Assembly: GCA_023447635.1 (NCBI GenBank)
Contig: JAEXNA010000219.1
Span: 27,678 to 91,677, forward strand
Length of the DNA stretch: 64,000 nt
Direction of reading: 5' to 3'
Source of the DNA: Vulcanimicrobiota bacterium
Lineage (GTDB): Bacteria; Vulcanimicrobiota; Xenobia; Xenobiales; JADMJV01
Shown: one piece after another, positions 1 through 64,000 of the stretch
How positions within the stretch are numbered: position 1 is the first letter of the stretch
Layout: the number at the start of each line of letters is the position of its first letter
Translations under genes and position numbers: made by a program
Notes under the pieces: generated by a model
Database searches by the model: none
The model's input: the letters and a program-made list of their open reading frames with translations, nothing else
What the model was told of the DNA's origin: nothing

Positions 1-1357
1 GTTCGACCGCCTCTCCCTCGGGCCGAGGGTTGTTCAGCCAGAGCACGTAGCCCGGTTCGCCGATCTCGACGAAACGGTCACCGATGCGCAGGCTAAATTC
101 GACGTAGCCTTCCTTCTTCGGCTCGTTGAAGAAGTGCTCGGTGCTTTGCAGATAGCCGCCCATCGCGACCAACCATTCGCGCAGGGTAGTGACGTGCTTC
201 TCGAACTCGACCTTGCAGACTTCCGGGTCCTCTAGCTCTCCGTAACCGGGTTCGAGTTGGCACCAGCCCGACAGCTGTCCGTTGAGGGCTAGAATCTCGG
301 TGTGCCAACGCGGCACGAACTCGAACAGTTCGTTGCGCCGGTAGAAGATGTTGATCACCGTCTTGGCAGCCAGGGAATCCGGCATACGACGCAGCGACTC
401 GAGACAGACGTTGAGCAGCTTTTCCGAGGCCGAGATCGACTGGTCGTTGTCGATGTAAGGCAGCGCCGACTTGGGCAGGGTGCCCAGCTCTTCGCAGACT
501 TTGGCGGTAACGCCGGCAAAGTAGCGAATCAAAAACTCCAGAGCGTTGCGTAGCTCGAGGCAGCCGGCCACCGCATTTTCGGCCTGCATGGCCGAAGCCA
601 AACGGTCGAGGATGGCGGTCAGATAGCTGGGCGCCTTCTGGGGAACGAAAAAGTAGAGGGGCCGTTCATACAGCGAGACGGGTACATCGATCTCTTTGTC
701 CGGAATACAGAGAGGGCAGGACGAGACCTCGATGCGCTTCCCCGCCGTCAGCGTCTGGTTACCCAGTTGGACTTTCAGGCTCTGATGCCCGTCCTGGGTG
801 GTCCTTTCGGAAACGATGGCCGCGTGGGTGAAAAGGGCCGCCGAAGACTCCAGCCATTCCCGCAGGTAAGGGATGTAATGGCGAACCTCTTCCACGCACT
901 TCTTGCGGATCGGGATCTGGGCCGCCATGAACTTGTCCAGCGACATCGTGCCGCGGCGAGGCTTGCCACCGATCTCTAGCAGGCGAGCAAACTTCTTGGG
1001 AGCGCCCCCTTCAAAGAAGCAGTCGATCAGGGCGCGGACTTCTGGCAGGTCCGCGGGAGCGTCGTGCTGCAAGAACTCGACGCCCTTGCGGATCGCCTCG
1101 ACCGCCTCGGCGGTGTCGCCCCGATCGCGGTAGTTGAACTTCAGCTCGCCAAAGACCGACGCCACGCCCTCGACCAGGTCGGCCGTGTAGGCCGCCAGGA
1201 AAGCAAACGCCTTCTTCAGGACGCGGAGAGATGTTCCCGGAGCGTCCTGATCCAAAGAGTCGTTGAGCTCATCGAGAATATGCTCGAGATGTGAAGGGGA
1301 GCCTGGAGGCAAGCTTCGCACACCAAGCTCTTTTGCTGTTAATACAACCTCAGCCAT
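1..1357 (-). CDS. partial CDS (3' end lies beyond window start): paralog of the N-terminal ~450 aa of the 1023-aa protein at 4935..8006
   Basis: Absent from the ORF track because it runs off the window edge. My translation from ATG ~1357 (MAEVVLTAKELGVRSLPPGSPSHLEHILDELNDSLDQDAPGTSLRVLKKAFAFLAAYTADLVEGVASVFGELKF...WHTEILALNGQLSGWCQLEPGYGELEDPEVCK...) stays open to position 1. It aligns colinearly with residues 1-~450 of 4935..8006. DNA of ~1-1357 is visibly similar to ~6650-8006. Confidence 0.6.
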   Translation of the reverse strand, partial: MAEVVLTAKELGVRSLPPGSPSHLEHILDELNDSLDQDAPGTSLRVLKKAFAFLAAYTADLVEGVASVFGELKFNYRDRGDTAEAVEAIRKGVEFLQHDAPADLPEVRALIDCFFEGGAPKKFARLLEIGGKPRRGTMSLDKFMAAQIPIRKKCVEEVRHYIPYLREWLESSAALFTHAAIVSERTTQDGHQSLKVQLGNQTLTAGKRIEVSSCPLCIPDKEIDVPVSLYERPLYFFVPQKAPSYLTAILDRLASAMQAENAVAGCLELRNALEFLIRYFAGVTAKVCEELGTLPKSALPYIDNDQSISASEKLLNVCLESLRRMPDSLAAKTVINIFYRRNELFEFVPRWHTEILALNGQLSGWCQLEPGYGELEDPEVCKVEFEKHVTTLREWLVAMGGYLQSTEHFFNEPKKEGYVEFSLRIGDRFVEIGEPGYVLWLNNPRPEGEAVE

Positions 1358-1475
1358 CGTAAAAGGCACGCCACAGACGGCGTGGCTGACCTACCGCTTT
1401 CTCGATACCCCGGAAAAGAAACCCACTAAAGACGGCGGTTCTCCTCGCGCGGAGCGAATCCCCCTAAAATAAGGG

Positions 1476-2459
1476 CTAGTGCTGGAACTGTTGCTCGAAG
1501 GGAGAATAGGGATCGACTACCGGGGTATATCCCAGTCGTTGGCGGGCTTGCTCGATCGAGTAGGTGTGCGAGCACCCTAGTTGCAGGGCGGAAAAGCGAG
1601 TCAGCCGCGGCTCGCCGGAAAGGCGGAGAAGTCGGTAGAGCCACTGCAGTCCGGTTCCCAACAGCACGGCCTTACGAAGGCCCAGGGAAAGTCGAACTCC
1701 TGGCAGCCCTTTCCAGGCCAGCACCTGCTCCAACCAGTCCCATAACAGGACCGGTTGGCCCGAGGTGATGAAATAGGGGCGCCCCCAGATTTCGGCGTCC
1801 TCGCGCCGGTCGAGAGCGGCCAGATGAGCGGCCACCGTATCGGCGATATGGGTGACGTCGACCCGGTTGAGCCCGTCGCCCACCCGAATCAAACCCGAAC
1901 GTGACGCCGCCGCCTCGAACACTCGAGGGAGCAGATGGGGGTCTCCCGGTCCGTAGATAAGATGCGGGCGCAGCGCCAGCGTTTGCAAAGCCCCGTCTCC
2001 GTGAGCAGCCAGCACGGCTTTTTCCGACAAGATCTTCGTCATGCAGTACGGGTTCAGCGGCGCTCGAGAATAGGGGGTGGTCTCATCGATGTCGACTTCC
2101 GAGTGCCCTGAGAAGGTGACCGACGGGGACGAGGTGTGAACGAAATATCGAACCGTGTTCTGCCGTGCCGACGCAAGCAGATTCTCCGTGGCCACCACGT
2201 TGGCGTCGTGATAGTCGCTGTAGGCGCCCCAAATTCCGGCTTTCGCGGCGGTGTGAAAGATCAGGTCGACCCCTTCGCCCAGAGGCAGAACCGCCTCCCG
2301 GTCTCGCAAGTCGACCCGGGCCACGGTCACCCCCAGCGCTTCCAGGTCGGGGGCCGGGCGACGGGCCGTCGCGATCACCTCGTGGCCTCCCCTCTCGACC
2401 AGGGCCCTGGTCAGAGCCCCGCCCAGGAACCCCTGACCTCCGCTGACCAGGATCCTCAA
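1476..2459 (-). CDS. oleD: OleD-like NAD(P)H-dependent reductase (3-beta-HSD / NAD-dependent epimerase-dehydratase family)
   Basis: N-terminal Rossmann motif MRILVSGGQGFLGGAL, YxxxK catalytic motif (PYCMTKILSEK), ~327 aa. Its start overlaps the oleC-like stop by 4 nt (2456..2459). It follows oleB- and oleC-like genes, i.e. the canonical oleBCD order. Confidence 0.8.
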   Translation of the reverse strand: MRILVSGGQGFLGGALTRALVERGGHEVIATARRPAPDLEALGVTVARVDLRDREAVLPLGEGVDLIFHTAAKAGIWGAYSDYHDANVVATENLLASARQNTVRYFVHTSSPSVTFSGHSEVDIDETTPYSRAPLNPYCMTKILSEKAVLAAHGDGALQTLALRPHLIYGPGDPHLLPRVFEAAASRSGLIRVGDGLNRVDVTHIADTVAAHLAALDRREDAEIWGRPYFITSGQPVLLWDWLEQVLAWKGLPGVRLSLGLRKAVLLGTGLQWLYRLLRLSGEPRLTRFSALQLGCSHTYSIEQARQRLGYTPVVDPYSPFEQQFQH

Positions 2460-4039
2460 GACCGATGTCTCTTGGCCCAGACGCTGAGCTCTTCTCGGTG
2501 AATCTTGGCGTTATGACGCGGGTCCACCGGCAGAGCCGGGTGGAACATGACCTGGGTGATCCCCGCGTAGGTAGGCACCTGATGGAGTAGCGCCAGGCAC
2601 TCCCGCGCCAGAACTTCGTCCCGCGAGCGGGAGCCCGCTCGCTTTTCAACCACCAGGACAGGGCGTTCACGGCCGTCGACTAAGGCGACGCGTTCGACTT
2701 CGGGGTGGGGCAGGACCAGCGCCTCGCCGGGAAGCGGATAGATCGGCTCTAAACCGGGACGTATAGGCGGCACCGTATGACTTTTTCGGCCGACCAGCCA
2801 GAGGCGTCCGAGGTCATCAAAGTAGGCCAGGTCGCCCATCAGATGCCAGACCCCTTGCTCGCTGATCACTTTGCTTACCGCCGTCGCCTCGGGCTTGCGG
2901 AAATAAGCTTCGGTCACGACCGGTCCCCGCACCGCGACTTCTCCTACTGCCCCGGCCGGCAGCGGTTCGACGCTGCGGTTTTCCGGGTCGCCGCCCTCGC
3001 TGTCGACCACCCGGACCTCGTTGAGGTTCAGCGGTCGGCCCACGCAAAGCCCCGCTCCCTGGTGGTTGCGAGCGGTTTTGGTCGTCAGCAGTTCGGACGC
3101 CTCGATGTCCGTCACGGGAAGCGCCTCGGTGGCCCCGTACGGAGTGTGGATCTTGGCGTTAGGCGCAATCTGCTGCCAGCTTTCGATAAAATCGAACGGG
3201 ATCGGCGCCCCGAAAGTGATCAAACGACGAACCGTGGGAAGCGTGATCTTCCGACGCAGGCATTCGGCGGCCACGCGTTTCCAGATGGCCGGGGAGCCTT
3301 GCAGAGAGGTCACTCCGTGCTCATGGATCTGAGCCACCAGTTCGCCCGGGCGGCACTGCGCCGGTCGACTCGGGTCCAGTGCGGGGACGACTCCGGTGAC
3401 TCCGAGCGCGGCCGAGAAAAGTCCGAACAGAGGGAAGCCGGGCAGATCGATATCGTCGTCACGGAACTGATAGACGTCCCGCAAAACTTCCACCTGGCGA
3501 CAGAAAATGCCGTGGGTGTAAACCACCCCTTTGGCCGGTCCCGTGCTGCCCGAGGTAAAGAGCACCGCCGCCATACCCGAAGCCGACGCCTCGGCAACGG
3601 GAACCTGAGCGTCCAGGCTGCCCCGACGCAGGTCGGGCACTTCGGGGAAGTGCCCCCAGCAAGCCATCACCTTGACGGTACGAAACGGCTTCGGCGCCAG
3701 TCGGCGCAGAGCGAAAGCGCGAGGGATCCCGAGCAGCGCTTCGGGCTTGACCTCGTCCACTACCTTGAGAAATCGGCCCAGCCCCATACCAGGGTCGATC
3801 AGAATCGGCACCACTCCGATCTTGAAAAGGGCAAACACGCTGGCCACGAATTCTGCCGAGTTCCGCATCAACACCAAACAGGTGACGCCTGGCTCGAAGC
3901 CGATTTTGCGAAGGCGACATGCCTGCCGGTCGACCTCGCCCCAAAGCCGGGCGAAGGTGAAGCGTCGGGACTTATCGACCAGCGCCAGGCTGTTGGTTCG
4001 AGAACGCGCGGTCTGTTCGAAGATCTCGACGATATTCAA
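2456..4039 (-). CDS. oleC: OleC-like AMP-dependent synthetase/ligase (beta-lactone synthetase family)
   Basis: AMP-binding signature LFTSGSTGPAKGVVYTHG, 527 aa. 4-nt overlaps with the oleB-like gene upstream and the oleD-like gene downstream. Confidence 0.8.
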   Translation of the reverse strand: MNIVEIFEQTARSRTNSLALVDKSRRFTFARLWGEVDRQACRLRKIGFEPGVTCLVLMRNSAEFVASVFALFKIGVVPILIDPGMGLGRFLKVVDEVKPEALLGIPRAFALRRLAPKPFRTVKVMACWGHFPEVPDLRRGSLDAQVPVAEASASGMAAVLFTSGSTGPAKGVVYTHGIFCRQVEVLRDVYQFRDDDIDLPGFPLFGLFSAALGVTGVVPALDPSRPAQCRPGELVAQIHEHGVTSLQGSPAIWKRVAAECLRRKITLPTVRRLITFGAPIPFDFIESWQQIAPNAKIHTPYGATEALPVTDIEASELLTTKTARNHQGAGLCVGRPLNLNEVRVVDSEGGDPENRSVEPLPAGAVGEVAVRGPVVTEAYFRKPEATAVSKVISEQGVWHLMGDLAYFDDLGRLWLVGRKSHTVPPIRPGLEPIYPLPGEALVLPHPEVERVALVDGRERPVLVVEKRAGSRSRDEVLARECLALLHQVPTYAGITQVMFHPALPVDPRHNAKIHREELSVWAKRHRS

Positions 4040-4938
4040 GGAAAGGCGGCCTCGATCTCGGCGATCACGCGCTCCGGCGCTTCCTCCGTCAGCAGATGGC
4101 CGCAGTCAGGATAGCTGCGCCCCCGAGCGTGGGGGAAGAAGTCGAAGAAGCGGGTCATGAAGTGAGGGGTGAAGACCCAGTCCTTCTCGCCCCAGAGCAG
4201 CAGGGTGGGAAGCTCTTTGAGCTTCTCCAGGTTTTCCTCGACCCGGGTCAGTTCGGCATAGGAGGGGTGCGCTTCGTCGAGCGGGATGTCGGCCACGAAA
4301 CGATAGGTGGCGATGCGACTGGCCCATGAATCGTAAGGTAACAGGAAGCCTTGCTTGGCCGCCGGGGTGATCCGGTCGGGATCGGCCGCGCCCAGGGTCG
4401 GGGTCAGCCCCGCAAAAGCGTTGAAGCCGCGAATCAGCAGTTGGCCCACGCTGGCCGTCCGCGCGACCTTGAGCAACCAGGGCATCCGCTGGCTGCGGAA
4501 GGCCGCCGTGTTGCCGATCACCAGTTGAGAGAAACGCTCCGGATGGCGCCCAGCGACGCCCAGGCCGATGGCCCCGCCCCAATCGTGCACCATCAGACGG
4601 ATGTTCTTCAGGTCGAGATGGAGCACCAACTCTTCGAGATGGTCGATATGCTGCTCCAGGCGATACTCGAAGTCCTGAGGCTTATCCGAGAGACCACAGC
4701 CGATGTGGTCACAGGCGACGGTTCGCATGCGATCGGAAAAATGGGCCAGCGGCTTTCGGTAGTAAAACGACCAGGTCGGGTTGCCGTGCACGAAGAGAAA
4801 CGGCTGACCTTCTCCCTGGTCGACATAATGCATGGTGTGTCCCGAACGCAGCCGATAGAACTTGGACTCGAAGGGGTACTCTTCTCTGACGGCCGGAGGC
4901 AGAGTGGAGGCAGCGCCTCCCGGGTTAGTAACGGTCAC
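4036..4938 (-). CDS. oleB: OleB-like alpha/beta-hydrolase (haloalkane-dehalogenase-like)
   Basis: HGNPTWSFYYR motif (the haloalkane-dehalogenase/OleB HGNPT signature), nucleophile elbow VHDWGGAIG, 300 aa. Its GTG start overlaps the TGA of the upstream 1023-aa gene (GTGA). Confidence 0.8.
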   Translation of the reverse strand: MTVTNPGGAASTLPPAVREEYPFESKFYRLRSGHTMHYVDQGEGQPFLFVHGNPTWSFYYRKPLAHFSDRMRTVACDHIGCGLSDKPQDFEYRLEQHIDHLEELVLHLDLKNIRLMVHDWGGAIGLGVAGRHPERFSQLVIGNTAAFRSQRMPWLLKVARTASVGQLLIRGFNAFAGLTPTLGAADPDRITPAAKQGFLLPYDSWASRIATYRFVADIPLDEAHPSYAELTRVEENLEKLKELPTLLLWGEKDWVFTPHFMTRFFDFFPHARGRSYPDCGHLLTEEAPERVIAEIEAAFP

Positions 4939-7900
4939 GCGGAAACTCCCAGCAAAATGGTTGTAAAGAAGATGAACCAGGCCGCCACGGTGATGCTCTT
5001 GCGAACGGTGGGGTTAAGGAAAAGATCGTCGAGTTTTTGAGTCAACGACATCTCCTGATAATACGTCGCGCCGAAGTTCAGGCCAATAAAATATAGGTAC
5101 AGCCCGTAAAAGTCCATCCCTGGGAAGTCGGAAGACGAGGAAAAGAAGTTCGAGAGCACCGGGGTAAACATACAGACGCCAACAAAAATCGAGGGAAGGA
5201 TCATCATGACTACCCGCCGCTTTTCGAGCAGCTCCTGGGTGCTCGGCGGCATCCGACGATAGGCTCGCGCCACCAGAATCGGGACCAGGCCGGCTATCGC
5301 CAGATAGAGGTAGCCCACCAACTGGGAAGGCGCGACCACCCTGCCGTAAGCGTCGGGAGCGTCTTGAATGAGGCGTAGGGTTTCGTAGCCTCGCCCCAGC
5401 ATTTCGGTCAAGGCTCCGTTCATCCATGCCGAAGCAGCATGGAAAGCCGTGACCAGTGCCGACAGCAGCACCAGGTTGGGGATCAGCAGTTTGAACACCC
5501 CAAAACCTTTGCTGACCGGACGCGCCTTGGCCTGACCGATCATCTCATAAACCGAGATCGTGCGCTCTTCGTGCGCCGTTTTGAGCAAAATGAAGACTTC
5601 GTGGGTGTCGGGCAGTTCGTCGGTGTCGACCCAGTACGACAGCTGCACCTTGTTACCACGGAAGCGCGCCGGCTCGACCTCGATGCAGTCGTCGGTCGTG
5701 GTGGCCGCCCCCGACAGCGTGCCTCCTCCGGCGTTGGTCAGCACGATGTAGCCCGCCGCGCACGTTTTGCCCTTCGAGTTGGGCCGATCGCCGATCAGAT
5801 CGACGCGATGGACCAGGAAAGGACGCTCTTTCTCTCTTTCCTCCGGCGTCTTCTTACGGGTGGGAACGTCGACCAGGTCTTCATCGAAAGCGAGGTCGGG
5901 CGGGGGCAGTTCTGGCGCCTCGATGTCCGGCACCTGATCCGCTCCGGGGCGGATGTAAAAGGTGTAGTCCGGCGCCACCAGTTCCAGATAGATATCCGAG
6001 TATTCGATGACCAACTCGGTGCGCCCCGTCTTATCCGGCGGCTCTTCGTGGTGCTGGCACTCCCGGAAGAACGGTCCGGCCATGGCCATCCAGTCCTGCA
6101 AGGTCGGCATGAAGCGCTCGAGCTCTCGCTTGGCTCGTGCCGGGCTCGAGAGCACACCAACGCCTGCCACCAACGAGCAGAACTGAGCCAGATTCTGCAT
6201 CTTGCTCGACGGATCCGCATCGAGGGCTAGCAGTCGCGCGTGCGCGCCCGTCGGCTTCTCTTCGTGGGAGAGCTCTTCTTCGTAGTAGAAGACGTTGCGG
6301 ACGGCGTGCCCTAACTTCTCTTCCCCCTCACGTCCGATCGAGCGAAGCGCCAGGATCAGCAGCTTCTCGCAGTCGTGGATGGACAGCGAGGATTCGGCCA
6401 GCTTCTCGGCCTCGGGCGGCAGAGTACCCAAACGGCGGAACGCCGCCGCGGCCACACCCGCAAAATATCGGGTCAAGTAGTCCAGCGAATCGCGCAGCGA
6501 GGCGCACGACTCGACCGGGTCGCCCAGCCGCAGATAGAGGTCCATGCGGGTGAGAATTCGCTCTAAAACCTTGGGGCAGTGGGGCGGAATCTCCAGCGAT
6601 TCGCGGATCAGCGGCTTAGCCGCGACAACTTCCCCTTCGCTCTCCTCGATGACCCCCTCACCTTCCGGGCGAGGGTTGTTCAGCCAGAGCAAGTATCCGG
6701 GCTCGCCTACCTCGACGAAACGGTCGCCGATGCGTAGGGAGAACTCGACACTGCCGTCCGGTCGCGGCTCGTTGAAGAAGTGTTCGGTGCTTTGCAGGTA
6801 GCCGCCCAGCGCGACCAGCCACTCTCGCAGAGTGGGGACGTGCTTTTCGAACTCGAGTTTGCAGACCTCGGGGTCTTCGAGCTCACCGTAGCCAGGCTCG
6901 AGTTGGCACCAGCCGGCAAGCTGACCGTGCAGGGCTAGAATCTGGGTGTGCCAGCGAGGGACGAAGGCAAAGTGCTCGTTACGCCGGTAGAAGATACCGG
7001 TCAGCGTCTTGGCGGCCAGCGAGTCGGGCATCCGTCGCAAAGCCTCGAGGCTATAGTTCAATAGCGCTTCCGACGACGACACCGAGGCGCTGTTATCGAG
7101 CAGCGGTACGGCCGCTCGAGGCAAGGTGTTCAGGTCCTCGCACACCTTGGAGGCGACGCCCGCGAAGTAGCGGATAAGGAACTCCAGGGCGTTGCGAAGT
7201 TCAAGACAGCCAGCCACCGCGTCCTTGGCCCTCATGGCTTCGTCCAGCCGGTCCAAAATGGTGGAAAGAAACTTCGGCGCCTTCTGAGGGACAAAGAAGT
7301 AGACCGGACGCTCGTAGAGCGAAAGCGGGACGTCGATCTCCTTCTCCGGGATACAGAGCGGGCAGGACGACACCTCGATCCGCTTGCCCGCCACGATCGT
7401 CTGCTTGCCCAGCTCGACCCGGATCGACTGATGCCCTTGCAGCGAAGTCCGCTCCGAGATGATGCGAGCGGCAGAAAACAGCGGAGTCAGGTTCTCCAGC
7501 CACTCGCGCAAGTAAGGCGTGTAGTGGCGAACTTCTTGAACGCACTTCTTACGCACCGGGATCGGCGCTTCCAGAAACCGGTCCAACGCCATCGTGCCAC
7601 GTCGGGGCTTGCCGCCGATCTCGAGCAGCCTGGCGAACTTCTTCGGAGTCCCCGCGTCATAGAAGCAGTCGACCAGAGCGCGAACTTCGGGCAGTTCTCC
7701 CGGCGCGTCGGCCTGCAGGAAAGCCAACCCCCGACGTAAGGTATCGACCGTCTCTTCGATATCGCCGCGCTTCTTGAACTTGAACTTCAGCTCGCCAAAA
7801 ACCGAGGCGACGCCTTCCACCAGGTCGGCCAGGTAGCAAGAGATAAACCCCAAAGTGCGCTTGAGCACCCGCAGCGAGGTGCCGGGAGCATCCAGGTCCA

Positions 7901-8006
7901 GCGATTCGTTGAGCTCGTCGAGCAGATGCTCGAGATGTGCCGGGGCGCCCGGATAAAGCGTGGGGACGCCCAGCTCCCTGGCTGTCAGAGCCTCCTCTAC
8001 CGCCAC
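4935..8006 (-). CDS. large hypothetical protein: internally duplicated N-terminal modules, a beta-rich middle segment, and a C-terminal ~5-TM membrane anchor; no family recognised
   Basis: 1023-aa ORF with SD-like GAGAGGA ~12 nt upstream of the ATG. Residues ~230-300 (LSTILDRLDEAMRAKDAVAGCLELRNALEFLIRYFAGVASKV) recur at ~490-560 (CPKVLERILTRMDLYLRLGDPVESCASLRDSLDYLTRYFAGVAAAAF). Residues ~395-450 recur at ~640-700. C-terminal hydrophobic helices include FKLLIPNLVLLSALVTAF, LVGYLYLAIAGLVPILV, VVMMILPSIFVGVCMF, YGLYLYFIGLNFG, ITVAAWFIFFTTILLGV. Translationally coupled to oleB. Confidence 0.7.
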   Translation of the reverse strand: MAVEEALTARELGVPTLYPGAPAHLEHLLDELNESLDLDAPGTSLRVLKRTLGFISCYLADLVEGVASVFGELKFKFKKRGDIEETVDTLRRGLAFLQADAPGELPEVRALVDCFYDAGTPKKFARLLEIGGKPRRGTMALDRFLEAPIPVRKKCVQEVRHYTPYLREWLENLTPLFSAARIISERTSLQGHQSIRVELGKQTIVAGKRIEVSSCPLCIPEKEIDVPLSLYERPVYFFVPQKAPKFLSTILDRLDEAMRAKDAVAGCLELRNALEFLIRYFAGVASKVCEDLNTLPRAAVPLLDNSASVSSSEALLNYSLEALRRMPDSLAAKTLTGIFYRRNEHFAFVPRWHTQILALHGQLAGWCQLEPGYGELEDPEVCKLEFEKHVPTLREWLVALGGYLQSTEHFFNEPRPDGSVEFSLRIGDRFVEVGEPGYLLWLNNPRPEGEGVIEESEGEVVAAKPLIRESLEIPPHCPKVLERILTRMDLYLRLGDPVESCASLRDSLDYLTRYFAGVAAAAFRRLGTLPPEAEKLAESSLSIHDCEKLLILALRSIGREGEEKLGHAVRNVFYYEEELSHEEKPTGAHARLLALDADPSSKMQNLAQFCSLVAGVGVLSSPARAKRELERFMPTLQDWMAMAGPFFRECQHHEEPPDKTGRTELVIEYSDIYLELVAPDYTFYIRPGADQVPDIEAPELPPPDLAFDEDLVDVPTRKKTPEEREKERPFLVHRVDLIGDRPNSKGKTCAAGYIVLTNAGGGTLSGAATTTDDCIEVEPARFRGNKVQLSYWVDTDELPDTHEVFILLKTAHEERTISVYEMIGQAKARPVSKGFGVFKLLIPNLVLLSALVTAFHAASAWMNGALTEMLGRGYETLRLIQDAPDAYGRVVAPSQLVGYLYLAIAGLVPILVARAYRRMPPSTQELLEKRRVVMMILPSIFVGVCMFTPVLSNFFSSSSDFPGMDFYGLYLYFIGLNFGATYYQEMSLTQKLDDLFLNPTVRKSITVAAWFIFFTTILLGVSA

Positions 8007-8263
8007 GCTCGAAATCCTCTCACAGCCTTCTCAGGCCGTCCTGAAGGGACGGAGTACGAAGCTTCTCTGAGACAACTCTGCTGCACCACGATATATTGAA
8101 CTCCCCCGGGCGAGATTTGCTCCGCTCTGACCGAACGCCACCGGCCAGGGGCACAACCCCGGGTTAGTGGCTTCTCCTCAGAGAAAGGGATTCCCCCGAC
8201 GCTAGTAGTTAGATACCGTTCGCCGGGAGAGGTATCAGCCGTTTAGACTGTTCTCGGAGTAGC

Positions 8264-11200
8264 CTAGCGCGGTACCAGGCGAAGCCCAAAATCGGTCATC
8301 TCGTAGATCGGGATCCCGTCGACGCGCAGGAACCCGGCGCCCAGCAGGATCGGTTCCGCGCCGCCTTCACGGCGAGTGATCGAGACGTCCACCGTCACCT
8401 TTTTGTTCTTCGGAATCACCTGTCCGCGGTAGGCCCAGGTGTGGGGCAAACCGACCGCAACCGGCTCGAAGCGGTGGGTGTCCAGACACTCCGGCCAGTA
8501 CTGCAGAGCGGCGTATTTCAGCAGCTGCAAAAACGCCTCCAAACCTAGCGATCCGGGCCATACGGGGTCCTCGAAGAAGTGAGCTTTGAAGAACCATTCG
8601 TCCGGGTCGACGATCTTGCTGCCCTGCACGTAGCCCAGCCCCTTGAGGCCGCTTTCGGGCAAGAACAGGTCGACCTGATCCATCATCAAGAGCGCCTTGG
8701 CCGGCATACACGCGCTGGGTCCGGCGTCAAGCTGAGGGTCTTCGGGCGAGAGCGGATGGAACAGGGTGAAGGTGGTGGGACGGGCCGAAGCGGTCTCGGC
8801 CTGGCTGGGGGTATAGGTCCGACGAGCCGCATCGCGGACCCCGAGCTGGTTGGCCAGAGCGGCCGCCGAGAAGAAGCCGAAGTAGGTCGTACCCTCATAG
8901 TACAACTCATCGCCGACCCACATCTGCATAGCGAAGTTTTCGATGATCATGCCGCCCGCTTCGGACACTTCGGTCATCTTGACGCGCATCCGAACGGTGC
9001 CCACGCCGGGGAAGAACTCCTTGTGCAGGGTAGCCGTTCCGCCCAGGTTGCGGAACTTGACGTCGGTCTCCGAGCGCAGCGCCGAACCCAGGTAGCCGGC
9101 CAGCCAGCCGCAGGGTTGGAGGGCGGCTTCGAGCAGAATGCAGTAAGCCATGGAGTCCTGGCGGTTGGCCGCGAAGTACCACTCGTCGGGCGGCACGTCG
9201 TAGTGCGCCTCGATCCAGTCGCCGGCCTGCAGCACGAACTTGGGCTGGTTGACTTCGACCACCCGGTCCATGAACTGGTAGGGCGGCCCGGGCAGGCGAG
9301 CGATCTTGCGCTCATTGTCGAACACCGTGTACTCGGGACCGAAGGCCAGCGAGGGGCGGCCGTTCGAGTACTGCATGATGCTCTCTTTGTCGTAGAGCAC
9401 CTCGTAGGTGGGGGCCGGACTCTCGACCGCCGGAGAGGCAGCCGCGCGGCCGGCCCAGATGCTGTCGACGTCGTGCTGGGTAAGACCGGTCAACTGCATC
9501 GACATGTCGACAAAGCGCACGATCGGCTTGCCGTCGCCAAACATCAGCGCATCGGCCAGCACGTAGGGCTCCGGCCCGAAGCCGATCTCCTTGATGTCGA
9601 CCTGGTAGAGCACCTTCTTGGTCTTCACGGTGACCGGACCACGGCACTTCAACGCGGCCGGCACTTCGAGTTTCGGCTCGAAGGCCACCCGGGACTCTTC
9701 CGAGAGCCAGCCCATTCGCGCCAGCAAGAAGCGCAGGGTATGAGCGCAGCACTCATACATCAGGGTGCCGGGCATCACCATGTCGTCGGTGAAGTGGCAG
9801 GTCAGGAACCAGTCGTCGGGATGGATGTCGGCCTCGGCCTCGATCTGGCCCAGCCCGAAGCGGCCGCCGTCGGCCTTCAGCGAAGTGACGCGGTCGAACA
9901 GCTTCATCCGCCCCTCGGGCAGACCGTAGGGGCGCTGCAGCGGCAGACCGGCGAACCCATCGCCGAAGCAGCCCACCAGGTCGCGGCGACGGAAGGCGGC
10001 GACCTGAGCGTCCGAGTAGGACTCGACGGCGCCTAACCCGCGAGGGAACGGCGCCTTGGGAGCCCAACCGGCAGGGGCCTTACCGGGAACCGGCTCCTTA
10101 TCGCGCTTGGTCAGCACGATACCACCGGAAGCTTCGATCTCGGCGTAGGTGTGGAAGCCCGCGCAGCCTTTGCGCATGGTGATCAGCGGCTGACCGTCGA
10201 TGGTGCCGTCGAACTCGAAGAAGAACAGATAGACTTCGCCCTGCTGGACGAACCGGTTGATGCGAATGTCGTACACGATCACCTCACCGGGTTGGGGCAG
10301 CCCGCGATGGAACTGTACGGTGGCGTCGAGCAGACGGTAGGCCCGGTCGGGAGAGGTCACCAGGTCGATGCCCAGGTAGGAGGAGAGGAAAAGGTCGGCT
10401 TGTCCGGCCTCGACCGAGATGCAGACGGGAGCGCGGTCGTGGTCCAGGTACCAGGCCTCGGGGAAAACGTCGTGCTCGGTGATCAGCCGTCCGCCGGTCA
10501 TCGAGCCCGGCTCGCCTTCCACGCCCATCATCCGGTCGCACAGCATCAGCGGCTCGTCAGGCAGGCGTACCCGAACGGAACGCTTGTCCACGGAAGCGAA
10601 CTGAGGGCCCAGAACTTTCTCGACCGAACCGATGGCGAACTCCATACAGGCGGCGCGGTTCAGCCACGCTTGACCGTCGCGGTGGCGTTCGCCCCGCATG
10701 ATCGGGTTGGGAGAGTTCGGGTCGATTTTGGCCCAGGGGCTCTCCTCCTCGACCTGACGCAGGTGCACCGGCGCCAGAGGAAGGACCGTCGCCTGAGCCG
10801 CCGAGTCGCCCCCGGGCAGCGCGCCGCCCAGCAGGCTCTCGATGCGCTGACGAGTCTGCTCCATCAGTTCCAGGTAGGCCTCGTGAGCCAGCGAGGTCTG
10901 GCGGGTGCTCTCTACGATAGAGGCAGCCAGACGAGCGGCCGGGTCCCCGGCGTAGTCGGGGTGCAGGCCGATGACCGGGCTCAACTCGTGTCCGGGCGTG
11001 GTGGGGGGCGTCATAATCTGTCCATCCTTTGTCAGTGTCTTGGGTCGAGAAGCTTGAGGTCCGCTCCACACCAGCGCCCTCTTCGGGGCCCCGGTGGGGT
11101 GGGAGGGAGGCGGGGTGGGAGCCGGAGCGGCTACGGTGGAGGGGGCAGCGGTCGGCGTGGGAGCGCTCCGGGCCACCACGGGAGTGGGCGCAGGCCGGCT

Positions 11201-14200
11201 CACCGCGGGAACGGGCGCCGGAGCGGGGGTCGCTGAGCGGGCCGGCGCCGGAACCTGAGCCGCCACGGGAGCAACCCCAGGGGTAGCGGGCGCAGGAGCG
11301 GCGGGTCGCGCCGGAGCGGGAGCGGGGGAAGCTGCGGCAGGGGCCGGGGGAGCTTTGCGGGTTACCGGGCTGGCCAGTCGGCGGGCCAGGCCCGAACCCG
11401 AGCCCACCGCGATGCTGGGACGGCTGCCCCGACGCGCACCCTCACGGGCCGCCGGATAGAGCGCCCCGAGGTCGACCTTGCCGCCGTGCACGTAGGTCGA
11501 GGCCAGCAGGCGCAGCAGCGCCATCGCCTCGCCCGTCTTGGGCAGCGAGAGCGAGCGGCTCCAGAACTCTTCGCCCTGCAGGATCGAGCGAATCATGCGA
11601 GCGCACGAGCCGCCCGGACCGATCTCGATGAAGTGGCGCACGCCGTCGCGGTGAGCTGCCTGGACCAGCGCCGGGAAGGAGAAGCCGTGCAGGGCGTTTT
11701 CGGTGATCGACTCGGCCGCGCTTTCCCGATCGGGAACGTAAGCCCGCTGGCGAAATCCGTTGTAGAAACGCACCCCTTCGGGCGGCGTGGTGGGCAAGCG
11801 GTGCAGTTCGCGATAGCTTTCGGCCACCGGGTGCATCAGCGCGCAGTGCACGGTGGGCACCCCGTCGAGGGCGAACAGGTCGCATTTCAGGCGGTCCGCC
11901 ACCTCGTCGAGCGCCTCGGCGGCTCCGCCGATCACGCACTCCTCGGGCGTGTTGACGATGAGCAGGAAGACATCGCCCCGCTCCCGTCCCGCGATCGCCT
12001 CGCGCACCTCGGCTTCGGGCTTGTTGACCACCGCTACCCGCCAGTCGAACGGCTGGTCGGCGGCGAGGCCGAGCACCTCGCGAGCGGTCTGATAGCCGGC
12101 GCGCAGTTGGCTCAGGAAGAGCGGCGAAGCCATGGTCTTTTCGAACATCTCGTCGCGAGCCTGCCAGGCGCCCATCGAGAACAGCGCGGCCGTCTCGCCC
12201 AAGGAATAACCGATGGCGGCCTGGGGCGGCTCCAGGAACAGCCCGAGCACTCGTGAGGCCAGGATGGCAAAGGTAACTTGACTGAAGATCGGGGCCAGCG
12301 GGTCGTTGTCGATGGCGGCCAGCGCCTCGGCCTCCCACCCGTCTCCCCTCTCCGAGGCAAACGGCTGAGTCAACCAGGGGGTGAAATGCTGGTACGACGT
12401 GGCGGCCTCGGAGGAGACCTGAGCGGCCACCTCGGGGAACAGCACGGCCAGTTCGCGGCCCATGCCCAGATAGTGATTGCCCGAGCCGGGAAACACCCAG
12501 GCGGTTTCGCCCGGGGTCGGCGCGGCCTGGAAGAACACTCCGGCCTGCCCATCTAAAGCGGGCGTCTCGCCCCGAGCGCAGCGCTCGAGCAGGTCCAGTC
12601 CGGCCAGAAGTTCGCTTGCGTTACGGGCGACCACGGCGCCGCGAGGACCGGCCACGTTGGCCTCCTGCGAGGTCGACCAGTCGCGTGCCAGCGCCTCGAA
12701 GGGGCCGGGCTCCCCCGCCGCCGAGCGCAGAGCGCCCAGGGAGGCGATGGGCAGCAGGAACAGCTGAGCCGGCAGGGCTCGCGAGCGAACTCCGGCTTCC
12801 GCCAGGCCTCCCCCCTTACCGCCTTCGCGCAGCAGTACGGCGTGGCTGTCGCGACCGGACGAATGGCCCACGCTGACCGCGCGACGCGGCCCCTGACGGT
12901 CGTCGTGCCACCAGAACGAAGCCTCGCGAGGCAGATAGGTACCCACTGGCGTGGGCAGCGGCTGTTGCAGTCCGACCACGCCCGGCAGCACCTTGCTATC
13001 GAGCGCGGTGGCTGCCGAGATCACCGAGAGCAGTCCGCCCAGGGCGCCGCCCTGGCCAAAGCTGCCCACCTGAGTTCCGAAGGCGGTCGGCCGGGCTCCC
13101 CCGGCGGGAGCGGGGAAATGGTGGCCGTAATGCTTCAAGAAACGAGCGTCGTCTTCGGGGTCGGCCCAGCTGAGCACGTCGACAAAGCCGGGAGCCTCGC
13201 CGTCCAGCTTCCTCGAGAGCGCTTCGAGATTGCGGATCAGCGCCCGCGGCCCCGAAGTGGCGAACACCTCATCGAGCACGGCCAGGATGCGATCGCCGTC
13301 GGCCTCGGCCGCGGCCCGGCTCTTGAGCACCAGCGCCACCGCCCCCTCGGCCACCGTAGCGCCCTGACCCTGAGGGTCGAAGGGTCGGGCCACGCCGCCC
13401 CTGGCCAACCGTTTGCCTCGGTCCTCGGCCCAGACACAGCGCGGGTCGCCGGCCAGGTCGATGGCGCCGATCAGGCAGCTGTCCATCTCTCCGTTCTGGA
13501 TGGCGCGCATTCCGATCTCCAGGGCGCGCACTCCGGACAGCTCTCCGCAAGAGATAGCGTAGGACGGCCCACCCAGAGAGAATTCGCGAGCGGCTCGAGA
13601 GGCCGCGATGCTGCCCAGAGCGCCCAGGGTACGAGTGCTGTCCAGCGGACGCGAGAGGGTCGCGCGCAGCCGCTCCCGTGCGGCATCGTCCAACTCTTCG
13701 GGGCGGACGCCCAGTCGAGAAAGCATGCGCGGCAGGGCCCAGCGCAGGTGGAAGTTGGTCGTCTCCATATCCAGGCTGATGCCGATCAGGGCGCCGCTGC
13801 GACGGCAGCGCTCCTTGGGGCCCAGCGTGCTGCGCTCGGTGGCCTGGTGGGCCGCCGCCAGCAGCAGCGACTGCTGCAGCAAGATGTCGGGCAGGTCCAT
13901 CGGAGGCACCCGGAACTCGCCTGCCTCGACGTGAAGCGCTTCGAGGTAGCTGCCCCAGACCTCTTCTAGCGAGGCCATCGAACCTTCCAGCCGGTCGGGC
14001 CAGCGGTTCTCGGGACGCGGCGTGGCGGCGCTACGTCCCAGCAGGCGGTCGACCAGGAAACGCTCGAAGTCGTGCTCCTGCCCGATCTTGACCGCCACCG
14101 AAGTGATCACCACCTCGTCCACCGGCGCGGGCTGCCCCACGGTCTCGGGCCCAAACCCCGGCTCTTCGACCAGAACGTGTCCGTTGATGCCGCCGAAGCC

Positions 14201-15466
14201 GAAAGCGGAAACGCCCGCCCGCAGCGGGTCGCTCGACTGCCAGGCCTCGGGCTTAGTGAGCACGCGGAACGGGGTGTCCTGGAAATCGATCCCCTTCGAG
14301 GGGCTCTCGAAGTTGTTCATCGGGGGCAAGGTGCGAGTCTCGATCGCCTTGATCACCTTGATCAGGCCGGCCACGCCCGCGCCGGTCAGAAGGTGACCAA
14401 TCTGCGATTTCACCGAACCCAGTACGGTGCCGGGAGCGTCAGAGCGCTCTTCTTGCCAGAACTTGCGCAGCGAGTTGAACTCGATCTTATCGCCCTTGGG
14501 CGTGCCGGTACCGTGGCACTCGACCAGACCCACCTGGTCGGCCCTCCAACCGGCCTGACGGTAGGCCTCGTTCAGAGCGCGAAGTTGGCCCTCGGTGTCG
14601 GGTGCCAGCAAGCTGCCCCCGACATCGTTGGAAAGGCCGATACCGCGAATCACAGCGTAGACTCGGTCGCCCTGAGCCAGCGCGTCCGGCAGGCGTTTGA
14701 GCAGCAAGAAGCCCGCTCCCTCTCCCACCACCAGGCCGTCGCCTTTGTGGTCGAAGGGCGAACAGCGGCCGCTCGGACTCAAAGCGCCCAGAGCGGTGAA
14801 GCCCGCCTGGGTGTAAAGGTTGTCGGCGCGATTGGCGCCGCCCGCCAGCACCGCGTCGGCACGTCCGTCGGTCAGGGCGTCACAGGCTAGCTTCACCGAA
14901 TACAGCGAGGAGGCGCAAGCCGCATCCAGGGTCAAGGTGAAGCCGCCCAGCCCCAGGGCGTCAGCCACCACTTCAGCCGGACGCCCGGTGACCTGACGGT
15001 CCAACGGTCGAGACAGCGGTTCCGGCGTTTCCGGGCGAGGACTCAGGCTCTGGGCCAGGGTGTCCAGGAAAAACTCCTCGGACAGGCGCGACGACTCCAT
15101 CGTGGGCAGTGCGATCGAAGCCAGGATAGTCGCCACGCGAGAGCGGTCCTCGAGCTTGCCCCGGGCGTCATCGAGGGTCATCTCGGCGGCCACCAGGGAC
15201 AGACGACTGAGATCGTCCAAGCCTTCACCGCTCACGCTGCGCGGCTGCGGAATCGCATCCATCAAACAGGCGCGCAGCGAACCGACGCCGTCAGCGCCCG
15301 TGCCGTTCTTGGCGAACCAGTTCGGGTCGGCGGGCCAGCGCTCGGCCGGCACCTCGCGAGAGGCGTCGTAGCCGCTCAGGATGTTGTTCCAGAAAGCCGG
15401 CACGTCGGGGGCCGAAGGAAATACTCCGCCCATCCCCACGACAGCGATGGCATAAGGTCTTTTCAC
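8264..15466 (-). CDS. pfaC: PUFA-synthase-type PKS subunit, KS-CLF-AT-(Pro/Ala linker)-DH-DH (PfaB/PfaC-like fusion)
   Basis: KS active-site DAACASSLYSVKLACDAL and ECHGTGTPKGD. A second KS-like (CLF) domain follows. AT motif GYSLGETAALFSMGAW. Long Pro/Ala-rich linker. Two FabA-like hot-dog DH domains (HFTDDMVMPGTLMYE; FFEDPVWPGSLGLEAF). GTG start with AAGGA 8 nt upstream. Confidence 0.9.
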   Translation of the reverse strand: MKRPYAIAVVGMGGVFPSAPDVPAFWNNILSGYDASREVPAERWPADPNWFAKNGTGADGVGSLRACLMDAIPQPRSVSGEGLDDLSRLSLVAAEMTLDDARGKLEDRSRVATILASIALPTMESSRLSEEFFLDTLAQSLSPRPETPEPLSRPLDRQVTGRPAEVVADALGLGGFTLTLDAACASSLYSVKLACDALTDGRADAVLAGGANRADNLYTQAGFTALGALSPSGRCSPFDHKGDGLVVGEGAGFLLLKRLPDALAQGDRVYAVIRGIGLSNDVGGSLLAPDTEGQLRALNEAYRQAGWRADQVGLVECHGTGTPKGDKIEFNSLRKFWQEERSDAPGTVLGSVKSQIGHLLTGAGVAGLIKVIKAIETRTLPPMNNFESPSKGIDFQDTPFRVLTKPEAWQSSDPLRAGVSAFGFGGINGHVLVEEPGFGPETVGQPAPVDEVVITSVAVKIGQEHDFERFLVDRLLGRSAATPRPENRWPDRLEGSMASLEEVWGSYLEALHVEAGEFRVPPMDLPDILLQQSLLLAAAHQATERSTLGPKERCRRSGALIGISLDMETTNFHLRWALPRMLSRLGVRPEELDDAARERLRATLSRPLDSTRTLGALGSIAASRAAREFSLGGPSYAISCGELSGVRALEIGMRAIQNGEMDSCLIGAIDLAGDPRCVWAEDRGKRLARGGVARPFDPQGQGATVAEGAVALVLKSRAAAEADGDRILAVLDEVFATSGPRALIRNLEALSRKLDGEAPGFVDVLSWADPEDDARFLKHYGHHFPAPAGGARPTAFGTQVGSFGQGGALGGLLSVISAATALDSKVLPGVVGLQQPLPTPVGTYLPREASFWWHDDRQGPRRAVSVGHSSGRDSHAVLLREGGKGGGLAEAGVRSRALPAQLFLLPIASLGALRSAAGEPGPFEALARDWSTSQEANVAGPRGAVVARNASELLAGLDLLERCARGETPALDGQAGVFFQAAPTPGETAWVFPGSGNHYLGMGRELAVLFPEVAAQVSSEAATSYQHFTPWLTQPFASERGDGWEAEALAAIDNDPLAPIFSQVTFAILASRVLGLFLEPPQAAIGYSLGETAALFSMGAWQARDEMFEKTMASPLFLSQLRAGYQTAREVLGLAADQPFDWRVAVVNKPEAEVREAIAGRERGDVFLLIVNTPEECVIGGAAEALDEVADRLKCDLFALDGVPTVHCALMHPVAESYRELHRLPTTPPEGVRFYNGFRQRAYVPDRESAAESITENALHGFSFPALVQAAHRDGVRHFIEIGPGGSCARMIRSILQGEEFWSRSLSLPKTGEAMALLRLLASTYVHGGKVDLGALYPAAREGARRGSRPSIAVGSGSGLARRLASPVTRKAPPAPAAASPAPAPARPAAPAPATPGVAPVAAQVPAPARSATPAPAPVPAVSRPAPTPVVARSAPTPTAAPSTVAAPAPTPPPSHPTGAPKRALVWSGPQASRPKTLTKDGQIMTPPTTPGHELSPVIGLHPDYAGDPAARLAASIVESTRQTSLAHEAYLELMEQTRQRIESLLGGALPGGDSAAQATVLPLAPVHLRQVEEESPWAKIDPNSPNPIMRGERHRDGQAWLNRAACMEFAIGSVEKVLGPQFASVDKRSVRVRLPDEPLMLCDRMMGVEGEPGSMTGGRLITEHDVFPEAWYLDHDRAPVCISVEAGQADLFLSSYLGIDLVTSPDRAYRLLDATVQFHRGLPQPGEVIVYDIRINRFVQQGEVYLFFFEFDGTIDGQPLITMRKGCAGFHTYAEIEASGGIVLTKRDKEPVPGKAPAGWAPKAPFPRGLGAVESYSDAQVAAFRRRDLVGCFGDGFAGLPLQRPYGLPEGRMKLFDRVTSLKADGGRFGLGQIEAEADIHPDDWFLTCHFTDDMVMPGTLMYECCAHTLRFLLARMGWLSEESRVAFEPKLEVPAALKCRGPVTVKTKKVLYQVDIKEIGFGPEPYVLADALMFGDGKPIVRFVDMSMQLTGLTQHDVDSIWAGRAAASPAVESPAPTYEVLYDKESIMQYSNGRPSLAFGPEYTVFDNERKIARLPGPPYQFMDRVVEVNQPKFVLQAGDWIEAHYDVPPDEWYFAANRQDSMAYCILLEAALQPCGWLAGYLGSALRSETDVKFRNLGGTATLHKEFFPGVGTVRMRVKMTEVSEAGGMIIENFAMQMWVGDELYYEGTTYFGFFSAAALANQLGVRDAARRTYTPSQAETASARPTTFTLFHPLSPEDPQLDAGPSACMPAKALLMMDQVDLFLPESGLKGLGYVQGSKIVDPDEWFFKAHFFEDPVWPGSLGLEAFLQLLKYAALQYWPECLDTHRFEPVAVGLPHTWAYRGQVIPKNKKVTVDVSITRREGGAEPILLGAGFLRVDGIPIYEMTDFGLRLVPR

Positions 15467-15480
15467 GATGGGTCCTTTGT

Positions 15481-15519
15481 CTTGTCAGGAAAAACAAGCC
15501 CGGGCCCCGCGGGGCCCGG
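15481..15519 (-). terminator. intrinsic-terminator-like element between pfaA stop and pfaC start (GC hairpin plus U-tract)
   Basis: On the minus (sense) strand, a perfect 20-nt palindrome CCGGGCCCCGCGGGGCCCGG lies 7 nt after the pfaA TAA. It is followed by GCTTGTTTTTCC. A second small hairpin (CTTGT...ACAAG) sits beside it. Confidence 0.35.
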
Positions 15520-15526
15520 ACCGGGG

Positions 15527-18500
15527 TTAGCGAGCGAGGGCGCCGCTCAGACCGAAGGCGGCCTTCAGGGCGTCGTCGGCGGTCCACTCGAGCCGCTCGA
15601 AGCGGCCCAGCAGGTTGCCCTTGGCGTCAATCAGGTCGCAGTCGGCCACCAGGGCGCGGTCGCTGTGGCTGACCACCTTCAGGACGGCCTTCACGCCGCT
15701 CTTCGGGTAGCGGTTGACGAACTGGCGATAGTGGGCGAAGCCGTTCGGCAGCGAAGGCTTGCCCAGACCGTCCCAGCACCAGAGAATGCCAAGCTGCAGC
15801 ACTCCGTCGACCACTAGCGGTTCGGTGGCCCAGTCCGAGCGCAGCGGATCTCGTTCCCACTCGGCGGGTTTCCCGGCCGACTTCAGTTCGGCCACCAGGC
15901 CGCCTTCGGAGATGCCCGACACCCCGCTCACGGCGTGGAAATCCGGCCCGTGGAAGAGCAGTTCCGAGTAGATGGCGTCGGGCGAGTGGCTATAGCTGCG
16001 CGTGCTCAGAGGGGCGGGATCGAACGGCGCGGGGGCGCTGTCCTGAGCGTCGCCCAGGACCACGGTCGCCCGAGCGTGCAGCGCGTTGCGGCCGGTGTCC
16101 TTGAGCTCTAACGTCGCGTGGGTGCGACCGTCGACGACCTTCGTCGAGACCACGCTCACGGCAAGCGTCGGCTCGACCCCACCGCTTACGGTGACGCCGC
16201 GGAACACCCGCAGATCATCGAGGCCCACCAGGCGCATTCCGGCGCCCGAGAGCAGGGCGCCCTGAGTGAACCATTCCATCATGAAAGCCATCGGTAGCAC
16301 CGGCTGACCTTTGAGCTTGTGCGAATCGAGGAACGGCAGTGCGCTGACCGAGATCGCCTTCTGCAGGAGCTGCTCTCCCCCACCGCTCTGCCCCTCGCTC
16401 GAGGACGAGGTGCGCGGCTTGGGAGAGACCGGCTCGGGGAAGCCGTCGCCGAACAGCACTTCGGCCTGGCCGGCACCGTGGTGCGACAGTTCATCAACCA
16501 CGGCCTGAGCGCCGGCTTCGAGCGGGATCAAGCCCACGCCGATCCGCTCGAACTCTCGAGCCAGGGCGGGAGTGACCATTCCGCCCGCCCAGGGACCCCA
16601 GCCCATGGCGACCATGGTGCAGCGGGGGCGGCGGCGCGATTCTAGCTGGGCGAACTTATTGAGCACCTCGTTGGCCATGCAGTAGTCGACCTGACCGGGC
16701 CGTCCGAAGCGGGCGGTCACGGACGAGAAGAACAGCATGGTCTTCAAGTCGGGCAGCAGTTCGTTGAGGATGAGCAAGCTGTCGATCTTGGTCGAGAAGA
16801 CGCTCTGGAACATCTCGTCGGTCTTGTCTTCGATCTTGCGGTCGGCCAGCACGCCGGCGCCGTGGATCAGGGTGGTGATGGCCCCGAGCTGCTTCTGCAC
16901 TTCGGCCAGGCCGGCTTTCAGACCGTCCTTATCGCGCACATCGCAAGCCAGGTAAACAGCTTCCACTCCGGCCTCAGCGAAGGCGGCCAGAGTTCCCTGC
17001 ATCTCACGCTGAGCGGCGACCTTGTTGGCCACGCCCTGGAGGTCCTTCGGCGTCGCTTTGCCGCCGAACTGGCGCTGCATGATCTCGCGCTTGAGAGCGC
17101 CTTCATCCTCGATACCGGGATAGAGGTCGAAGTCGGGTCCTTCCAGCGGGGTGCGTCCCAGCAGGACGAACTTGCTGCCGTAGGCGCGAGCGGTGGCGAT
17201 AGCGCAGGCTGCGGTCACGCCGCGAGCGCCACCGGTCACCAGCACGACGTCCTTCTTGCCCAGGCGAGGAGCTCCCGCACTGGCCTGAGCCGTCGCGGTG
17301 ACCAGGGTCTCGCGACGACCGGGGCTTAGCGCGACTTCAACCGGGCCGTCTTTCATCAGCTCTTCGAGCACCGTTTCCACGGTGATCTCCGGATGACGAT
17401 CGATGGCGCGGGTGAACACCTCGGGCCACTCGTGAGCTACCGTCTTGGGCAAGCCGGCCAGACCGCCGATGAAGGGGTCGAACGCCTTGCCCTTGAGGCC
17501 GAAGCTGCCGTCCAGGGTGGTTACGGTGAACAGCGCGCCGCCGCTCTTACGCAGAGCCGGCGCCGCTTCGCGGGTGCGCTGGAAAGCGGTCATCAGGAAC
17601 TCGCGCGAACGCTGTCCGTCGCCGCCGTTGCCGACCAGCACCAGAGCGCCCAGGTTGGCCGGGAGGGCGCTGCCCGCCTCGACCTTCTCCACCTCCACGC
17701 CGCGCGACTGCAGGGCACCGACCAGTTCGTCGCCGAGGCCGGGGGTGTCCTCGAGCACGGCCAGAACCGCGCCCTCAGGCAGGGGCAGGCCGCTGGCCTG
17801 TCCCGGGCCCAGGTCGATCAGCTGCAGGCACTGACGGCTGATGGTACGAGCTGCGGGGGGAGCTGCCACAACGGTCGGAGCGACCACATGCGCGGCCGCA
17901 GCCCCACCAGCCGGAGTCATCGCGACCACGATTTCTCCCAGGGTGCGCAGGCTGCCGAGGCGGTCAGCGTCGACCTTGGGAAGGCCGGGCATGACTTCCT
18001 CGACGGAGGCCAGAATTTCCACCCGCTTGATGCTGTCGATGCCCAGGTCGGACTCCAGGTCCATCTCCAGGTTCAGCATCTCCTGCGGATAGCCGGTCTT
18101 CTCGGCCACCACGGCCAGCAGAGCGGCGGTCACGCCCGAGGCGTCCCCTCCACCGGAAGCGGCCGGAGCAGCAGGGGCGGCGGGGGCAGCCGCTGCAGGA
18201 GCGATCCCTTTGGGAGTCATCGCTTCCACGATCTCGCCCAGGGTGTGCAGACTGCCCAGACGGTCGCTGTCGACCTTGGGCAGACCGGGCAGCGCTTCTT
18301 CTACCGAAGCCAGGATCTCGACCCGCTTGATGCTGTCGATCCCCAGGTCGGACTCCAGGTCCATCTCCAGCGTCAGCATGTCCACGGGGTAGCCGGTCTT
18401 CTCGGCCACCACGACCATCAGCGCTTTGGCCACGCCGGGGTCGGTCGCGGGAACGCCCGTCGCAGGAGCGGCGTGGGCGGTCAACTGGGGCTGCAGGTCG

Positions 18501-21500
18501 CCGGCCGGGGTCATCGCTTCCACGATTTCGCCCAGGGTGTGCAAGCTGCCGAGACGGTCGCTGTCCACCTTGGGAAGGCCGGGCATGGCTTCTTCCACGG
18601 AGGCCAGGATTTCAACCCGCTTGATGCTGTCGATCCCCAGGTCGGACTCCAGGTCCATCTCCAGGGTCAGCATATCCACCGGGTAACCGGTTTTCTCGGC
18701 CACCACGTTCATCAGGGCGCGGGCCACTCCGGTGGCACCAAGGCCCATGGCGGGGGCAGAGTGGGAGGCGGCGGCGGGCGCCGAAGCGGTGGAAGCGGGA
18801 ACGCCTGCGGCCGGGGTCATCGCGGCCACGATCTCGCCCAGCGTGCGCAGGCTGCCGAGACGGTCGCTGTCCACCTTGGGAAGACCGGGAACGGCTTCTT
18901 CCACGGCGGCCAGAATCTCGACGCGCTTGATGCTGTCGATCCCCAGGTCGGCTTCGAGATCCATCTCCAGGTTGAGCATCTCGGCCGGGTAGCCGGTCTT
19001 GTCGGCGACCACCTTGAGCAGTGCGCCGGAGACGGCTCCGGAGGGAGCTGCGGAGGAGGCGGTGGGAGCGGAAGCGGTGGGAGCGGAAGCGGGAAGTCCG
19101 CCGGCCGGAGTCATCGCGGTGACGATCTCGCCCAGCGTGCGCAGGCTACCGAGGCGGTCGCTGTCCACCTTGGGCAGCCCGGGAACGGCTTCCTCGACGG
19201 CGGCCAGGATCTCGACGCGCTTGATGCTATCGATACCGAGGTCGGCCTCCAGGTCCATCTCCAGATTCAGCATCTCTACGGGGTAGCCGGTTTTGTCGGC
19301 CACCACCTTGAGCAGAGCGCTCGAAACCGCTCCAGAGGGAGCCGCAGAGGCAGCGGGAGCAGCAACGGGAGCGGCCGCTTTGGGTAGTCCGCCGGCCGGG
19401 GTCATCGCGGTCACGATCTCGCCCAGCGTGCGCAGAGCGCCCAGACGGTCGCTGTCCACCTTGGGAAGGCCGGGAACGGCTTCTTCGACGGCGGCCAGGA
19501 TCTCGACCCGCTTGATGCTGTCGATGCCCAGGTCGGCTTCGAGATCCATCTCTAGATTCAGCATCTCCTGGGGGTAGCCGGTCTTGTCGGCGACGACCTT
19601 GAGCAGCGCCTTCGAGACCGAATCGTCGGCCACGCCGCTGCCCAGCACCTGGTCGACCGGCGAGGCCACCGAGGCGATAGCGGGGGTGTGAACCTTCACC
19701 GGTGCCGGTGCCGGTGCCGGTGCCGGGCGGGCCGCCACAGGGGCGGGAGCCGCAGCGGCCGGGCGTGCCGGAGGGGCAACGGGAGCCGGCGCGATGGGGC
19801 GCGCGGGCGCCGCAACGACGGGAGCCGAAGACACGGGAGCCGGAGCTACGGGGCGAGCCGGGGCGGCAGGAGCAGCGGCGTGCTGCGCGGCCTGACCGGC
19901 CAGCAGCGCACCCAGAGCGCTCTGAGCCGCTTCCTGGCTTTTCAGGAACTGCTGATGGACCTGAGCCGTCTGGCGTGTCAGCTCTTGCAGCGCCTCGAGG
20001 TGAGGCAGCAGGCTGTCCAGAGCCGCCGGAGCGGCCACGGGAGCGACAGGGCGCTGAGGCGCCGGGGCCTGGGCAGGAGCCTTGGCTGCAGCTACAGAGG
20101 ACGGAGTCGGAGCAGCTGGAGCGGGAGCCGCCGGACGAGCCGGAGGGGTCGCTGGCAGGCTGACCGTAGCTTTGGCTACCGCAGGAGCGCTGTGAGCCGC
20201 CGGAAGAGCCGCCTTTACGACGGGAGCTGCAGCGGGAGCGGCGCTCTTGACGCCAACCGAATTGGGCTCGCGCACGGGCGGCTTCTTGCCGTTGCCCGAG
20301 CGGTAGTTGGCGCCCGAGATCGGCACCGTCATGCGGCGCTTGGCTTCGGCGGCGGGCTTCTCTTCCCACTGCGCCAGCTCGACCGGTAGACCGGCGGCCG
20401 CCAGTTCGGCAAGAGCCGTGGCAAGGTCCAGCAGTCCGCTTTTCTTGCCTACCGAGCGGTCCATCGGAACCACCTTGATGTCGCTCTTGTCTTTGAGGAT
20501 CGCCTTGACCAGACCGGTCAGCACCGTCTTCGGGCCCACCTCGATGAAGGTGCGGAATCCGTCGGCGTACATCTTCTCGATCAGGCCCACGAAGTTGACC
20601 TGGTGCACCAGCTGGTCGGCCAGCAGAGCCCGGGCGGTCTTGCCGCTGGCGGGATACAGCTCGGCGGTCTTGTTGGCGTAAACCGGGATTTCGGACTTGT
20701 TGAACTTGACCTTACCGGCCACCTTGTGGAACGGGTCGCGAGCGCCCGCTACGAAAGAGCTGTGGAAGGCGGCGCCGACTTTGAGCGGCACGCCGCGCAG
20801 GCCGGCCTTCTTCAGCTCGGGGGCCAGCGCTTCGAGGTCCTTGGCGGAGCCGCTCAGCACGCACTGGTCCGGAGAGTTACGGTTGGCCAGAACCACGGGA
20901 GTCTTGGTCTCGGCCAGAACCTGCTCGACCTTGTCCAGGGTGCCCTTGACGGCCATCATGGTGCCCAGGTCGTCGCCCTGCGAGGCCATCAGGCGGCCGC
21001 GCTCGCGGGACAGCTCGACCAGGCCCTCCCCGTCCAGGACGCCGGCGGCGTACAGGGCGGACAGCTCGCCGTAAGAGTGACCGGCGGTGCCTTCCGGCTT
21101 GAGGCCGAAGCGCTCGAGCAGGTGGAAGTAGCCGCGCTCCATCACGCCCAGAGCGGGCTGGGCGCGGTCGGTGGCGGTCAGGAAGTCGCCCTGGGCGGCT
21201 TCTTCGGCCTTGTCGAACACGGGCACCGGGTAGATGGCGTGAGCGATGTCGCGACCGGTGGCCTCCAGCGACTCGAGCAGTTCGGGGAAGGCGCAAGCCA
21301 GGTCCACGCCCATGTTCACATACTGCGAACCCTGACCGGGGAAGAGGAAGGCGACCTTGCCGTTGTCGGCGCTGCCCGACGAGGAAAACTCGGAGGCTTC
21401 GCCCTTCTTTAGCTTGTCCAGAGCGGCCGTCAGCGCGCTCGCGAAGTCGTCGGACAGCGCCGGCACCACCAGGCGGTGAGCATCGGCGCGGTTGAACGAC

Positions 21501-23047
21501 TGGCGGGATTCCCAGGCGATCAGCGAGGAGTGGCGGCTGTCGTCGAGGGCGCCCTGCACCTTCTTGATCAGCTCGTCCTTGGATCCGGCCGAGAAGGCGG
21601 CCAGTTCGACGCTGCCGTCCCAGGCCGTATCCTTACGCTGAGCGCCGTACTCTTCGAGCACCAGATGGAAGTTGCTGCCGCCGAAGCCGAAAGAAGACAG
21701 TCCGGCCCGGCGAGGGTGATCGGGGTGCGAGACCCAGGGGCGGCTGATGGTGTTCAGATAGAACGCGCTGTCTTCGATGCCCAGCTTGGGGTTCGGCTTG
21801 GTGATGTTGATGGTGGGCGGGAAGATCTTGTAGTGCAGCGCGAGAGCCGCCTTGATCAAGCCAGCCGAACCGGCGGCGGCTTTGGTGTGCCCGATCTGGG
21901 ACTTCACCGAACCCATGGCGCACCAGTTTTTGTCGCTGGAAACCTCGCCATAGACGGTCTTGAGCCCTTCGAACTCGACCACGTCACCGACCTTGGTTCC
22001 GGTACCGTGGGCTTCCACCAGCTCTACCGTGCGGGGCGAAACTTCGGCGTTCTCGTAAGCGCGGCGCAAGGCGCGAGCCTGTCCGTGCGACATCGGAGCG
22101 TAGACCGCGCCGCCTTTCCCGTCGCTGGCCGTTCCGACGCCGCGGATCACGGCGTAGATCTTGTCGCCGTCACGCTCGGCGTCGGCCAGGCGCTTGAGTA
22201 CGACCATGCCCAGGCCTTCACCCAGCATGGTGCCGTCGCTTTCGGCGTCGAACGGACGGATCTTCCCGGAGGCTGACAGGGCGGGCGTCTTCGAGAAGCA
22301 CATGAACATGAAGATGTCGTTGAAAGTGTCGGTACCGCCGGTGATCACCATGTCGGCCTGACCGGTCTGCAGTTCCAGGAACGCCAGGTGAGCCGCCGAC
22401 AGGGTCGAGGCGCAGGCCGCATCGACCACGCAGTTGGTCCCGTGCAGGTCCAGGCGGTTGGCGATACGTCCGGCGACCACGTTACCAAGCAGACCGGGGA
22501 ACGAGTTCTCCTGCCAGGGCACGTAGTCGGCCGAGATGCGCTGCATGACCTCTTCCACCAGCTCCGGGCCCAGGCCCGACTCTTGCAGCGCCTTCTTCCA
22601 GTAGGGGTGGCCCAGGCGAGCGCCCAGCGGAACCACCAGTTCGAGAGTGCCGGTGACACCCAGGATGACCGAGGTGGTGCTGCGGTCGAACTCGCGGTCC
22701 GGTCCATAACCGGCGTCTTCCAGGGCCGCCTTGGCAGCGACCAGACCCAGCAGCTGCGAGGTGTCGGTCGCCTCCAGCGCGGTGGGCGGCATGGAGAACT
22801 CTGTGGGGTCGAAAGGATAGGGATCCAGGAAGCCGCCGCGGCGACAGTAGGTCATATCCGACGCCTTCTGGTTGGCGTCGAAGTAGTCGTCCGGACTCCA
22901 ATGGGTGTCCGGGATCTCCGAAATGGTGTCAGTGCCGAGTCGAAGGATCTTCCAGAAAGACTTCAGGTTGTTGGCCTTCGGATAGAGGGCCGACATGCCC
23001 ACGATGGCGATGTCGGTTCTCTGGGACTGAGCGGGAGCGTTCTTCAT
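15527..23047 (-). CDS. pfaA: PUFA-synthase-type PKS subunit PfaA-like: KS-MAT-6xACP-KR-DH
   Basis: KS (DAACASTLSAAHLAF, EAHGTGTKVGD, GHTKAAAG). MAT (FLFPGQGSQYVNMG, GHSYGELSALYAAG). Six tandem ACPs, each with the LGIDSIKRVEIL phosphopantetheine-site motif. KR (VVLVTGGARGVTAACAIA). C-terminal PKS-type DH. Confidence 0.9.
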   Translation of the reverse strand: MKNAPAQSQRTDIAIVGMSALYPKANNLKSFWKILRLGTDTISEIPDTHWSPDDYFDANQKASDMTYCRRGGFLDPYPFDPTEFSMPPTALEATDTSQLLGLVAAKAALEDAGYGPDREFDRSTTSVILGVTGTLELVVPLGARLGHPYWKKALQESGLGPELVEEVMQRISADYVPWQENSFPGLLGNVVAGRIANRLDLHGTNCVVDAACASTLSAAHLAFLELQTGQADMVITGGTDTFNDIFMFMCFSKTPALSASGKIRPFDAESDGTMLGEGLGMVVLKRLADAERDGDKIYAVIRGVGTASDGKGGAVYAPMSHGQARALRRAYENAEVSPRTVELVEAHGTGTKVGDVVEFEGLKTVYGEVSSDKNWCAMGSVKSQIGHTKAAAGSAGLIKAALALHYKIFPPTINITKPNPKLGIEDSAFYLNTISRPWVSHPDHPRRAGLSSFGFGGSNFHLVLEEYGAQRKDTAWDGSVELAAFSAGSKDELIKKVQGALDDSRHSSLIAWESRQSFNRADAHRLVVPALSDDFASALTAALDKLKKGEASEFSSSGSADNGKVAFLFPGQGSQYVNMGVDLACAFPELLESLEATGRDIAHAIYPVPVFDKAEEAAQGDFLTATDRAQPALGVMERGYFHLLERFGLKPEGTAGHSYGELSALYAAGVLDGEGLVELSRERGRLMASQGDDLGTMMAVKGTLDKVEQVLAETKTPVVLANRNSPDQCVLSGSAKDLEALAPELKKAGLRGVPLKVGAAFHSSFVAGARDPFHKVAGKVKFNKSEIPVYANKTAELYPASGKTARALLADQLVHQVNFVGLIEKMYADGFRTFIEVGPKTVLTGLVKAILKDKSDIKVVPMDRSVGKKSGLLDLATALAELAAAGLPVELAQWEEKPAAEAKRRMTVPISGANYRSGNGKKPPVREPNSVGVKSAAPAAAPVVKAALPAAHSAPAVAKATVSLPATPPARPAAPAPAAPTPSSVAAAKAPAQAPAPQRPVAPVAAPAALDSLLPHLEALQELTRQTAQVHQQFLKSQEAAQSALGALLAGQAAQHAAAPAAPARPVAPAPVSSAPVVAAPARPIAPAPVAPPARPAAAAPAPVAARPAPAPAPAPVKVHTPAIASVASPVDQVLGSGVADDSVSKALLKVVADKTGYPQEMLNLEMDLEADLGIDSIKRVEILAAVEEAVPGLPKVDSDRLGALRTLGEIVTAMTPAGGLPKAAAPVAAPAASAAPSGAVSSALLKVVADKTGYPVEMLNLEMDLEADLGIDSIKRVEILAAVEEAVPGLPKVDSDRLGSLRTLGEIVTAMTPAGGLPASAPTASAPTASSAAPSGAVSGALLKVVADKTGYPAEMLNLEMDLEADLGIDSIKRVEILAAVEEAVPGLPKVDSDRLGSLRTLGEIVAAMTPAAGVPASTASAPAAASHSAPAMGLGATGVARALMNVVAEKTGYPVDMLTLEMDLESDLGIDSIKRVEILASVEEAMPGLPKVDSDRLGSLHTLGEIVEAMTPAGDLQPQLTAHAAPATGVPATDPGVAKALMVVVAEKTGYPVDMLTLEMDLESDLGIDSIKRVEILASVEEALPGLPKVDSDRLGSLHTLGEIVEAMTPKGIAPAAAAPAAPAAPAASGGGDASGVTAALLAVVAEKTGYPQEMLNLEMDLESDLGIDSIKRVEILASVEEVMPGLPKVDADRLGSLRTLGEIVVAMTPAGGAAAAHVVAPTVVAAPPAARTISRQCLQLIDLGPGQASGLPLPEGAVLAVLEDTPGLGDELVGALQSRGVEVEKVEAGSALPANLGALVLVGNGGDGQRSREFLMTAFQRTREAAPALRKSGGALFTVTTLDGSFGLKGKAFDPFIGGLAGLPKTVAHEWPEVFTRAIDRHPEITVETVLEELMKDGPVEVALSPGRRETLVTATAQASAGAPRLGKKDVVLVTGGARGVTAACAIATARAYGSKFVLLGRTPLEGPDFDLYPGIEDEGALKREIMQRQFGGKATPKDLQGVANKVAAQREMQGTLAAFAEAGVEAVYLACDVRDKDGLKAGLAEVQKQLGAITTLIHGAGVLADRKIEDKTDEMFQSVFSTKIDSLLILNELLPDLKTMLFFSSVTARFGRPGQVDYCMANEVLNKFAQLESRRRPRCTMVAMGWGPWAGGMVTPALAREFERIGVGLIPLEAGAQAVVDELSHHGAGQAEVLFGDGFPEPVSPKPRTSSSSEGQSGGGEQLLQKAISVSALPFLDSHKLKGQPVLPMAFMMEWFTQGALLSGAGMRLVGLDDLRVFRGVTVSGGVEPTLAVSVVSTKVVDGRTHATLELKDTGRNALHARATVVLGDAQDSAPAPFDPAPLSTRSYSHSPDAIYSELLFHGPDFHAVSGVSGISEGGLVAELKSAGKPAEWERDPLRSDWATEPLVVDGVLQLGILWCWDGLGKPSLPNGFAHYRQFVNRYPKSGVKAVLKVVSHSDRALVADCDLIDAKGNLLGRFERLEWTADDALKAAFGLSGALAR
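17890..19630 (-). repeat. six tandem ~290-bp ACP-encoding repeats within pfaA
   Basis: The peptide xxALLKVVADKTGYPxEMLNLEMDLEADLGIDSIKRVEILAAVEEAVPGLPKVDSDRLGSLRTLGEIV recurs six times. The repeats also show up as a ladder of near-identical spurious plus-strand ORFs (17841.., 18210.., 18426.., 18732.., 18999.., 19293..). Confidence 0.85.
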
Positions 23048-23092
23048 GGATCTCTGGTTCCTCTTATGGATTTCGATGGTAAGGGACGGCGG

Positions 23093-24727
23093 TTACGAGA
23101 AGTAGGGCGCGAGTTCGGCGTCCGTTTTGGGGCGGAACTCCTGCAGCTCGTGACTCAACGGCACGCCCTGCTGACGCAAGGCGTGGACCCGGCCCAGATA
23201 AGCGGCGCCGGCGAGAATATTACGGGCGACCACGCCCGCTTGGCGAGCCTTCGGCTCGGCCAGATAGCTGTCGCCGACCCACTGGTTGAAGGCGCCCATG
23301 GCGGGACCGCACCAAACCTGGTAGTCGACCTTGCGGTCGGCGATACCCGAGTTGGCCCAGCCCGAGGCGCGGCCGAGGTAGGAGCGGAAGACCAGTGCCA
23401 TCTTGTGTTTGGGGTCGGCGGCGGCGCGCTGGTTCTGGCGCGGGTCGCGACCTTCGAAGAATTTGTGGGTGTCGGCCCAGACTTCGTCGAGGGTCTGACG
23501 GAAGAAGGTCTTCTCCAGCACGGCGCGCTCGGAGGCGGGCAGCTCTTCCATAGAGCCGTAGTCGCGGTAAAGCTGATACAGCTTCTTGGCGCGCACGGGG
23601 AACATAGTGCCCCACTTCAGCACCTGGACCTGAACGCCCATTTCGAACATATCGGCGGCAGGCGCCATCGCCATGTCGGCTTGTCCGGCTTTGCACAGCA
23701 TCTCGCGCACGATATCAGAGCTTCCCGACTCGAGGCAGGACTGGTTGACGCTTCCGGTCAGAATGTAAGAAGCGCCCATCGCAAAGGCGGCACAGGCCGA
23801 GGCCGGGGTCGAGATACCGCCGGCAGCGCCAACCCGCAGCACCACGCCGCGGTCGCCGTACAGCTTCTGCTTCTCGTCGCGCAGAGCGATCATGGTAGGA
23901 AGCAGAGCCAGAGCCGGGCGGTTATCGGTATGTCCGCCGGAATCGGCTTCGGCCGTCAGGTCTTCGACCACCGGCATCAAGGCGGCAAGTTCCGCCTGTT
24001 CGGGGGTCAGGTCGCCGCGCTGCACCAGTTCGCGCAGCATCTTCTCGGGCGGCGGAGCGAAAAACTTCTCGGCCACCTCGACGCGAGACACCTTGCCCAG
24101 CACCTGCTGGCGCATCACGATCTCGCCGTTGTCGTTGCGCGAGATGCCGTGGAAACGGTACTTCAAGAGCGGGAGCGTCAGACCCAGGTAGGCCGAGGCG
24201 CTGACCCGCTTGACCCCTTTGCGAAGGTAGAGATCGACGATCCCCTCTTCCAGGTCGGGCTCGTTGGGCGAGTGGATCAAGTTCGAGCCGAACGGCTTGT
24301 CGCCCAGGCTCGCTTGCAGGCGGTCGATCGATTTCTCGACCACGTGCAGCGGAAGTCCGGCGGCGCCGAACACGCCCAGCGTGTTGGCCTCGGCGGCGGC
24401 CTGGACCAGTTCGACCGAGGTGATGCCGTTGGCCATCGCCCCGACCACATAGGAGTAGTCGACTCCGTGGGCCTTCCGGAACGAGGCGTCGCCCAACCCC
24501 GCGGGGGTCAGTGAAGGCAAGAAGCCGGCAAAGGTCCAGCCGTCTCCATCGCCTGCGCCCAGTTCGCCCTTGTCCACAGGGGCCAGCGCGATCTCATCGC
24601 CCTTGCGCACCACGAAATAGGATTCGCCCAGAGACTGCAGCCCCTGTCCTAAACCCTCTTGTCCTTGTAGCAGAGCGCTCGTGTCGCCCCTCCAACCCAA
24701 CTTCGCCGTCATACTCAAAACGTCCAT
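23093..24727 (-). CDS. pfaD: PfaD-like FMN-dependent trans-acting enoyl reductase (2-nitropropane-dioxygenase-like)
   Basis: PfaD hallmarks: ...LGWRGD... near the N-terminus, VGAMANGITSVELVQAAAEANTLGVFGAAGL, and a TIM-barrel ER core. The track ORF extends to 24817, but the first ~30 aa look arbitrary. ATG at ~24727 (MDVLSMTAKLGW) or ~24712 gives the usual ~540-aa length. Confidence 0.85.
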   Translation of the reverse strand: MDVLSMTAKLGWRGDTSALLQGQEGLGQGLQSLGESYFVVRKGDEIALAPVDKGELGAGDGDGWTFAGFLPSLTPAGLGDASFRKAHGVDYSYVVGAMANGITSVELVQAAAEANTLGVFGAAGLPLHVVEKSIDRLQASLGDKPFGSNLIHSPNEPDLEEGIVDLYLRKGVKRVSASAYLGLTLPLLKYRFHGISRNDNGEIVMRQQVLGKVSRVEVAEKFFAPPPEKMLRELVQRGDLTPEQAELAALMPVVEDLTAEADSGGHTDNRPALALLPTMIALRDEKQKLYGDRGVVLRVGAAGGISTPASACAAFAMGASYILTGSVNQSCLESGSSDIVREMLCKAGQADMAMAPAADMFEMGVQVQVLKWGTMFPVRAKKLYQLYRDYGSMEELPASERAVLEKTFFRQTLDEVWADTHKFFEGRDPRQNQRAAADPKHKMALVFRSYLGRASGWANSGIADRKVDYQVWCGPAMGAFNQWVGDSYLAEPKARQAGVVARNILAGAAYLGRVHALRQQGVPLSHELQEFRPKTDAELAPYFS

Positions 24728-24817
24728 TCCACCGCCACGATTCCTAGCGACAGACCTCGCGAAGCGGCATGAAGCCGCGCCCAGGTCCATGCCGTTCCCT
24801 TTTGGGGAGGTCGGCAC

Positions 24818-25028
24818 TTCGAAGCGCGGCTTGACAGGTTGGCCGCTTCCCTTGCGATGTCTCGCAGTCGCTGATTTCTGCCCCTATAACGCGCGTCGAT
24901 GGCGCTTTATTGCGCCGCCCCGGAAAAAATGAGGAGAATTCCAAGACTCATTTTCCGAAGCGTCAACCCCCTCGCTTCCCCCCGCCGCGCCAGGAGGAGG
25001 TTGAGCGCGCATCGGAAAGGCCCCGCTC
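24818..25028. promoter_or_regulatory. divergent intergenic region between pfaD and an HTH gene, carrying two AT-rich palindromes (likely operator/promoter region)
   Basis: GGCGC-TTTATT-GCGCC at ~24901-24916. AAAATGAG-N13-CTCATTTT at ~24926-24954. These are AT-rich islands in a ~67% GC genome, 75-125 bp upstream of the 25029 start. A TTGACA hexamer lies at ~24829. Confidence 0.3.
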
Positions 25029-25622
25029 ATGCCTACGCCGCGCGACGATAGCCATTTTCTGGCCGCCCTTCGGGCCAAACTGCACAGCTCTCAGGTGGAC
25101 AGCGGCCGCTCCTTTTCGGAGCTGGCCGACCTCCTGGAGGTGGAGTCGGTCGAGAGGCTACGCGACTATTTCAGCGGTAAGGCCGAAATGCCGGTGCCCC
25201 TTCTCTATCATTACGGCCAGCTGGTAGGACGTCCGATCTGGTGGTTCTTTGGCGAACAGCCCGCCACCATCTCGGTGGAAGGCGCGGAGACCGCCATCGG
25301 TAACATTTCTCGTCTGCGTCTGTACATCGACGCCCTGGAAACCGAGTTTCGGCAGGTTCTCGAAGGCGGCCGGTCGCCGCTGGACCGCCCCTCGCGCGGC
25401 GCCGCTTCGACCTCGGAAGCTCGCCCCGACGGTCCCGTCGTGGTCGACTTCGCCCCGTACCTTTCCCGCGCTCGCGCCATTCTCGAGCGGGAAGCCGACT
25501 TCCACGAGGACTCCGAAGAGGTCTTCGAAGAGTCGGTGGAAATGATCGCTCACAGTCTTTACTCTATCGAGATGGCTCAGCATCCGTCCCGCGAGTATCA
25601 CCCCACCCCCACGGAGTCTTAA
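25029..25622 (+). CDS. hypothetical protein, probable XRE/Cro-type HTH transcriptional regulator
   Basis: RSFSELADLLEVESVERLRDYFSGKAEMPVPLLYHYGQLVGRPIWWFF resembles an HTH_XRE helix-turn-helix. SD-like GGAAAGG ~10 nt upstream. Divergent from the pfa operon. Confidence 0.5.
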   Translation: MPTPRDDSHFLAALRAKLHSSQVDSGRSFSELADLLEVESVERLRDYFSGKAEMPVPLLYHYGQLVGRPIWWFFGEQPATISVEGAETAIGNISRLRLYIDALETEFRQVLEGGRSPLDRPSRGAASTSEARPDGPVVVDFAPYLSRARAILEREADFHEDSEEVFEESVEMIAHSLYSIEMAQHPSREYHPTPTES

Positions 25623-25632
25623 CCCTTTCGGC

Positions 25633-26724
25633 ATGCCAAATCCCGACGTCGTCATCATCGGCGGTGGACCAGCGGGGCTGCTCGCGGCTTACCTGTTGAC
25701 CCAGCTTCGCATTTCTAACGTTGTGCTAGAGGCCGGGGGCCGGGTCGGCCACTCCTTCCACACCATGCCTCGCGCCTTTCATCTGGGGCCCTGGCTCAAC
25801 AACTATCTGCCCGGCGCCATCGTCAGCCCTTCTCACATCCTTCGTCGTCCTCGCTGCCGCGAGTACGGAGTGTATCTAGAGCGCTATGCGCGCAAATACA
25901 AACTGAAAGTGGCCCTCAACCGCCCCGCTCAATCGCTGGAGGTGATCGAGGACAACGGACAGACCCTCTATCAGGTCACCACTCCGGAAGAGACCTTCCG
26001 CGCCCCGATTGTGATCAACGCCACCGGATTCTATCGATATCCTCTGAACCCGGAGTACCCCGGCCTCAAGACCACCGAGGTCAGGACGGTTCACGCCCAC
26101 GACTACCAGGAGCCGGAAGACCTGGCCGCCTCCCTCGGCAAGCACGCCCGGATCCTGATCGTCGGCAAGCGGGTGACGGCAGGAGAACTCCTGATCGACC
26201 TTTCCCGCCACGACTTTGGGCTGGCCCTGAGTCACCGAGGCAAACTGGTCTTCGGACCGACCCCCTTCTGGCAAGGGATCAACTCGCCGTTCGTGCTGGG
26301 CTTCGAGTGGGTGATCGCCCAACTGGGGATCAAGGCCAACTCCTACCCTCGGATGGCCGGCGGCAAGACCCGAGAAATGATCCAGCGCGGCCGGGTGGAG
26401 CTGTTCCCCGACATCGCCCGTTTCGAGCGGGATACCGTGGTCTTCACCAACGGCAAAGAGGAGAAGTTCGACCTGGTCGTCTTCGCCACCGGCTACAAGA
26501 CCGATTGGAACCACCTCAAACCGGTGGTCGGCGACGAGCCGATCGCCCCGCGCAAACTGCGCAAAGGCGAGCACCCGAAGCACGACGGGCTATTCTTCCT
26601 GGGGTTCGACAACCAGTTCTCTATCCGCAGCCGCTACCTTCGCGGCATTCGCGAGGATGCGCCCCGAGTCGTGCAGCAGGTCTGCAAGCGGTTGGTGCAG
26701 TGGCACCGCGCCGTCTGGCACTAG
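25633..26724 (+). CDS. FAD/NAD(P)-binding oxidoreductase (flavin-containing-monooxygenase-like)
   Basis: Dinucleotide-binding VVIIGGGPAGLLAAY at the N-terminus. A second GxGxxG-like ILIVGKRVTAGE. FMO-type FATGY motif (VVFATGYKTDW). Lies 11 bp after the HTH gene. Confidence 0.75.
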   Translation: MPNPDVVIIGGGPAGLLAAYLLTQLRISNVVLEAGGRVGHSFHTMPRAFHLGPWLNNYLPGAIVSPSHILRRPRCREYGVYLERYARKYKLKVALNRPAQSLEVIEDNGQTLYQVTTPEETFRAPIVINATGFYRYPLNPEYPGLKTTEVRTVHAHDYQEPEDLAASLGKHARILIVGKRVTAGELLIDLSRHDFGLALSHRGKLVFGPTPFWQGINSPFVLGFEWVIAQLGIKANSYPRMAGGKTREMIQRGRVELFPDIARFERDTVVFTNGKEEKFDLVVFATGYKTDWNHLKPVVGDEPIAPRKLRKGEHPKHDGLFFLGFDNQFSIRSRYLRGIREDAPRVVQQVCKRLVQWHRAVWH

Positions 26725-26915
26725 GGCTCGGGGGCCAACGCACCCTCTAGCGCTCTTTGACCTTGATGGGGTGGCGAGTGGGGCCGGGGCGGAGCTGGCC
26801 GTTGGTCCAGAGGTAGGGGATCAGGTCGTAGTCGCCGGGCAGAGGGGGGTCACAGCGGCGGCGGGGCCGGCTCGCTTTTCAGCGTTCTTTCAAGGGAGAA
26901 AGCTATCTTGAGCCT

Positions 26916-28121
26916 ATGAACATCCTCAACTCGGTACCCGGACTGAACATCATGCGCGGCAAGCAGGTCTCCCGTCGCGACCGCTACCGCTCCGAGTTGA
27001 AGGTCTCCGAGCAAGACCGTAAGGACCATCTGGCCATCGACTGGAACGCCGCCCAGACCCCGTCGCAACTGGTGAAACGTGAGGGCGACAAATACACGCT
27101 TTCGAATTTCCGCTGGGGCTTCAACGAAGATCCCAAGGTCAAGTCGACCGATTGGGCCCCGATCCACGCTGAAACCACCATCGACGCCTCGAAGGTCAAA
27201 GAGGTGTACTTGGCGCTCGAACCCTTCGAGCCCGAGATCGTGGCTGGCCACGGCCTGCTAGTGTTCGAGATGGAAGACGGCAGCGCGGTCCAGAGCGCCG
27301 ACGGACGCGAGGACTTCGGATTCGCGCTCTCCATCGAAGCTCGCCTGCCCAAAGGACAGGAGTACGGCCTGTTCACCGGGATGAAAAAGAACTTTGGAAT
27401 GCTCTACCAGATGGGCTCGCTTTCGGACCAGCTGCAGAAAGTCAGCCGCCAGCGTGGACACAAACTGATCATGCACCGCCTGGAGCTGGACAAAGAGCAG
27501 AAAGAGAAGCTGGTGCACGACGGCCTGAACGCGGCCACCGAAGACCGCCTGGGTGAGTGGTACCACACCTTGACCAACTCGTGCTACACCGGCGGGGTCG
27601 ACCTGATCAACGACGTGGTGCCGGAATCCCAAAAGATGGCTCGCTGGAGCAAACATCTGAAGTTTGCCCGCCTGGCCACCGCTCTGCCCGTGCTGGAAGG
27701 CGCCACCCTCAAGCAAAAGGGCCTGCTGGCCGACGAGCCGATCCTCTCGCTACAGCCGAACGCCGAACTTTACCCTGACGAACAGACCAAAGTGAGCAGC
27801 CTGCAGGCCAACCTGGCCGAAGTCAGTCGCTCGGGCTTCTTCAAACCGGGCCTGCAGTTGGCCGGAGCGGGAGTTGGGGGGGTGGCCGGATACGCTATCG
27901 GCAACAGCTTTGGCTCCGTAGGCGCCCTGATCGGCGCGGGAGCCGGCGCCTTGACCGGATTGTGGGCCGGCGACCGCACCGCCGACATCGTGGCTACCAA
28001 GGCCGACCAGAAGCCGGTCGACGCTCAAGCCTGGTACGCCGCCAAAGGCGGACTGAGCCTGGAAGAAGCGACCGCCCGCCTGAGCAACTCGTCGGCGCCG
28101 GTCGCCTTGATGGCCTCCTGA
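26916..28121 (+). CDS. hypothetical protein with C-terminal glycine-zipper segment
   Basis: 401-aa ORF with SD-like AGGGAGAAAG upstream. C-terminal AGAGVGGVAGYAIGNSFGSVGALIGAGAGALTGLWAG is a glycine-zipper-type membrane segment. The motif HTLTNSCYTGG is present. No confident family. Confidence 0.55.
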   Translation: MNILNSVPGLNIMRGKQVSRRDRYRSELKVSEQDRKDHLAIDWNAAQTPSQLVKREGDKYTLSNFRWGFNEDPKVKSTDWAPIHAETTIDASKVKEVYLALEPFEPEIVAGHGLLVFEMEDGSAVQSADGREDFGFALSIEARLPKGQEYGLFTGMKKNFGMLYQMGSLSDQLQKVSRQRGHKLIMHRLELDKEQKEKLVHDGLNAATEDRLGEWYHTLTNSCYTGGVDLINDVVPESQKMARWSKHLKFARLATALPVLEGATLKQKGLLADEPILSLQPNAELYPDEQTKVSSLQANLAEVSRSGFFKPGLQLAGAGVGGVAGYAIGNSFGSVGALIGAGAGALTGLWAGDRTADIVATKADQKPVDAQAWYAAKGGLSLEEATARLSNSSAPVALMAS

Positions 28122-28194
28122 TCCTCCAACAGGCCTTCCCTCCCCTCCCCCTGAAGTGGAGGGGAATCTCCCCAGAGACGAAAGGCCGCCCGCC

Positions 28195-30921
28195 ATGTCG
28201 GGAATGATGGCTCAGCTCGTCCTCTGGCTGTGGCTTACCATAGCTGGCTTCCTGCTGACCCGCGTCGTTTTACGCGCGAGCAGCCCCTGGATCGTCTTCG
28301 GGTCCGCCCTGCCGGTGGTGATGGTCACCCTGCTAGGGTTGGCGTTTCCGATGGCTCGGCTAGCCGGTCACCCCAGGGGCTGGATGATCGCCGTCCTGAT
28401 CCTGTTCGTGACGACCGTGACGCTGTACGTCAAGCGAGATCGGCTGATCACGACCACGCTCGACGACTTCGGCTTCTCCCCGATCCAGTGGGCCTGCTTC
28501 ATGACCTTGCTCAGCACTGCCTCGCTGGTCATGCACACGCGCGAGGCGCTAGGCCCCGAAGACGACTACTGGATCCACTTCCCTCTGATCTCGCTGCTCC
28601 ATCGGGGCGAGTTTCCCCCTCCCAACCCGTTCTTCTACGACCTGGCTCTGCACGGCCATTTTGGCCGCGACTATCTGATCGCCGTGCTAGGCTGGCTGTC
28701 GGGCGGCGGACTGGCGCTGCTGTCGGGCACCTGGATCTTCAACCATACCCTGCAGGCCAGCGCCTTCTTCCTGGCCTTCGGCCTGGGCAAGCGCGAGGGC
28801 GGGAACGCGGGCGGCTTTTTGATGGCATCGCTGCTCTTTTTCGGCATCTCGGTCGGCAGTCGGGTGGGCCTGATGGACACCTACGACAACAACAACCTGC
28901 TGGTCTACGTGCTGCTGCTCTTGTTTGTGGCCATCGAGTCCGAGCGGTCGCCTGGTCGACCTGCGGACATCTTCCTAACTCTGGCGCTGGGGGTCTACGG
29001 CATCATCTATGAGACCCACATGCTGCTGTTCTTGCTGGTGCTGTGGGCCGGGCCGCTGCTGTGGAGAAAAAGCGGCCCGCTTCACCCTCGAAACTGGAGT
29101 CGCCCGCTGACGCTTTCCCTGGGCAGCCTGGTGGTCGCAGCCCTGTTGGGGGGGCCGATCCAGGACCTGGCCTTGAGGATGGTTGGAGGCAAAGAGGCTC
29201 GCGTCGACCACGCCGCTACCTACCAGGAGCAGCGCGTCCAGATCAGCTTCCCCAAAGCCAACCTGTTCCAGATTCTGGTTGGCCCCGAACGCTACCGACG
29301 TCTGTCTTACGTCTATCAGGGCAAGGCGTTCAGCGGCTTACAGAACGACGGGGTGGGAGAAGGCGAAGACGCTCGTCAGAACTTCCGCTACGCGTTTATC
29401 CTGGGACCGGACGTGCTCTTGATGCACTGGCTGGCTCTTTACCTGGGCCTGCCCGCCGGACTGTGGCTGATCAGGAAGGGCAGCCGGGAGGGCGCGCTGC
29501 TGTGGACTTTCGGCCTGGCCTCGTTCCTGGTTCCGGCCCTGGTCGACTTCGGTCCGGTGCACGAACGGGAGTATTTCCGCTGGGAGTTCGCCGCCGGCTT
29601 CGGTTTCGCCGGCGCCCTGGCCGTGGCCCTGGCTTACCTCTGGCCGCGCGGCAAGGTCGCCAAACTCGTGGTCGTGCTGCTGGCCGTCGCGGTCACTCTG
29701 GGGGGAGAGCGGAAGGTCAACCGCACCTTGATCGAAATCGAGAAGATGCCGGACGACCGCCGCGCCCTGGCCGCCACGCCTTTCTACCCTTCGCCGGAAC
29801 GCTGGGTGCTGGGCAGCAAAGAGCTGCGCATGGATCCCGATCTGCTGGCGGCTTCGCTAGAGCTCAAGAAGCGCTCGCGACCCGAAGACCGGATGCTCAC
29901 GGACCTGGACGCAAGAGCTCACTGGGACATCTTCCGCGAGTCGACGGTGTGCGGACTGGCCGGGCTGCGCTCGGTTGGGCACGTCTCGCCTCCGCCCTGG
30001 ATGCAGGACGGCATCGCTCCGTTTTTCCGCAGTGCGGGCTGGAACTATCTTTGGCAGACCGGCGACCTTCGCGTGCTGCCCTCCCTGGGAGCCCGCTGGC
30101 TGCTGGTGCGCGAGCCGGAGCACCGCGAAATGCTGCGCAAAGCCGCCGCGACTCATCCCGATCTGCTCAAAGAGGTTAGTCAGGTCGGAGAGGTGACTCT
30201 GTGGCGCTACACGGGAACCTTCCTCGGCGAGCCGTCCAACTCGGACCCCGACGCACCCCAACCGGGACTGGTCGCCGTCGAACGCGAGCCCCAGGAAGAA
30301 CTTCAGAGCGAGACGGTCCAGTCCATGACGTTGGTCTTCGACCAGCCTTTGCCCCCGCAGGCCGAAGTGTCGGTCCTGTGGCAACCCGAACCGGGCACCG
30401 ATCCCGGCGGCCCGATCGAGCCCCTGGTGCTTCGCGGGGGCGGTCAAGCTGGAAAAGACGGCTACCGCTTCCCTGGGGCGCTGGTGCCGCCCCTGGTCGA
30501 AGGAAAATACCGCCTGATCGTGTCGACCGTAGACGGCGAGGTCGCTGCCGGGACGCCCGAGGCGCAGAAGGCGCTGACGGTGCAGTTCGACTGGACCCAA
30601 CAGGCCCGCCAGGCCAGCCTCGTTCGCCTGGGCGACGACAAAGCCCGATTCGAGCCCAACGACGGAAAGCTTCAACCGCCCCTGACTCTGGGGATGCGCT
30701 TGTTCCGACTCGACGAGAACCGCTACAACCAGCCGTTCGGCTTCGAGGCGAAAGCCGTCTGGACCGGTCAGCCCGAAGTCACCTTCGTACCCACCGACAA
30801 GGAGTTTAGCTTCCCCATGCCCGACGGTCAGCGCCCCGACTACTTCCTGCTCGACCGCAGCGGCCGGGAAGTTCCCCTGAAGACGGACGAAGGTCGCCGG
30901 GCCGACTCGGGAGAACCCTAA
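28195..30921 (+). CDS. polytopic membrane protein, GT-C-like putative glycosyltransferase with periplasmic C-terminal beta-domain (paralog 1 of 4)
   Basis: ~12-13 TM helices, then ~400 aa soluble. EDDYWIHFPLISLLHRGEFPPPNPFFYDLALHGHFGRD in the first loop (an Asp-rich motif as in GT-C enzymes). DTYDNNNLLVYVLL, YETHMLLFLL, REYFRWEFAAGFGFAGAL. ATG at 28195 (MSGMMAQL...) preferred over the track's 28156. Confidence 0.7.
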   Translation: MSGMMAQLVLWLWLTIAGFLLTRVVLRASSPWIVFGSALPVVMVTLLGLAFPMARLAGHPRGWMIAVLILFVTTVTLYVKRDRLITTTLDDFGFSPIQWACFMTLLSTASLVMHTREALGPEDDYWIHFPLISLLHRGEFPPPNPFFYDLALHGHFGRDYLIAVLGWLSGGGLALLSGTWIFNHTLQASAFFLAFGLGKREGGNAGGFLMASLLFFGISVGSRVGLMDTYDNNNLLVYVLLLLFVAIESERSPGRPADIFLTLALGVYGIIYETHMLLFLLVLWAGPLLWRKSGPLHPRNWSRPLTLSLGSLVVAALLGGPIQDLALRMVGGKEARVDHAATYQEQRVQISFPKANLFQILVGPERYRRLSYVYQGKAFSGLQNDGVGEGEDARQNFRYAFILGPDVLLMHWLALYLGLPAGLWLIRKGSREGALLWTFGLASFLVPALVDFGPVHEREYFRWEFAAGFGFAGALAVALAYLWPRGKVAKLVVVLLAVAVTLGGERKVNRTLIEIEKMPDDRRALAATPFYPSPERWVLGSKELRMDPDLLAASLELKKRSRPEDRMLTDLDARAHWDIFRESTVCGLAGLRSVGHVSPPPWMQDGIAPFFRSAGWNYLWQTGDLRVLPSLGARWLLVREPEHREMLRKAAATHPDLLKEVSQVGEVTLWRYTGTFLGEPSNSDPDAPQPGLVAVEREPQEELQSETVQSMTLVFDQPLPPQAEVSVLWQPEPGTDPGGPIEPLVLRGGGQAGKDGYRFPGALVPPLVEGKYRLIVSTVDGEVAAGTPEAQKALTVQFDWTQQARQASLVRLGDDKARFEPNDGKLQPPLTLGMRLFRLDENRYNQPFGFEAKAVWTGQPEVTFVPTDKEFSFPMPDGQRPDYFLLDRSGREVPLKTDEGRRADSGEP

Positions 30922-30928
30922 GCGACCC

Positions 30929-31858
30929 ATGAGTGATGAAGAAGACGAGGACGAAGGCGGAAGACGGCGGCGAGCGCCGCTATCCCGCTCCCGTCGGCTA
31001 AGCTCCCGCCGCCGTCGCAAATCCGGAGACGAAGACGAAGAAGAAGGCGCAGAAGAGGAAGGTGGAGGCTCGGAGGCCGCCGAGGAAGAGCCGCTTCCTT
31101 CCGCCGTCCCAGAGCCAACGGCTGCGGACGACGAGCCCGAGTTTACCCGCGCCGTCAGCCTGCCCTCGGCGCCCGTTGGCGGCGGCTCGGACTTCCCCAT
31201 GGAGGGCCCTCCGGCGGCCGAACGTTGGGCCGGCTTCGCCGGTGCGGCGCGTCGCTTCGGCGCCAACTTCTCGCATTTTCTGTTCGGCCTGGGCCGCTCG
31301 GCCCAGGAGCAGGGACAGACCTTTGGCCGCGAGGTGGTCAAGCCGTTCTCCAGCGCTCTGCTGGAAGCCGCCATCTCGCTGGCGCTGCTGTTCGTGATGG
31401 TCGCCGTGGGCGTCTACTCGGGCCGCTATTTGAAGCTGGCTTCGGTGGGCAAGACCTCGCTAGCCCAACTCGAGCATAAGGTCACGCAGTCCGACGCCCA
31501 ACTCGACGTATCGGCCTTCTCGGAAGGGTTTGACACCAAAGACCTGCACGCCAAGGCGAACCGGGTGCTGATCAACTATCTCAAAGCGCTGCAAGACCAG
31601 GACTACCGGGCCGCCTACGACATGCTCAGCCCGGAATGGCGCCAGGAGCTAGCGTTCGAAGATTTCCAGGCCGGCTACCAAACCACGAGCGTGCTGACCT
31701 ACGATATCGGGCAGGCAGAAACGGTGGACGCTCGTCACGTGCGGATCAAAGCCGAAGTCGAAGTCGAAGAAGGCGGCCAGAAAAAGATTCTCGAGGCGCT
31801 GTACCTGGCCGTGCTCTCGCCCCAGGGCTGGCGACTCGACGGCAGCACCTACCGCTAA
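30929..31858 (+). CDS. hypothetical single-pass membrane protein with charge-segregated low-complexity N-terminus
   Basis: N-terminus MSDEEDEDEGGRRRRAPLSRSRRLSSRRRRKSGDEDEEEGAEEEGGGSEAAEEE. One TM helix (AISLALLFVMVAVGVYSG). ~150-aa C-terminal domain. Starts 7 nt after GT-C-like paralog 1. Confidence 0.55.
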   Translation: MSDEEDEDEGGRRRRAPLSRSRRLSSRRRRKSGDEDEEEGAEEEGGGSEAAEEEPLPSAVPEPTAADDEPEFTRAVSLPSAPVGGGSDFPMEGPPAAERWAGFAGAARRFGANFSHFLFGLGRSAQEQGQTFGREVVKPFSSALLEAAISLALLFVMVAVGVYSGRYLKLASVGKTSLAQLEHKVTQSDAQLDVSAFSEGFDTKDLHAKANRVLINYLKALQDQDYRAAYDMLSPEWRQELAFEDFQAGYQTTSVLTYDIGQAETVDARHVRIKAEVEVEEGGQKKILEALYLAVLSPQGWRLDGSTYR

Positions 31859-31861
31859 CTC

Positions 31862-31900
31862 CGAGTCTTCAGAATACCGGGAATTAGGGCTTCCCGTTGG
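31862..31900. terminator. possible bidirectional hairpin in the 46-bp convergent gap
   Basis: TAGGGC-ttcccgttggg-GCCCTA inverted repeat between convergent genes 30929..31858 (+) and 31905..32795 (-). No U-tract. Confidence 0.2.
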
Positions 31901-31904
31901 GGCC

Positions 31905-32795
31905 CTAGAGCTTACGCGCTAGCACGCGGTAGGAGCCTAGCACCGGCAAGCGGAGCGGAATATCCGCCAGTGAGGTGCGCAGCAGCGGCTTCAACCAGAC
32001 GTGCCCGGTGTGGTGGTAGACACTGGACAGGCTCATCCACTGGGACTCCGTTTCCATTTCGAGCGTCTCGAAGCCGTGTTCGGCCAGCAGCGACGTCACG
32101 TGCTCGGCGTTCATAAAGTACAGGGCGTTAGGGGTCTTCTTGAATCGCCCTTTGAGATAGCGCGCCCAGTGGTCGTAGGCGTGGAAGTTCATCGCTAAAA
32201 GCCCGCCCGGAGCGAGCCACTGGGCCGAGCGAGCGAAAGTCTGGCGGGGGTTGTCGAAGTTCGAGTCGCAGCCCCAGGCGGCCAAACCGTGAAAACCGGT
32301 CCCTTCAAACTCGGCGTCTTCGACGAACCCCTGCCGCACCTTGACCCGCCCCGAAAACTTGCTGTCCGTTAGACGAGCCATCGACTGGGAAAGCTCCAGC
32401 CCTTCGGCCGCCACCTGCTGATCAGCCAACGCCTCGAGGAAGTAGCCCGCGGCCGAGCCGACTTCGAGCACGCGAAGAGTCTCGTCCCTATGGTATCGCC
32501 GAAGATGACCCACCAGCCAGGCCGCTCGGGCTTGCGCCGTTTTGCGACGCCAGGTTTCGTCGGCCAGATAGTCGCGGTAACCGCTTTCCCCCTGCCAATA
32601 GCTGACCGAGTCGTAGAGCGCCGAGAGGGCATGGGCGGAAGGGCGCGGGTCCAGATACACCAGAGAACAGTCCGTACAGCGAACCCAGCGCAGGTGCAGT
32701 TCCCCCAGGCCGGTTCCGACCTCTTGCTCGGTCCGCCGACGATCGCTACCACAGAGATAGCAGCAGCGCTGATCGACAAACTGGGCGCCGTTCAT
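31905..32795 (-). CDS. class I SAM-dependent methyltransferase with N-terminal Cys4 zinc ribbon
   Basis: CxxC...CxxC (CYLCGSD...CTDCS), then motif I VLEVGSAAGYFLEAL and motif II/III-like GGLLAMNF. 4-nt overlap with the downstream GT-C-like paralog 2 (32792..32795). Confidence 0.75.
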   Translation of the reverse strand: MNGAQFVDQRCCYLCGSDRRRTEQEVGTGLGELHLRWVRCTDCSLVYLDPRPSAHALSALYDSVSYWQGESGYRDYLADETWRRKTAQARAAWLVGHLRRYHRDETLRVLEVGSAAGYFLEALADQQVAAEGLELSQSMARLTDSKFSGRVKVRQGFVEDAEFEGTGFHGLAAWGCDSNFDNPRQTFARSAQWLAPGGLLAMNFHAYDHWARYLKGRFKKTPNALYFMNAEHVTSLLAEHGFETLEMETESQWMSLSSVYHHTGHVWLKPLLRTSLADIPLRLPVLGSYRVLARKL

Positions 32796-35689
32796 CCACG
32801 CCCCTCGACCACGGTAATACGTGAGGAAGGCAGCTTCAGCGGCACACGCGCCCCGGTGGCTTTGTCGAAAATTTCCAACTCCAGATCATAGGTGCCCAGT
32901 CGCCAGGGCGCGGTGATGTTCCACCGAAGACCCTGGGTCCCTCCCTGATCCAATCGTAAAAGTAGGGGGGTCGAGACACGGTCGAGTTCCCACACATAGT
33001 CCGCGTCGACCTGACGAATTCGGGTCAGCAGTTCCAACTCTCCCTGGCTGTCCACCGCCTGTTCCGAGTTCAAGGTCAGACGCAGCGGCACGAAGCCCTT
33101 CGGAGGCACATCGCCGGGAGTCTCCAGCGTCGCCACCAGTCCCTCTAACCGCTTCTGCAGCGAAAGGTTCAGGGGGAAATCGAAAATCTTTTCTCCCCCG
33201 GCCGGCCCGGTCATCAACTCGCCCACGACCCGGAAGTCGCCTTCCACGATGGGAGTCACGAAGACCACGTCGTGCAGGTCTCCGGTTCGGGAGGGTAGCG
33301 GGTTCACCCCGAGCAGGTAGAACAGCGGATCGGTAGCGTCGCGTCCGTCCCCGTCGACCACCCGAATCCGCAGCCAGCCCAGGCGCGCCGATCGGTCCCG
33401 CGGGTTGAAAGCCGAAACTCGAAGGCCGTAAGGCTGACCACAGCGCCACTCCCGCGAGCCCAGAGCGGCTAACGGGCGAGTCTTGCCGGCCTCCAAAAAC
33501 AGCGTTTGGGTGCGAAAAGGCGGTTGAGAAGCCAGCCGGGAGACGGCCAGCGAAGGCGGGGGGTCCAGTCGCCACAGTTCGCGGGTTCGTCCGTCCGGGT
33601 CGACCTCTCGGCCCGCCAACAGGGCGTGGGGCGAGCGCACCAGCGCCTCGTCGAGAGCGCTACCCTTGGGGTCCAGAGTCAGCCAGTCGATCTCGCTGTT
33701 CCAAAGCAGATCGGGTCGCCCGCTCGCCGTCAACGCTTTTTCCAGACTGGACCGGTGGTAGTTGGGATGGGCGTGCAGTCGCCGTCCCTCCGGGGGATGA
33801 GCCCGACCCGCCATGCGCGCTCCGGTCAGCGCTGACACTACACAGTCGGGCCAGAGACCAAGGGGCGACTCCGAGCCCAGGTTGGTCAACACGGTCTCGC
33901 CGGGCAAGATCTGACCCGCCAGTCGATGAGCCAGACGCAGGTCGGCGGGACCGACCCCCAACTCGGGTCGGGCCGCCCGCCAGTCATCGGCGTAGAACGA
34001 AGGCCAACCGTGCTTTTGAATCTCGATGATCGCGCCGTTGACCATTTTCTCACCCGGCCAGAGCGCAAAAAACAGCAGCGTCCAGCCCAGAGCGACCAGG
34101 GCCGCCTTGCGGGTCAGGGTAACCTCTAAAGCGCCTTCGTCCGTTCTGCGCAGGCGACCCCATCCCGGCGTCTCGATCAGACTGCCGCAGAATAGACCCA
34201 GCGGGACCGCCAGGGCGAAGCCGGCGGCGAACTCCCAGCGGAAGTACTCCCATTCGTAAACCGGACCGAAATCGATCAAGCCCGGAACCAGATACGCGCA
34301 AGCTCCGAAAGCCCAGAAAGCCAGCCCCGGCCAATGCCGCCGCCGAAGACACCAGGCCAGGGTCAGGGGGGCCAGAAAAACCGGCAGCCAGTGGGTGGCC
34401 AGCAGAGCCGGCGAGAAGATGTTGACGTACCCTTCCCCTTCGATCGAAGGGGTCAGGTCCCGGAACGGGTCGAGCCGAAAGCCGGGCGAGATACGAGTGT
34501 ACTCGGCGGCAGTCGCCAGCACGCAGAACAGGTCCTTCTTGGGAAACTTCATGCTGACGTGCTGACCCTTGTTGGTGTCGGACTGCGAGGCCGCCCCCGT
34601 CGTCCGACGAGAGCGAACCATATCGGTGATCGGACCGCCTTCCGTGCAGGCCAGCAGCAGCGCTACACCGACCGTGACGGCAACGCTTGTCAGCAGTCGC
34701 CTGCGGTTCTTGCTGACCTGCCAGGCCGGAATCAGCAAGACCAGGCCAGTCAGCAGAAACAGACCGAAGTGGGTCTCATAGACCAGCTGATACGTCCCTA
34801 GCAGATACCCAGCCACGCAGCCCAGCCCCACGGGGTTGCCCGGCCGCTCGGTGGGCAGCAGGTCGAAAACACGGAGCATCACGTAAAAGAGCAGAACCGC
34901 CAGGACATAAACCAGCCCGTTGTTGCCGTCAAAACAGTCGGCCAGACCGATCCGGAAACCGACGCAAGCGCCAAAAAACGGCATGGCCAGAGCGGCCAGC
35001 GTGCTTGCCGCGCCGTCCCCCCAGCGCCGAAAGATAGCCAGCAAGACGCCGCAGCAGCTCAGGGCTAGCAAGGGGTTCAGCCACCATACCGGGAGCAGAG
35101 GGTCCCAGCCCCTGGGAAGCAAGGTTCCGATCAGGAGATCGCGACCGTAGTGGCCATGCATCTCGACCTCGGGAAAAAACGGGTGAACGGGCGGGAAGAT
35201 GCCCAGGGTGTAGCCGGCGATCAGCGGTTCGTGAATCCAGTTGTCGGTGTCGAGCAAAAAAAGCTGGGCGAAGACTACATAGCCCACCACCGCGACCACC
35301 AGGAGCGCCAGCGTGAACAGCCAGGCCCGCCCCGGCATCCGCCTTGACCCCGAGGAAGCCACCTCTGGCGTCGCTTCACCGCCCCCGTCTATCGCGGCGG
35401 CTCCTTCGAGCGGCGATCCTTCCGGTTTGTCGCCGCCGCCAGGTCGGCCGCGACGAAGCGCAGACCAGTCGAGCAGCAAGAGCAGACCTAGCCCACCCGA
35501 CAGGAACAGTGTGGGCCAGCGCCCCTGAACCGGCCCCCAAAGGTTGGCGCCGCCGATGATCACCAGGCAGGCGATCAGAGGAGCCAGACTTATCGCCTCC
35601 CAGGCGCGCTGGGCGCCCAGGAATCGGCGACTGACTCCGTAGCCAAAAAGGACCGCGGAAGCAAAGAGAAGGAGCGAGACAGGCATGGG
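32792..35689 (-). CDS. polytopic membrane protein, GT-C-like putative glycosyltransferase with periplasmic C-terminal domain (paralog 2 of 4)
   Basis: DNWIHEPLIAGYTLGIFPPVHPFFPEVEMHGHYGRD, DCFDGNNGLVYVLAVLL, YETHFGLFLL, WEYFRWEFAAGFALAV. ~500-aa C-terminal soluble region. The track start at 35773 adds 28 non-hydrophobic residues. ATG at ~35689 (MPVSLLLFASAVLF) looks more natural. Confidence 0.7.
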   Translation of the reverse strand, partial: PMPVSLLLFASAVLFGYGVSRRFLGAQRAWEAISLAPLIACLVIIGGANLWGPVQGRWPTLFLSGGLGLLLLLDWSALRRGRPGGGDKPEGSPLEGAAAIDGGGEATPEVASSGSRRMPGRAWLFTLALLVVAVVGYVVFAQLFLLDTDNWIHEPLIAGYTLGIFPPVHPFFPEVEMHGHYGRDLLIGTLLPRGWDPLLPVWWLNPLLALSCCGVLLAIFRRWGDGAASTLAALAMPFFGACVGFRIGLADCFDGNNGLVYVLAVLLFYVMLRVFDLLPTERPGNPVGLGCVAGYLLGTYQLVYETHFGLFLLTGLVLLIPAWQVSKNRRRLLTSVAVTVGVALLLACTEGGPITDMVRSRRTTGAASQSDTNKGQHVSMKFPKKDLFCVLATAAEYTRISPGFRLDPFRDLTPSIEGEGYVNIFSPALLATHWLPVFLAPLTLAWCLRRRHWPGLAFWAFGACAYLVPGLIDFGPVYEWEYFRWEFAAGFALAVPLGLFCGSLIETPGWGRLRRTDEGALEVTLTRKAALVALGWTLLFFALWPGEKMVNGAIIEIQKHGWPSFYADDWRAARPELGVGPADLRLAHRLAGQILPGETVLTNLGSESPLGLWPDCVVSALTGARMAGRAHPPEGRRLHAHPNYHRSSLEKALTASGRPDLLWNSEIDWLTLDPKGSALDEALVRSPHALLAGREVDPDGRTRELWRLDPPPSLAVSRLASQPPFRTQTLFLEAGKTRPLAALGSREWRCGQPYGLRVSAFNPRDRSARLGWLRIRVVDGDGRDATDPLFYLLGVNPLPSRTGDLHDVVFVTPIVEGDFRVVGELMTGPAGGEKIFDFPLNLSLQKRLEGLVATLETPGDVPPKGFVPLRLTLNSEQAVDSQGELELLTRIRQVDADYVWELDRVSTPLLLRLDQGGTQGLRWNITAPWRLGTYDLELEIFDKATGARVPLKLPSSRITVVEGRG

Positions 35690-35846
35690 TACCCCGGCCG
35701 GTTCTGTTCCGCCCTTCTCGCCCCTGCTTCCACCCTCAATCCCCTGGCACGCACCTGTACGGCGAGGGGGCATACCGCAGGCCTACCCGGGTGGGGAATT
35801 CCCGAGCGGGGCGAGGAAGCTTCCGGAGGTTGGAGAATGTCGCCAT

Positions 35847-37004
35847 GTGGCGAAAGAGAGAACTCGGCAGGAACGGTTTGCCCGGCGCGATGTGACTCTA
35901 TCCCCCGTCGATGAACTGAAGCTTCAGCTTCAAGCGTTCGTCGGCAAGGGCGAGCGGCGCTATAAGGTTTCCGGGGAAGAGCTAACGATCTTCACCCGCC
36001 AGTTGGCCACCATGCTCGGGTCCGGCATCGCCCTTCACCAGGCGCTGCTCTACTACGGAGAGACCAGCGAGGGCGACCTGCCGCTGATCATCCGCAAAGT
36101 CGCGCTCGATGTCGCCAGTGGACATACCTTCTCGAACGCCATGCGGGCGTTCCCCCTGGTCTTCTCGCCGATCTACATCGCCCTGGCCGAAATGGGCGAA
36201 CAGTCCGGCCAGATCGTTTCCGCCTATCGCCGTCTGGCCGATCTGATGGAGCGACAGACCAACATGCGCAAGAAGGTCGTTTCCGCCCTGACCTACCCTT
36301 GCGTGCTGATGGTCGTGTCGATGAGCGCCATTGTGGGGTTCGTCTACTTCGTGCTGCCGATGATGACACCGATGTTCGAAAACATGGGGGTCGAGTTACC
36401 GCTTCCTACCCGGATGTTACTCTCCACCCGGGTCGTCGTGCCGACCTTGAGCATCCTGGCCGTACTGGCCCTGTTCGGGATGTGGCTGGCCAAGCCGTGG
36501 ATCAAAATCTACTTGCACAGCCATCCCGACAAACTACGACAGGTGCACGCGCTGCCGTTCTATCTCCCGGTGATCAGCGGCATCTATTCCAAACTGGCCA
36601 CCGCCCGCATCCTGTACTCCATGGCCACTATGCTCGACGCCGGCCTGACCATGACGGCCACCATGAAACGAGCCGCCATGGCGTCCGGCAACCAGTTCAT
36701 CGCTTTTCGCCTGAACAAAGCCACCGAGAGCGTCATGGAAGGCGCCTCGCTGGCCGAAGCGCTCTCGATCTACGAGGTCTTTCCCAACACCGCCATCCAG
36801 ATGCTGGCCGTGGGCGAGGAGTCGGCCAACCTGTCGAACATGGTAACCCACATCGCCAATCTCTACGATTCGGAAGTCGAGGTCGCCCTCAACGATATCG
36901 CCTCGGTGATCGAGCCGATTATCATGATCGTCATGGGCGGCGTCGTCGGCTTCATCGTGCTGGCCGCCGTCTTGCCGACCGTCCAGCTGATCCAGAACCT
37001 GTAG
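35847..37004 (+). CDS. type II secretion / type IV pilus platform protein family (GspF/PilC-like, two T2SSF domains)
   Basis: ELTIFTRQLATMLGSGIALHQAL...PLVFSPIYIALAEMGEQSGQI and a second repeat TARILYSMATMLDAGLTMTATM...FPNTAIQMLAVGEESANLSNM, with 3 TM segments. The track ORF (35685) overlaps the divergent upstream gene. The in-frame GTG at ~35847 lies after a GGAGG, though spacing is long; the true start is uncertain. Confidence 0.75.
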   Translation: MAKERTRQERFARRDVTLSPVDELKLQLQAFVGKGERRYKVSGEELTIFTRQLATMLGSGIALHQALLYYGETSEGDLPLIIRKVALDVASGHTFSNAMRAFPLVFSPIYIALAEMGEQSGQIVSAYRRLADLMERQTNMRKKVVSALTYPCVLMVVSMSAIVGFVYFVLPMMTPMFENMGVELPLPTRMLLSTRVVVPTLSILAVLALFGMWLAKPWIKIYLHSHPDKLRQVHALPFYLPVISGIYSKLATARILYSMATMLDAGLTMTATMKRAAMASGNQFIAFRLNKATESVMEGASLAEALSIYEVFPNTAIQMLAVGEESANLSNMVTHIANLYDSEVEVALNDIASVIEPIIMIVMGGVVGFIVLAAVLPTVQLIQNL

Positions 37005-37010
37005 ACCAAC

Positions 37011-39173
37011 CTAGGGGGTGACGGTCAGCGTCCCGAAGTCGTCCCAGCCGTGCTCCGGCGACAGACGCGCCTTGACCCGGTATTCCCCCGTGACGTAAGG
37101 AGCGATGAAGACCATCTGGGCCCGTGCCGTAGCCTTCTGCTCGTTCTCGTCAGCTAGAAACTCTTGTTCCCCCAGCGGCTCGAAGCGAAGTTCGAAAAGG
37201 CATGGAGTCGGCCCGTTATAGAGCAGGGTCAGAGGGCGACCCGCCGCCGCAGCCCTTTCGAAACGGATCCCGAAAGGGCCGTCGCCCGGCGCCGGCAGAG
37301 GCGGCACATTGGCCACCCGGTAGACTCTGGCGCCGGCGGTCTGGTAGTCCGCCCGACCAAAGCTGGCTTCGCCTCGACTGACCAGCAGCCAATCCACCTT
37401 CGGGTCCAGCCGCTGGAGATCTCCCGTAGCCCAAAAACCGCGCTGCTGCAGGTTGGTCTGGTAGCTGTTGACACTGCGAGACCACCAGGGCGGGGTGGCT
37501 TCCATAGCCGGCAAAAGACCGGTGGCGCCGATCAAGGTCCCTCGAGCGTTAGCGGGCAGGTCCCAGCTGTCGCACAAGAAGTATTCGCCCCGTTTCGAGT
37601 GATCCCGGATCCAGTCGGCCGCTTCGAGGACCGCCGGAGAGATTCCGTAATGATAGCTCAGCGCCAATTGGGGGTTGGGAAGGATCCCCTGACCTGGAGG
37701 CAGCCCCGGGCGCCCGATAGGTAGAGGCGTTCCTGGATGACGATACGCCCCGAGCATGTCCCGCAGAGCGAGCTGAAGACCAACCGAATTCAGAGCCACC
37801 AGCAGCACCGTAACGACGACGGCCGGGCGACGCCAGAGCCGACAACAGGTGGCCAGGGTCAGCCCCAGGGCGACGGCCGACCCTAGCGCCGTGACCACCA
37901 GCCAGCGAGCCGACTCCGGTTCGAAAAAGCCAAAATCCGCCAGCGCCGGCGTCAGCAAACTGAACCAACCCAGCAAGCACCACCAGACGCCTACCGGAGA
38001 TCGGCTCCGCCGCCAGGCGGCCCAGGCCAGGAAGGCTGTCGAAAGAGGGAAGAGCCACAGCGGGTACCAGAAAGTGTCCAGAATGTCGCTGCTCCAGATC
38101 GGTCGATAGTCCGACGAGGGGGCAAAATCCGCTCTCCAGGGCCTCGCTCTGGTCTCGAAAGCGCGGCTGGGCCGCAGATTGTCAGAACGGATCTGAAACA
38201 GCTCCTTTTTGAACAGTCGAACCCGAATCGTCTGCTCCGCCCCGCTCTCCTTGGCTCCGCGCGCTGTCGAACGCATCACGCCGCTGAGCAGCGCCGCGCT
38301 GAGTAACGCCAGAAGACCGATCGTCAGCATCGCCCGGGGTCGACGCCAGAAGACCAGCAAGCTTAGCCCAAGCACCCCAAAATGGTTCTCATACAGCAGA
38401 GCGTCGAGCCCTAACAGCAGCCCCGCCGCCAGCCACACCCGAGGACCCAGACGGAACGCTCGAAACACCGCCCAACCCACCACGATCAGCAGAGAAAAGG
38501 CGGCCGGGTTGTTGTTGGCCAACAGTTCGGAAAGCCCACAGTAGGCCGAGAAGTTCATCCCGAAGAAAGCAAACCCGCCCCCCAGCACCCCCGCCAGGTC
38601 ATCTCCTAACTCTCTCCGCAGCCACAGCGTCAGGACCAGGAAAGAGAGAAGCTGCCAGACCGTGGTCAGGAGCCACTCGCTGGTCAGCGGGCTCAGGCCG
38701 GTGTCGCGGACGCAGATCGCTATCGCCAGATCCCGACCGTAGTGCCCGTTCATAGGGACTCCCAGGAATGGGTTGACGGGAGGCAGGTAGCCGCGGGAGA
38801 AAAGCCCGATGTTGGCTCCGTGAATAAAGAAGTCGCCGTCCACCACCATTCCGACCGACTGATGGAACCAGCAGAGCAGCAGAACCAGAGCCGACCCCAG
38901 GAGCAGATAAAGGCGCAGCCAGCGGCCGGGAGCAGGGTAGCTCACCGAGGGCGAAGGCTGTCGACGCAACCACACGCCCCCCCCAACGAAGCCAAGACCC
39001 GTCAGCACCATCCAGGGGATCCAGGGAACGGCCCTGAGCAGCAACCCGCCCGAGAGCAAAGCCGCGAACAGCCCCAGCAAAGGAGCCAGGGCCAGGCTTA
39101 GCCAGCGGCACGGTTCGGCAAAAAGGCGGCGAGCCGCCGCGTACCCGCACAGCGTGCCCAGCAGGGCGAGCAT
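37011..39173 (-). CDS. polytopic membrane protein, GT-C-like putative glycosyltransferase (paralog 3 of 4; shortest)
   Basis: DGDFFIHGANIGLFSRGYLPPVNPFLGVPMNGHYGRD, ELLANNNPAAFSLLIV, YENHFGVLGL. C-terminal soluble domain ~250 aa. Confidence 0.7.
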   Translation of the reverse strand: MLALLGTLCGYAAARRLFAEPCRWLSLALAPLLGLFAALLSGGLLLRAVPWIPWMVLTGLGFVGGGVWLRRQPSPSVSYPAPGRWLRLYLLLGSALVLLLCWFHQSVGMVVDGDFFIHGANIGLFSRGYLPPVNPFLGVPMNGHYGRDLAIAICVRDTGLSPLTSEWLLTTVWQLLSFLVLTLWLRRELGDDLAGVLGGGFAFFGMNFSAYCGLSELLANNNPAAFSLLIVVGWAVFRAFRLGPRVWLAAGLLLGLDALLYENHFGVLGLSLLVFWRRPRAMLTIGLLALLSAALLSGVMRSTARGAKESGAEQTIRVRLFKKELFQIRSDNLRPSRAFETRARPWRADFAPSSDYRPIWSSDILDTFWYPLWLFPLSTAFLAWAAWRRSRSPVGVWWCLLGWFSLLTPALADFGFFEPESARWLVVTALGSAVALGLTLATCCRLWRRPAVVVTVLLVALNSVGLQLALRDMLGAYRHPGTPLPIGRPGLPPGQGILPNPQLALSYHYGISPAVLEAADWIRDHSKRGEYFLCDSWDLPANARGTLIGATGLLPAMEATPPWWSRSVNSYQTNLQQRGFWATGDLQRLDPKVDWLLVSRGEASFGRADYQTAGARVYRVANVPPLPAPGDGPFGIRFERAAAAGRPLTLLYNGPTPCLFELRFEPLGEQEFLADENEQKATARAQMVFIAPYVTGEYRVKARLSPEHGWDDFGTLTVTP

Positions 39174-39442
39174 CTCTAGGCCTGACCGTTCCTGGCCGCC
39201 AGCGCCGCGATGGTCCGGAACGCGCCGAGCAACATCTCCATCGGCTCCAACCTCTCTCCCCCCGGTGAAGCCAGGAGAGTTGGGGAAAATTTCCGCAATT
39301 ATAGTCGCCGCCTTCCGCGAGCGTCAACCAAGGCAAGGCAGGCCCCGAGCGGCTTTGCCAGGCGGGAAGATCGCGTCCCCGTTCTGCGACGGGGCGATGA
39401 CCAGGCAGGAAAGACACCCTGCCGGAGGGAGAAAGGTCTCAT

Positions 39443-39850
39443 ATGAAGAGAAAATTCCAAACCCTGATCACCCTGACCCTGATGCTCTCCCTGTTTGGCG
39501 CCGCCCTTGCCGCCTTGCCGCCGCTGTCTCCCGAAGCGCAGGAGCAGATGGCCAGCGACATCGTCGTCGCCACCGTCGGCAAAGTGGAAAAGAGCACGAT
39601 CTCGGTCCCCGGTGGCACGGACACCCTTTTCACGATGCAACTCGAGGTGGGCCAGGTCGAAAAGGGCGCGCTGAAAGCCGGACAGTCCATCACCGCGACC
39701 TGTCAGAAAACCGCCCAGCGTCCTGAAGGGATGGTCGGCCCCCAGGGGCAGAACCAGATCCCGGCCGAAGGGGATAAAGCCACTTTCTATCTGACCCGTG
39801 ACGGCGAAGGGCCCTATAAGCTGCTGCAGCCGAACGGCTGGTCGAAATAG
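39443..39850 (+). CDS. small secreted hypothetical protein (signal peptide)
   Basis: GGAGGGAGAAAGG SD 6-8 nt before ATG. N-terminal MKRKFQTLITLTLMLSLFGAALAALPP is a Sec signal peptide. 135 aa. Confidence 0.6.
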   Translation: MKRKFQTLITLTLMLSLFGAALAALPPLSPEAQEQMASDIVVATVGKVEKSTISVPGGTDTLFTMQLEVGQVEKGALKAGQSITATCQKTAQRPEGMVGPQGQNQIPAEGDKATFYLTRDGEGPYKLLQPNGWSK

Positions 39851-39911
39851 CCGTAGACCTACATTTCGTCAATTCCCAGGAGACCTAAGCCCGGCATGGA
39901 AGGCGGCAGCG

Positions 39912-42707
39912 GTGCTACCGCTGCTAGCCATACCGCTCCTGCTGGGCTACCTGTGCGCTCGTCGAGGTTTAGGTCGAGCCATCTGGCCGGCGGTGGCGGG
40001 GGAAACCGCCGCCCTTGCCGGGGTGCTGACCCTGATCGGCGTGAACGGCGTCTATCGACTGCTGGGCTCGCGCAGCTTCGACGGCTGGACCGCCCTGGAG
40101 GTCTCCGTAGCCGTGACGCTGGGCGTCGAACTTCTCGTCGCGCTGCTGCTGCTGTGGAAGGCGCCTCGCGGCCCTAACTGGCGCCGCCTGCCGTCGGCCA
40201 CCACGGTCTGGATACTGGCCTTGAGCGCTCTGGTTCTGTTCTATACGAACGCCCAGCAGATCGCCAACCCCGACGACGACTACTGGATCCACGCCCCGTT
40301 GCAGGGGCTGATGCGCCACGGCAATTTTCCCCCCTTCAACCCGTTCTTTTCCGACATCGCCATGAACGGCCACTACGGTCGTAACCTGAGCATCGTCGTA
40401 TTCTCCCTTCTTTCGGGCACCGACGTCTTCATGAGCCAGCACCTGCTGACCAGTGTCGTCCAGGTGGTGACCCTCTGGCTCTTCTTCTCGGCTTTCTGGC
40501 GCTCGTCGGGAAGCTGGCAGGCCGGCCTGGTCGGAACCGTCTTCGTCTTCTTCGGAATCAACGCCGGGGGGCGAGGCGGGCTGATCGACACCATGCAGAA
40601 CAACAACGCCTTCGTGCACCTGTACCTGGCCTTGCTGCTCTCCCTGATGGTGGACGTCTGGAAATGGCAGGGGAAGAGCGCGGCCGTGCTGGCAGGCTTG
40701 ACCCTGGGCTCCTACGCCATCGTTTACGAAACCCACTTCGGCCTGGTCTTCTTGACCGTGCTTAGCCTGACCCCGATCTTCTGGCTGCGCAAGATGATTA
40801 CGGGGAAAGCCGCTCTGCTCTCTGCCCTGGCGCTAGCTCTCTCTCTGCCTCTGGCCTTCACTCAGGGCGGCCCCCTGACCGACTTACTTCATCGGAAGCA
40901 GCAAGGCATCGAACATACCCAGGCCGAGACTCTGTCCCGCGGGATGCAAAACCAGGCTCAGGTCGTCAAGGTCACCTTCCCCAAGAAGGAGCTGTTCCAG
41001 ATCCTTCTCGAGACCGGCGAGTACCAGAGAGTGGCTCAGATCTACACGCTGGACACGCCGCTCAAAGGGCTGCACACCCCGTCGGTCGAGCGTGGCTACG
41101 CCTATGTCTGGTCCTGGGACGTCCTGAAGATCCACTTCTTGCCCCTCTACCTGTTTCCACTCTCGCTCGGAATCCTGTGGCGACGAAAGAACCTGGCGGG
41201 CCATTTTATGGGCGCTTTTGGCGTCATAGCCTTTCTGACGCCCGCGCTGGTGCATTTCGGACCGATCTATGAATCGGAATACTACCGCTGGGAATTTGCG
41301 GCCTCCCTCGGCTTCGCCGGAGCGCTGGGGCTGACGGTCGCAGCTTTAGCCGAAAAGAAGCCTGGCCTCACCGCCCCCCCCTTCAGCTGGAGAGCCCCCT
41401 ACCTGCGCGTCGAGCGCCGAGGCGCTCGGCTCCTGCTGCTGGGCGCCCTGACCTTGCTCAACAGTTGGGCCTGCCTGACCTTTGTCAGTGGGCGCCTCTC
41501 CGCGGCCCTGAGCGGCTCGCCGATGAACTGGCTGCTTTTCCCCTCGACCGAGACCTGGCTGCAGAAACACCAGGTGCTCGACTTTGACGAACTGGACTAC
41601 CAGGCCGCCGAATGGTTAGCCGCCCAGGTCCGCCCTGGCGATCGCTTGCTGACCAACTTCGCCGAAGAGAACAACTTCTCTATTCTTTTCGAGTCGACCC
41701 TGACCGGCCTGACCGGCGCCCGCTGCGTGGGACACGCCCTTCCCCTCGAGGACGAAAAGATCGGGACGACGCCGTTCCGACGCTCTCCCGCCGCCGTCGC
41801 TTTCTGGGCAACCTACAAGGGCGACCCACTGAGTCAGCTCAAAGCCAACTGGGTTTACTACCGCAACGATCAGGGCGAGGAGCTTCCTCCCCTGCCCGGA
41901 GCGAAGCTGGCTCATCGCGTCCAGGATGGCCCCAGACTGCGCCTGGTCTACGCCATCGACCCCTCGGCCCTGCCCGATGTGAACCCTTCGGAAGAGCCAG
42001 CTACCGACGGGCTGCCCGGCGCAGAAGCCCGTCTGACTGGCCAGCCCGCCTCGCTGCGCGGGGGGCGTCCGGTCGATCTCACGCTGACGTCGGCCAGCCA
42101 GGCGTTCCGCGGGGTGCTCGAGTTCGCCACCGTCCGACGCTCGGACGGACTGGTATCTTCGCCGTCCGAGAACCTGCGCTGGAGGCTTGACGGTAGCCAG
42201 GGTCGACCGCTCGAAGTGCCGTTCGTGCCGCCCTACGACCCCGGCCTCTACCAGTTGACGGCTCGCTGGTATCCTGACCCGGACACCCCTCCCCTCGAAA
42301 TTGCGGCTCCCGACATCGACGTCGCCTTCGCCGAGTTGCTCGGCAAGGTGCGCATCGCCGATGTGAGCTACCCTCAGGGAAGCTGGGGTCGGCAAAAGAG
42401 CTGGCCGAGCCGCTCGCTGATCACACCCCAGGTCCGGCTCGACCTTCCTTCTGCCTGGCCTACCGAGGGCAACGACGTTCTGGCCTGCTGGGCTTTCTAT
42501 TCCGGCGAGCGCAAGGAGTTCGACCTTCTGCCCGCAGTGAACATGCGAAGGGTGACTCTGAACGAGAAGCCGCTCGAACTTCCTCTGGTGACCCCGCAAC
42601 GCCCGGGCCTCTACCGTTTGGCTCTTTACCTGTCCGCAGGCCAGGGCCAGTTGGTCCGAGTCCCGTTAGGCCAGGTCGAAGTCGTCTCTGACGGAGCAGC
42701 GCCGTGA
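39912..42707 (+). CDS. polytopic membrane protein, GT-C-like putative glycosyltransferase with periplasmic C-terminal domain (paralog 4 of 4)
   Basis: DDDYWIHAPLQGLMRHGNFPPFNPFFSDIAMNGHYGRN, DTMQNNNAFVHLYLALLL, YETHFGLVFL, ESEYYRWEFAASLGFAGAL. The track start 39798 overlaps the previous gene. In-frame GTG at 39912 has GGAAGG 8 nt upstream and begins a hydrophobic helix (VLPLLAIPLLLGYL). Confidence 0.7.
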   Translation: MLPLLAIPLLLGYLCARRGLGRAIWPAVAGETAALAGVLTLIGVNGVYRLLGSRSFDGWTALEVSVAVTLGVELLVALLLLWKAPRGPNWRRLPSATTVWILALSALVLFYTNAQQIANPDDDYWIHAPLQGLMRHGNFPPFNPFFSDIAMNGHYGRNLSIVVFSLLSGTDVFMSQHLLTSVVQVVTLWLFFSAFWRSSGSWQAGLVGTVFVFFGINAGGRGGLIDTMQNNNAFVHLYLALLLSLMVDVWKWQGKSAAVLAGLTLGSYAIVYETHFGLVFLTVLSLTPIFWLRKMITGKAALLSALALALSLPLAFTQGGPLTDLLHRKQQGIEHTQAETLSRGMQNQAQVVKVTFPKKELFQILLETGEYQRVAQIYTLDTPLKGLHTPSVERGYAYVWSWDVLKIHFLPLYLFPLSLGILWRRKNLAGHFMGAFGVIAFLTPALVHFGPIYESEYYRWEFAASLGFAGALGLTVAALAEKKPGLTAPPFSWRAPYLRVERRGARLLLLGALTLLNSWACLTFVSGRLSAALSGSPMNWLLFPSTETWLQKHQVLDFDELDYQAAEWLAAQVRPGDRLLTNFAEENNFSILFESTLTGLTGARCVGHALPLEDEKIGTTPFRRSPAAVAFWATYKGDPLSQLKANWVYYRNDQGEELPPLPGAKLAHRVQDGPRLRLVYAIDPSALPDVNPSEEPATDGLPGAEARLTGQPASLRGGRPVDLTLTSASQAFRGVLEFATVRRSDGLVSSPSENLRWRLDGSQGRPLEVPFVPPYDPGLYQLTARWYPDPDTPPLEIAAPDIDVAFAELLGKVRIADVSYPQGSWGRQKSWPSRSLITPQVRLDLPSAWPTEGNDVLACWAFYSGERKEFDLLPAVNMRRVTLNEKPLELPLVTPQRPGLYRLALYLSAGQGQLVRVPLGQVEVVSDGAAP

Positions 42708-44704
42708 TCGGGCGAATGGGCAAACTGTGGTGGGGCTTCCTGTTCGTTCTGCTGGTGGTGGCCGTCTGGCTGACCGGGACCGGGCACATCTTACTTCATG
42801 GCGTGCCGCTCGAGGTGCTCGAGGGGCTGGCGCGGGGTCAGGGACTGGTCCCCCCTCCCGAACGCCCCCCCACCTTCGACGGCCTGGCCCTGCTGGGCCG
42901 CCTGCCGGGAGACAGCGTGGCCTGGGCCAGCGGCTTGACTTCGACGCTGAACTGCCTGGCCGCCGTCCTTCTCTACCTGGCCTGTCGACGCTCCTGGCAA
43001 AATCCGATCAGTCCCGTGCTGGCGGTAGGAGCTGCCTTCTTTGGCGCCACGACCATGTGGGTCGAAAGCTTGACCCCCGCCGACTCGCTGCTGCACCTTT
43101 GGCTTTGCCTGGGCTTAGCCGCCCTGATGGCCGGAGCCGTCCCGCTGATGGCCTGTCTGGTGCTGGCCGTGGCGACCTTCGCGCCCGGTGAAGCGCTCTC
43201 GCTGTACCTGGCCCTGGCCTACCTTGGCTACCGCCGGCAAGCGGCCTACGGACTAACCATCCCCACCGTCGCTGTGTTTGGTGTAGGATGCCTGATGATC
43301 CCTATGGCGGGAGGGTATCGCATGGAGCCGGGCCTGGGAGGCTGGTACCTGTGGTCTCTGCTTCCTCTGGCGCTGGCCTTCATCCCTTCGCAACTTCGCG
43401 AGGCCCGACAGGGCATCTACCTCAGTCTCCTGCTGGGCTCGGCCCTGACGGGATGCGGAGAGCTAGCCTCGATTCTGGCCCTGGGCGATCTGGCGTTCGT
43501 AGCGCTGCAGGCTTGCCGCTCCACCACCGAGACGGAGCAAGGCGAGGCTCCGGTCGAACCTGCCGAACCTGTCGGGCCGGCCGAGCCCACCGGGGCGCTC
43601 CGGCTTTCGGCAGTGAGCCTCGGAGGGCTTTTTGCCACCCTGATTCTGGTCGCGGTGGTGCTGCCAGGCGAGCGCTACCTCAACAGCACGGTGCTGATCG
43701 CGGCTCACAAGAAAAAAGTGCCGGTGCCGCAGCTCTTCCGCGTTCTGTCCCTGGACCAGCACGCCCGTCGTTTTGCCCAGGACCCCTGGAGGGCGAGAGC
43801 CCCGGTCGCGGGCCTGAGCGCCGCCGACTGCGAGTTGGCCCTGCGTTTGGCGGATGAGGGGGCGCCGTCCGGAATCTGCCCCCTAACCCTGGACGGATGG
43901 GCGGAACGGCGAGATATCGCCCTGGTCTACAGCCTGCTGTCCCGCCAAAAGCTGGTGGGATGGGACAATCCTGGCTCCCTGGCCCCTCCGCTTCTGCTGA
44001 GCAAGCTGCAGGGGAAAAATCTTCTTAGCCGCGGTCCAGCGGTCATTCTGCGCCAGGGCGACAGCGCCCAGATCGCTCCCCCACCGACGGCTCCGCGCTC
44101 GCCGGCCCCCCTGGATTTCCGCCATCTGATGGCGGTGCCCTATCTGCCTCAGACGGTCAGCAAGACCCCCGGCGCCGGCTATTTTTGGGTCAGTGCGGGG
44201 CAGAGCTACGAGGTCTCCTTTCCCAACGACCGCGCCGTGGTGATGGTTTCCGATCACGAAGGTGAAGTGCGACTGGCTTCTTTGAAAGCGGGAGGCGCCC
44301 GCCGCCACCTGGAGGTGGCTCCCACCGAGTGGATTCTGGCCGGGCTGCCCAGCCAGACGTCCTTGCCCAGCCGGAGCCTGGTGCCGATCACCTTGACCTT
44401 GAGCAACCAGGGACAGGGGCCGTTGAGTTCTCGGATGATCGCCGGATGGCGGTTCGAGATCGTCGGTGGAGAGAGCTGGAACTCGTTCGGGCAAGAGAAC
44501 CCCAAAGAGTTCCTTCTCTTCCCCGGAGAGGCGACCGATCTCGAATTCCAGCTTTCGACCCCGGAGGGCGAGGGGGTGTTCCCCGTGCGAGCGGTGGCCT
44601 TGACGGTCGAGGGGAAAGAGCTAGAGGTTCCCCTGGCCGGCCCTTCCCGGATCCGCACCTGGAGACGAACCCCGCCCGTAGGCACCTGGGTGGAGGAACC
44701 TTAG
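42704..44704 (+). CDS. large integral membrane protein with C-terminal soluble domain (glycan-assembly locus member, family unassigned)
   Basis: GTGA overlap with the previous gene. ~8 TM helices in the first ~280 aa, then a P/E-rich linker and a ~350-aa soluble region. Confidence 0.6.
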   Translation: MIGRMGKLWWGFLFVLLVVAVWLTGTGHILLHGVPLEVLEGLARGQGLVPPPERPPTFDGLALLGRLPGDSVAWASGLTSTLNCLAAVLLYLACRRSWQNPISPVLAVGAAFFGATTMWVESLTPADSLLHLWLCLGLAALMAGAVPLMACLVLAVATFAPGEALSLYLALAYLGYRRQAAYGLTIPTVAVFGVGCLMIPMAGGYRMEPGLGGWYLWSLLPLALAFIPSQLREARQGIYLSLLLGSALTGCGELASILALGDLAFVALQACRSTTETEQGEAPVEPAEPVGPAEPTGALRLSAVSLGGLFATLILVAVVLPGERYLNSTVLIAAHKKKVPVPQLFRVLSLDQHARRFAQDPWRARAPVAGLSAADCELALRLADEGAPSGICPLTLDGWAERRDIALVYSLLSRQKLVGWDNPGSLAPPLLLSKLQGKNLLSRGPAVILRQGDSAQIAPPPTAPRSPAPLDFRHLMAVPYLPQTVSKTPGAGYFWVSAGQSYEVSFPNDRAVVMVSDHEGEVRLASLKAGGARRHLEVAPTEWILAGLPSQTSLPSRSLVPITLTLSNQGQGPLSSRMIAGWRFEIVGGESWNSFGQENPKEFLLFPGEATDLEFQLSTPEGEGVFPVRAVALTVEGKELEVPLAGPSRIRTWRRTPPVGTWVEEP

Positions 44705-44726
44705 AAGGCCAGAAGAACGGCCGCCC

Positions 44727-46082
44727 ATGACCTTCATGGAGCGCCTTCGCTCGCCGCGCCTGGCCCATCTCCTGGACTTTGGCCTGGTTCTCGGCGGAAC
44801 CGCCTTCGCCACCGGCGCGGGGTTCCTGATCAAGGTGTTCCTTGGTCGACTGCTGGGGGCGGACAAACTGGGGATCTTCGGCGCCTGCTACGCCTTCCTT
44901 ACCGTCGTTTCGGTATTGGCCGACCTGGGAGTCCGCTACAGCCTGGTCAACCTGGCTTCCCGGGAGGACGGAGGCCACTCCGAACGAGCCAAGCGACTGG
45001 TGGTCGGGGGGCTGTTCCTGAAGCTCCTGGGCAGTTTCCTAGTCGCCCTGACCGGCTGGCTTTTGGGTCCAGCTATCGCGGTAAGCCTGCTGCATAAGCC
45101 GGAACTGGCTCCCTACCTGCAGATCACTTCGATCGGTGTGTGTATCTGGGCGCTCTGGGACGGTCTGGAAGGCTCGCTGCACGTGCGGCAAAAGTTCTCC
45201 TGGGGCGCCGCCTGCCGTATCCTGTTCGAAGGGACCCGGCTACTGTCGTTCGCGACCCTATGGGCCTATCAGGGCGGAAGCTACCTAACCCTGGACCGCT
45301 ACATGTGGCTGTACTTTCTGGCCCCGGTGCTGTCGCTGGCGGTGGGCGCGCTGATGCTCAACAAGCTTTATCATCCCGGCGAACACCGGGAGCCGCTCCT
45401 TCAGCGAACCGAACTCGTCGAACTGGTCCGCTTCTCTCGCGGCATCTTCTTTTTCCGCTCGGCTTCGGGCACCCTGATGTTCCTGGACTCGCTGATGCTG
45501 ACCCGCTACGGCCAACTGACCGAGGTAGGACTTTACGAGGCCGCCAAAGGGCTGGCCTTCGCGCTTTTGCTGGTCAGCGAGTCGCTGCAGATGGTGCTGC
45601 TACCCAAGGTCAACCAGATCAAGACCCTGGTCGAGATCAAGACCCTGGTCAAACGAAGCGGGCGCTACTTTGCCGTCCTGTTCCTGTCAGCCATGCTGTG
45701 GATGGTGATGGCCGCCCCGTTCCTGGGGCTGTTCGGTGAGGCGTTTGCCGAACCCGAAGTCGCGCAAACTTTCTACTTGATGGTAGCGGTCACGCTGTTC
45801 ACCATCCCCTCGGCCATTTTCAGCACCGTACTGCTGACCCTGGATAAGCCGATCACGTTGGGCTGCATCGCCTTGAGCCAGGTCGTGCTGGGGCTGTTCA
45901 TCTACCCCCACACTATCACCGCCGGCGGACCGATCGGAACCGCCTCGACGGCGCTTGGGCTGCAGATCTACGGAGCCTGCGCCTACGCCCTGGCGTTGCG
46001 CAACGAAGTCCGAGGGCGAGAGCGGCAGGGCCGAGAGCGAACGGGGAGCGACGACGCCCCCCGCTCGCCAGACAAAGCCTAG
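44727..46082 (+). CDS. Wzx-like polysaccharide/oligosaccharide flippase (MOP/PST family)
   Basis: 451 aa, ~12-14 TM helices. Typical PST-family layout, N-terminal GLVLGGTAFATGAGFLIKVFLGRLLGADKLGIFGACYAFLTVVSVLADLG. Confidence 0.7.
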   Translation: MTFMERLRSPRLAHLLDFGLVLGGTAFATGAGFLIKVFLGRLLGADKLGIFGACYAFLTVVSVLADLGVRYSLVNLASREDGGHSERAKRLVVGGLFLKLLGSFLVALTGWLLGPAIAVSLLHKPELAPYLQITSIGVCIWALWDGLEGSLHVRQKFSWGAACRILFEGTRLLSFATLWAYQGGSYLTLDRYMWLYFLAPVLSLAVGALMLNKLYHPGEHREPLLQRTELVELVRFSRGIFFFRSASGTLMFLDSLMLTRYGQLTEVGLYEAAKGLAFALLLVSESLQMVLLPKVNQIKTLVEIKTLVKRSGRYFAVLFLSAMLWMVMAAPFLGLFGEAFAEPEVAQTFYLMVAVTLFTIPSAIFSTVLLTLDKPITLGCIALSQVVLGLFIYPHTITAGGPIGTASTALGLQIYGACAYALALRNEVRGRERQGRERTGSDDAPRSPDKA

Positions 46083-46084
46083 CT

Positions 46085-46525
46085 CTAGCTCTCTTCGTAG
46101 AGGTCGAGGCTGTCGATCAGCGCCTGCAGGTCGGCCGGGCTTAGCCCCACACCACGGAAGGCGTGATAGTAAGCGGCGCCTTCTTCTTCCGGGAACCAGT
46201 CGCTGGCCACTTCGGCTCGTTCGTCCTCGCGAAAGCTGTGCAGGATGAACTGGCCAAAGGCCGGATGCTCGACCACTTTTTGCATGTGGTCGGTCTCGCC
46301 CGGGATAGTGTCGCCCAGTCCGCCGTCCGTCGTCATCACCGACCAACGAGCGTCCTCGGGGCCTTGAAATGGGATCTCGACCGAGGTGTCTCCGTCGTCG
46401 ATGTCGTGGTAGGTCTCGAAAGGCTGGAGGCTCCAGCCGGGGGGCAGCTGCTGAGGTAAGGCGACAGGAAAAGGGAGCTGCCGAAGCTGCTCCCTTGCTC
46501 CGTCGCTGAGATAACTAAAACTCAT
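46085..46525 (-). CDS. hypothetical acidic protein (possible immunity/partner of the upstream CHAP-like protein)
   Basis: 146-aa ORF, 24 bp downstream of the Met-rich/CHAP-like gene on the same strand. No motif recognised. Confidence 0.45.
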   Translation of the reverse strand: MSFSYLSDGAREQLRQLPFPVALPQQLPPGWSLQPFETYHDIDDGDTSVEIPFQGPEDARWSVMTTDGGLGDTIPGETDHMQKVVEHPAFGQFILHSFREDERAEVASDWFPEEEGAAYYHAFRGVGLSPADLQALIDSLDLYEES

Positions 46526-46549
46526 AGCGACGTTCTTTGTGAAATCTCT

Positions 46550-47338
46550 TTACCGTCCCTGGGCACCAGGGGTGTCTTTAGGGATAAACACGCGGTAGCG
46601 CGGACCGTAGTTGGTCATCTGGTTGCGAGGCTTGTCGGAGAACTCGTGCCCGTTGCCGTCAGCGATCGAGATGTGACCGTGCTGCTTGCCGCCGCGTCCA
46701 CGGTTGGACGGATCGCGGTCCCACACGACGACGGCGCCGGCCGGCAGGCTACGCAGCTGGTCGCGGCTGACCCGCACTTCGCGGAAGCGGGGGTTGTTGG
46801 CCAGCTGATCGGCGGCCTGATAGGCCGATCCGCCCTGAAGGTTGACGCCGACCTGACGCAGGTGGTGCTTTACGCCGCGGTAGCAGTAGCCGGGGCAGCA
46901 GCCGGGGGGCACGGGAGAGTTGCGCATCGACTGGAGCAGACGCTGTCCGGTGGGACCAGCGCCGCGCATCGAACCGATATCGGTCATCGGGCCGTTGGAC
47001 ATCGGCCAGCTTCCACCGAATCCGCCACCGCCCATATCGTAACCGCCGCCTCCGGGGAAGGGCATAGGCATCGGCATCGGCATCATTCCGGGCATGCTGG
47101 GCATCCCCATACCGAAACCCTGGCCCATGCCCTGTCCACATCCGCAGTTCCCGGCGTGGTCCATGCCGTTAGGCATCACGCCGCCCATGCCGTTCATTCC
47201 GCCCATCATCATCTGCATCATTTGCATCATCTGCATCATCTGCATCATCATGAACATACTGCTCATCATGTTGCCGCCGCCGCCCATCATCATGGGGCCG
47301 GCCATCATCATCATGGGGTTGAACTGCATAGCTGCCAT
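46550..47338 (-). CDS. Met/Gly/Pro-rich low-complexity protein with Cys-rich segment and C-terminal CHAP/NlpC-like domain
   Basis: N-terminal 130 aa are ~35% Met (MMQMMQMMQMMQMMMGG, MPMPMPMPFPGGGG). Then CGCGQG...CCPGYCYRGVKHHL, LPAGAVVVWDRDP and GHISIADGNGHEFSD. This spacing is like the Cys...hydrophobic strand...GH(V/I)xI of CHAP amidases. No signal peptide. Confidence 0.55.
   Translation of the reverse strand: MAAMQFNPMMMMAGPMMMGGGGNMMSSMFMMMQMMQMMQMMQMMMGGMNGMGGVMPNGMDHAGNCGCGQGMGQGFGMGMPSMPGMMPMPMPMPFPGGGGYDMGGGGFGGSWPMSNGPMTDIGSMRGAGPTGQRLLQSMRNSPVPPGCCPGYCYRGVKHHLRQVGVNLQGGSAYQAADQLANNPRFREVRVSRDQLRSLPAGAVVVWDRDPSNRGRGGKQHGHISIADGNGHEFSDKPRNQMTNYGPRYRVFIPKDTPGAQGR
47205..47250 (-). 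repeat. tandem 9-bp repeat (CATCATCTG)n encoding (MMQ)n
   Basis: Plus strand reads catcatcatctgcatcatttgcatcatctgcatcatctgcatcatcat, ~5 units with one variant (TTG). Confidence 0.8.
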
Positions 47339-47422
47339 GGAACGCTCCTCGAGGAATCTTTTAGTCTGTCGTACAGTGGTGTAGTCTGGTGATTATAGCT
47401 TATCTCCCACCTGTGTCGCATC

Positions 47423-48757
47423 ATGACAAGGGGTCTCGTCAAAGTTTTCGAAAAAATGTTTACAAGCATGCTCCACGACCGCGCCAACGCCTTTGCCGTC
47501 AAGGATTTCGCCTCCGAGATCAAGCAGATCGACCAACTGCTCGAACACCTCGAGGACGGAACCGGGACGGCCTATCTGCAACCTCTGTTCGAAGAGATCG
47601 ACCATATCTTGGGTCAGCTCTATGCGATCTACCTCAACGAGCTTCAGTTTCTGGCTGCCGGAGAGCCGCAGAACGTCGCGGCCAATCAGATCGCTCGCGA
47701 CTTCACCGAAGTGCGACCAGTGATCGCGCAGCTCCGCAACGAGCTAAGCTTGGGCGAAGGCGACCGCTGCCTGGACACGACGCGAGAGCTCAAGACCGTG
47801 GTTGGTCGACTTTTCGGCTCTTTCGCCGATCTGCGCTCCCAGGCCCAGCAAGGGCCTCGCTATTCCGAGCTTCCGTTCACTCAGGAGCTGCTGCGGGTGG
47901 TGCACCACTACCTGGACGGCAACCTGGGCGTCAACGCGGTACAAGAGCGACTGGACGCTTTCTGTAACTATCACGACAACCTGGAACTGTCGTTCGAGCA
48001 GATGATCCCGACCGACGCCGAGGCGCCCATCCTGGAAGCCCGGCAAGAGGATCTGGAAGAGGCGCTGGCGCTGCAGTTGCAAGGGATCGAAGACCTGGAT
48101 GTCGCCCTCGAGCGACGCTCGGACAAAGCCGTGATCAAGGCCGCCGAAGCGCTGAAAGTGGCAGCGGAAACTCTGCACGAAATCTATCTGGAACTCCAGG
48201 CCGCCGAAAACGAGCCCGACACCGTCTCTTGCTTCCGCTGCGGGGCCAGCAACCGGGCGGACCAGCGACTTTGTTCCGGCTGCGGCGCGGTGCTCCCCCG
48301 CTTCGACGCCAGTGACAAGCGGGCCCCTTCTATCGAGATCAAAGAAGGCACCGCCCCCAGCGCCGCCGGCAAGCCCGATGAGCTTCTCAAGCTAGAGCGG
48401 GCTGTCGAAGTTGCGCTTCGCAACGGCGATAACGCTTCATTGCACGACGCTTTAGACGGATTCGAAAGCCGCCTCAAAGGGGTCGAGAAACGGCTGGGAG
48501 GGCTCAAAGAGCCGCCTTCGGACATCCCCGCCGACCATCTGGATCTGCTGCGCGAAGGACGCTCTCGTTTCGAGGAGGCGGTCGAGATGCTGGCGGAAGG
48601 TCACGCTATCCTGCGCGATGGAGCCGACGGGCTGGACGCCAACACCTTACGTCGAGGTCTCGACGAAATCGAGGCGGGGTATCAATCGCTGTTCGACTTT
48701 GGCGAACTGTACGAGCAGGCGGAAAAGGTCTCGCCCCCCGTAGGTAAGCGGACCTAA
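47423..48757 (+). CDS. hypothetical helical protein with internal zinc-ribbon (CxxC...CxxC)
   Basis: 444-aa ORF. Mostly predicted helical/coiled. CFRCGASNRADQRLCSGCG zinc ribbon near residue 285. Confidence 0.55.
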   Translation: MTRGLVKVFEKMFTSMLHDRANAFAVKDFASEIKQIDQLLEHLEDGTGTAYLQPLFEEIDHILGQLYAIYLNELQFLAAGEPQNVAANQIARDFTEVRPVIAQLRNELSLGEGDRCLDTTRELKTVVGRLFGSFADLRSQAQQGPRYSELPFTQELLRVVHHYLDGNLGVNAVQERLDAFCNYHDNLELSFEQMIPTDAEAPILEARQEDLEEALALQLQGIEDLDVALERRSDKAVIKAAEALKVAAETLHEIYLELQAAENEPDTVSCFRCGASNRADQRLCSGCGAVLPRFDASDKRAPSIEIKEGTAPSAAGKPDELLKLERAVEVALRNGDNASLHDALDGFESRLKGVEKRLGGLKEPPSDIPADHLDLLREGRSRFEEAVEMLAEGHAILRDGADGLDANTLRRGLDEIEAGYQSLFDFGELYEQAEKVSPPVGKRT

Positions 48758-48777
48758 CAGGCAACACGAACGCCGTA

Positions 48778-49770
48778 CTACCGGTCGCTGGCTGTCCAGG
48801 TTCGCCCGTTGGCAGGCGTCGGTTCTTTATCGAGACGCAGCACCACGCTAACCGGGTCGTGGTCGCTGGTGGGCCGGCCAGCGTTTTGCCAGACACGAGG
48901 GTCTTCCATTCGGGGAACGGCGTCCCGGCTGACCAGAATGTGGTCGAGCGCCGAAGCGCCTCGACGGGAACGGTGAGTCGCCCGCATCGCTTCGGGCCAG
49001 TCCGCGTAGATGTCCGTGTAGGCGTTCATCAGCGGCTCCAGCGACCAGCTTTCCGGTCGGTCGTTGAGGTCTCCCATGACTACCTCGACCCCGTTGGGCA
49101 GTTCGCGGGCCGTCGTTTCGGCGATTTCGACCACGGCCTGGGCTTGCACTCGTCGCTTGGCCGCCGACGACTTCTTGCTGCCCAACTGGCTCTTGAAGTG
49201 GTTCACGAAAAGCGTGGTGGGCGGCGAGGTGGCCAGTCGCACCTCGAGACAGTCGCGGGAGAACTTGTAGTTACGGGAGACCCCTGGCGCGTCCGGCAGG
49301 TCGTGGTCTTTGTGACTGATCACCGAAGCGACGGGGAGTCGGCTAAGAAACGCTACGTCGATGCCGCGGTCCCGGTCGTTGCCCTCGATTAACCCGAACT
49401 GGGGGTAGGGCTTATCGAGGGCAGCGTTGAGGGCCCGCAGGCAGTCGATGTTCTCGACCTCGACCAGGCCCACGAAGTCCGCATCGAGTCCTGCCAGCAC
49501 TCCGGCCACCTCTTTCACCTTCTTGTCGTACTGGGCCCGGGTCAACACGGTGTCGTTTCCGGGGTGGTCCACGTCATCAAAAAAGTTGGCCACGTTCCAG
49601 GCCGCCAGTCGAACGGGCGCCTTCTTCCCCGCTGGCGCGGCTTGGCGCGGTGAACCGTCGGCGACCGGCGACCGACTCTCCCTGGCCAACGGCGGCGGCG
49701 AAGCCGGGACAGCGCAGGCCAGCAGACCGAGCAGAGCAGCAAGAAAAAAGGCACGGACGGAGAGTCTCAT
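48778..49770 (-). CDS. secreted endonuclease/exonuclease/phosphatase (EEP) family protein
   Basis: Signal peptide MRLSVRAFFLAALLGLLACA. EEP motifs AAWNVANFF, VGLVEVEN, GDLNDRPES, SDHDPVSVVL. Confidence 0.75.
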   Translation of the reverse strand: MRLSVRAFFLAALLGLLACAVPASPPPLARESRSPVADGSPRQAAPAGKKAPVRLAAWNVANFFDDVDHPGNDTVLTRAQYDKKVKEVAGVLAGLDADFVGLVEVENIDCLRALNAALDKPYPQFGLIEGNDRDRGIDVAFLSRLPVASVISHKDHDLPDAPGVSRNYKFSRDCLEVRLATSPPTTLFVNHFKSQLGSKKSSAAKRRVQAQAVVEIAETTARELPNGVEVVMGDLNDRPESWSLEPLMNAYTDIYADWPEAMRATHRSRRGASALDHILVSRDAVPRMEDPRVWQNAGRPTSDHDPVSVVLRLDKEPTPANGRTWTASDR

Positions 49771-49848
49771 GCCTTCAGTTTACACCTGCTCCCCGGATTC
49801 TCCGGCGAACAGCGGGTTAAACTTTTGTTGCTCGGGTCTATTCCGAAC

Positions 49849-51549
49849 TTAGGAGCGGACCAGTTCGGCCCGGGGGAAGGCCGAGTTGGCATCGGTGACC
49901 CGAAGTTCGACCAGGTCGCCGACCCGGTCGCCCAGGTTGATCGCCTCGACCAGGTTGCCCGCAATCACGGCCAGGGCGCTGCGCGAGTTGGTGCCGAAGC
50001 CCTCTTGCAGATAGACGCGTTCCCGCTGCCCCTGGTTCAGCTTCTCTACCCGTCGAGCCATGTCTTTACGACGGCCGAACTTGACGGTGTAGTCCTCTTG
50101 ATGCAGGTCCTCGTCGACGCGCACGAAGATGGGCAGACGGATCTGCTGAGACAGAGCGTCCAGTTCTTCCCCGTCGATGCCGAGGAACTCCATCCCGACG
50201 CGAGGGTGCATCTGGGCAAACACGGCCTCTTCCTGAGAGTTGGAAGCGCGGCGCAGAATCTCGCGGCGGATGCGAAGAGCCACGGTTTTCGGCGACAGCA
50301 GACGACCGCGACCCGAGCAGTAAGGACACTCCTCACGCAGAACCAGGTCAAGGTCTTTGCCCTCGCGCTTGCGGGTCAACTGAACCAGACCAAGTTCGGT
50401 CATACCGACCAGATGAGTCCTGGTGCGGTCCTTCTTTAGCTCCTCGACCAGATGGGACAGGAGTTTACGGCGGTCGCTGGTCGACTCCATGTCGATAAAG
50501 TCGACGATGATGATGCCGCCGATGTCGCGCAAGCGCAACTGGCGACAGATCTCGCCCACCGCCTCGAGATTGGTCTTGAGAATGGTGTCAGCCAGCGACG
50601 CGGTCTTACCGGTGTATTTTCCGGTGTTGACGTCGATGGCCCAGAGCGCCTCGGTGCGGTCGATGATCAGATAGCCGCCCGACTCGAGCCAGACCTTGCG
50701 ATCCAGCGCCTGCTCGATCTCCTGGTCGATGCCGTGGAATTCGAACAGCGGAACGTTATGGCTGTAGTGGAAGACGCGCTCGAGCAGTCGGGGGGCGGTG
50801 GCTTCGAGTCGCTCGACCACCTTGGCGTACTCTTCGGCGTTGTCAATGATCAGACGGTTGACGTCGCTGTGCAGGATATCGCGCAGGATCTTGTCGATCA
50901 GCGCCAACTCTTGATGGACGATAGCGGGAGCGCGACGGCGCTTGGAAGCCTTCTGCACCCGCTGCCACGATTTGACCAGGAAGCTCAGTTCGGCTTCCAA
51001 CTCTTCGAAAGAGCGTCCGGTGGCCGAGGTGCGGAGAATCAAGCCCATTCCTTCCGGTTTGATCTTGTCGGCGATCTGGCGCAAGCGCGAACGTTCGCCT
51101 TCGTCCTCGATGCGGCGAGAGACGCCGGTGTAGTTAGCGGCGGGAATCAAGACCAGATAGCGACCCGGCATCGTCACGAAGGTGGTGATGCGGGCGCCCT
51201 TGGTGCCCACCGCCTCCTTGACCACCTGGACCAGCACTTCCTGATCGACTTTGATCATGTCGCTAATGTTGGCTTTACGCAGGCTGGCGGAGGCCTCTTC
51301 TCCCAGATGGGCGGCAGCGTCGTCGGCGCACAGAAATCCGTTACGCTCTAACCCGATGTCCACAAAGGCGGCGTTCATGCCCGGCAGCACGTTGGCGACC
51401 CGACCTTTATAGATCGAACCGACCTGGCGCTCTTCGCGGGCGATGAGGAACTCCGAAAGGACTCCGTCTTCCAGAACGGCGGCGCGGCCTTCGCGCTCGT
51501 CCCGGGTAATAAGAATTTCTTTAAACATACCGGCGCCGAATTCTCCCAC
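49849..51549 (-). CDS. rng: ribonuclease G/E family (Rne/Rng catalytic domain only)
   Basis: S1 domain VGSIYKGRVANVLPGMNAAFVDIGLERNGFL is closely like E. coli RNase G VGNIYKGRVSRVLPGMQAAFVDIGL. 566 aa with no long C-terminal scaffold. Confidence 0.85.
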   Translation of the reverse strand: MGEFGAGMFKEILITRDEREGRAAVLEDGVLSEFLIAREERQVGSIYKGRVANVLPGMNAAFVDIGLERNGFLCADDAAAHLGEEASASLRKANISDMIKVDQEVLVQVVKEAVGTKGARITTFVTMPGRYLVLIPAANYTGVSRRIEDEGERSRLRQIADKIKPEGMGLILRTSATGRSFEELEAELSFLVKSWQRVQKASKRRRAPAIVHQELALIDKILRDILHSDVNRLIIDNAEEYAKVVERLEATAPRLLERVFHYSHNVPLFEFHGIDQEIEQALDRKVWLESGGYLIIDRTEALWAIDVNTGKYTGKTASLADTILKTNLEAVGEICRQLRLRDIGGIIIVDFIDMESTSDRRKLLSHLVEELKKDRTRTHLVGMTELGLVQLTRKREGKDLDLVLREECPYCSGRGRLLSPKTVALRIRREILRRASNSQEEAVFAQMHPRVGMEFLGIDGEELDALSQQIRLPIFVRVDEDLHQEDYTVKFGRRKDMARRVEKLNQGQRERVYLQEGFGTNSRSALAVIAGNLVEAINLGDRVGDLVELRVTDANSAFPRAELVRS

Positions 51550-51656
51550 CCCGACCAGAGTTCCTGGCCCCTCCCCCTGCCCTGAGCCAGGACGAGGGGG
51601 GAAGCGCGAAATCCCCCTCTGGGGGGAAACCGTAGGGGGGCGAAGAACCCTCGGGA

Positions 51657-52688
51657 ATGACCCTGAGTGTGCGTCTGGGATGGGGGGGGACCCAAAGGGC
51701 GGCGGCGGCCGCCATGCTGTTATGTGGACTGTCCGGTTGCACCGGCTCTCCCCTCGCCTCCCCCGACATCAGTTCTACCCCTGTAGCCACCCCGATCGTG
51801 GTCAACAGCACCCCGGCCTCGGCCACTCCCACCCCTCCCCGAGGGGAAGACCCCAAGACAGCGGAGACCCGACGGAAAGCCGTTCGAGCGATCATTGAAA
51901 AGGCCAGGGCCGCCTATCCGGGGCACACCGCCGTGATTTTTTCCGACCTGGATAAGGACACCCGGGTCGAGTTCGAACCCGAGGCCAGGTTTGAATCCGC
52001 CTCCCTGGTCAAACTCCCGATCCTGGCGGAACTGTACCGCCAGTTCGAGATGGGCGAGCACACCCCTGAGGAGACCCTGGTCCTGCTGGAAAGTCAGAAA
52101 AAGGGCGGTTCTGGCAAACTCAAGGACGCCCCGGAAGGCTCCCAGCACACCCTGGCTGCCCTGGGCGAAGCGATGGTCACGGAAAGTGACAACACCGCGA
52201 CCCAGATGCTGACCGATCTTCTGAGCAAGGAGAAGGTCCAGACCGGGGCGACGGCCATGGGAATGAAGGGCACGACGGTACAGCGCGATATCTTCGACTT
52301 CGAAGCGATCGACGCGGGCAAGGATAACTATATCACCGCTAAAGACGCGGCGCTGTTCCTGGAGCAGTTGGCCCGCCAAGAGCTTCCCGGATCGCCGGCG
52401 ATGAGCGAGATTCTCGAGCGCCAGAAGCGCAAAGACATGATCGGCAAGGGGTTCCCTGCCGAGGTCCGAGTTGCCCATAAGACCGGCGAACTCGACGGCA
52501 TTCTGCACGACGCCGGTATCGTCTACGCCCCTCGAGGGAACTTCATCCTGGTCTGTCTCAGCGATCAGGTCTCGGACAAAGAGGCGGCCAAGAAAGTCTG
52601 GTCCGCGATGGCCTCGGACCTGCTAAAACTTTACTCTCAACCGGCGACGCCAGCAACTCCAACCCCTTCCCCCTCTTCCGCCTCCTGA
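51657..52688 (+). CDS. class A beta-lactamase-like serine hydrolase, probable lipoprotein
   Basis: Lipobox LLCGLSGC. SxxK (SLVK), SDN (ESDNTATQML) and KTG (AHKTGEL) motifs. P/T/A-rich C-terminal tail. Confidence 0.7.
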   Translation: MTLSVRLGWGGTQRAAAAAMLLCGLSGCTGSPLASPDISSTPVATPIVVNSTPASATPTPPRGEDPKTAETRRKAVRAIIEKARAAYPGHTAVIFSDLDKDTRVEFEPEARFESASLVKLPILAELYRQFEMGEHTPEETLVLLESQKKGGSGKLKDAPEGSQHTLAALGEAMVTESDNTATQMLTDLLSKEKVQTGATAMGMKGTTVQRDIFDFEAIDAGKDNYITAKDAALFLEQLARQELPGSPAMSEILERQKRKDMIGKGFPAEVRVAHKTGELDGILHDAGIVYAPRGNFILVCLSDQVSDKEAAKKVWSAMASDLLKLYSQPATPATPTPSPSSAS

Positions 52689-52891
52689 GGCGTCCTCTCC
52701 CCTATCCTCTACTCCCCTCGGATGGGCCCTGCCCAAAGTCCTGGAGGGGGTGCCGAGGGATATCCCGTGATAGCCTGCAGGGGTGGAGAGGAGGGCCCTA
52801 CGGTGGTTCTTTGGCAGAAAAAACGCAAATCCAGGGGGCTTCTCGCTATCCTGACCAAGAGTAGGACCATGTTGCCTACGAGGAAGCCCGC

Positions 52892-54475
52892 GTGACTCCG
52901 ATGGCCGCCCAGCGGCTTCGCAGCGTTCTGATCGTCGACGATTCCCGCGCCGACCGCCTGGCAGTTCGTCGCAGCCTCGGACGCCACTCGGATCGCGAGC
53001 TGACGTTCTGGGAAGCCCACAGCGGAAGCGACGCCCTGCGGTTGGTGGAGGAAGTCGCCGTCGATCTGATGGTCGTCGACATGCACATGACGGATACCAC
53101 GGCCCTGCAACTGCTCGAACAACTTAAGGACGACACCGGGCTGTTGCCGTTTGCCTGTGTCGTCGTCACCGGTTCGACGACGGAAGATCTGGGAGAGAGC
53201 TGCCTGCAGGCCGGAGCGCACGACTACATCGACAAAGCCCGCCTGGGCGAGCCCACCTTCTGGAGAGCCGTCAGCTATGCGCTTTCACGTTTTTCCATCG
53301 CGCGAGAGCTTCATCAGCGGTCGACCGAACTACGCCGGCTCAACCAGGAGCTAGAACGCAAGCACGCCCTGCAGTCGATGTTCCTGGCCAACGCCACCCA
53401 CGAACTCCGTACCCCCGTTTCCGCGATCGCGGGCCTGGTCGAACTGGTAGAGCGTGAGCCGCTGAGCCCCATCGTGGACGACTACGTTCGCACGATCAAA
53501 AGCTGCTGCCAGGCGCTGCACGCCTCGATTAGCGATGTGCTGGACTTGAACCGAATCGAAGCCGGAGAGCTCATTTTCGAGACGACGTCGATCGATCTGA
53601 CGAAGGTTGTTGAAGAGACGGTAGCCGTCTTGAGCCGTGCGGCCGGCCTTAAAGGGCTGCAGGTCGAGCTGCGAACCGACGGCCTACCGCGACGCGTCCA
53701 GGGCGACGGCCGCCGTATCCATCAGCTTCTCCTGAACCTGGGGGGCAACGCCATCAAATTCACCTCGGAAGGCGGGTTAGAGATTCGGGTCCAGCGAGGC
53801 GCCGACGGTCTCTATCGATTCGAGGTTCAAGACAGCGGAATCGGCATCCCGAAAGACGAGCAAGAGAAGGTTTTCGAGCGCTACTTCCAGGCCACCAACT
53901 CCCGATTGGGAGAGCGCGGCACCGGCCTGGGCCTTTCTATCGCGCGCGAGATTGTGCAGACCATGGGCGGGCAGATGGGCTGCTACAGCGAGGCCGACCA
54001 GGGCAGCACCTTCTGGTTCACCTTGCCGTTACCGGAATGCGGCGAGCCGCTCGAGGCGGAGGTCGCCGAAGGAGGCGACATTGTGGTGCCGGTGCAGCGT
54101 CGGGTTCTGGTGGCCGAAGACAATCCGATCCTGGCTCACATCCTGACCCAACAGCTGCACGGGCTGAACCAGCAGGTCACGGTGGTGACCAACGGGGCCC
54201 TGGCCATCGACGAGTTCCATCCCGAACGGTACGACCTGGCCATTTTCGACGCCCGGATGCCGGTCCTGGACGGCATCAGTGCCTGTCGCGAACTGCGTCA
54301 GCGATACCCCGACACTGTTCGCCCGATCTTCATCCTGACCGCCGACTCGATGCTCAACGAGCAGCAGCGTCAGGAGTGTGGAGCAACCGCCATCTTCGTC
54401 AAACCGATCTCCGCCGCCGAACTGTCGCGTCTGGTGTTGAGCGGCGAAGCGGGGTCGTCGAACTCGCGTGCCTGA
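52892..54475 (+). CDS. hybrid sensor histidine kinase with receiver domains at both ends (REC-HisKA-HATPase_c-REC)
   Basis: N-terminal REC (VLIVDDSRADRL...DLMVVDMHMTD). H-box LANATHELRTPVSAIAGL. N/G boxes (GGNAIKFT, DSGIGIP, GTGLGLSIAREIV). C-terminal REC (VLVAEDNPILAH...DLAIFDARMPVLDG...KP). Confidence 0.8.
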   Translation: MTPMAAQRLRSVLIVDDSRADRLAVRRSLGRHSDRELTFWEAHSGSDALRLVEEVAVDLMVVDMHMTDTTALQLLEQLKDDTGLLPFACVVVTGSTTEDLGESCLQAGAHDYIDKARLGEPTFWRAVSYALSRFSIARELHQRSTELRRLNQELERKHALQSMFLANATHELRTPVSAIAGLVELVEREPLSPIVDDYVRTIKSCCQALHASISDVLDLNRIEAGELIFETTSIDLTKVVEETVAVLSRAAGLKGLQVELRTDGLPRRVQGDGRRIHQLLLNLGGNAIKFTSEGGLEIRVQRGADGLYRFEVQDSGIGIPKDEQEKVFERYFQATNSRLGERGTGLGLSIAREIVQTMGGQMGCYSEADQGSTFWFTLPLPECGEPLEAEVAEGGDIVVPVQRRVLVAEDNPILAHILTQQLHGLNQQVTVVTNGALAIDEFHPERYDLAIFDARMPVLDGISACRELRQRYPDTVRPIFILTADSMLNEQQRQECGATAIFVKPISAAELSRLVLSGEAGSSNSRA

Positions 54476-55274
54476 AGGGCCAGAAATCCGGCGTTCCGCC
54501 GACAGCCTGGCCCGTGTGCTGCAAGGGCGCGAGGTGTTGCAGGTGAACTTCGCCTTCCCTCATCTCCAGGAGTACGAGGCGCGCCTGCAGGGGCAGCCGA
54601 TCACTCTGGTAGAGAGCCGAGGCAAGGCGATGCTGATCCATTTCGCCGACGGTTTGCGGATCTACAGCCACAACCAGCTTTACGGACGCTGGGTGACTCA
54701 TAAGGACAGCTCGGCGCCCGTGACCAACCGGCAGATCCGGTTGTCGCTGGTTACCCCCAGGGGCAGCGCCTGGCTGCTGAGCGCAAGCGACATCGAGGTG
54801 CTGGAGAGCGAGGCGTCCCACCCCTATCTAAGCAAGTTGGGCCCCGACCCCCTGCGTCCAGAAACCGACGCGACGACCTTACTCGAACACTGGGCTGGAC
54901 CGTCCTACTCGCGGCGCGGGGTCGCCGCTTTGTTCCTGGACCAGAACTTCCTGGCCGGGGTGGGCAACTATCTGCGCAGCGAGATCCTGTTCGTGGCTGG
55001 CGTCGATCCGCACGGACGGCTGCCTCAGGATCGGACGGCGCTGGCCCACACCTCGATAGAGCTGTTCCGACGGTCGCACAAGACCGGCGGGCAGACCAAC
55101 GACCCCGACCTGGTGGCCCAACTCAAGGCTCGCCGATGGCGGCGTCGCGACTACCGGCACTGGGTGTTCAGCCGTCAGGGACAGGACTGCCACCGCTGCG
55201 GGGGCGAGATCGTGAAAACCGTGCTGGCCGGGCGGCGGTTGTACTACTGCCCGACCTGTCAGGCCCCAGGCTAA
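54468..55274 (+). CDS. nei: Fpg/Nei family DNA glycosylase (endonuclease VIII-like)
   Basis: N-terminal MPEGPEIRR catalytic Pro. C-terminal zinc finger CHRCGGEIVKTVLAGRRLYYCPTCQ. Overlaps the kinase stop by 8 nt. Confidence 0.85.
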   Translation: MPEGPEIRRSADSLARVLQGREVLQVNFAFPHLQEYEARLQGQPITLVESRGKAMLIHFADGLRIYSHNQLYGRWVTHKDSSAPVTNRQIRLSLVTPRGSAWLLSASDIEVLESEASHPYLSKLGPDPLRPETDATTLLEHWAGPSYSRRGVAALFLDQNFLAGVGNYLRSEILFVAGVDPHGRLPQDRTALAHTSIELFRRSHKTGGQTNDPDLVAQLKARRWRRRDYRHWVFSRQGQDCHRCGGEIVKTVLAGRRLYYCPTCQAPG

Positions 55275-55406
55275 GACTCGGGGCCTGACAGGTCGGGGTC
55301 GCTCCGGGAAGCTCTACGCCGGGGCATACCTACCTATACCCGATGATAGGGGGGGCTTGGGTGATCAGAGGTACGCGAAACTCTACAGGGGTTCTACACT
55401 AACAGT

Positions 55407-56381
55407 ATGCCGATGTCGCGTGCTCTATATCCGGTCCAAACGGCCCTGTACCGATTCGTTGCGGAAGGTTCGCCGCAGTCGGCGGCGGCGATGTCGTTCT
55501 ACGCGGTCATCTCGATCCCGCCGCTGCTGGTGGTGATCACCGCCATTCTGAGCATGGCGTTCAGCGGCCCCGAAGCGGCTGCCGAGTTGATGAAGCAGGT
55601 GACGACCCTGTTTGGAGAGAGCACGGCCGCCTCGATTGCCGAAATTCTAGCGCGTCGCTCCCAGGCCCCGAATGAAACCGCTGCTCTCACAGGGTCGTTT
55701 GTCCTTTTGCTAGGCGCCAGCGGCTTCTTCAGCCAGATGCAGGCCTCCCTGAATCAGGTCTGGGGGGTCGAGGCCAAGCCCAGCGTGGCCTGGAGGATGC
55801 TCCTGGTCAAGCGTATGATCAGTATGACGGCGGTGCTCGGGACGGGGTTCTTGCTGCTAGTTTCCCTGGTCCTGACGGCTCTGCTGGCCGCCGCCAGCGA
55901 CTGGCTGAGGGCTCGCCTGGGGTGGAGTCCGGCTACCGCCGGTGTCACCGAGGCGGCGGTGGCGATGATCACCTTGACCTTGCTGTTCGCCTTTATCTTT
56001 CGCGTGCTGCCCGACGTGCGTGTCCCCTGGAAATCCGTTTGGCGCGGGGCTATCATCACTTCTCTGCTGTTCTTCGTGGGCAAGTACGCTCTGGGCTGGT
56101 ACCTGGGTCACACCAACTTCGAGGCCGACTACGGCAGCGCGGGGGCCCTGGTACTTATCCTGTTCTGGGTGTATTACACCAGTCTGATCATGCTCTTCGG
56201 AGCCCAGTTGACCCATGCCCAGACCGTGGCCAGCGGCGAGCCGATCGTGCCGGAACCGTACGCCGAGCGGGTTCGGGTGGTGCGAGAGACCGACGTGCTG
56301 GCGGCGGCTCGCCGTCCAGCCTCGGCGCTGGCCCTTTTGGGGCCGAATCCCACGCGCCGTCGGAGAGGATTACGCTCTTAG
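55407..56381 (+). CDS. YihY/BrkB family inner-membrane protein
   Basis: FYAVISIPPLLVVITAILS...; 6 TM layout and ~320 aa typical of the YihY family. Confidence 0.7.
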   Translation: MPMSRALYPVQTALYRFVAEGSPQSAAAMSFYAVISIPPLLVVITAILSMAFSGPEAAAELMKQVTTLFGESTAASIAEILARRSQAPNETAALTGSFVLLLGASGFFSQMQASLNQVWGVEAKPSVAWRMLLVKRMISMTAVLGTGFLLLVSLVLTALLAAASDWLRARLGWSPATAGVTEAAVAMITLTLLFAFIFRVLPDVRVPWKSVWRGAIITSLLFFVGKYALGWYLGHTNFEADYGSAGALVLILFWVYYTSLIMLFGAQLTHAQTVASGEPIVPEPYAERVRVVRETDVLAAARRPASALALLGPNPTRRRRGLRS

Positions 56382-56454
56382 CCGTGAAATCATAGCATGT
56401 TCAACCACCCTGTGGGCCTTCTGTCGCCGCCGGGAATCCCTGGAGGAGATAGCT

Positions 56455-58671
56455 ATGTCCAGCACTATCAACAGTTCATCCTCGACCGTCCCGTCCACTT
56501 CGATCCGCCCGCAGGCTCGCCCCGAGACCGCCGGCGCCGCTGAAGTCGCCGCCGCGCCGCCTTCCGACGCCGTCGCCATCAGCGCGGACGCCGGCGGAGC
56601 CGCAGCGCCCAACCCGTATGAAGGGTTCTCTGAGCATTCGGTCTCGATGAAACCGGACTCCTGGACGAAGGACCGCACTCCGGGCGAAGGTCAGGTCGCG
56701 CGCAACGATCATCTCGAAGGGATGCTGCGCAATCAGGGCTACTCCGTCGAAGACATCTACAAGAAGGACGAAAACGGACAAAATCTGCTGCAGCGGGTGG
56801 CTGACGCCAACGGACTGAAAGATCCGAACCTGATCACGCCCGAGCAGTCGCTGACCCTGCCGACCAAGAATGCGCCTCCCGCCGATGCGGAGACCAAGGC
56901 CGACGAGGTCAAAGGGGAAACCGTCACCACCGAGGCTTACAACGAAGGGGAAGGCGCCAAAGCCAACGCCTCTACCGAGGTCGGTCGCGCTGAAGACTCC
57001 ACCCTGACCACCAGCGCCGAAACCCAAGGTGACGGCTCCGAGGCTAACGCCTCAACGAAGGTCGGTGAGTCAGAGAACTCTACCATCACCACCGAAGCGA
57101 AAGCCGAAGGGAAAGAAGCCACCGCCAACGCCTCGACCGAGGTTGGCAAGGCCAAGGATTCCGAGATTACCACCGTGGCCGCCGCCGAAGGCGAAGGCTC
57201 GCAAGCCAACGCCGGGACCGCCGTCGGCGAGGCGGAGAAATCCAAGATCACCACCGCGGCCGTGGCCACCGGCGATGGCGCGGAAGCCAACGCGGGCACC
57301 ACCGTCGGTGAAGCGAAAGAGTCAGAGGTCACCACCTCGGCCGCCGCCATCGGCGACGGAGCGCAAGCCAACGCCGGCACCGCCGTTGGCACGGCCGAAG
57401 ACTCTCCCGTCAAGACTGAGGCCGCCAGCGAAGGCGAAGGGTCGACGGCAGAGGCCGCCACCAGCGTAGCGGAAGCCAAAGATTCGACCGTAGAGACGAC
57501 TGCGGTGGCTGAAGGAAAAGATTCCCAGGCCGTAGCGATCGGTGAAGTCGCCAAAGCCGAAGATTCCACCGTGGCTTCTACGGCCGTCAGTGAAGGCGAA
57601 GGCTCCAACGCCGGCGCCGGCGCCTTCGTGACCGGAGCTGAAGGCAGCACTCTCGAGGCCTCGGCCTCATCCGACGGGGGCTCGGCCGAAGCGTACGTCG
57701 ACAACAGCGGCTACGATCAGAACGGTCGCGCCGAGGTCAGCGCTGCGGGCGCCGACGGCGCCCACGCCGAAGCCACCGGGGTCGAGCACGCCTCGGTCGC
57801 CGCGAATGGCGGCGCCGGGAACGCCGACGTCGTGGTCGACGCGAAGACCAGCGAGACGGCCGTGACGGGTGAAGGCGACGGAACGGTCGTGAACCAGGGG
57901 CGCGATAGCAAAGGCTCGTTCGACATCGACGTGGCCGGCGACGCCAGGATTCTCGACGAGGGCAACGACCCCACCATGTCGGGTACAAGCACCGGCAACT
58001 CCATCGAAGCTTCTGCTCGGGGTGAAGACCTGGAGGTTCGCACTTCGGACTCGAAGTCGGTCGACATCGCTTTCGAAGGTCGCGAAGGCGACAACTTCGT
58101 ACGGGGCAATCTGCCGCAGGGCGGCGAGTCGTCGCGGGTCGACCTGGGTCTGGGCGACGGGAACGACCGGGTCGAGATGCAGCGCGGCGCCAATGACGAC
58201 ACCATGATCATCAGCAAGACCGATGGCGAACTGGACCTGAACCTGCACACCGGGGTGGGAATGGACGACAACGGCTCGCAGACCACTCTGGTTGACGGCG
58301 GCAACGCTAAGATCAGCGGAAGTATCGGCGGCAGCGAGGGCGACGACACGGTAATGATCCAGGGCGGCGATTTTGGCGACCTGAAGGTCAGCGGCGGCAC
58401 CGGTGGCAACGACCAGCTGGTAATCGACCTGCCTGAAGGGGCGGCGATCCCTGCGATAGTCACCAAAGAAGCTGACTCGGGGTGGTTTGGCTGGGGCGCC
58501 ACCGAGGCCGAGGGGATACTGCCCGAAGGCTACAAGGAAGGCGACCAGGCGATCAGCGCCAACGGCTTCGAGAACATCGTCATCCGACAGGGCGGCAAGG
58601 TGGTAGGCCAGTACGGAGAGGGCGAACTGCCGCCGGAGTTCCAGCAGGCCGTGGAGCAAGCCCGCTCGTAG
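56455..58671 (+). CDS. LysM-domain protein with ~12 tandem 20-aa repeats and an RTX-like Gly/Asp-rich C-terminus
   Basis: GGAGGAG 8 nt before ATG at 56455 (track ORF extends to 56215). LysM-like YSVEDIYKKDENGQNLLQRVADANGLKDPNLITPEQSLTLP. Repeats of the form EGEGSxANAxTxVGEAxDSxxTTxA. C-terminal GGSEGDDTV / GGTGGNDQLVI nonapeptide-like units. Confidence 0.65.
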   Translation: MSSTINSSSSTVPSTSIRPQARPETAGAAEVAAAPPSDAVAISADAGGAAAPNPYEGFSEHSVSMKPDSWTKDRTPGEGQVARNDHLEGMLRNQGYSVEDIYKKDENGQNLLQRVADANGLKDPNLITPEQSLTLPTKNAPPADAETKADEVKGETVTTEAYNEGEGAKANASTEVGRAEDSTLTTSAETQGDGSEANASTKVGESENSTITTEAKAEGKEATANASTEVGKAKDSEITTVAAAEGEGSQANAGTAVGEAEKSKITTAAVATGDGAEANAGTTVGEAKESEVTTSAAAIGDGAQANAGTAVGTAEDSPVKTEAASEGEGSTAEAATSVAEAKDSTVETTAVAEGKDSQAVAIGEVAKAEDSTVASTAVSEGEGSNAGAGAFVTGAEGSTLEASASSDGGSAEAYVDNSGYDQNGRAEVSAAGADGAHAEATGVEHASVAANGGAGNADVVVDAKTSETAVTGEGDGTVVNQGRDSKGSFDIDVAGDARILDEGNDPTMSGTSTGNSIEASARGEDLEVRTSDSKSVDIAFEGREGDNFVRGNLPQGGESSRVDLGLGDGNDRVEMQRGANDDTMIISKTDGELDLNLHTGVGMDDNGSQTTLVDGGNAKISGSIGGSEGDDTVMIQGGDFGDLKVSGGTGGNDQLVIDLPEGAAIPAIVTKEADSGWFGWGATEAEGILPEGYKEGDQAISANGFENIVIRQGGKVVGQYGEGELPPEFQQAVEQARS
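56926..57660 (+). repeat. ~60-bp tandem coding repeats (x~12) inside the LysM protein gene
   Basis: Periodic gaaggcgaaggc...gccaacgcc...accgccgtcggcgaggcg...tccaccgtg pattern. The protein shows regular EGEGS...ANAGT...VGEA...DS...TT... units. Confidence 0.75.
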
Positions 58672-58679
58672 AGCGGTAA

Positions 58680-59852
58680 GTGCTCCCAAGACAACGACAA
58701 TTTCAAGACCCCCAGAGCGGCAAGCTCTGGGGGACTTTTTTTGATGGCTCGACCGTTCAGGTCGTCTCTGGCGCTCCCGGTAAGGAGAGGACGGTCGAGA
58801 AGCCCCAATCGGACCCGTTCAGCGCCTTTCGCTTTCTAGACAAAGAAGAAGGCGCTCGACTGCGCAAGGGGTTCATGCTGCGCAATCCCGAGGCGGGCCC
58901 AGGCGAGCCTCGCTTGCTGCGCCATCTGGGTCGCGGCTACACCGGCGCCCTGGTGGTAGCCGAACGTCAGGGCAAGCTGATCAGCAATCTGTTCGACGAG
59001 GCGACCGGCAGCGACGGACTCTGGGTCGTGAACAGTCAGGGAGAGGGCGAAGCGGTGCTCTCCCCCGGCGGCCTGGTCTGGGAGATGGGCCGAGGCAAGG
59101 CCAGCGTGCTGTTGCTGATCGACCATCAGGTAAAGGCGTGGAATCTTTCCACAAGCGATCTCAGCGAACTGACTCCTCGTCCCCGACACCCGGTCAGCTT
59201 CCTCTCCTGCTCTGGCTCGCTGGCCGCCTGGTACGACGAGCCCGAAGTGGTGGTGCGCGACCTGGCTGCGGGGCGCGACTTGCTGCGGGTCAAGGTCGAG
59301 CCCGAACTGGTCTCCGGCCATTCGCTGCAGCTTTCCGGCGCGCTGTCGCCCAGCGGCGACCGTCTGGCTTTTTCCGCCGGCCAGGGCGTGGTGGAACTCT
59401 ACGACGTGCGAAGCGGACACTGGCTGCGCACCATCTGCGCCGACTTTGCCATGACCGAGCGGATGGCGTTTAGCTCGGACGACCAGCGACTGCTGGCTAA
59501 GGAGAAGTACGGTCGCTGGCGCCTGCTGGACTTCGACCTGGAGGCGGGCGTCTTGAGAGACACCTTCGCCGGTCTTGGCGACCTGGGCAACGGCGATTTT
59601 GCCTTGGACGCTCACGGCGAACGGGTGGCGGTGGTGTCCGGTTCACGCCTACGGATGGTCGGGCTGGACGGCTCGCCCTTGCTCGAGTTTCGGCTGGACC
59701 AGACGGTAAAGCGGGCCGCTCTGGCCTGGACCGGCGACGGCCATCTGGCGGTGCGCACCGACCTGGGGTTGCTGGGCGTTTACGCCGTGCCGATGCTTGC
59801 CTCGCCCGCCGACCGGGGCTCGTGGACAGGGCCTGACACGCCGATCGCATAA
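58680..59852 (+). CDS. hypothetical protein (beta-propeller-like repeats likely)
   Basis: 390-aa ORF starting 9 nt after the LysM protein stop. Recurrent ...LSPxGDRLAFS..., ...GERVAVVSGS... strands suggest a WD/TolB-like propeller. Low confidence. Confidence 0.45.
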   Translation: MLPRQRQFQDPQSGKLWGTFFDGSTVQVVSGAPGKERTVEKPQSDPFSAFRFLDKEEGARLRKGFMLRNPEAGPGEPRLLRHLGRGYTGALVVAERQGKLISNLFDEATGSDGLWVVNSQGEGEAVLSPGGLVWEMGRGKASVLLLIDHQVKAWNLSTSDLSELTPRPRHPVSFLSCSGSLAAWYDEPEVVVRDLAAGRDLLRVKVEPELVSGHSLQLSGALSPSGDRLAFSAGQGVVELYDVRSGHWLRTICADFAMTERMAFSSDDQRLLAKEKYGRWRLLDFDLEAGVLRDTFAGLGDLGNGDFALDAHGERVAVVSGSRLRMVGLDGSPLLEFRLDQTVKRAALAWTGDGHLAVRTDLGLLGVYAVPMLASPADRGSWTGPDTPIA

Positions 59853-59909
59853 TGGCTTTCCATACCGGAGCATAAAGGGCGCTCTCTTACCCTCTGCGTA
59901 AGAAACGTT

Positions 59910-60683
59910 ATGAGCCATGCCAAAAAGCGACTCTCTTCCCTGGACTGTCGGCTGCCTCCGGGGCAACCGGTCGTGCTGCGTCACGCCGCAAACACCGCTT
60001 ACCTCGAGGGCGAGGACCGCGAGCTGTCGGTCGGAGGTCATTCGAAATGGTGGTGGAGGCTGGGAGCTTTGTGGCGAGGCTTTTTCCTGCTCTTCGCCGC
60101 TGTTTGGCTGACCTTTCTGGTCTACAACGGAACCTGGAACTCTCCGCTGGCAGCGGAGACGCCCGCCACCTCTCTCGAAGTCGTGGACGGGGGCGGGAAC
60201 CGGATGCTCGCCTATTCGTATCAGGTCGAAGGCGAGACTTACCAGCGCACGGAGTCGCCCGGATCGACCTGGAAGAGTTCCTGGGAATCCGGCGATCCCG
60301 ACGAGACGATCCGCTACCTGACCTTCTGGCCCTCTCGGGCGCACCTGGACTTTCGCGTCGAACGCTGGTCCTGGGGCGGCGCCATCTCGATCACTCTGTT
60401 TGTCTTCGCCCTGGCCTACGCCGGCCATCTGACGATGAAGACCCAGCGACATCTGGAGCGGATCGCCGAAGGCTGCACCCATATCGTCCCCGGCAGCGTG
60501 GTCCAGGTCATCCCATCGCAGAACTTCCGCTACGTTATCTACAGCGCGACCTCTCCTACCACCGGACAGGAGATCCGGGAGAAGGTGATGGTGGGAGAGG
60601 GAGAGGCGGTCAAAACCTCCCTTGTCGTGGGAGCCCCGGTCGCGGTGCTGTACCGAGACGACGAGTCGCACACCTTACTTTGA
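59910..60683 (+). CDS. hypothetical membrane protein (two TM helices flanking a beta-rich ectodomain)
   Basis: 257-aa ORF. TM helices WWRLGALWRGFFLLFAAVWLTFLVY and WGGAISITLFVFALAYAGHL. Confidence 0.45.
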   Translation: MSHAKKRLSSLDCRLPPGQPVVLRHAANTAYLEGEDRELSVGGHSKWWWRLGALWRGFFLLFAAVWLTFLVYNGTWNSPLAAETPATSLEVVDGGGNRMLAYSYQVEGETYQRTESPGSTWKSSWESGDPDETIRYLTFWPSRAHLDFRVERWSWGGAISITLFVFALAYAGHLTMKTQRHLERIAEGCTHIVPGSVVQVIPSQNFRYVIYSATSPTTGQEIREKVMVGEGEAVKTSLVVGAPVAVLYRDDESHTLL

Positions 60684-60746
60684 GGACTAAGGATTGTCAG
60701 GGGGCTCGCAAGGTAGGCCCCGCGAGCGGTCCGAAAGCCGGACGGT

Positions 60747-61823
60747 ATGATCACGACGTTGGTGGAGCGATGCTCCGAGGGTTTGGTCGAACGACGCTCG
60801 GTGGTGGAGGCGATCGTGCTGGCCGCCGTGGCGGGAGAGCACGTGCTGCTGATCGGACCGCCCGGCACGGCCAAAAGCGAGGCGGCTCGACGGGTCGCGA
60901 GAGGCCTGGGCGGACGCTACTTCGAGTATCTGCTGGGCAAGTTCTCCGAGCCTTCGGAGCTTTTTGGCCCTACCGATCTTCGCAAACTCAAGGACGGTCT
61001 GCTAGAGACGGCCACCGAGGGAATGCTGCCAGAGGCCGAGGTCGCTTTCCTCGACGAAGTGTTCGCCGGCTCGACGGCTATCCTGAACAGCCTGCTGACC
61101 TTGCTCAACGAGCGCACCTACCGGCGCGGGAACACGCGCCTGGTCTGCCCTCTGCGGGTCTGCATTGGGGCCAGCAACAGCCTGCCCGAAGACGAGAGTC
61201 TGGCCGCCTTCGCGGACCGCTTCCTGGTGCGCTGCTTTGTCGAGCCGGTGGCCGACAGCCTGCTGGAGGATCTGCTGGCGGGCGGTCGGGCCAGGGTCGC
61301 CGTAGACGGGAGCGACACCGGTTCACTAAGCGACCTTGATGCCTACGCTCGACGAGCTCGGGAGATCGATCTGAGCGAAGTTCAGCCGCTGCTGGCTCAG
61401 GCGCTTCGTCGCCTTCGCAAAGAGGGGATAGGGCTTTCCGATCGTCGCTCGGTCAGGGCCCAGAACCTGATCGCGGCGGCCGCAGCGATCAGCGGGCGAG
61501 ATAAGGCGACCTCGGCCGACCTGTGGCCACTGCTGCTGGCGGTGCCCACGGCGGCCGAGCAGCGCCTGGCCCGACGTTGTTTGGAGAGCCTGCTGGCCGA
61601 AAGCGACAGCGCCGCCCTGCACCACCTGGCCGAAGAGGTTTCGAGGGCGCCCGCCGTGCGAGCGCGCGGCCTGGCCGAGGCTGCTCAGAAGGCGCTGACT
61701 TCTCCGGTCGATCCGCTACGCGTCGAAGGCGTGCTGCGCGACATCGACGCCAATTTTGCCACCGAAGCGCTGCCCGAAGAGTTGGTTCGGCTGCGAGGGC
61801 AGCTGAAATCCGCCCTCTCATGA
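60747..61823 (+). CDS. RavA/MoxR-like AAA+ ATPase
   Basis: Walker A HVLLIGPPGTAKS, Walker B AFLDEV, sensor ILNSLLTLLNER. Colinear similarity to E. coli RavA N-terminus (FLLGPPGIAKS...FEYLMTRFSTPEEVFGP...IVFLDEI...ILNTLLTAINER). Confidence 0.8.
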   Translation: MITTLVERCSEGLVERRSVVEAIVLAAVAGEHVLLIGPPGTAKSEAARRVARGLGGRYFEYLLGKFSEPSELFGPTDLRKLKDGLLETATEGMLPEAEVAFLDEVFAGSTAILNSLLTLLNERTYRRGNTRLVCPLRVCIGASNSLPEDESLAAFADRFLVRCFVEPVADSLLEDLLAGGRARVAVDGSDTGSLSDLDAYARRAREIDLSEVQPLLAQALRRLRKEGIGLSDRRSVRAQNLIAAAAAISGRDKATSADLWPLLLAVPTAAEQRLARRCLESLLAESDSAALHHLAEEVSRAPAVRARGLAEAAQKALTSPVDPLRVEGVLRDIDANFATEALPEELVRLRGQLKSALS

Positions 61824-62167
61824 AGCTAGAATGGCTACCGCGCGAGCAGCCTCTGCCGGTCGAGGGATGCTGGGTCGAGGGGGCCGCAGCGGAGAGCCTG
61901 GGGAAACGGCTGCGGGACGGTCCCGCCGCGGGACTTCGGGTGGCCCTGGGCGAGGGGCGCCTGGTGGTGCTGGGGGCCGAGCCGCCCTGGATCGAAGGCG
62001 CGATCTTTCTGGGCCGGGACCAGGGGCTGTACCTTCCTACTCTGTGGCAGCCCAACGTCCCGATCGCCTGGATTCTCGCTCGGCTGCGTCAACTGGGCGA
62101 GCCGCCCTGGGCGCTGGTCCCGCCGGGGCGGGCGATGGGGCTAAGCCAGGCGACGGTGCTGACGTGA
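61820..62167 (+). CDS. small hypothetical protein, translationally coupled to the RavA-like gene (ATGA overlap)
   Basis: ATG at 61820 overlaps the TGA of the ATPase gene. 115 aa (MKLEWLPREQPLPVEGCWVEG...). It is the C-terminal part of track ORF 61523..62167. Confidence 0.4.
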   Translation: MKLEWLPREQPLPVEGCWVEGAAAESLGKRLRDGPAAGLRVALGEGRLVVLGAEPPWIEGAIFLGRDQGLYLPTLWQPNVPIAWILARLRQLGEPPWALVPPGRAMGLSQATVLT

Positions 62168-63495
62168 GCTCTTCCGTCGAGTCGCCGGCCTGGTGGGAGA
62201 GCTGGGACTTTCTGGCGCCGGACACTCGCCAGGACTTTGGGCGGCTGGTCGACCTGTTGGAACGGGGGCTAAGCAGCAGTGGGGCCGCCACGCTTCCGGA
62301 CGAGCCCGCGGGTTGGTCGGGATTAGCTCGACGCGGCCCCTGGGACCGCCTGGTCCCGTCCGAGTGGGCGCTGCTCGAAGTCGCCCCGGAAGAGTTCGCG
62401 CGTCGGGCCGACGAGGGCGAACTGGGCTTCTGGCAGATGGCGCGGGACGGCCGGGCGGCCAGCCGCTCGGTCTGGCTCTGGCTAGACGCAGGACCGGACC
62501 AGTTGGGCGCCTGCCGGGTAGTGCAGATCGCCCTGATGCTCTGGCTGCAGCGGGTCTGCCGGCGGACCGGCGGGAGCTTTCACTGGGGCGTGGTTCAAGC
62601 GCCGGAGGCCGGGTACGAGGGGTTCGGAGCCGAAGAGCTGACGAAGTTTCTCTCCCTGCGCTCGACCGACCCGCCGCGTCGCCCTCCGGAGCGGATGGAT
62701 GGGATGGTCACCTGGTGCGTCGGCTCAGAGGGCTGGATGAGCCAGGTCCCCTCGAGCTTTCAGCGGGTGACGCTAAGTCAGAACGGGCCGGAGAGCGTCG
62801 AGTTGCAGGCGATGGAGCGGCGGTTAGAGCTGCCGCTGCCAACAGGAGAGAGGGCGGTGCGACTACTGCGCGACCCTATGGTCTGGAAGGTGGTGAAACG
62901 AACCAACGCTCCGGTCCAACGCGCCAACCTGCCGCCGCTCGGAGAGGCGCTCGAAGACTATACCTTCTCTCTCTGTGGCAAGAAGCTGCTGCTGGCCTAT
63001 CGCGACCGGATCGTGGTCGCTCCGATCCCGTCTTCGGTCCGTGAAGAGCCGGGAAAAACTCGCAGCTATCCGCTGCGTTTCTCGGGTCCCGTGCTGGGCA
63101 TGAGCATGGAGGGCAGGGCCATCCGCGTGGTCCAGCAGGTCGGGGGCGAGTGGGTGTTCTACCGGCTGAATCCCGAACTCAGCGACCTGGACGAGATGGT
63201 GCGGGTCGGCGCCGACGATTCCAATGCTTTCGACATCGGAACTTGCTGGACGGTCGACGGCGGCTGGCGCCTCTGGATTGAAGACAAATTCTGGACGGTG
63301 AAGTCGGGTCAACTCCGACCCTGTCTAGGGGTACACGGCGGCTCCCCGCTGGGAGCTGGAAGCTACCTGATGCTGGCTTCGGGAATGTTGCTCGACGCCA
63401 GGGAGAAGCCGGTCTATGGCCTGGACCCGAAACCCGAGGGCGATGTCGTCATGGCTCGGAGCAAGCTGCATCAGCTTCGTCAGCAAGAGCGCTGA
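62164..63495 (+). CDS. hypothetical protein (~444 aa), translationally coupled (GTGA overlap)
   Basis: In-frame GTG at 62164 overlaps the stop of the small ORF. The upstream part of the track ORF (61831-62163) is Gly/Arg-rich junk overlapping the ATPase gene in another frame. No clear MIDAS (DxSxS) motif. Confidence 0.5.
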   Translation: MSSSVESPAWWESWDFLAPDTRQDFGRLVDLLERGLSSSGAATLPDEPAGWSGLARRGPWDRLVPSEWALLEVAPEEFARRADEGELGFWQMARDGRAASRSVWLWLDAGPDQLGACRVVQIALMLWLQRVCRRTGGSFHWGVVQAPEAGYEGFGAEELTKFLSLRSTDPPRRPPERMDGMVTWCVGSEGWMSQVPSSFQRVTLSQNGPESVELQAMERRLELPLPTGERAVRLLRDPMVWKVVKRTNAPVQRANLPPLGEALEDYTFSLCGKKLLLAYRDRIVVAPIPSSVREEPGKTRSYPLRFSGPVLGMSMEGRAIRVVQQVGGEWVFYRLNPELSDLDEMVRVGADDSNAFDIGTCWTVDGGWRLWIEDKFWTVKSGQLRPCLGVHGGSPLGAGSYLMLASGMLLDAREKPVYGLDPKPEGDVVMARSKLHQLRQQER

Positions 63496-63510
63496 GTCGG
63501 CGAGCTAGGC

Positions 63511-63828
63511 ATGGTGATGGCACATCCTATGCCGGGTCAGGGGTGGAAGGTTCTCTGGCAAGACAAGGAAGAGATCTTGCCTGTCAACGGCAGGGTGCTG
63601 GGGCTGGTTTGCGAGGACCACTACGGCCCCGCTCTGGTCGTGCAGAACGGCCAGGAGATCCGACTTCAGGGGAGCGGTTGGAGTGAGCAGCTCGACCTGC
63701 ATCCCGGCATGCGCTTTCGTTTTCATCCCAACGGCTTGATGGCCTACCTCCAGGAGGACGGCGACCTGGTCGTCTACGGCTTCGCCGATCGCTCTGTCCG
63801 CTGGAGCCGCTGGAGTCACGAAGGATGA
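63511..63828 (+). CDS. small hypothetical protein (105 aa)
   Basis: ATG 15 nt after the previous stop. Its stop overlaps the next ATG (ATGA at 63825). Confidence 0.4.
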   Translation: MVMAHPMPGQGWKVLWQDKEEILPVNGRVLGLVCEDHYGPALVVQNGQEIRLQGSGWSEQLDLHPGMRFRFHPNGLMAYLQEDGDLVVYGFADRSVRWSRWSHEG

Positions 63829-64000
63829 GGTGGCAGGGGCAGGTCGAGGCCTGGGCGCTCTGGTTCCCACCCGAGGCGGCCACCTCCCATCGGCTGGCGG
63901 GGGCGTGGCAGCCAGGCTCGCGACTGCTTCAGGCAGGCGGCGGGATGCTGCTCCTCCTCCCCTCCCCCCGACCGGTCCGGGCGGAGCTGTCCCTAGCGCT
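63825..64000 (+). CDS. partial CDS (5' end), hypothetical, continues beyond window
   Basis: Open frame MRWQGQVEAWALWFPPEAATSHRLAGAWQPGSRLL... from the ATGA overlap to the window end. Confidence 0.3.
   Translation, partial: MRWQGQVEAWALWFPPEAATSHRLAGAWQPGSRLLQAGGGMLLLLPSPRPVRAELSLA

Follow-up and report, generated by a model that had tools for sequence, protein, structure and literature searches.

A likely Pfa-Ole polyunsaturated-hydrocarbon locus with a probably displaced oleA in an uncultured Vulcanimicrobiota bacterium

The stretch of DNA analysed here (64 kb; hereafter the window) carries a string of eight genes on its minus strand, pfaD-pfaA-pfaBC-X-oleB-oleC-oleD-X', and most likely represents a Geobacter-like pfa-ole locus for polyunsaturated hydrocarbons from which oleA has been relocated. 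The thiolase gene would stand alone elsewhere in the same genome, and we infer from the gene content that the locus makes a hydrocarbon product. The enzymology of the Ole proteins and the coupling between Pfa and Ole are already well described and are not new here. A literature search on pfa-ole hydrocarbon genes in Eremiobacterota/Xenobia found nothing, and the present locus is apparently the first of its kind to be described from that uncultured lineage.

Gene layout and family assignments

The string comprises the following genes.

23093..24817, minus strand: pfaD-like enoyl reductase, 574 aa, at the head of the string (TIGR02814, Pfam)
15527..23047, minus strand: pfaA-like PUFA synthase subunit, 2506 aa, KS-AT-6xACP-KR-DH (TIGR02813, Pfam)
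8264..15466, minus strand: pfaBC-fusion-like subunit, 2400 aa, KS-CLF-(AT)-FabA-type dehydratases (Pfam, NCBIfam)
4935..8006, minus strand: X, uncharacterised membrane-anchored protein, 1023 aa, in the usual oleA slot
4036..4938, minus strand: oleB-like gene, candidate beta-lactone decarboxylase, 300 aa, GTG start (Pfam, motifs)
2456..4039, minus strand: oleC-like gene, candidate beta-lactone synthetase, 527 aa, TTG start (PRK09274, PF00501)
1476..2459, minus strand: oleD-like gene, candidate 2-alkyl-3-oxoalkanoate reductase, 327 aa, TTG start (NF042422/NF042423)
1..1357, minus strand: X', paralog of X, ATG start at 1357, with the first 452 of its 1020 residues inside the window (translation)

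A preliminary description of this DNA had given the same order and coordinates for X-oleB-oleC-oleD-X' on the minus strand. It had also proposed overlaps of exactly 4 nt at the X/oleB, oleB/oleC and oleC/oleD junctions, which were found at all three, and had assigned part of them to the ATGA type, which was not. The overlaps read GTGA, TTGA and TTGA, respectively, and the start codons are therefore GTG for oleB and TTG for both oleC and oleD, rather than ATG. For oleD the TTG start is necessary, since the Rossmann motif of the protein (GGQGFLGG) starts as early as residue 7 and its alignment begins at position 1 of the OleD models. Intergenic gaps of 257 nt and 118 nt separate pfaC from X and oleD from X', respectively. 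Rfam searches returned no match in positions 1-26000, and scans for promoters and terminators gave signals at background level.

The PUFA-type polyketide synthase reported next to the ole genes is real. Both PfaD (TIGR02814 pfaD_fam, 598.8 bits against a cutoff of 449.25; NMO and FabD_helical_ins in Pfam) and PfaA (TIGR02813 omega_3_PfaA, 1996.8 bits against a cutoff of 1010; six PP-binding stretches in Pfam) scored above their family cutoffs. The pfaBC product contained two ketoacyl-synt stretches, a weak Acyl_transf_1 match and three FabA stretches in Pfam, together with FabA/PRK05174-like dehydratase regions in NCBIfam.

The assignment of the next three genes after X to the OleB, OleC and OleD families was upheld by their best model matches, motifs and gene order. 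OleB has an alpha/beta-hydrolase fold (Abhydrolase_1, 100 bits in Pfam), the HGNPT and HDWGG (Asp nucleophile) motifs and a C-terminal His, and its gene lies directly upstream of oleC. Its top NCBIfam matches were haloalkane dehalogenase models, below their cutoffs, and no dedicated OleB model was matched in the Pfam and NCBIfam searches. Judged by its sequence, OleB is a haloalkane-dehalogenase-like alpha/beta hydrolase and a candidate beta-lactone decarboxylase. OleC, encoded between oleB and oleD, passed the cutoff of PRK09274 (fatty acid CoA ligase family; 510.6 bits, cutoff 478), which was also the top match for the OleC proteins of two related loci (L015 and L012), and matched the AMP-binding family PF00501 with 179 bits. 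OleD, whose gene overlaps oleC, matched 3Beta_HSD and Epimerase in Pfam and contains, besides the Rossmann motif, YCMTK (YxxxK).

When the proteins were scored against equivalog models, the cutoffs for OleC and OleD were formally missed. OleC reached 398 bits with NF045786 and 371 bits with NF045785, two models for olefin beta-lactone synthetases (cutoffs 900 and 850, respectively), and the best two matches of OleD, NF042422 (300 bits) and NF042423 (281 bits), both fell below the cutoff of 580, with OleD residues 1-316 aligned to model positions 1-316. These cutoffs were built around Xanthomonas and Shewanella. The canonical OleC and OleD of L015, from the same phylum, likewise fell below them on the same models, with 514 and 464 bits for OleC and 388 and 349 bits for OleD. 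The missed cutoffs are therefore a matter of calibration rather than counter-evidence, and the 580-bit cutoff for OleD is uninformative for this lineage. The scores of OleC and OleD from the window were slightly to somewhat lower than those of their counterparts in canonical clusters.

Absence of oleA and stand-alone oleA in relatives

The absence of oleA from the window, already stated in the preliminary description, was confirmed by Pfam, motif and HMM searches, all of which were negative. No Pfam thiolase or KAS III match occurred among the major ORFs of the window, and a six-frame search for the motif of PRK09258-type OleA thiolases (EPxx[AS]-x14-18-DxxNACL, with Glu alongside the Cys-His-Asn triad) found nothing. 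A custom OleA HMM detected no candidate at E ≤ 10 when all six-frame ORFs of ≥ 60 aa were searched, both across the window and over the 10 kb that follow X'. An oleA just outside the window, beyond the X' paralog, had been raised as a possibility; none was present in the next 10 kb. Thus, oleA was missing across about 74 kb surrounding the locus, and no OleA was encoded adjacent to oleB.

Several candidates were rejected in the course of these searches. A 365-aa KAS III gene near oleBC in L012 was PRK07515-type and FabH-like (582 bits), carried an NVACSS active-site motif, and matched the OleA-type model with no more than 42.7 bits and the OleA HMM with E = 5e-4. The OleA P0263, considered as the oleA of the window's samples (ERZ27269162/ERZ24927784), came from ERZ22666005 and ERZ22666147. 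A pairing of P0020 with P0297 through a shared length of 14,001 bp was a coincidence, locus L017 being without X. Exact 8-residue patterns of the window OleC retrieved no close relative from a genome-contig collection; the matches (L008-L010) were three Blastocatellia AMP-ligase loci at 31%-32% identity and were uninformative.

Relatives of the locus fell into split and canonical arrangements. In GCA_050183855.1 (L013), a MAG labelled Vulcanimicrobiota, pfaC-X-oleB-oleC-oleD with 4-nt overlaps lies on contig JBFXAX010000012.1, and an OleA (P0307) is encoded alone on contig JBFXAX010000006.1 with no oleBCD nearby. This OleA (337 aa) scored 408 bits on PRK09258 (cutoff 285) and has the complete OleA signature; its record and that of OleC P0117 carry an identical organism label and the same longest contig of 3,947,236 bp. 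Approximately 25 OleA cluster representatives, 71%-82% identical to P0307, have the signature residues Glu, Cys, His and Asn conserved, and oleA stood alone at all 10 loci examined from this group. Metagenome OleAs at 45%-56% identity were mostly followed directly by oleB. A scan of metagenomes with an OleA alignment recovered at least four loci of the stand-alone group; among the matches listed, none lay on a known X-bearing contig. The canonical order oleA-oleB-oleC-oleD was found in L015, a Candidatus Xenobia MAG (OleA motif EPAMAS-x16-DVGNACL), and in L016, an Eremiobacterota MAG. The window proteins were 55% (OleB), 47% (OleC) and 48% (OleD) identical to those of L015.

The preliminary description had offered two options, an oleA elsewhere in the genome or an OleBCD module acting on a substrate made without OleA; the unlinked oleA in the related MAG and the uniformly stand-alone loci support the former and disfavour the latter. 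If the genome lacked OleA, OleBCD could use a beta-keto/beta-hydroxy acid straight from the Pfa synthase and would then yield either a monosubstituted beta-lactone or a terminal/unusual olefin. The long oleA-free surroundings of the locus are in line with such a route, as are the fusion of oleBCD to the pfa string, conserved in relatives, the failure of P0263 to come from the window's samples, and the OleC and OleD scores, which are somewhat below those of canonical clusters and could reflect a shifted specificity. However, the relative with the same architecture has an intact, motif-complete OleA whose gene has no neighbouring oleBCD and which represents the complementary half of the pathway, and a whole group of stand-alone OleAs exists that is similar in size to the X-bearing clade. 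Furthermore, OleB, OleC and OleD still share 47%-55% identity with the canonical oleABCD proteins of the same phylum. We therefore consider the OleA-free route distinctly unlikely. A lineage that lacks OleA altogether and applies OleBCD to a Pfa-derived beta-hydroxy acid is also less likely than the adaptor role for X suggested below.

With a relocated oleA, a pathway modelled on the established ones of Shewanella, Xanthomonas and Geobacter can be proposed. The Pfa-type iterative synthase would produce polyunsaturated acyl chains, two of which would be joined head-to-head by the OleA thiolase, encoded by a stand-alone gene elsewhere, to form a 2-alkyl-3-oxo acid. OleD would reduce this acid, the ATP-using OleC would close the reduced acid to a beta-lactone, and OleB would decarboxylate the beta-lactone to a cis-olefin.

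Comparison with known pfa and ole systems

In Geobacter bemidjiensis Bem, a C31:9 producer, pfaD-A-B-C-oleA-B-C-D-pfaE are arranged in tandem (PMC4882568). The window is similar in that pfaD, pfaA and pfaB/C are followed directly by ole genes on one strand, and it probably yields a product of the same class, polyunsaturated very-long-chain olefins. Unlike G. bemidjiensis, the window has X at the place of oleA and X' at the place of pfaE, it contains neither oleA nor a pfaE PPTase gene, and the phylum, judged by how relatives are labelled, differs (Eremiobacterota/Vulcanimicrobiota-like). Type I pfa clusters, to which that of G. bemidjiensis belongs and whose pfaBC fusion and arrangement are matched by the third Pfa subunit of the window, co-occur with ole genes, which may also be located at other genomic sites (PMC3098273).

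The link between the two systems is that the Pfa synthase supplies acyl chains to OleA (PMC6463001). The window would share with the Shewanella/Photobacterium pathway a Pfa synthase feeding Ole enzymes, and the pfa and ole operons of P. profundum are adjacent (PMC6463001). Whereas those bacteria have an unbroken oleABCD with the thioesterase gene pfaT linked to it (PMC6463001), oleA is split off in the window and no hot-dog thioesterase was seen at the locus. The order oleB-oleC-oleD and the overlapping junctions are common to the window and to canonical oleABCD clusters (Xanthomonas campestris, Shewanella oneidensis, L015 and L016), from which the window differs by its non-adjacent oleA, by the fusion of oleBCD to the pfa string and by OleC/OleD scores below the equivalog cutoffs. 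The oleACD beta-lactone clusters of the lipstatin and nocardiolactone types also use OleC and OleD homologs, but they keep oleA and lack oleB (PMC7064751). The window keeps oleB without an adjacent oleA, and an olefin rather than a beta-lactone is therefore expected as its end product.

Since oleA is separable from oleBCD, surveys restricted to the neighbourhood of oleA will overlook loci of this kind. One study dropped every OleA hit that had no oleBCD within 5 kb (PMC7158056), and another retained, out of 920 OleA-like sequences, only the 251 with ole neighbours (PMC7064751).

Structure, relatives and possible role of X and X'

X had been described as an unrecognised protein of 1023 aa in the position of oleA. 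Consistently, it had no match in Pfam, NCBIfam, PHROG or PDB sequences, it resembles no described family significantly in sequence or fold, and its C-terminus contains hydrophobic helices. The description of X' as a paralog of X after oleD also proved correct: the complete gene, at L001:11103-14165 on an identical metagenome contig, encodes 1020 aa and shares 73% identity with X across 1019 residues. The family is narrow and unannotated, with 130 representatives among 1.84 billion, and its tree is ambiguous on whether the single X found in relatives is orthologous to X or to X'. The AlphaFold model of X (mean pLDDT 82.9) consists of three helical-plus-small-beta repeats (about residues 1-240, 245-445 and 479-690), an Ig-like beta-sandwich (731-818) and 4-5 transmembrane helices within 833-1022. 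Neither an enzyme fold nor a lipid-related domain was found in the predicted structure or by fold/domain comparison, and both X and X' are predicted to be non-enzymatic, N-terminally cytoplasmic and C-terminally membrane-embedded.

X lies in the exact slot that oleA holds in canonical clusters and in Geobacter (PMC4882568), it overlaps oleB as oleA does in L015, and Cys, His and Arg positions are invariant throughout its family. These features might suggest that X takes over the enzymatic role of OleA and is a novel type of condensing or acyl-transfer enzyme. We regard such a replacement as extremely improbable, because the confident model comprises only helical repeats, an Ig-like sandwich and transmembrane helices, with no thiolase or other catalytic fold, because the related genome GCA_050183855.1 retains a true OleA, and because paralogs occur in non-lipid contexts. 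Family members with 29%-58% identity adjoin T2SSF, pseudopilin, PilZ and GGDEF/EAL genes in surroundings devoid of ole and pfa genes, so belonging to the Ole machinery is not an inherent property of the X family. Its modules also recur in NACHT/AAA_16-TPR proteins and in one protein with a sub-threshold match to a kinase domain. It is accordingly a real possibility, if still a doubtful one, that X and X' are bystanders, i.e., lineage-specific membrane proteins with another role (e.g., in the envelope, pilus or signalling) that came to lie beside oleBCD after rearrangements and play no part in making the hydrocarbon; the remainder of the proposed explanation would then stand as it is. The lack of an enzyme fold or lipid-related domain is compatible with this, as is the absence of X' from the divergent relatives L012 and L013. 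However, both of these relatives have X between pfaC and oleB, as in the window, and lineages with OleC proteins of only 50% identity share the order pfaC-X-oleB and the 4-nt overlap of X with oleB, a pattern that would be unusual for an unrelated insert.

On the basis of this conserved overlap, we tentatively suggest that X, with X', tethers or organises the Ole and perhaps the Pfa machinery at the membrane into which the hydrocarbon passes, and is made together with OleBCD. X and X' could conceivably be a dedicated new part of Pfa-linked olefin synthesis, namely, a membrane adaptor with translational coupling to OleB that would dock OleBCD at the cytoplasmic membrane and perhaps bring the Pfa synthase and the free-standing OleA there as well. 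Such an adaptor would deliver the hydrophobic product into the bilayer, and X is thus a concrete candidate for how a soluble Ole machinery passes very hydrophobic products to a membrane. If X is instead a bystander, the locus would be an ordinary rearranged pfa-ole cluster.

Organisation of the pfa–ole gene string

The minus strand at window positions 1–24817 carried a continuous gene string running from a pfaD-like gene through X', the paralog of X:

24817–23093, minus strand: pfaD-like, 574 aa
23047–15527, minus strand: pfaA-like, 2506 aa
15466–8264, minus strand: pfaBC-like, 2400 aa
8006–4935, minus strand: X, 1023 aa
4938–4036, minus strand: oleB-like, 300 aa
4039–2456, minus strand: oleC-like, 527 aa
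2459–1476, minus strand: oleD-like, 327 aa
from ATG 1357 past the window edge, minus strand: X', 452 aa inside the window

The preliminary description of this locus was accurate and the locus is real. Exact 4-nt overlaps were confirmed at the X/oleB, oleB/oleC and oleC/oleD junctions; the reported GTGA type was found at the first, but the other two were TTGA rather than ATGA, and thus two of the starts are TTG. The chosen starts agreed with the family models (OleD residue 1 aligned to model position 1). Promoter and terminator scans and an Rfam search found no convincing element in the gaps 5' of X (257 nt) and X' (118 nt).

PfaD and PfaA scored above their NCBIfam cutoffs (599 versus 449 bits and 1997 versus 1010 bits, respectively), and Pfam identified six tandem ACP (PP-binding) domains in PfaA (15527–23047). 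The third subunit comprised KS-CLF-(AT)-FabA-type dehydratase domains, and a pfaBC fusion of such layout represents Type I of Shulse and Allen (PMC3098273). Neither a pfaE-type phosphopantetheinyl transferase nor a hot-dog pfaT-like thioesterase was found in the window; in other lineages, both occur in linkage with pfa or ole genes.

OleB was a haloalkane-dehalogenase-like alpha/beta hydrolase with HGNPT and HDWGG motifs. OleC passed PRK09274, followed by two olefin beta-lactone synthetase models (398 and 371 bits), and the top matches of OleD were two 2-alkyl-3-oxoalkanoate reductase models (300 and 281 bits). The HMM check proposed earlier gave a mixed outcome, as the equivalog cutoffs for OleC (900/850) and OleD (580) were missed, yet the calls were upheld. 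The OleC (514 bits) and OleD (388 bits) of L015, a Candidatus Xenobia MAG cluster of canonical layout (oleA-oleB-oleC-oleD) within the same phylum, missed the same cutoffs. These failures are a matter of calibration, since the models were built around Xanthomonas and Shewanella. Because the window proteins were 55% (OleB), 47% (OleC) and 48% (OleD) identical to those of L015, they were accepted as OleB, OleC and OleD homologs.

Location of oleA

The reported lack of oleA in the window was borne out at every level of search. Pfam detected no thiolase or KAS III domain in the approximately 30 major ORFs, and neither the OleA pattern of PMC7158056, EPxx[AS]x(14,18)DxxNACL, nor a looser version matched in six frames. 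A custom HMM derived from 22 OleA sequences returned no match (E ≤ 10) when run on every six-frame ORF of ≥ 60 aa in the window and in L001, an identical metagenome contig reaching 10 kb beyond oleD. An oleA just past X', which would make this an ordinary oleABCD locus, had been named beforehand as refuting the description; in L001, X' was instead followed by an unknown gene of 786 aa in convergent orientation, two small genes, a PilZ-related gene, coaBC and lexA. Hence, oleA is missing from the ca. 74 kb around the locus.

Two explanations had been put forward, an oleA elsewhere in the genome or an OleA-independent route for OleBCD, and evidence from relatives favoured the former. An OleC search recovered a core clade (64%–94% identity) and then a group at 50%–53% that included P0117, whose MAG carries the label Vulcanimicrobiota bacterium. 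The P0117 locus, L013 (GCA_050183855.1, contig JBFXAX010000012.1), had the order pfaC-X-oleB-oleC-oleD with the same 4-nt overlaps and a single X; X' was absent, as was oleA within 10 kb. With the OleA of the Xenobia cluster L015 as query, P0307 (337 aa) was identified under the same organism label. In GCA_050183855.1, P0307 was encoded alone on another contig (JBFXAX010000006.1) among unrelated genes; its score on PRK09258, an OleA-type model with a cutoff of 285, was 408 bits, and it kept the signature positions EP..AS-x16-DVGNACLGF, HQ and GN. One genome that shares the unusual architecture therefore has both complementary halves, oleBCD lacking oleA and oleA lacking oleBCD. A further ca. 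25 representatives of OleA clusters were 71%–82% identical to P0307, and oleA stood alone in all 10 loci examined of this group (L017–L023, L028, L029, L102). Circumstantial pairings, for example one OleC and one OleA cluster member each found on 38 Logan/ENA contigs, point in the same direction and prove nothing. Judged through these relatives only, the window's own genome probably has an oleA, and the comparative evidence leaves the OleA-independent route improbable.

Among the matches listed, most metagenome OleAs at 45%–56% identity had oleB immediately 3'. Several more distant OleA homologs (45%–58% identical to P0307) on metagenome contigs likewise had no oleB within several kb downstream (L026, L031, L046, L047, L050, L058, L074, L098). 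Surveys that focus on clustered genes may thus underestimate how often oleA is unlinked.

In Geobacter bemidjiensis, the tandem pfaD, A, B, C, oleA, B, C, D, pfaE yields hentriacontanonaene, C31:9 (PMC4882568). The gene order of the window was alike, except that X replaces oleA and X' replaces pfaE. Considering this order, the frequent linkage of ole genes to Type I pfa clusters, although they can also occur at other genomic sites (PMC3098273), and the Pfa synthase being the source of OleA acyl substrates (Allemann et al.; PMC6463001), the product and chemistry are likely the known ones. What remains is most likely a Geobacter-like pfa–ole hydrocarbon locus of an uncultured Eremiobacterota/Xenobia-like lineage, with oleA relocated as a stand-alone gene and X, a conserved membrane protein of unassigned structure, inserted in its slot. 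X is the only element of the locus that could repay further work.

The X family

X had no match in Pfam, NCBIfam, PHROGs or a PDB sequence-profile search. A word-indexed search returned 53 relatives among 5.8 billion proteins, and an exhaustive profile search 130 cluster representatives among 1.84 billion. The confident AlphaFold model (mean pLDDT 82.9) comprised three tandem helical-plus-small-beta repeats (R2 and R3 32% identical, E 4e-34; R1 and R3 22%), a beta-sandwich (731–818) and four to five hydrophobic helices (835–1023). Since the sequence has no signal peptide, the bulk of X should be cytoplasmic. The repeat module recurred at the N-terminus of NACHT/AAA_16-TPR proteins, and in one relative the sandwich-plus-TM module lay C-terminal to a weak, sub-threshold protein-kinase match. 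In family alignment A1, the invariant or near-invariant cysteines included residues in repeat 1 (C155 and the CPLC pair C215 and C218; window about 7544, 7364 and 7355) and repeat 2 (C367, C382), and these may bind a metal or pair as disulfides.

Paralogs at 29%–58% identity (L003, L005, L006, L011) adjoined T2SSF platform, N_methyl pseudopilin, PilZ and GGDEF/EAL genes, and ole/pfa genes were absent from these neighbourhoods; thus, the X family as a whole is not an Ole family. The neighbourhoods suggest an ancestral role possibly connected with type IV pilus/type II secretion-like machinery or c-di-GMP signalling. In L006, a 1655-aa member lay 30 nt 3' of T2SSF. The pfaC-X-oleB order and 4-nt X/oleB overlap, kept in L013 and in the relative L012 (Logan DRR378781_3145), where OleC is only 50%–53% identical to that of the window, speak against X being a pure bystander. 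Our best guess, at low confidence, is that X is co-produced with OleBCD and would serve as a membrane tether or organiser.

The second copy, X', is specific to a subclade. L012, like L013, had one X, and the large contigs with P0021, P0022, P0023 and P0026 had one listed family member each. In the family tree, related two-copy contigs carried one group A and one group B copy, whereas X and X' of the window both fell in group A (77% and 80% identical to P0002, respectively), which may reflect gene conversion or independent duplication.

Other genes in L012 and the window

The oleD of L012 was not 3' of oleC; it lay on the opposite strand at a distance of ca. 6 kb (L012:18800–22041), in a 4-nt-overlap pair with a two-domain phospholipase-D/cardiolipin-synthase-like gene. 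This pair was convergent with a PRK07515-type KAS III gene (582 bits).

At window positions 28156–44704, large ORFs without a Pfam match (921, 309, 993, 720, 969 and 666 aa), none related to X by tblastn, surrounded a T2SSF gene (35685–37004) and a methyltransferase gene (31905–32795). Because the T2SSF and 993-aa ORFs overlapped by 89 nt on opposite strands, at least one of their starts is probably miscalled. At 60747–63495, a MoxR ATPase (PF20030, 269 bits) of the kind belonging to MoxR-vWA-beta-propeller ternary systems was followed by a 554-aa ORF without a Pfam match, and the two may form part of such a system.

Follow-up and report, generated by a model that had tools for sequence, protein, structure and literature searches.

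What does a 1023-residue membrane protein, here called X, do inside a gene cluster that combines pfa-type synthase genes with oleB, oleC and oleD and has no oleA? The Ole and Pfa pathways have been studied for hydrocarbons and beta-lactones, and to our knowledge no large embedded membrane protein has been described for the characterised ole clusters. In the window (the whole stretch of 64,000 nucleotides that was analysed), X and the genes around it are arranged as follows.

1..1357, minus strand: paralog X', of which the first 452 codons lie in the window; full length 1020 aa at L001:16650-19712 (sequence comparison, domain HMM)
1476..2459, minus strand: oleD-like SDR reductase (best match 2-alkyl-3-oxoalkanoate reductase, under cut-off)
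2456..4039, minus strand: oleC-like AMP-dependent synthetase (Pfam/NCBIfam)
4036..4938, minus strand: oleB-like alpha/beta hydrolase (model matches)
4935..8006, minus strand: gene X, 1023 aa, with three R-repeats, an Ig-like sandwich and 5 TM helices (ORF, translation, AF2, domain HMM)
8264..15466, minus strand: pfaC-like synthase subunit (KS-CLF-AT-DH-DH), 257 bp upstream of X
15527..23047, minus strand: pfaA-like synthase subunit (KS-AT-ACP-KR-DH)
23093..24817, minus strand: pfaD-family enoyl reductase (TIGR02814, 598.8 bits, above cut-off)

As in the OleABCD/Pfa systems of Shewanella and Xanthomonas, oleB, oleC and oleD follow one another in the same order, with overlapping frames, beside pfaD/pfaA/pfaC-type genes; they are co-oriented and contiguous, and the order recurs in 11 related loci as well as in distant phyla. 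Unlike those systems, the cluster contains a large membrane protein, often duplicated, and lacks oleA in the 64-kb window as in every X locus, and its OleC and OleD stay under the NCBIfam equivalog cut-offs. Specifically, OleC matches a generic ligase family first and then, as its top named matches, models of olefin beta-lactone synthetase (398 bits against a cut-off of 900 for NF045786), while the broader PRK09274 is cleared (510.6 against 478); OleD reaches 300 against 580 (NF042422), and the ole names of both enzymes are those of the best-named matches only.

The preliminary description had reported an ORF of 1023 aa at 4935-8006 on the minus strand with no recognisable domains, and indeed the ORF is there, and neither X and X' nor more distant proteins of the family matched anything in Pfam, NCBIfam or PADLOC. 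A profile search of the PDB with X gave chance-level TM matches alone (E >= 0.04), and Foldseek of the full model (AF2, mean pLDDT 81.9) against the PDB gave nothing at E <= 0.001, its matches being to the Ig-fold only. The internal structure was, however, misjudged at first: in place of a module of ~450 aa followed by partial copies of it, X carries three tandem repeats of ~220-230 aa, succeeded, as had been proposed, by a beta-rich segment and a membrane anchor of about five helices.

7302..8006, minus strand: repeat A, residues 1-235
6597..7301, minus strand: repeat B, residues 236-470, a helical bundle with a small beta-sheet
5898..6596, minus strand: repeat C, residues 471-703
5517..5897, minus strand: disordered linker (704-728) and Ig-like beta-sandwich (about 729-830), MSP/ASH/PapD-like
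4938..5516, minus strand: C-terminal membrane module, residues 831-1023, about 5 TM helices (hydropathy, AF2)

Repeats B and C are 32% identical (E 7e-35), repeat A is the most divergent (E 6e-6 against C, 1e-3 against B), and a single repeat HMM matches all three at E 1e-72 to 1e-91; repeat B closes with a disordered linker (residues 447-462).

The repeat, or R-domain, is an alpha/beta module of ~220 aa that is predicted confidently as a helical bundle and is weakly HEPN-like: its core is modelled as an up-and-down bundle, and HEPN domains (the superfamily of HEPN/MNT toxins, Csm6 and Roquin HEPN) are its best PDB matches, although the similarity is weak. Many HEPN domains sit at a terminus of STAND NTPases, and so does the R-domain. 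More specifically, it heads NACHT/AAA_16+TPR STAND NTPases (P0096 and P0107 consist of one or more R-domains, then NACHT/AAA_16, then TPR), and about a dozen further proteins of 1,700-2,500 aa begin with it. The R-domain might be read as a divergent HEPN-type effector (an RNase or other enzyme) and the family as part of conflict or abortive-infection-like systems, standing beside oleBCD by chance or through later co-option, a reading we consider highly improbable. The Rx4-6H catalytic motif, which in HEPN stands where the last core helix begins, was not found in an alignment of repeats A, B and C of X with 28 R-domains taken from STAND and R-Ig-TM proteins; the sole recurrent polar motif in that alignment, PRxHTRWL, lies in a different element and is degenerate in X. 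A lenient Pfam hmmscan of 21 isolated R-domains (E<=10) likewise gave scattered chance matches and no HEPN family. Since no polar motif is kept in all three repeats of X or across the R-domains of other architectures, a shared active site is disfavoured.

The sandwich of X superimposes on MSP/ASH domains as a seven-stranded Ig-like beta-sandwich. X itself has no Pfam match, whereas the homologous Ig region of kinase-linked relatives matches DUF5717_N, BACON_2, HYDIN_VesB_CFA65-like_Ig and ASH. In these relatives, Ser/Thr kinases (Pkinase) of ~570 aa that are likewise functionally uncharacterised, the module common to them and X (Ig+5TM) again forms the C-terminus (E 1e-11 to 1e-19 against the X profile, at positions ~710-1015), but a Pkinase domain takes the place of the R-domains. 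MSP domains of VAP/MOSPD2, in the eukaryotic ER, are membrane-anchored docking modules, and the sandwich of X is similar to them in structure, while a sequence relationship is undetectable, and VAP/MOSPD2 have one tail anchor, as against the five TM helices of X, which carries three large extra domains besides. Judging from the predicted structure, the MSP likeness may reflect a mere common Ig-like fold, as ASH, PapD-like domains and adaptin ears score alike.

The membrane module is oriented N-in by the positive-inside rule (the AF2 helices span 833-1022): hydropathy places a basic stretch before TM1, and the cytoplasmic loops are basic too. The bulk of X would therefore be cytoplasmic, because it has no N-terminal TM segment or signal sequence, because of this basic stretch and the basic loops and because the Ig domain of the kinase relatives comes right after a cytoplasmic kinase domain. 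X is accordingly predicted to be a polytopic inner-membrane protein with its first ~830 residues on the cytoplasmic side, and its five-helix bundle, with the invariant residues P909 and Y983, exceeds the needs of a simple anchor. The R-domain and Ig+5TM recombine independently of each other and, as far as the models indicate, appear to be two uncatalogued modules that fold confidently; a literature search on DUF5717, and on ole/PUFA clusters in Eremiobacterota/Xenobia, found no earlier description.

The attachment of X to the pathway is seen in its gene neighbourhood. Relatives of X are few (131 among 1.84 billion representative proteins), and the order pfaC-X-oleB-oleC-oleD is found in L001, L002/L008, L009-L014, L016 and L023; orthologs of at least 57% identity occupy this position without exception. 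In the 11 loci that were checked, X is syntenic with pfa-oleBCD. All functional evidence consists of such gene neighbourhoods, from one phylum-level lineage and one outlier MAG, so that the observations are phylogenetically non-independent. In the outlier, labelled Armatimonadetes, the order is the same even though X is 41% and OleC just 46% identical, and its ole-linked X branches outside the Xenobia copies. X is as conserved as the Ole enzymes (for instance, 77% against 69% for OleD in L002, 59% against 50% for OleC in L014). The stop codon of X and the GTG start of oleB overlap as GTGA (4935-4938), and a 4-nt overlap is seen in L002 too, while in L024 an additional gene stands between X and oleB and the overlap is missing. 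The proposal that this overlap makes expression stoichiometric with OleBCD over-reads 4 nt that L024 lacks; the overlap itself stands. A promoter and terminator scan of 1200-8500 gave nothing beyond shuffled expectation.

The family is not tied exclusively to ole, for its modules are common to STAND NTPases and kinases, and paralogs of 31-52% identity with the same 3R+Ig+TM architecture lie away from ole/pfa, so that this architecture is not Ole-specific. Some of the paralogs at up to 52% identity have ordinary genes as neighbours; among the genes found beside non-ole paralogs are T2SSF, pilin, PilZ, GGDEF/EAL, GAF-histidine-kinase, hemerythrin, GNAT and GT2. Module sharing and non-ole paralogs together point to docking or signalling as the general function, which one clade employs for ole.

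That X has modules in common with kinases and STAND NTPases is equally compatible with signalling. X could be a membrane sensor or regulator, in which Ig+5TM would sense a property of the membrane (lipid or hydrocarbon content, or fluidity), as it would in the Ser/Thr kinases that end in it, and the R-domains would be the output, either to the Ole/Pfa enzymes or to R-STAND NTPases by homotypic contact; we regard this as possible, though doubtful. It is favoured by the kinases that end in Ig+5TM, by single-R+Ig+TM proteins, whose architecture mirrors kinase+Ig+TM, by the N-terminal effector or adaptor position of the R-domain in NACHT/AAA_16+TPR proteins, by the PilZ, GGDEF/EAL, GAF-histidine-kinase and hemerythrin genes adjoining non-ole paralogs and by the conserved residues of the TM bundle. 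The ole-linked clade, however, is embedded in a biosynthetic operon and overlaps its neighbour at the start/stop codons, a setting commoner for a pathway component than for a regulator.

A second question is how the cluster manages without OleA, whose absence had been noted from the window. No OleA-like thiolase is encoded within the 64 kb, and OleA-like probes from L025/L027 matched neither the window nor the X loci; where oleBCD occurs without X, it is flanked by OleA-like genes, and no locus that has X contains OleA. This pattern, the invariant Cys/His residues of repeat A (HxxH, H24 and H27; CPxC, C215 and C218) and the conserved TM residues would suit a pathway enzyme or transporter, with X either replacing OleA chemically or exporting or flipping the hydrocarbon or beta-lactone through its 5-TM module. 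Such a role seems unlikely. X has neither a thiolase/FabH fold nor a Pfam match, no thiolase is among its structural matches, the Cys/His residues resemble a structural metal site and occur in repeat A alone, and any condensation would more plausibly come from the KS domains of the Pfa-type synthase. As for transport, the five TM helices come without an ATPase or known transporter fold, and the PDB sequence matches are at chance level. A catalytic OleA substitute was rejected, as X has no thiolase fold, motif or ACP_syn_III/ACP_syn_III_C match and its repeat is a helical bundle. Of the two roles suggested in the preliminary description, scaffold for OleBCD or replacement of OleA, the former is viable, and the latter, in its catalytic form, unsupported.

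A passage in PMC6463001, citing Christenson et al. 2017, describes OleBCD as a large multimeric complex fed by OleA. The membrane scaffold draws its viability from the membrane anchor of X, the copies flanking oleBCD, the GTGA overlap and the synteny in 11 loci. Our preferred, though tentative, reading, from sequence and models, is that ole-linked X, anchored in the membrane and facing the cytoplasm, serves the Pfa/OleBCD pathway as a platform for docking or regulation; docking and sensing are not mutually exclusive. The data show the domain architecture, the reasoning on topology, the shared modules, the kept gene order, the overlap with oleB and the purifying selection; from them we infer that X binds Ole or Pfa proteins physically and is non-catalytic. 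The reading is favoured by the gene order, the overlap, the conservation of X, its cytoplasmic bulk, the MSP-like sandwich, the lack of a common polar motif and the complex formed by OleBCD; against it stand the paralogs away from ole/pfa, the modules common to kinases and STAND NTPases, the gene between X and oleB in L024 and a TM bundle more elaborate than an anchor requires. As a docking platform, X of the ole-linked clade would keep the soluble OleBCD assembly, perhaps together with the Pfa-type synthase, at the inner membrane face, and by this tethering the very hydrophobic beta-lactone or olefin products would be made at the site of their deposition. In a further-reaching version, which we think rather unlikely, the R-domain would be an undescribed adaptor fold, and X and X' would assume the coupling role of OleA by bridging the Pfa-type synthase and OleBCD at the membrane in an OleA-independent metabolon; if true, this would be a new route to polyunsaturated hydrocarbons or beta-lactones.

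As the case is built entirely from synteny and predicted structure, X is a good lead, short of a discovery. It is a conserved, dedicated membrane protein within an OleA-less pfa-oleBCD cluster, and offers a testable candidate link (i) for the transfer of OleBCD products to the membrane and (ii) for substrate supply in OleA-less clusters. Defining the R-domain and Ig+5TM would also improve the annotation of a poorly studied phylum, Eremiobacterota/Vulcanimicrobiota.

The remaining question is the age of the second copy. X' does follow directly after oleD (1-1357, minus strand), as first described, and no further X paralog lies in the window; beyond the window X' is full length and ends, like X, in Ig+TM. 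The similarity between the two genes (75% aa, 74% nt identity) had been taken for a recent or still-homogenising duplication, but the duplication is old: synonymous divergence is saturated (dS ~1.36), and X clusters with the first copies of other genomes, apart from X'. Recent gene conversion between X and X' is rejected on the same two grounds, and an assembly artefact is excluded by them and by an independent JGI assembly in which the pfaC-X-oleBCD-X' arrangement is found again. The comparison of the two copies indicates purifying selection (dN 0.20, dN/dS ~0.15).

The minus strand of the window holds a single co-oriented array, pfaD-pfaA-pfaC-X-oleB-oleC-oleD-X', in which X is a 1023-aa protein and X' its paralog beside oleD:

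23093-24817, minus strand: pfaD-family enoyl reductase (TIGR02814, 598.8 bits, above cut-off)
15527-23047, minus strand: pfaA-like subunit, 2506 aa
8264-15466, minus strand: pfaC-like subunit, 2400 aa
4935-8006, minus strand: X, 1023 aa
4036-4938, minus strand: OleB-like alpha/beta hydrolase
2456-4039, minus strand: OleC-like AMP-dependent synthetase (best match, 398 bits against an NCBIfam equivalog cut-off of 900)
1476-2459, minus strand: OleD-like SDR (best match, 300 bits against an NCBIfam equivalog cut-off of 580)
1-1357, continuing past the window end, minus strand: X', the second X-like gene

The 'ole' names are those of best matches, OleC and OleD both scoring under the equivalog cut-offs; the hydrolase/synthetase/SDR trio and its order correspond to ole, and are also found in distant phyla. 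X, oleB, oleC and oleD mutually overlap, the X stop codon and the oleB GTG start sharing a GTGA, and the oleB N-terminus read from this GTG aligns with conserved OleB residues. Gaps of 257 bp (8007-8263) and 118 bp (1358-1475) separate pfaC from X and oleD from X', respectively. X-oleBCD may form a translationally coupled unit apart from the pfa genes; a consensus promoter/terminator scan (1200-8500) was uninformative for its boundaries. One base of the 18,006 compared differs between the window and the public source contig (position 6440, X codon 523), the window encoding F, which is the family consensus, and the public record V.

OleA-like sequence was detectable neither in the 64-kb window nor in any X-bearing locus. 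Genes for oleBCD without X and without pfa were found in a JGI metagenome contig (L025), a Phycisphaerae MAG (L026) and GCA_964486935.1 (L027, with a second SDR-type gene at the expected oleB place), and an OleA-like FabH gene adjoins oleBCD in L025 and L027. The absence of oleA here, and the OleA-like genes beside X-less oleBCD in L025 and L027, suggest a way from a PUFA-type synthase to an olefin or beta-lactone that does without OleA, which would be interesting in its own right. In Shewanella, according to PMC6463001 (citing Christenson et al. 2017), the Pfa synthase is linked through OleA to OleBCD, the latter complex being a large multimeric assembly. Here OleA is missing and a predicted cytoplasm-facing membrane protein, conserved and under strong constraint, stands between synthase and oleB instead. 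The most economical reading, a tentative one, is that X would be a membrane-anchored platform without catalytic function on which the Ole enzymes, and perhaps the synthase too, dock.

The order pfaC-X-oleBCD recurs in every checked locus with a protein at least 57% identical to X (L001, L002/L008, L009, L010, L011, L012, L013, L014, L016 and L023), and at least 20 contigs are apparently common to the X and OleC match tables. An Armatimonadetes-labelled MAG (L024) carries pfaC, an X ortholog (1008 aa, 41% identical, with three R-domains, the module that each repeat of X represents, followed by sandwich and membrane helices), a 904-aa membrane protein, oleB, oleC (46% identical), oleD and two more large unknowns. 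In an NJ tree without support values this copy falls outside the Xenobia copies, ole-linked and non-ole alike, and this indicates that the ole linkage is deep. The probability left over by the other readings of X given here falls to an unrelated role, with X as a mere neighbour of these genes. Family members at most 52% identical (L015, from the same MAG as L010, and L005, L007, L017-L019, L003/L020 and L021) lie away from ole and pfa, among T2SSF, pilin-like N_methyl, PilZ and GGDEF/EAL genes as well as GAF hybrid kinase, hemerythrin, GNAT and GT2 genes.

More specifically, the non-ole members at L003:3943-10130, L005:1-12952 and L007:464-7615 sit beside type II secretion/type IV pilus-like genes (T2SSF, N_methyl pilins, MshEN/T2SSE ATPase with VWA domains) and c-di-GMP genes (PilZ, GGDEF/EAL); in L005, 3.8 kb separate a single-R+Ig+TM gene from a 3R+Ig+TM gene. 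Three pfa-X-oleBCD loci 59-77% identical (L008, L012, L016) bear the MAG labels Selenomonadaceae or Burkholderiales, probably through mis-binning or mislabelling; their close relatives are Vulcanimicrobiota/Candidatus Xenobia.

The preliminary description saw in X a ~450-aa N-terminal module with partial copies. Cutting X into thirds and comparing the pieces revealed three tandem repeats instead: B (236-470) matches C (471-~703) at 32% identity (E 7e-35), and A (1-235) matches C (E 6e-6) and B (E 1e-3). Indeed, one repeat HMM matches all three (E 1e-72 to 1e-91), and when X is compared with X' by BLAST, a second alignment pairs X residues 239-692 with X' 16-451 (E 3e-32). The absence of recognisable domains was borne out, with zero matches to X in Pfam, NCBIfam and PADLOC; the X family, the R-domain and the C-terminal Ig+5TM module are new to these libraries, and literature searches found no description of any of them or of an OleA-less pfa-oleBCD with such a gene. 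As a whole this is best regarded as a variant form of the Pfa/Ole hydrocarbon system, already known, with a new protein family in it and a narrow taxonomic range. Repeat A has an invariant HxxH near its start (H24, H27; 7926-7937, minus strand) and an invariant CPxC in its terminal beta region (C215, C218; 7353-7364, minus strand), a possible structural zinc site; the pair is also present in the single-R relative P0064.

The second gene does share the N-terminal module, its in-window part being 75% (protein) and 74% (DNA) identical to X, and on the public source contig (ENA ERZ24927784 NODE_290, L001) X' is complete at 1020 aa with the same C-terminal membrane module. The duplication, previously thought recent or still homogenising, is old: dS is ~1.36 (saturated) and dN 0.20, X clusters with the first copies of other genomes rather than with X', and an independent JGI assembly (L023) has the identical pfaC-X-oleB-oleC-oleD-X' layout. 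These results exclude a recent duplication, homogenisation still under way and an assembly artefact alike. Divergence is greatest in the TM module (56% aa identity). In the relatives' match table, six contigs each apparently carry two different family members, which suggests further contigs with two copies; L023 is the one checked.

In the full-length AlphaFold2 model of X (mean pLDDT 81.9; repeat B alone, pLDDT 92.1, pTM 0.91), each repeat consists of a ~150-residue helical bundle and then a small beta-sheet; two linkers, 447-462 and 704-728, are disordered, a beta-sandwich occupies residues ~729-830, and membrane helices make up 833-1022. Hydropathy places TM segments at ~837-860, 893-915, 932-953, 963-984 and 1003-1023, with basic residues before TM1, in the TM2-TM3 loop and before TM5. 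Since the N-terminus has neither signal nor TM segment, ~830 residues should face the cytoplasm. Foldseek of the full model against the PDB gave zero matches at E <= 0.001, the best being MSP domains onto the sandwich. X as a HEPN-type enzymatic effector has little support and is very improbable.

A word-indexed search returned 53 relatives, nearly all of ~1020 aa, the only source-named one labelled Vulcanimicrobiota, and a profile search run exhaustively over 1.84 billion representative proteins returned only 131. Mapping the repeat and Ig+TM HMMs onto the relatives found showed two recombining modules: 1, 2, 3 or 4 R-domains precede the Ig+TM end (~560-aa, ~1000-aa and ~1600-aa architectures), and R-domains are also N-terminal in 1,700-2,500-aa proteins, those scanned (P0096, P0107) having NACHT/AAA_16 and TPR repeats. 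Proteins of ~570 aa that begin with a Ser/Thr kinase domain end in Ig+5TM without R-domains, their sandwich region matching Pfam DUF5717_N, BACON_2 and ASH; the cytoplasmic kinase directly precedes the sandwich, which places the latter in the cytoplasm. As the shared module partners are signalling proteins, a general role in membrane docking or signalling, not lipid chemistry, is suggested. X as an enzyme or transporter, a chemical OleA replacement included, has little support and is improbable. The kinase and STAND connections of the modules, together with conserved residues within the TM bundle, favour a sensor/regulator, in itself rather unlikely, called nearly as good as the docking platform and compatible with it.

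Another family of large proteins (720-993 aa), without firm annotation, is represented by four paralogs within the window and by another, the fifth, just past its end on the same source contig:

28156-30921, plus strand: large-protein paralog
32792-35773, minus strand: large-protein paralog
37011-39173, minus strand: large-protein paralog
39798-42707, plus strand: large-protein paralog (NCBIfam Chlor_Arch_YYY, E 0.004, far below cut-off)
L001:19729-22089, minus strand: fifth paralog
L024:6375-9089 and 12673-15483: members directly flanking oleBCD

The family has no Pfam match, and an NCBIfam match only for 39798-42707. The L024 members, with a multi-TM N-terminus, a 'DDDYWIH'-type motif and a non-hydrophobic C-terminal half, are 31-46% identical to three window paralogs and 27-31% identical to 37011-39173 and the L001 copy. 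GT-C-like glycosyltransferases are one possible identity for these proteins, and a link to the pfa-oleBCD pathway is likewise possible.

Follow-up and report, generated by a model that had tools for sequence, protein, structure and literature searches.

A PUFA-synthase-type pfa cluster joined to oleBCD in an uncultured Vulcanimicrobiota bacterium, with a membrane protein of an unannotated family at the oleA position

Genomic linkage between this kind of Pfa synthase and ole genes has been described before: Type I clusters, which carry a pfaB-pfaC fusion, often have ole genes linked to them (Shulse & Allen 2011, PMC3098273), and G. bemidjiensis produces C31:9 (PMC3098273). The closest known systems to the locus described here are the Type I clusters of Geobacter, Desulfuromonas, Pelobacter and Gemmata (PMC3098273), together with the pfaD-pfaA-pfaBC-oleABCD clusters of Desulfobacterales and Phycisphaerae fetched in this analysis. 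In Shewanella, the Pfa-Ole link was shown to be made by OleA (PMC6463001), and Pfa-Ole coupling to a C31:9-type polyene is what would be expected of a Type I-like cluster (PMC3098273, PMC6463001). The known contexts of ole genes comprise oleABCD operons, oleBC fusions and oleACD clusters (PMC7064751).

We analysed a stretch of 64 kb (the window) from an uncultured member of the Vulcanimicrobiota (Eremiobacterota) of a Xenobia-like class. The ORF map of the window revealed the order pfaD-pfaA-pfaBC-X1-oleB-oleC-oleD-X2, with all genes on the minus strand and in one orientation; X1 and X2 encode copies of a membrane protein, designated X. The intergenic gaps are 45 bp (pfaD/pfaA), 60 bp (pfaA/pfaBC) and 257 bp (pfaBC/X1), and the genes overlap by 4 bp at each of the X/oleB, oleB/oleC and oleC/oleD junctions. 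The intergenic region between divergent genes 5' of pfaD (24818..25028) presumably serves as the operon promoter.

The pfaD gene (23093..24817) encodes an enoyl reductase (ER) subunit of 574 aa, with NMO and FabD_helical_ins domains in Pfam and a score of 599 bits against TIGR02814 (pfaD_fam; cutoff 449). PfaA (2506 aa; 15527..23047) has the order KS-MAT-6xACP-KR-DH: Pfam detected KS, KS_C, Acyl_transf_1, six PP-binding stretches, KR and a borderline PKS_DH_N, and TIGR02813 (omega_3_PfaA) was matched at 1997 bits (cutoff 1010). The catalytic motifs of the KS (DAACAS), MAT (GHSYG) and DH (HxxxGxxxxP) were present. The ACP motif LGIDSIKRVEIL occurs six times, with serines at aa 1177, 1274, 1372, 1474, 1572 and 1672, and the array (17910..19591) consists at the DNA level of 5.7 tandem copies of a 294-bp unit (Tandem Repeats Finder). 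PfaBC (2400 aa; 8264..15466) has the order KS-CLF-AT-DH-DH, represented in Pfam by a KS, a second KS-like stretch (CLF), Acyl_transf_1 (AT) and FabA-like DH in three stretches, and in NCBIfam by a pfaB_fam stretch and FabA/FabZ stretches; the AT motif GYSLG lies at aa 1086. The best solved relative of its KS-CLF part (aa 7-679) was 6RIW (E 6e-90), deposited as 'ORF10', which we take to be the Moritella PUFA-synthase KS-CLF didomain.

Judged from domain content and model scores, the synthase is a member of the Pfa/secondary-lipid synthase family, of the PUFA type that Shulse & Allen would call Type I-like. An earlier note on this DNA had assigned it to a PUFA-synthase-type family and had proposed HMM domain annotation as a check; the assignment holds, with TIGR02813 and TIGR02814 both above cutoff. 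The ORFs lie exactly where that note had placed them, its three gap lengths are right, and its domain order for the ER, PfaA and PfaBC proteins, including the fusion of PfaB and PfaC into one protein, was borne out by the Pfam and NCBIfam domains. A heterocyst-glycolipid or phenolic-lipid synthase was rejected, since the PfaA and PfaD models score above cutoff.

Downstream, oleB (300 aa; 4036..4938) encodes an alpha/beta hydrolase and putative beta-lactone decarboxylase (Abhydrolase_1 in Pfam; haloalkane-dehalogenase-like best matches below cutoff in NCBIfam). Its nucleophile elbow reads HDWGG, and 54 of 72 outgroup-invariant residues are retained; it thus fits the OleB type, a haloalkane-dehalogenase-type alpha/beta hydrolase with an Asp nucleophile, syntenic with oleC and oleD. 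The oleC product (527 aa; 2456..4039) is an AMP-dependent ligase (AMP-binding in Pfam) and a putative OleC-type beta-lactone synthetase (ANL superfamily). It scored 511 bits against NF006754 (cutoff 478); its best named matches were the olefin beta-lactone synthetase models NF045786 and NF045785, at 398 and 371 bits, below their equivalog cutoffs of 900 and 850. Its closest non-X homologues (47-49% identity) sit in canonical oleABCD operons, and one member of the OleC cluster bears the JGI name 'olefin beta-lactone synthetase'. The oleD-like product (327 aa; 1476..2459), an NAD(P)H-dependent short-chain reductase, retains both GxxGxxG and YxxxK; its best matches were the 2-alkyl-3-oxoalkanoate reductase (OleD) models NF042422 and NF042423, at 300 and 281 bits, below the cutoff of 580.

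We propose that the Pfa synthase would act iteratively, building polyunsaturated acyl chains on the six tandem ACPs. OleA, the Claisen-condensing enzyme, and a PPTase would be supplied from elsewhere in the genome. OleD would reduce the 2-alkyl-3-keto acid, OleC would then form the beta-lactone, and OleB would decarboxylate it to a long-chain cis-olefin. By analogy with Shewanella and Geobacter (C31:9), the product is most likely a Pfa-derived very-long-chain polyene, a hydrocarbon that would be deposited in the membrane; the inference of a C31:9-type product is the weaker because it depends on OleA, which is absent at the locus. X1 and X2, drawn from a family specific to the lineage, would be polytopic membrane proteins without catalytic activity and may provide a membrane docking or scaffold platform for an OleBCD complex or hand the product over to the membrane. 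For these elements taken jointly, namely a single operon leading to a Pfa-derived polyene, OleA and PPTase in trans, and X as the platform, we estimate a probability of roughly 0.55.

X1 (1023 aa; 4935..8006) belongs to an unannotated family: it had no Pfam or NCBIfam match, and X has neither a thiolase nor another enzyme fold. Three helical repeats and an MSP/PapD-like Ig domain form a large cytoplasmic part, followed by about five TM helices. A second copy, X2 (1..1357), which the earlier note had not listed, lies 3' of oleD; it starts with an ATG at 1357, is interrupted by the left window edge, and comprises 452 codons without a stop, with 68-76% identity to residues 1-454 of X homologues (tblastn). 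The new observation is that X stands at the oleA position at every locus recovered from this Xenobia-like Vulcanimicrobiota lineage. About 10 independent contigs keep the order pfaA-pfaBC-X-oleBCD. Where genes had been called, X and oleB overlap by 4 bp (the window and L001-L003); the overlap differs in L004, which shares the X1-oleBCD-X2 layout. What sets the locus apart is X, which fills the exact oleA slot and flanks oleBCD in two copies; that the earlier note gave X no role is a weak point of its reading, given this slot and the flanking copies.

The neighbourhoods of distant X homologues (at most 58% identity) point elsewhere: they adjoin T2SSF, prepilin (N_methyl), secretin-like and PilZ genes, not lipid genes, and in L004 the same small pilus-like genes come after X2. 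STAND proteins of the NACHT/AAA_16-TPR type carry the X repeat module at their N terminus as well, implying a mobile interaction module. Judged by the gene neighbourhoods, the primary role of X may be unrelated to lipids. X would then be an envelope- or pilus-associated membrane protein specific to the lineage, which came to lie at the pfa/ole junction when the operons joined, displacing oleA, and which remains passive while Pfa and Ole work as proposed above or the ole genes decay. This is unlikely in our estimation, as X has been held between pfaBC and oleB across 57-100% identity, is duplicated in one subclade with the copies flanking oleBCD, and is accompanied by intact ole genes whose catalytic motifs are kept.

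We detected no thiolase/FabH-type domain, and no PPTase (ACPS) domain by Pfam, in about 40 ORFs of at least 150 aa across the 64 kb. PPTases were also lacking in the existing annotations of L001 and L004. OleA queries from Desulfobacterales/Phycisphaerae and of the Xenobia type gave no tblastn match in the window or within 10 kb on either side of any X-bearing locus. The earlier note had reported neither pfaE in the window nor OleA nearby, and both statements agree with these searches. It had also called the situation atypical, which stands in part: a nearby PPTase is reported for Type I clusters in most cases (Shulse & Allen, PMC3098273), which makes the lack of one at this locus mildly unusual, but an adjacent oleA is also missing from four Desulfosarcina-type loci and from an oleBCD-only contig of the same phylum (L098).

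The Ole proteins have also diverged. OleB, OleC and OleD share 36-53% identity (means 39-41%) with OleA-linked orthologues, which average 53-59% among themselves, and lineage-specific replacements occur at outgroup-invariant positions (e.g. R97H and D224H in OleB; W132P and F247Q in OleC). This divergence, together with the replacements, could reflect a changed substrate. It would also suit a lineage that does without OleA, in which the beta-keto or beta-hydroxy acids that Pfa releases are direct substrates of OleD, OleC and OleB, X may tether both systems at the membrane, and the product is a terminal or mid-chain polyene or a beta-lactone lipid, not a head-to-head C31-type olefin. The absence of oleA at every X-bearing locus with X in its exact slot, the 4-bp X/oleB overlap, which fits translational coupling, and the existence of L098 are consistent with such chemistry. 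However, we found no precedent in the literature searched, where ole contexts are those listed above (PMC7064751). OleD retains its reductase motifs, implying a beta-keto acid substrate such as OleA makes, the Pfa synthase has no added releasing or condensing domain relative to its OleA-linked relatives, and oleA frequently lies unlinked in other lineages. We therefore regard this chemistry as quite unlikely. More doubtful still is a specific version, in which X-bearing Xenobia have dispensed with OleA and an X1/X2 platform couples Pfa directly to OleD/C/B, so that beta-keto or beta-hydroxy intermediates still bound to Pfa give rise to a polyene or beta-lactone lipid of a new class. If true, it would represent an OleA-independent hydrocarbon route that came together separately from the pfa-ole clusters of Desulfobacterales and Planctomycetota.

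In the nearest relatives outside the phylum, oleA comes after the pfa cluster, and oleBCD may or may not be present. In all 31 fetched loci from Desulfobacterales, Phycisphaerae and Planctomycetes, oleA directly follows pfaBC, and oleBCD comes next in 20. The post-pfaBC ORF (344-368 aa) was identified as OleA by NF006720 (441-486 bits), its best PDB matches were X. campestris OleA (3ROW/3S21; E 1e-65), and it bears the JGI name 'acyl-CoA:acyl-CoA alkyltransferase'. oleA is split from oleBCD at 11 loci with pfaBC-oleA only, four with pfaBC-oleBCD only, and L098 with oleBCD only. Canonical oleABCD operons exist within the same phylum (L095, Ca. Xenobia, and L099), and no ole genes lie downstream of the related pfa clusters L008-L016 of Vulcanimicrobiota, implying an ole-independent role of the synthase in the phylum. 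In simple, unbootstrapped distance (NJ) trees, PfaBC grouped with these pfa-only clusters and OleC with phylum-native ole operons. This suggests that both halves are native to the phylum and that their linkage apparently arose independently of other lineages. That the Pfa synthase instead supplies phospholipids with membrane PUFAs or a different secondary lipid, with oleBCD not fed by Pfa and the adjacency coincidental, fits L008-L016 but is very improbable, because the pfa-ole linkage is found repeatedly, in Desulfobacterales, in Planctomycetota and, apparently of separate origin, here, indicating selection on the pairing, and the tight, co-oriented layout with short gaps counts against chance adjacency.

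The window shares with Type I clusters and the fetched Desulfobacterales and Phycisphaerae loci the tandem ACPs of PfaA, a fused PfaBC of KS-CLF-AT-DH2 build, a separate PfaD ER and ole genes directly downstream on the same strand; pfaD is the first gene, as in L025/L054. It differs in that the 1023-aa X replaces oleA and a second X follows oleD, and in lacking a nearby PPTase, the usual companion of Type I clusters (PMC3098273). In Shewanella oneidensis, pfaEABCD and oleABCD yield hentriacontanonaene (C31:9), Pfa feeding polyunsaturated acyl chains to Ole, and in Photobacterium profundum the pfa-pfaT-ole operons are adjacent, comparable to the window (PMC6463001). In both organisms PfaB and PfaC are separate proteins, whereas they are fused here, and OleA, which links the pathways there (PMC6463001), was not detected in the window. 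An accessory thioesterase, PfaT, also lies nearby in those organisms (PMC6463001), whereas no hot-dog thioesterase was detected in the window. The oleACD beta-lactone natural-product clusters, which lack oleB, show that the ole set is modular and that subsets are re-used; they retain OleA and drop OleB, giving a beta-lactone (PMC7064751), whereas the window retains OleB without OleA. X itself, as a lead and not as a family assignment, resembles VAP/MSP-domain membrane tethers in structure only, without a sequence relationship, and adds to that design three helical repeat modules and about five TM helices.

The minus strand carries seven complete, co-oriented genes between 24817 and 1476 in the ORF map, and the unit is ordered pfaD-pfaA-pfaBC-X1-oleB-oleC-oleD-X2, where pfaBC is a fusion of pfaB and pfaC, and X1 and X2 belong to one membrane protein family, X. 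Family models, Pfam domains, and motifs agreed with the position and domains that the earlier note had assigned to pfaD-pfaA-pfaBC. The pfaD product (23093-24817, minus strand) passed the PfaD family model (TIGR02814, 599 bits vs cutoff 449). The 2506-aa PfaA (15527-23047, minus strand) passed the PfaA model (TIGR02813, 1997 bits vs cutoff 1010), and contains KS, MAT, six PP-binding stretches, KR, and a borderline PKS-type DH. Its active-site motifs comprise the KS cysteine in 'DAACAS', the MAT 'GHSYG', and the DH 'HxxxGxxxxP', and its phosphopantetheine sites lie in six 'LGIDSIKRVEIL' motifs; the ACP array is visible at the DNA level as a 294-bp tandem repeat of 5.7 copies. The 2400-aa PfaBC (8264-15466, minus strand) includes a KS, a second KS-like (CLF) region, an AT with 'GYSLG', and FabA-like dehydratases. 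Its KS-CLF part matched PDB entry 6RIW (E 6e-90), deposited as 'ORF10', which we take to be the Moritella PUFA-synthase KS-CLF didomain.

The intergenic gaps measured 45, 60, and 257 bp, as previously noted. No plausible small ORF was found in the 257-bp pfaBC-X gap, a promoter/terminator scan of positions 1-9000 did not rise above shuffled expectation and placed no terminator within this gap, and Rfam gave no match in 1-26000. Divergent to pfaD are a flavin-dependent monooxygenase-like gene (Pyr_redox_3 / FMO-like; 25633-26724, plus strand) and a 197-aa ORF without a Pfam match.

The three ole genes are tightly packed, with 4-bp overlaps at X/oleB, oleB/oleC, and oleC/oleD. OleB (4036-4938, minus strand) is an alpha/beta hydrolase with best matches to haloalkane-dehalogenase-type models, and keeps the HDWGG nucleophile elbow. 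OleC (2456-4039, minus strand), an AMP-binding protein, scored above the cutoff of NF006754, and reached 398 and 371 bits against the olefin beta-lactone synthetase models, below their equivalog cutoffs. OleD (1476-2459, minus strand) scored 300 and 281 bits against the OleD models, below cutoff, and keeps GxxGxxG and YxxxK. Of the positions that do not vary among 16 OleA-linked orthologues, the Ole enzymes retain 67-75%. Their mean identity to these orthologues is 39-41% (53-59% among the orthologues themselves), and several otherwise invariant positions are replaced across the whole X-bearing clade. Judged by sequence, these enzymes look functional, and their pockets may be altered.

Neither a phosphopantetheinyl transferase (PPTase) nor OleA, the Claisen-condensing thiolase, accompanies this operon, in line with the earlier note. 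Pfam scans of the approximately 40 ORFs of at least 150 aa across the whole window detected neither an ACPS/PPTase domain nor one of the FabH/thiolase type, and tblastn with OleA proteins gave no match in the window. A PPTase motif pattern ((F/S)NxSH ... WxxKE[AS]) matched in none of the loci; as the outgroups also gave no match, this pattern is uninformative. So is a profile search with 15 OleAs, whose results were filled by Desulfobacterales matches.

To place this arrangement among its relatives, GTDB species genomes were scanned with the last 1000 aa of PfaBC as the query, yielding 80 loci in which pfa, X, and ole genes were mapped. In 20 of these, from Desulfobacterales, Phycisphaerae, and Planctomycetes, pfaBC is followed by oleA and then oleBCD; L025 belongs to this group and, like L054 and the window, has pfaD ahead of pfaA. 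Another 11 loci (L017, L022, L028, L030, L033, L042, L048, L056, L059, L064, L065) have oleA without an oleB match in the downstream sequence available, and oleBCD is presumably located elsewhere; in these genomes, the pfa-linked part is oleA, not oleBCD. The 344-368-aa ORF behind pfaBC in oleA-type loci was identified as OleA by NF006720 (441-486 bits) and by its best PDB matches, X. campestris OleA 3ROW/3S21 (E 1e-65; FabH, ~1e-19), and JGI names members of its cluster 'acyl-CoA:acyl-CoA alkyltransferase'. Four loci (L055 from Desulfosarcina variabilis, L072, L083, L084) have oleB after pfaBC with no oleA between them, and four (L005, L006, L007, L021) have X and then oleBCD, a layout also seen in the window, L001-L004, and L090-L094. 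About 29 of the 80, including the Vulcanimicrobiota pfa-only loci L009-L016, have no ole genes after pfaBC, and 12 offer too little downstream sequence (<1.5 kb). Genes downstream of the Vulcanimicrobiota pfa-only clusters showed no conservation between loci.

In every X-bearing locus (the window, L001-L007, L021, and L090-L094), X occupies the oleA slot, and no oleA was found within the locus sequence of this set. These loci represent about ten independent contigs, with X identities of 57-100%. Where gene calls exist (the window and L001-L004), X and oleB overlap by 4 bp in the window and L001-L003, and by 46 bp in L004 (JGI gene calls). The closest genome record, L005 (JBBCJA010000001.1), is labelled 'Selenomonadaceae bacterium', and L010, L011, and L016 are labelled 'uncultured Burkholderiales'; these MAG labels are probably wrong, because their pfa/X/ole genes group with Vulcanimicrobiota/Xenobia.

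The X1 gene (4935-8006, minus strand) encodes 1023 aa. The observation in the earlier note was accurate, and overlooked a second copy: X2 begins with an ATG at 1357 (minus strand), 118 bp beyond oleD, and runs past the left window edge over 452 stop-free codons, sharing 68-76% identity with X homologues. The AlphaFold2 model of X was confident (mean pLDDT 82.6, pTM 0.46), and showed a helical bundle with a small beta-sheet, occurring three times (~aa 1-240, 241-445, 475-690), an Ig-like beta-sandwich (aa 731-818), and about five hydrophobic helices (aa 833-1022). X lacks a signal peptide, and a cytoplasmic location is therefore predicted for its large N-terminal portion. A cryptic OleA or other enzyme was ruled out: X had no Pfam, NCBIfam, or PADLOC match, and the model contains nothing beyond helical repeats, an Ig-like domain, and TM helices. 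A relationship to four large paralogues in the window was likewise rejected (blastp, nothing; hhalign probability 0.2%). These paralogues (28156-30921, plus; 32792-35773, minus; 37011-39173, minus; 39798-42707, plus; 720-993 aa) are 27-34% identical across shared regions, have no Pfam match, and look polytopic and hydrophobic; a T2SSF gene (35685-37004) and a methyltransferase (31905-32795) lie in their midst. Further along, at 60747-61823 (plus strand), is a bpMoxR AAA ATPase (PF20030, MoxR-vWA-beta-propeller ternary system), flanked by large ORFs without a Pfam match.

The X family is small, with only 53 homologues in a 5.8-billion-protein collection and 130 representatives among 1.84 billion in a profile search, and those records that carry a name come from Vulcanimicrobiota or Candidatus Xenobia MAGs. 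It is also modular: the repeat module occurs alone or N-terminal to NACHT/AAA_16-TPR STAND proteins. The ~200-aa helical and beta repeat forms the N-terminal domain of 2000-aa STAND NTPases of this type (P0216 and P0226; PADLOC gave no defence match), which suggests a mobile interaction or effector-type module. Homologues of at most 58% identity (P0046, P0051, P0052, P0053) lie away from lipid genes, near T2SSF, prepilin, and PilZ. At L085, L086, L088, and L089, distant homologues (23-58% identity) adjoin T2SSF, prepilin (N_methyl), PilZ, and GGDEF-EAL genes, and this recurrence hints at a type-IV-pilus/T2SS-like ancestral context. Based on this modularity and these neighbourhoods, it seems that the pfa/ole operon recruited X from a membrane-protein family specific to this lineage. 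The duplication would postdate recruitment, because single-X loci (L001 type) are sister to the X1+X2 group in an NJ tree of X.

We favour, at a probability of roughly 55%, a reading in which the Pfa synthase would supply polyunsaturated acyl-ACPs, an OleA encoded elsewhere in the genome would condense two of these, OleD, OleC, and OleB would turn the keto acid into a long-chain polyene, and X1 and X2 would anchor or organise the pathway at the membrane. X would then be a candidate for the missing membrane-docking/product-handling component of Ole complexes. That X is a functionally unrelated passenger seems unlikely to us: the distant family members that sit apart from lipid genes speak for it, and the constant place of X between pfaBC and oleB speaks against it. 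An OleA-independent pathway, compatible with the oleA-free loci, is slightly more doubtful still; OleA acting in trans is plausible, because oleA and oleBCD are naturally separated in other genomes and OleA is present in the phylum. Should OleA really be lacking, olefin or beta-lactone chemistry of a new kind would be encoded here.

Outside the X-bearing loci, the closest relatives of the window OleC share 47-49% identity with it; some lie in stand-alone canonical oleABCD operons (L095, a Ca. Xenobia MAG; L096/97; L099, an Eremiobacterota MAG), and one is on the oleBCD-only contig L098, from the same assembly as pfa-only locus L013. In this Vulcanimicrobiota MAG, the L098 operon (JBDHVW010000164.1) has neither oleA nor X and is followed by an acyl-CoA dehydrogenase, and the pfa cluster on L013 (JBDHVW010000020.1) has no ole genes. 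In unbootstrapped NJ trees, X-linked OleCs were sister to the oleABCD OleCs of L095 and L096/97 (L098 and L099 being left out), not to the pfa-linked OleCs of Desulfobacterales/Phycisphaerae, and X-linked PfaBCs were sister to Vulcanimicrobiota pfa-only clusters. Because both proteins group with phylum-native clusters, it is likely, though not established, that native pfa and ole operons were joined within the phylum independently of other lineages, and that oleA was lost where the two met. A coincidental adjacency, with Pfa serving PUFA synthesis only, is therefore very improbable, as this apparently independent joining supports the pairing as selected rather than accidental.

To our knowledge, no bacterial route to very-long-chain polyunsaturated hydrocarbons other than Pfa-Ole coupling has been established. 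Type I clusters carry the pfaBC fusion and are frequently linked to ole genes; Geobacter bemidjiensis produces hentriacontanonaene, and Type I synthases were proposed to feed olefin synthesis (PMC3098273). The Pfa-Ole link is mediated by OleA (PMC6463001). The oleA-followed relatives agree with the Type I clusters in both the fusion and the ole linkage, and the pfa-ole supercluster as such is of a known kind. In the X-bearing clade of this uncultured phylum, pfa and oleBCD form one tight operon with OleA swapped for a conserved, duplicated membrane protein; what is new at this locus is the exchange of OleA for X, the doubling of X so that copies flank oleBCD, and an assembly in Vulcanimicrobiota that appears to have been independent.

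Follow-up and report, generated by a model that had tools for sequence, protein, structure and literature searches.

A methionine-rich leader on a putative peptidoglycan hydrolase of Vulcanimicrobiota, with a candidate inhibitor-like partner encoded beside it

The locus and its catalytic domain

The window, by which we mean the whole 64,000-nucleotide stretch of Vulcanimicrobiota DNA analysed here, encodes on its minus strand a 262-residue protein in which a methionine-rich leader precedes a domain of the NlpC/P60-CHAP type. A small acidic protein, hereafter partner A, is encoded directly downstream, and a zinc-ribbon protein is encoded divergently on the other side. The features are as follows:

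46550..47338, minus strand: whole coding sequence, 262 aa, Met-rich leader plus NlpC/P60-CHAP (Tae3-like) hydrolase domain (ORF listing, composition, GC3, homologues)
47345..47350, minus strand: GAGGAG ribosome-binding site, 6 nt 5′ of the ATG (read from the sequence)
47392..47419, minus strand: promoter-like site GCGACA-16-TATAAT, a consensus match only (consensus scan, 10/12 matches)
46988..47338, minus strand: leader, residues 1–117, rich in Met, Gly and Pro (composition, homologue conservation, leader profile)
47201..47263, minus strand: Met/Gln helix, residues 26–46 (SSMFMMMQMMQMMQMMQMMMG), the best-conserved core of the leader (structure model, alignment)
47207..47249, minus strand: 9-nt tandem repeat (CAGATGATG, coding strand) encoding (QMM)n, 4.8 copies (TRF, 94% matches)
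47138..47146, minus strand: Cys65-Gly66-Cys67 motif, often His-flanked, conserved in the Met-rich subfamily (consensus GGCGCG, leader alignment)
47061..47084, minus strand: 6-nt repeat encoding the MPMPMPMP tract (TRF; tract conserved in close homologues)
46574..46987, minus strand: catalytic domain, residues 118–255, papain-like NlpC/P60-CHAP fold
46883..46885, minus strand: codon of Cys152, predicted nucleophile (invariant in 73 sequences; aligns with Cys23 of Tae3)
46673..46675, minus strand: codon of His222 in the GHISI motif, predicted catalytic base (invariant; aligns with His81 of Tae3)
46085..46525, minus strand: partner A, 146 aa, pI ~4.1, no signal peptide, Mog1/PsbP-like fold
47423..48757, plus strand: divergent 444-aa acidic all-helical protein with a central CxxC..CxxC zinc ribbon (neighbour clustering, Pfam/PDB)

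The hydrolase ORF starts with an ATG, in the ORF listing as in the sequence itself, and an in-frame TAA lies 54 nt 5′ of it, which excludes a longer N-terminus or a hidden signal peptide. GC3 of the ORF is 0.81, equal in both halves, and resembles that of the other genes (0.77) rather than that of two overlapping shadow ORFs (0.57–0.60), so the frame is right. A His-rich ORF on the plus strand (46646..47392) is the antisense image of the ATG run. GC3, together with more than 100 homologues bearing the same leader, also rules out an artefactual frame or a mere repeat expansion.

A sequence-only reading of this DNA had picked out (MMQ)4, MPMPMPMP, glycine runs, CGCGQG, CCPGYCYRG, AGAVVVW and GHISIADGNG, all of which are present, and had described a Cys-rich segment followed by a CHAP/NlpC-like C-terminal domain. 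The assignment of the C-terminal domain is supported by the fold and by the conservation of C152 and H222. The cysteines are there as described, but Cys152 alone is invariant; the CGC at residues 65–67 is kept in close relatives only, and Cys147 and Cys148 are not conserved.

Direct searches with the window protein returned no match in Pfam, NCBIfam, PHROGs or PDB sequences (in Pfam, none at E<=1). Family placement was therefore possible only from structure and family-wide statistics. A search with residues 116–262 gave 162 homologues, mostly of 220–260 aa, whose named sources were Vulcanimicrobiota/Eremiobacterota MAGs. Sub-threshold matches to Pfam CHAP (PF05257) occur at E<0.1 in 66 of 73 relatives, the best at 2e-5, which makes the family a divergent clade beyond the curated CHAP model. 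The domain adopts a papain-like alpha+beta fold, with the catalytic Cys at a helix N-terminus and the His on a beta-strand, and on this fold and active-site evidence it is a member of the NlpC/P60-CHAP superfamily. Five residues are invariant in the 73-sequence alignment (C152, H222, E232, Q240 and R249), and the third polar catalytic residue may be E232 or D235. In structure comparisons a T6SS amidase effector comes closest, and the NlpC/P60 endopeptidases MepS and LytE also appear as neighbours.

Where does the enzyme act? Homologues carry PG_binding_1/3 (P0100), a LysM-like domain (L086) or lipoprotein signal peptides (P0117, P0119, P0120, L069, L076 and L079), and these associations support a peptidoglycan substrate outside the cytoplasm. 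Several hydrolase paralogues are found per genome.

A conserved leader shared with other wall-lytic enzymes

The N-terminal ~130 residues had been described as about one-third methionine, and they do contain 41 Met (31.5%) along with 34 Gly (26%); residues 131–262 contain 2 Met (1.5%). Met averages 1.85% in the 30 other long ORFs of the window, with a maximum of <=13 Met per 130 aa, and relative to them the binomial probability of 41 Met in 130 residues is ~2e-38. The 117-residue leader lacks Lys, Arg and Glu altogether, and D60, H61 and D101 are its sole charged or ionisable residues. In the structure model, residues 26–46 form the only helix and the remainder is disordered, mostly at pLDDT <50. 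This helix is also the best-conserved element of the leader: it carries Gln at every third position, columns M32–M41 are nearly invariant, Q36 is invariant, and no His/Met loop shows comparable conservation. In most Eremiobacterota homologues the helix follows the pattern MFMMMQMMQMMQMMM and the elements come in the same order, namely an xxFNPMMM start, the Met/Gln helix, GCGC(G)H, MP repeats and a Gly-rich linker. The Met-rich N-terminus is a conserved feature and not lineage-specific junk. The possibility, raised in the sequence-only reading, that orthologues lack the region thus does not hold: it is conserved and it is portable.

Can the leader be a conventional export signal? Its best 19-residue window scores a Hessa dG of +7.7 and a KD of 0.61, which is neither transmembrane nor signal-peptide grade, and the features of classical Sec, Tat and lipoprotein signals (charged n-region, h-region, cleavage site, lipobox, RR) were not found in it. 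The earlier view that the protein has no signal peptide is thereby upheld, both by the upstream in-frame stop and by the lack of Lys and Arg in residues 1–117. The host does employ classical signals, since the neighbouring EEP protein of the window has an ordinary lipoprotein signal with a normal lipobox. Three other export routes were considered and rejected: (i) a lipobox at AGNC/AGC before the CGC is too distant from the helix, lacks a Leu at −3 and is missing in most members; (ii) flagellar export, suggested by MNININ starts that resemble flagellin, would apply to just 28 of 181 full-length members, and the cultured relative Vulcanimicrobium alpinus has neither flagella nor a flagellin gene (PMC9758169); and (iii) a double-glycine leader with a PCAT (GNFLGG motif) finds no C39/ABC transporter among the recurrent neighbours, and the window protein carries GNFLGG in a degenerate form.

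In distant family members a helix is retained at the equivalent position with altered chemistry. P0043 and P0058 have a Leu/Gly-rich version, and UBP9 genomes encode a charged, amphipathic one of Lys/Met type (DVMKQLDQMFSKQMKSMNDLLKKMLG). Where homologues come from other phyla, the place of the leader is taken by a lipoprotein signal peptide or a peptidoglycan-binding domain.

The leader is found beyond this hydrolase family. A profile built from hydrolase leaders alone scored two GH19 proteins at 50.7 and 42.8 bits, against a maximum of −8 among 200 composition-preserving shuffles. Both proteins are encoded just upstream of a hydrolase gene (in loci L001 and L010), and their GH19 domains are endolysin-like (phrog_181, E 1e-33). 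An exhaustive HMMER search of 1.84 billion representatives with the leader profile added an SLT lytic transglycosylase (P0145) in a total of 5 proteins, which leaves the extent of the leader family thinly sampled; the small number reflects the penalty that bias correction and database size place on a profile of low complexity. A DUF459 protein and a weak Amidase_5 match also have Met-rich, leader-like N-termini, whose homology to the leader is not statistically established. On these profile matches, the leader is a portable N-terminal module on several kinds of wall-lytic enzyme in Eremiobacterota. Since one leader serves several wall-lytic domains, and since other phyla put signal peptides or wall-binding domains in its place, we infer a role in targeting or export. 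A literature search found no description of a Met-rich leader on wall hydrolases.

Partners, neighbours and possible functions

The small acidic ORF that had been noticed 24 bp downstream is confirmed: partner A starts 24 nt past the hydrolase stop codon and has a pI of ~4.1. A profile of partner A, iterated with the CHAP (hydrolase) genes masked, placed it directly downstream of the hydrolase in 16 related loci plus the window, and convergent with it in 3 more. The gaps range from −4 to +24 nt, with an overlap of 1 or 4 nt in many loci. No signal peptide was found in any of 20 aligned partners (0/20), and a GGxGD loop and a Trp are invariant. By sequence, partner A weakly matches DUF4245 alone; its best structural match is a T6SS immunity protein, and the fold is equally that of Eag chaperones. 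A second acidic protein, partner B (108–111 aa, pI 4.1), stands behind another paralogue subfamily at gaps of −1 to +4 nt. Among 86 loci of the hydrolase family, partner A is present in 18 and partner B in 6. Partner B looks unrelated to partner A and weakly resembles a helical unit of the zinc-ribbon neighbour.

Which part of the hydrolase would partner A bind? Partner A co-occurs with Met-rich, Leu-rich and Lys-rich leader types, its invariant residues unchanged, and thus tracks the catalytic domain rather than the leader. Many leader-bearing paralogues lack partner A, and orphan copies of partner A occur without a hydrolase (L088 and L089). Because three leader types, partner-less leader enzymes and orphan partners all occur, binding to the catalytic domain is favoured over binding to the leader.

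Unbiased clustering of every ORF across the 86 loci identified the zinc-ribbon protein (~430 aa) as the commonest linked neighbour, in 20 of the 86 loci at a median distance of 122 bp. Its gene adjoins different hydrolase paralogues within the same genomes, either divergently or directly downstream. The window protein is 42% identical to its counterpart in L001, and searches of Pfam and PDB returned only generic zinc-ribbon matches. In the libraries searched, none of the leader, partner and zinc-ribbon families has a curated entry. The window hydrolase itself is a positional orthologue, conserved across species beside the RNase G, EEP-family and zinc-ribbon genes. A Vulcanimicrobiota copy, L002/L018, comes immediately behind mreB-mreC-(148 aa)-PBP2-RodA, a linkage found in that lineage only; mre genes, which RNase G and L002 would lead one to expect, were not found within the window.

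The sequence-only interpretation is thus supported in part, and we would revise it as follows. The reading that we find best, at about even chances, is that of a peptidoglycan hydrolase targeted by its leader and accompanied in the cytoplasm by an inhibitor-like partner. The hydrolase would be a cysteine peptidoglycan amidase or endopeptidase, closest to the Tae3 clade and presumably acting through the Cys152/His222 pair. In front of it stands a ~115-residue uncharged Met/Gly/Pro-rich leader with a 21-residue Met/Gln helix as its core. This leader may guide the enzymes that carry it to the wall, or to or through the cytoplasmic membrane, by some means other than the classical signals (Sec, Tat or lipoprotein). 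Partner A, translationally coupled and with its Mog1/PsbP fold, would most likely bind the catalytic domain in the cytoplasm and keep the hydrolase inactive in the producer, a putative interaction in which partner A serves as an immunity-like safety catch. The zinc-ribbon protein may be a further cytoplasmic component. More tentatively, the Met/Gln-helix leader could be the recognition signal of an undescribed non-Sec route shared by the Tae3-like amidase, the GH19 muramidase and the SLT transglycosylase, with the co-duplicating zinc-ribbon protein and the small acidic partners as dedicated cytoplasmic handling factors.

Could the gene pair instead be an interbacterial or predatory weapon? The sequence-only reading had likened the arrangement to an effector-immunity pair, and a leader-tagged arsenal of lytic toxins with cognate immunity proteins is a possibility that we regard as doubtful without dismissing it. 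The nearest structures are a T6SS amidase effector for the hydrolase and a T6SS immunity protein for the partner; several paralogues per genome exist in amidase, muramidase and lytic-transglycosylase versions; distinct paralogue subfamilies have distinct acidic partners; orphan partners occur; and a related lineage, UBP9, has been proposed to be predatory (PMC9259500). A conserved adjacent partner does exist. However, T6SS genes (hcp, vgrG, tss; PAAR/prePAAR) were absent from the annotated neighbours (window, L001–L005, L087–L089) and from the recurrent clusters, and genes for export machinery, T7SS, CDI or eCIS were absent near every locus examined. The conserved synteny with RNase G, EEP and zinc-ribbon genes is atypical of mobile toxin cassettes, and one hydrolase copy stands behind mreBCD-PBP2-rodA. 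Immunity proteins against a periplasm-acting amidase are normally periplasmic, and the partners have no export signals. V. alpinus, the relative in culture, has a diderm envelope whose thin peptidoglycan lies in the periplasm (PMC9758169), so that the missing export signal of partner A counts against classical immunity. Given that the fold is also that of Eag chaperones, effector-immunity is one of two readings that the arrangement allows.

The second of these readings makes partner A a chaperone of the Eag/DUF1795 type, which would shield the Met-rich helix and hand the hydrolase to a secretion apparatus. We consider this rather unlikely. The Mog1/PsbP-like fold and a gene position beside an effector with N-terminal hydrophobic helices are those of an Eag protein; a prePAAR/PAAR client and specificity for an N-terminal TM region, which also define Eag chaperones, are not evident at this locus. 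The invariant residues of partner A stay constant across Met/Gln, Leu/Gly and charged amphipathic leader helices, many leader paralogues are partner-less, orphan partners are client-less, and PAAR/prePAAR and T6SS genes were not seen.

Alternatively, the hydrolase could be a housekeeping autolysin, a "space-maker" endopeptidase for growth and division of the cell's own wall (in the manner of MepS or LytE/CwlO) that the partner and the zinc-ribbon protein would regulate from the cytoplasm, which we also hold to be somewhat improbable. The copy directly after the mre-PBP2-RodA genes, the orthologous synteny around the window copy and the presence of MepS and LytE among the structural neighbours argue for it. 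On the other hand, there are many paralogues, muramidase and SLT versions carry the same leader, the partner fold is typical of immunity proteins and chaperones, no FtsEX/EnvC-like activator lies nearby, and the mre linkage is confined to one lineage. The synteny and mre data, which point to a housekeeping autolysin, and the multi-paralogue data, which point to a lytic arsenal, pull apart.

That the Met-rich region binds Cu(I) or Ag(I), or scavenges oxidants, so as to protect or regulate the catalytic Cys seems to us quite improbable. The very dense Met, MxM/MxxM spacing throughout and a CGC that is often His-flanked in the Met-rich subfamily would suit such a domain. Nonetheless, no copper-resistance genes are linked (window, loci examined, recurrent neighbours); homologues with the same domain order and partner swap the Met helix for a Leu/Gly- or Lys-rich one and lack the CGC/His; and what is conserved best is a helix in which every third residue is Gln, not a His/Met loop. 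To judge from composition and conservation, metal binding is possible for the Met-rich subfamily; it would not be a family-wide property and is not favoured. Finally, a prophage endolysin with a SAR-type N-terminus, or a mis-called or repeat-expanded frame, is scarcely credible: the lytic domains, a weakly hydrophobic N-terminal helix and a (QMM)n tract that is a young 9-nt tandem repeat could suggest it, but 50,697 phage records gave 0 homologues, 2.9 M viral contigs gave a single distant LysM-type match, PHROGs gave no match, no phage genes lie nearby, and the helix at 26–46 precedes a 70-residue linker and falls short of TM grade, so that a phage or SAR-endolysin origin is effectively refuted.

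Cell-wall hydrolases are dangerous, and their export and control are central to bacterial growth, predation and competition. In a poorly studied phylum, a single uncharged Met-rich leader stands on lytic domains of several kinds, at the place that signal peptides take in other bacteria, and the enzymes are coupled to cytoplasmic acidic partners and to a zinc-ribbon protein. Should this leader prove to be an export or targeting signal, it would represent a new secretion or targeting logic and a simple finder for the Eremiobacterota lytic arsenal; a leader that proved metal- or redox-sensitive or self-assembling would mean a new mode of wall-hydrolase regulation. In both cases, three protein families that lack annotation become open to testing, and with Vulcanimicrobium alpinus there is a cultured relative.

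Comparison with known systems

High Met density and MxM/MxxM spacing are known from Cu(I)-binding segments (CueO, PcoA/CopA, Ctr1) and from Met-rich low-complexity helices (TDP-43, yeast Pbp1). The leader resembles these in composition only, being a Met-rich helix within Gly-rich disorder, and differs from the Cu(I)-binding segments in having neither a family-wide His/Met loop nor a copper context. With SAR endolysins, the window hydrolase shares a weakly hydrophobic, Gly-rich, poorly charged N-terminal helix and the lack of a cleavable signal peptide. The SAR domain, however, is a Sec-inserted TM helix at the extreme N-terminus, encoded in a phage lysis cassette, whereas the helix described here is Met/Gln-rich, internal (26–46), followed by a ~70-residue disordered linker, and encoded on the chromosome outside any phage context.

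The fold of partner A is common to the Mog1/PsbP-fold proteins of T6SS, both immunity proteins (TplEi/Tli4) and Eag/DUF1795 chaperones (EagT6/PA0094, SciW). Tli4 is periplasmic and neutralises a lipase, whereas partner A has no signal peptide; Eag chaperones serve PAAR-linked effectors with true TM helices, whereas the hydrolase has no PAAR domain.

For the hydrolase, the closest comparison is Tae3 of Ralstonia pickettii (PDB 4hz9), although the sequence match to Tae3 (E 0.16) is not significant alone. Tae3 is a ~120-residue stand-alone domain without a leader, in contrast to the 117-residue Met-rich leader found here, and it is tied genetically to the T6SS, of which no genes are in view at this locus. 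Tai3, the immunity protein of Tae3, is periplasmic, unlike the adjacent partner, which has no signal peptide. Since T6SS linkage and periplasmic immunity were sought and not found, we do not file the protein as a Tae3-family T6SS effector. More broadly, the papain-like fold and the Cys-His active site are shared with CHAP/NlpC-P60 hydrolases such as LysGH15, Lys2972, MepS, LytE, CwlO and RipA. Those enzymes rely on Sec or lipoprotein signals or on holins, and on SH3b, LysM or coiled-coil targeting, where the window hydrolase has its Met-rich leader; we know of no CHAP/NlpC-P60 enzyme with such a leader. Relatives of the window hydrolase are fused to PG_binding_1 and LysM, as in the CHAP/NlpC-P60 enzymes.

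Acidic and zinc-ribbon companions of the hydrolase

The gene encoding the NlpC/P60-CHAP (Tae3-like) hydrolase, with its Met-rich leader, has a divergent neighbour:

window 47423..48757 (+), zinc-ribbon protein gene (~430 aa, acidic, helical, central zinc ribbon)

This protein is uncharacterised and matched no known family. We found its family in the window and at related loci L001, L006-L012, L014-L017, L020, L026, L028-L030, L034, L044 and L047, with CxxC..CxxC, R158, R176 and Q218 invariant; the gene and hydrolase paralogues co-duplicate.

A second, very acidic partner family (108-111 aa, pI 4.1) carries the pattern 'MDEEE..LPxQEEDD..LLRAGHNWLQG' and shows weak similarity (blastp E 4e-6) to a helical unit in the zinc-ribbon protein, at residues 141-215 of the window protein. 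Partner A, the acidic Mog1/PsbP-like protein encoded downstream of the hydrolase in the window, also occurs as orphan genes adjoining UvrD, with the hydrolase gene absent within 4 kb in L088 and L089. The same UvrD context is found in the related loci L087, L036, L043, L044 and L047, there with a hydrolase-partner pair.

L020, L026, L029, L030, L034, L038: second acidic partner, ORF directly after the hydrolase, gaps -1 to +4 nt
L088 4001..4426: orphan partner-A gene
L089 833..1255: orphan partner-A gene

Antisense and reversed leader-like sequences

Two further ORFs were noted:

window 46646..47392 (+), His-rich ORF, 248 aa ('HHLHHLHHLHH')
L027 2357..3133 (-), 258-aa protein, elements resembling those of the leader but in reverse

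The His-rich ORF is the antisense shadow of the Met tract, since ATG codons read as CAT on the opposite strand; its GC3 of 0.60 led us to reject it as a gene. In the L027 protein, a glycine-zipper region occupies the N-terminus; HCGCH and then a Met/Gln tract come after it, and 'NININ' lies at the C-terminus.

Host labels and wider neighbourhoods

Eremiobacterota-type loci were found in MAGs whose record titles name Selenomonadaceae, Burkholderiales, Muribaculaceae or Gammaproteobacteria (L006, L009, L012, L019, L020, L049 and others); RNase G in these loci is up to 91% identical to that of the window. The taxonomy labels of these bins are probably wrong.

In L002/L018 (1..6000), one Vulcanimicrobiota paralogue lies directly downstream of an array of mreB-mreC, a 148-aa gene, PBP2, RodA and a signal-peptide-bearing ankyrin-repeat protein. 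Proteins with an Lnb_N domain recur in the wider surroundings of hydrolase loci, and one of them carries a glycine-zipper segment. Type IV pilus/T2SS components lie 5-10 kb or less from some hydrolase copies, a linkage observed solely in closely related loci. The window also carries a PUFA-synthase-like cluster.

window 26916..28121 (+), Lnb_N-domain protein
L024 7550..8680, Lnb_N-domain protein
L014-L016, about 1300..2500, tandem PilT-like ATPases
window 35685..37004, PilC-like T2SSF gene
window 8264..24817 (-), PUFA-synthase-like cluster

This last cluster is of the PfaA/PfaC/PfaD type, with proteins of 2506 aa (KS-AT-6xACP-KR-DH), 2400 aa (KS-KS-3xFabA) and 574 aa (NMO plus a FabD helical insert).
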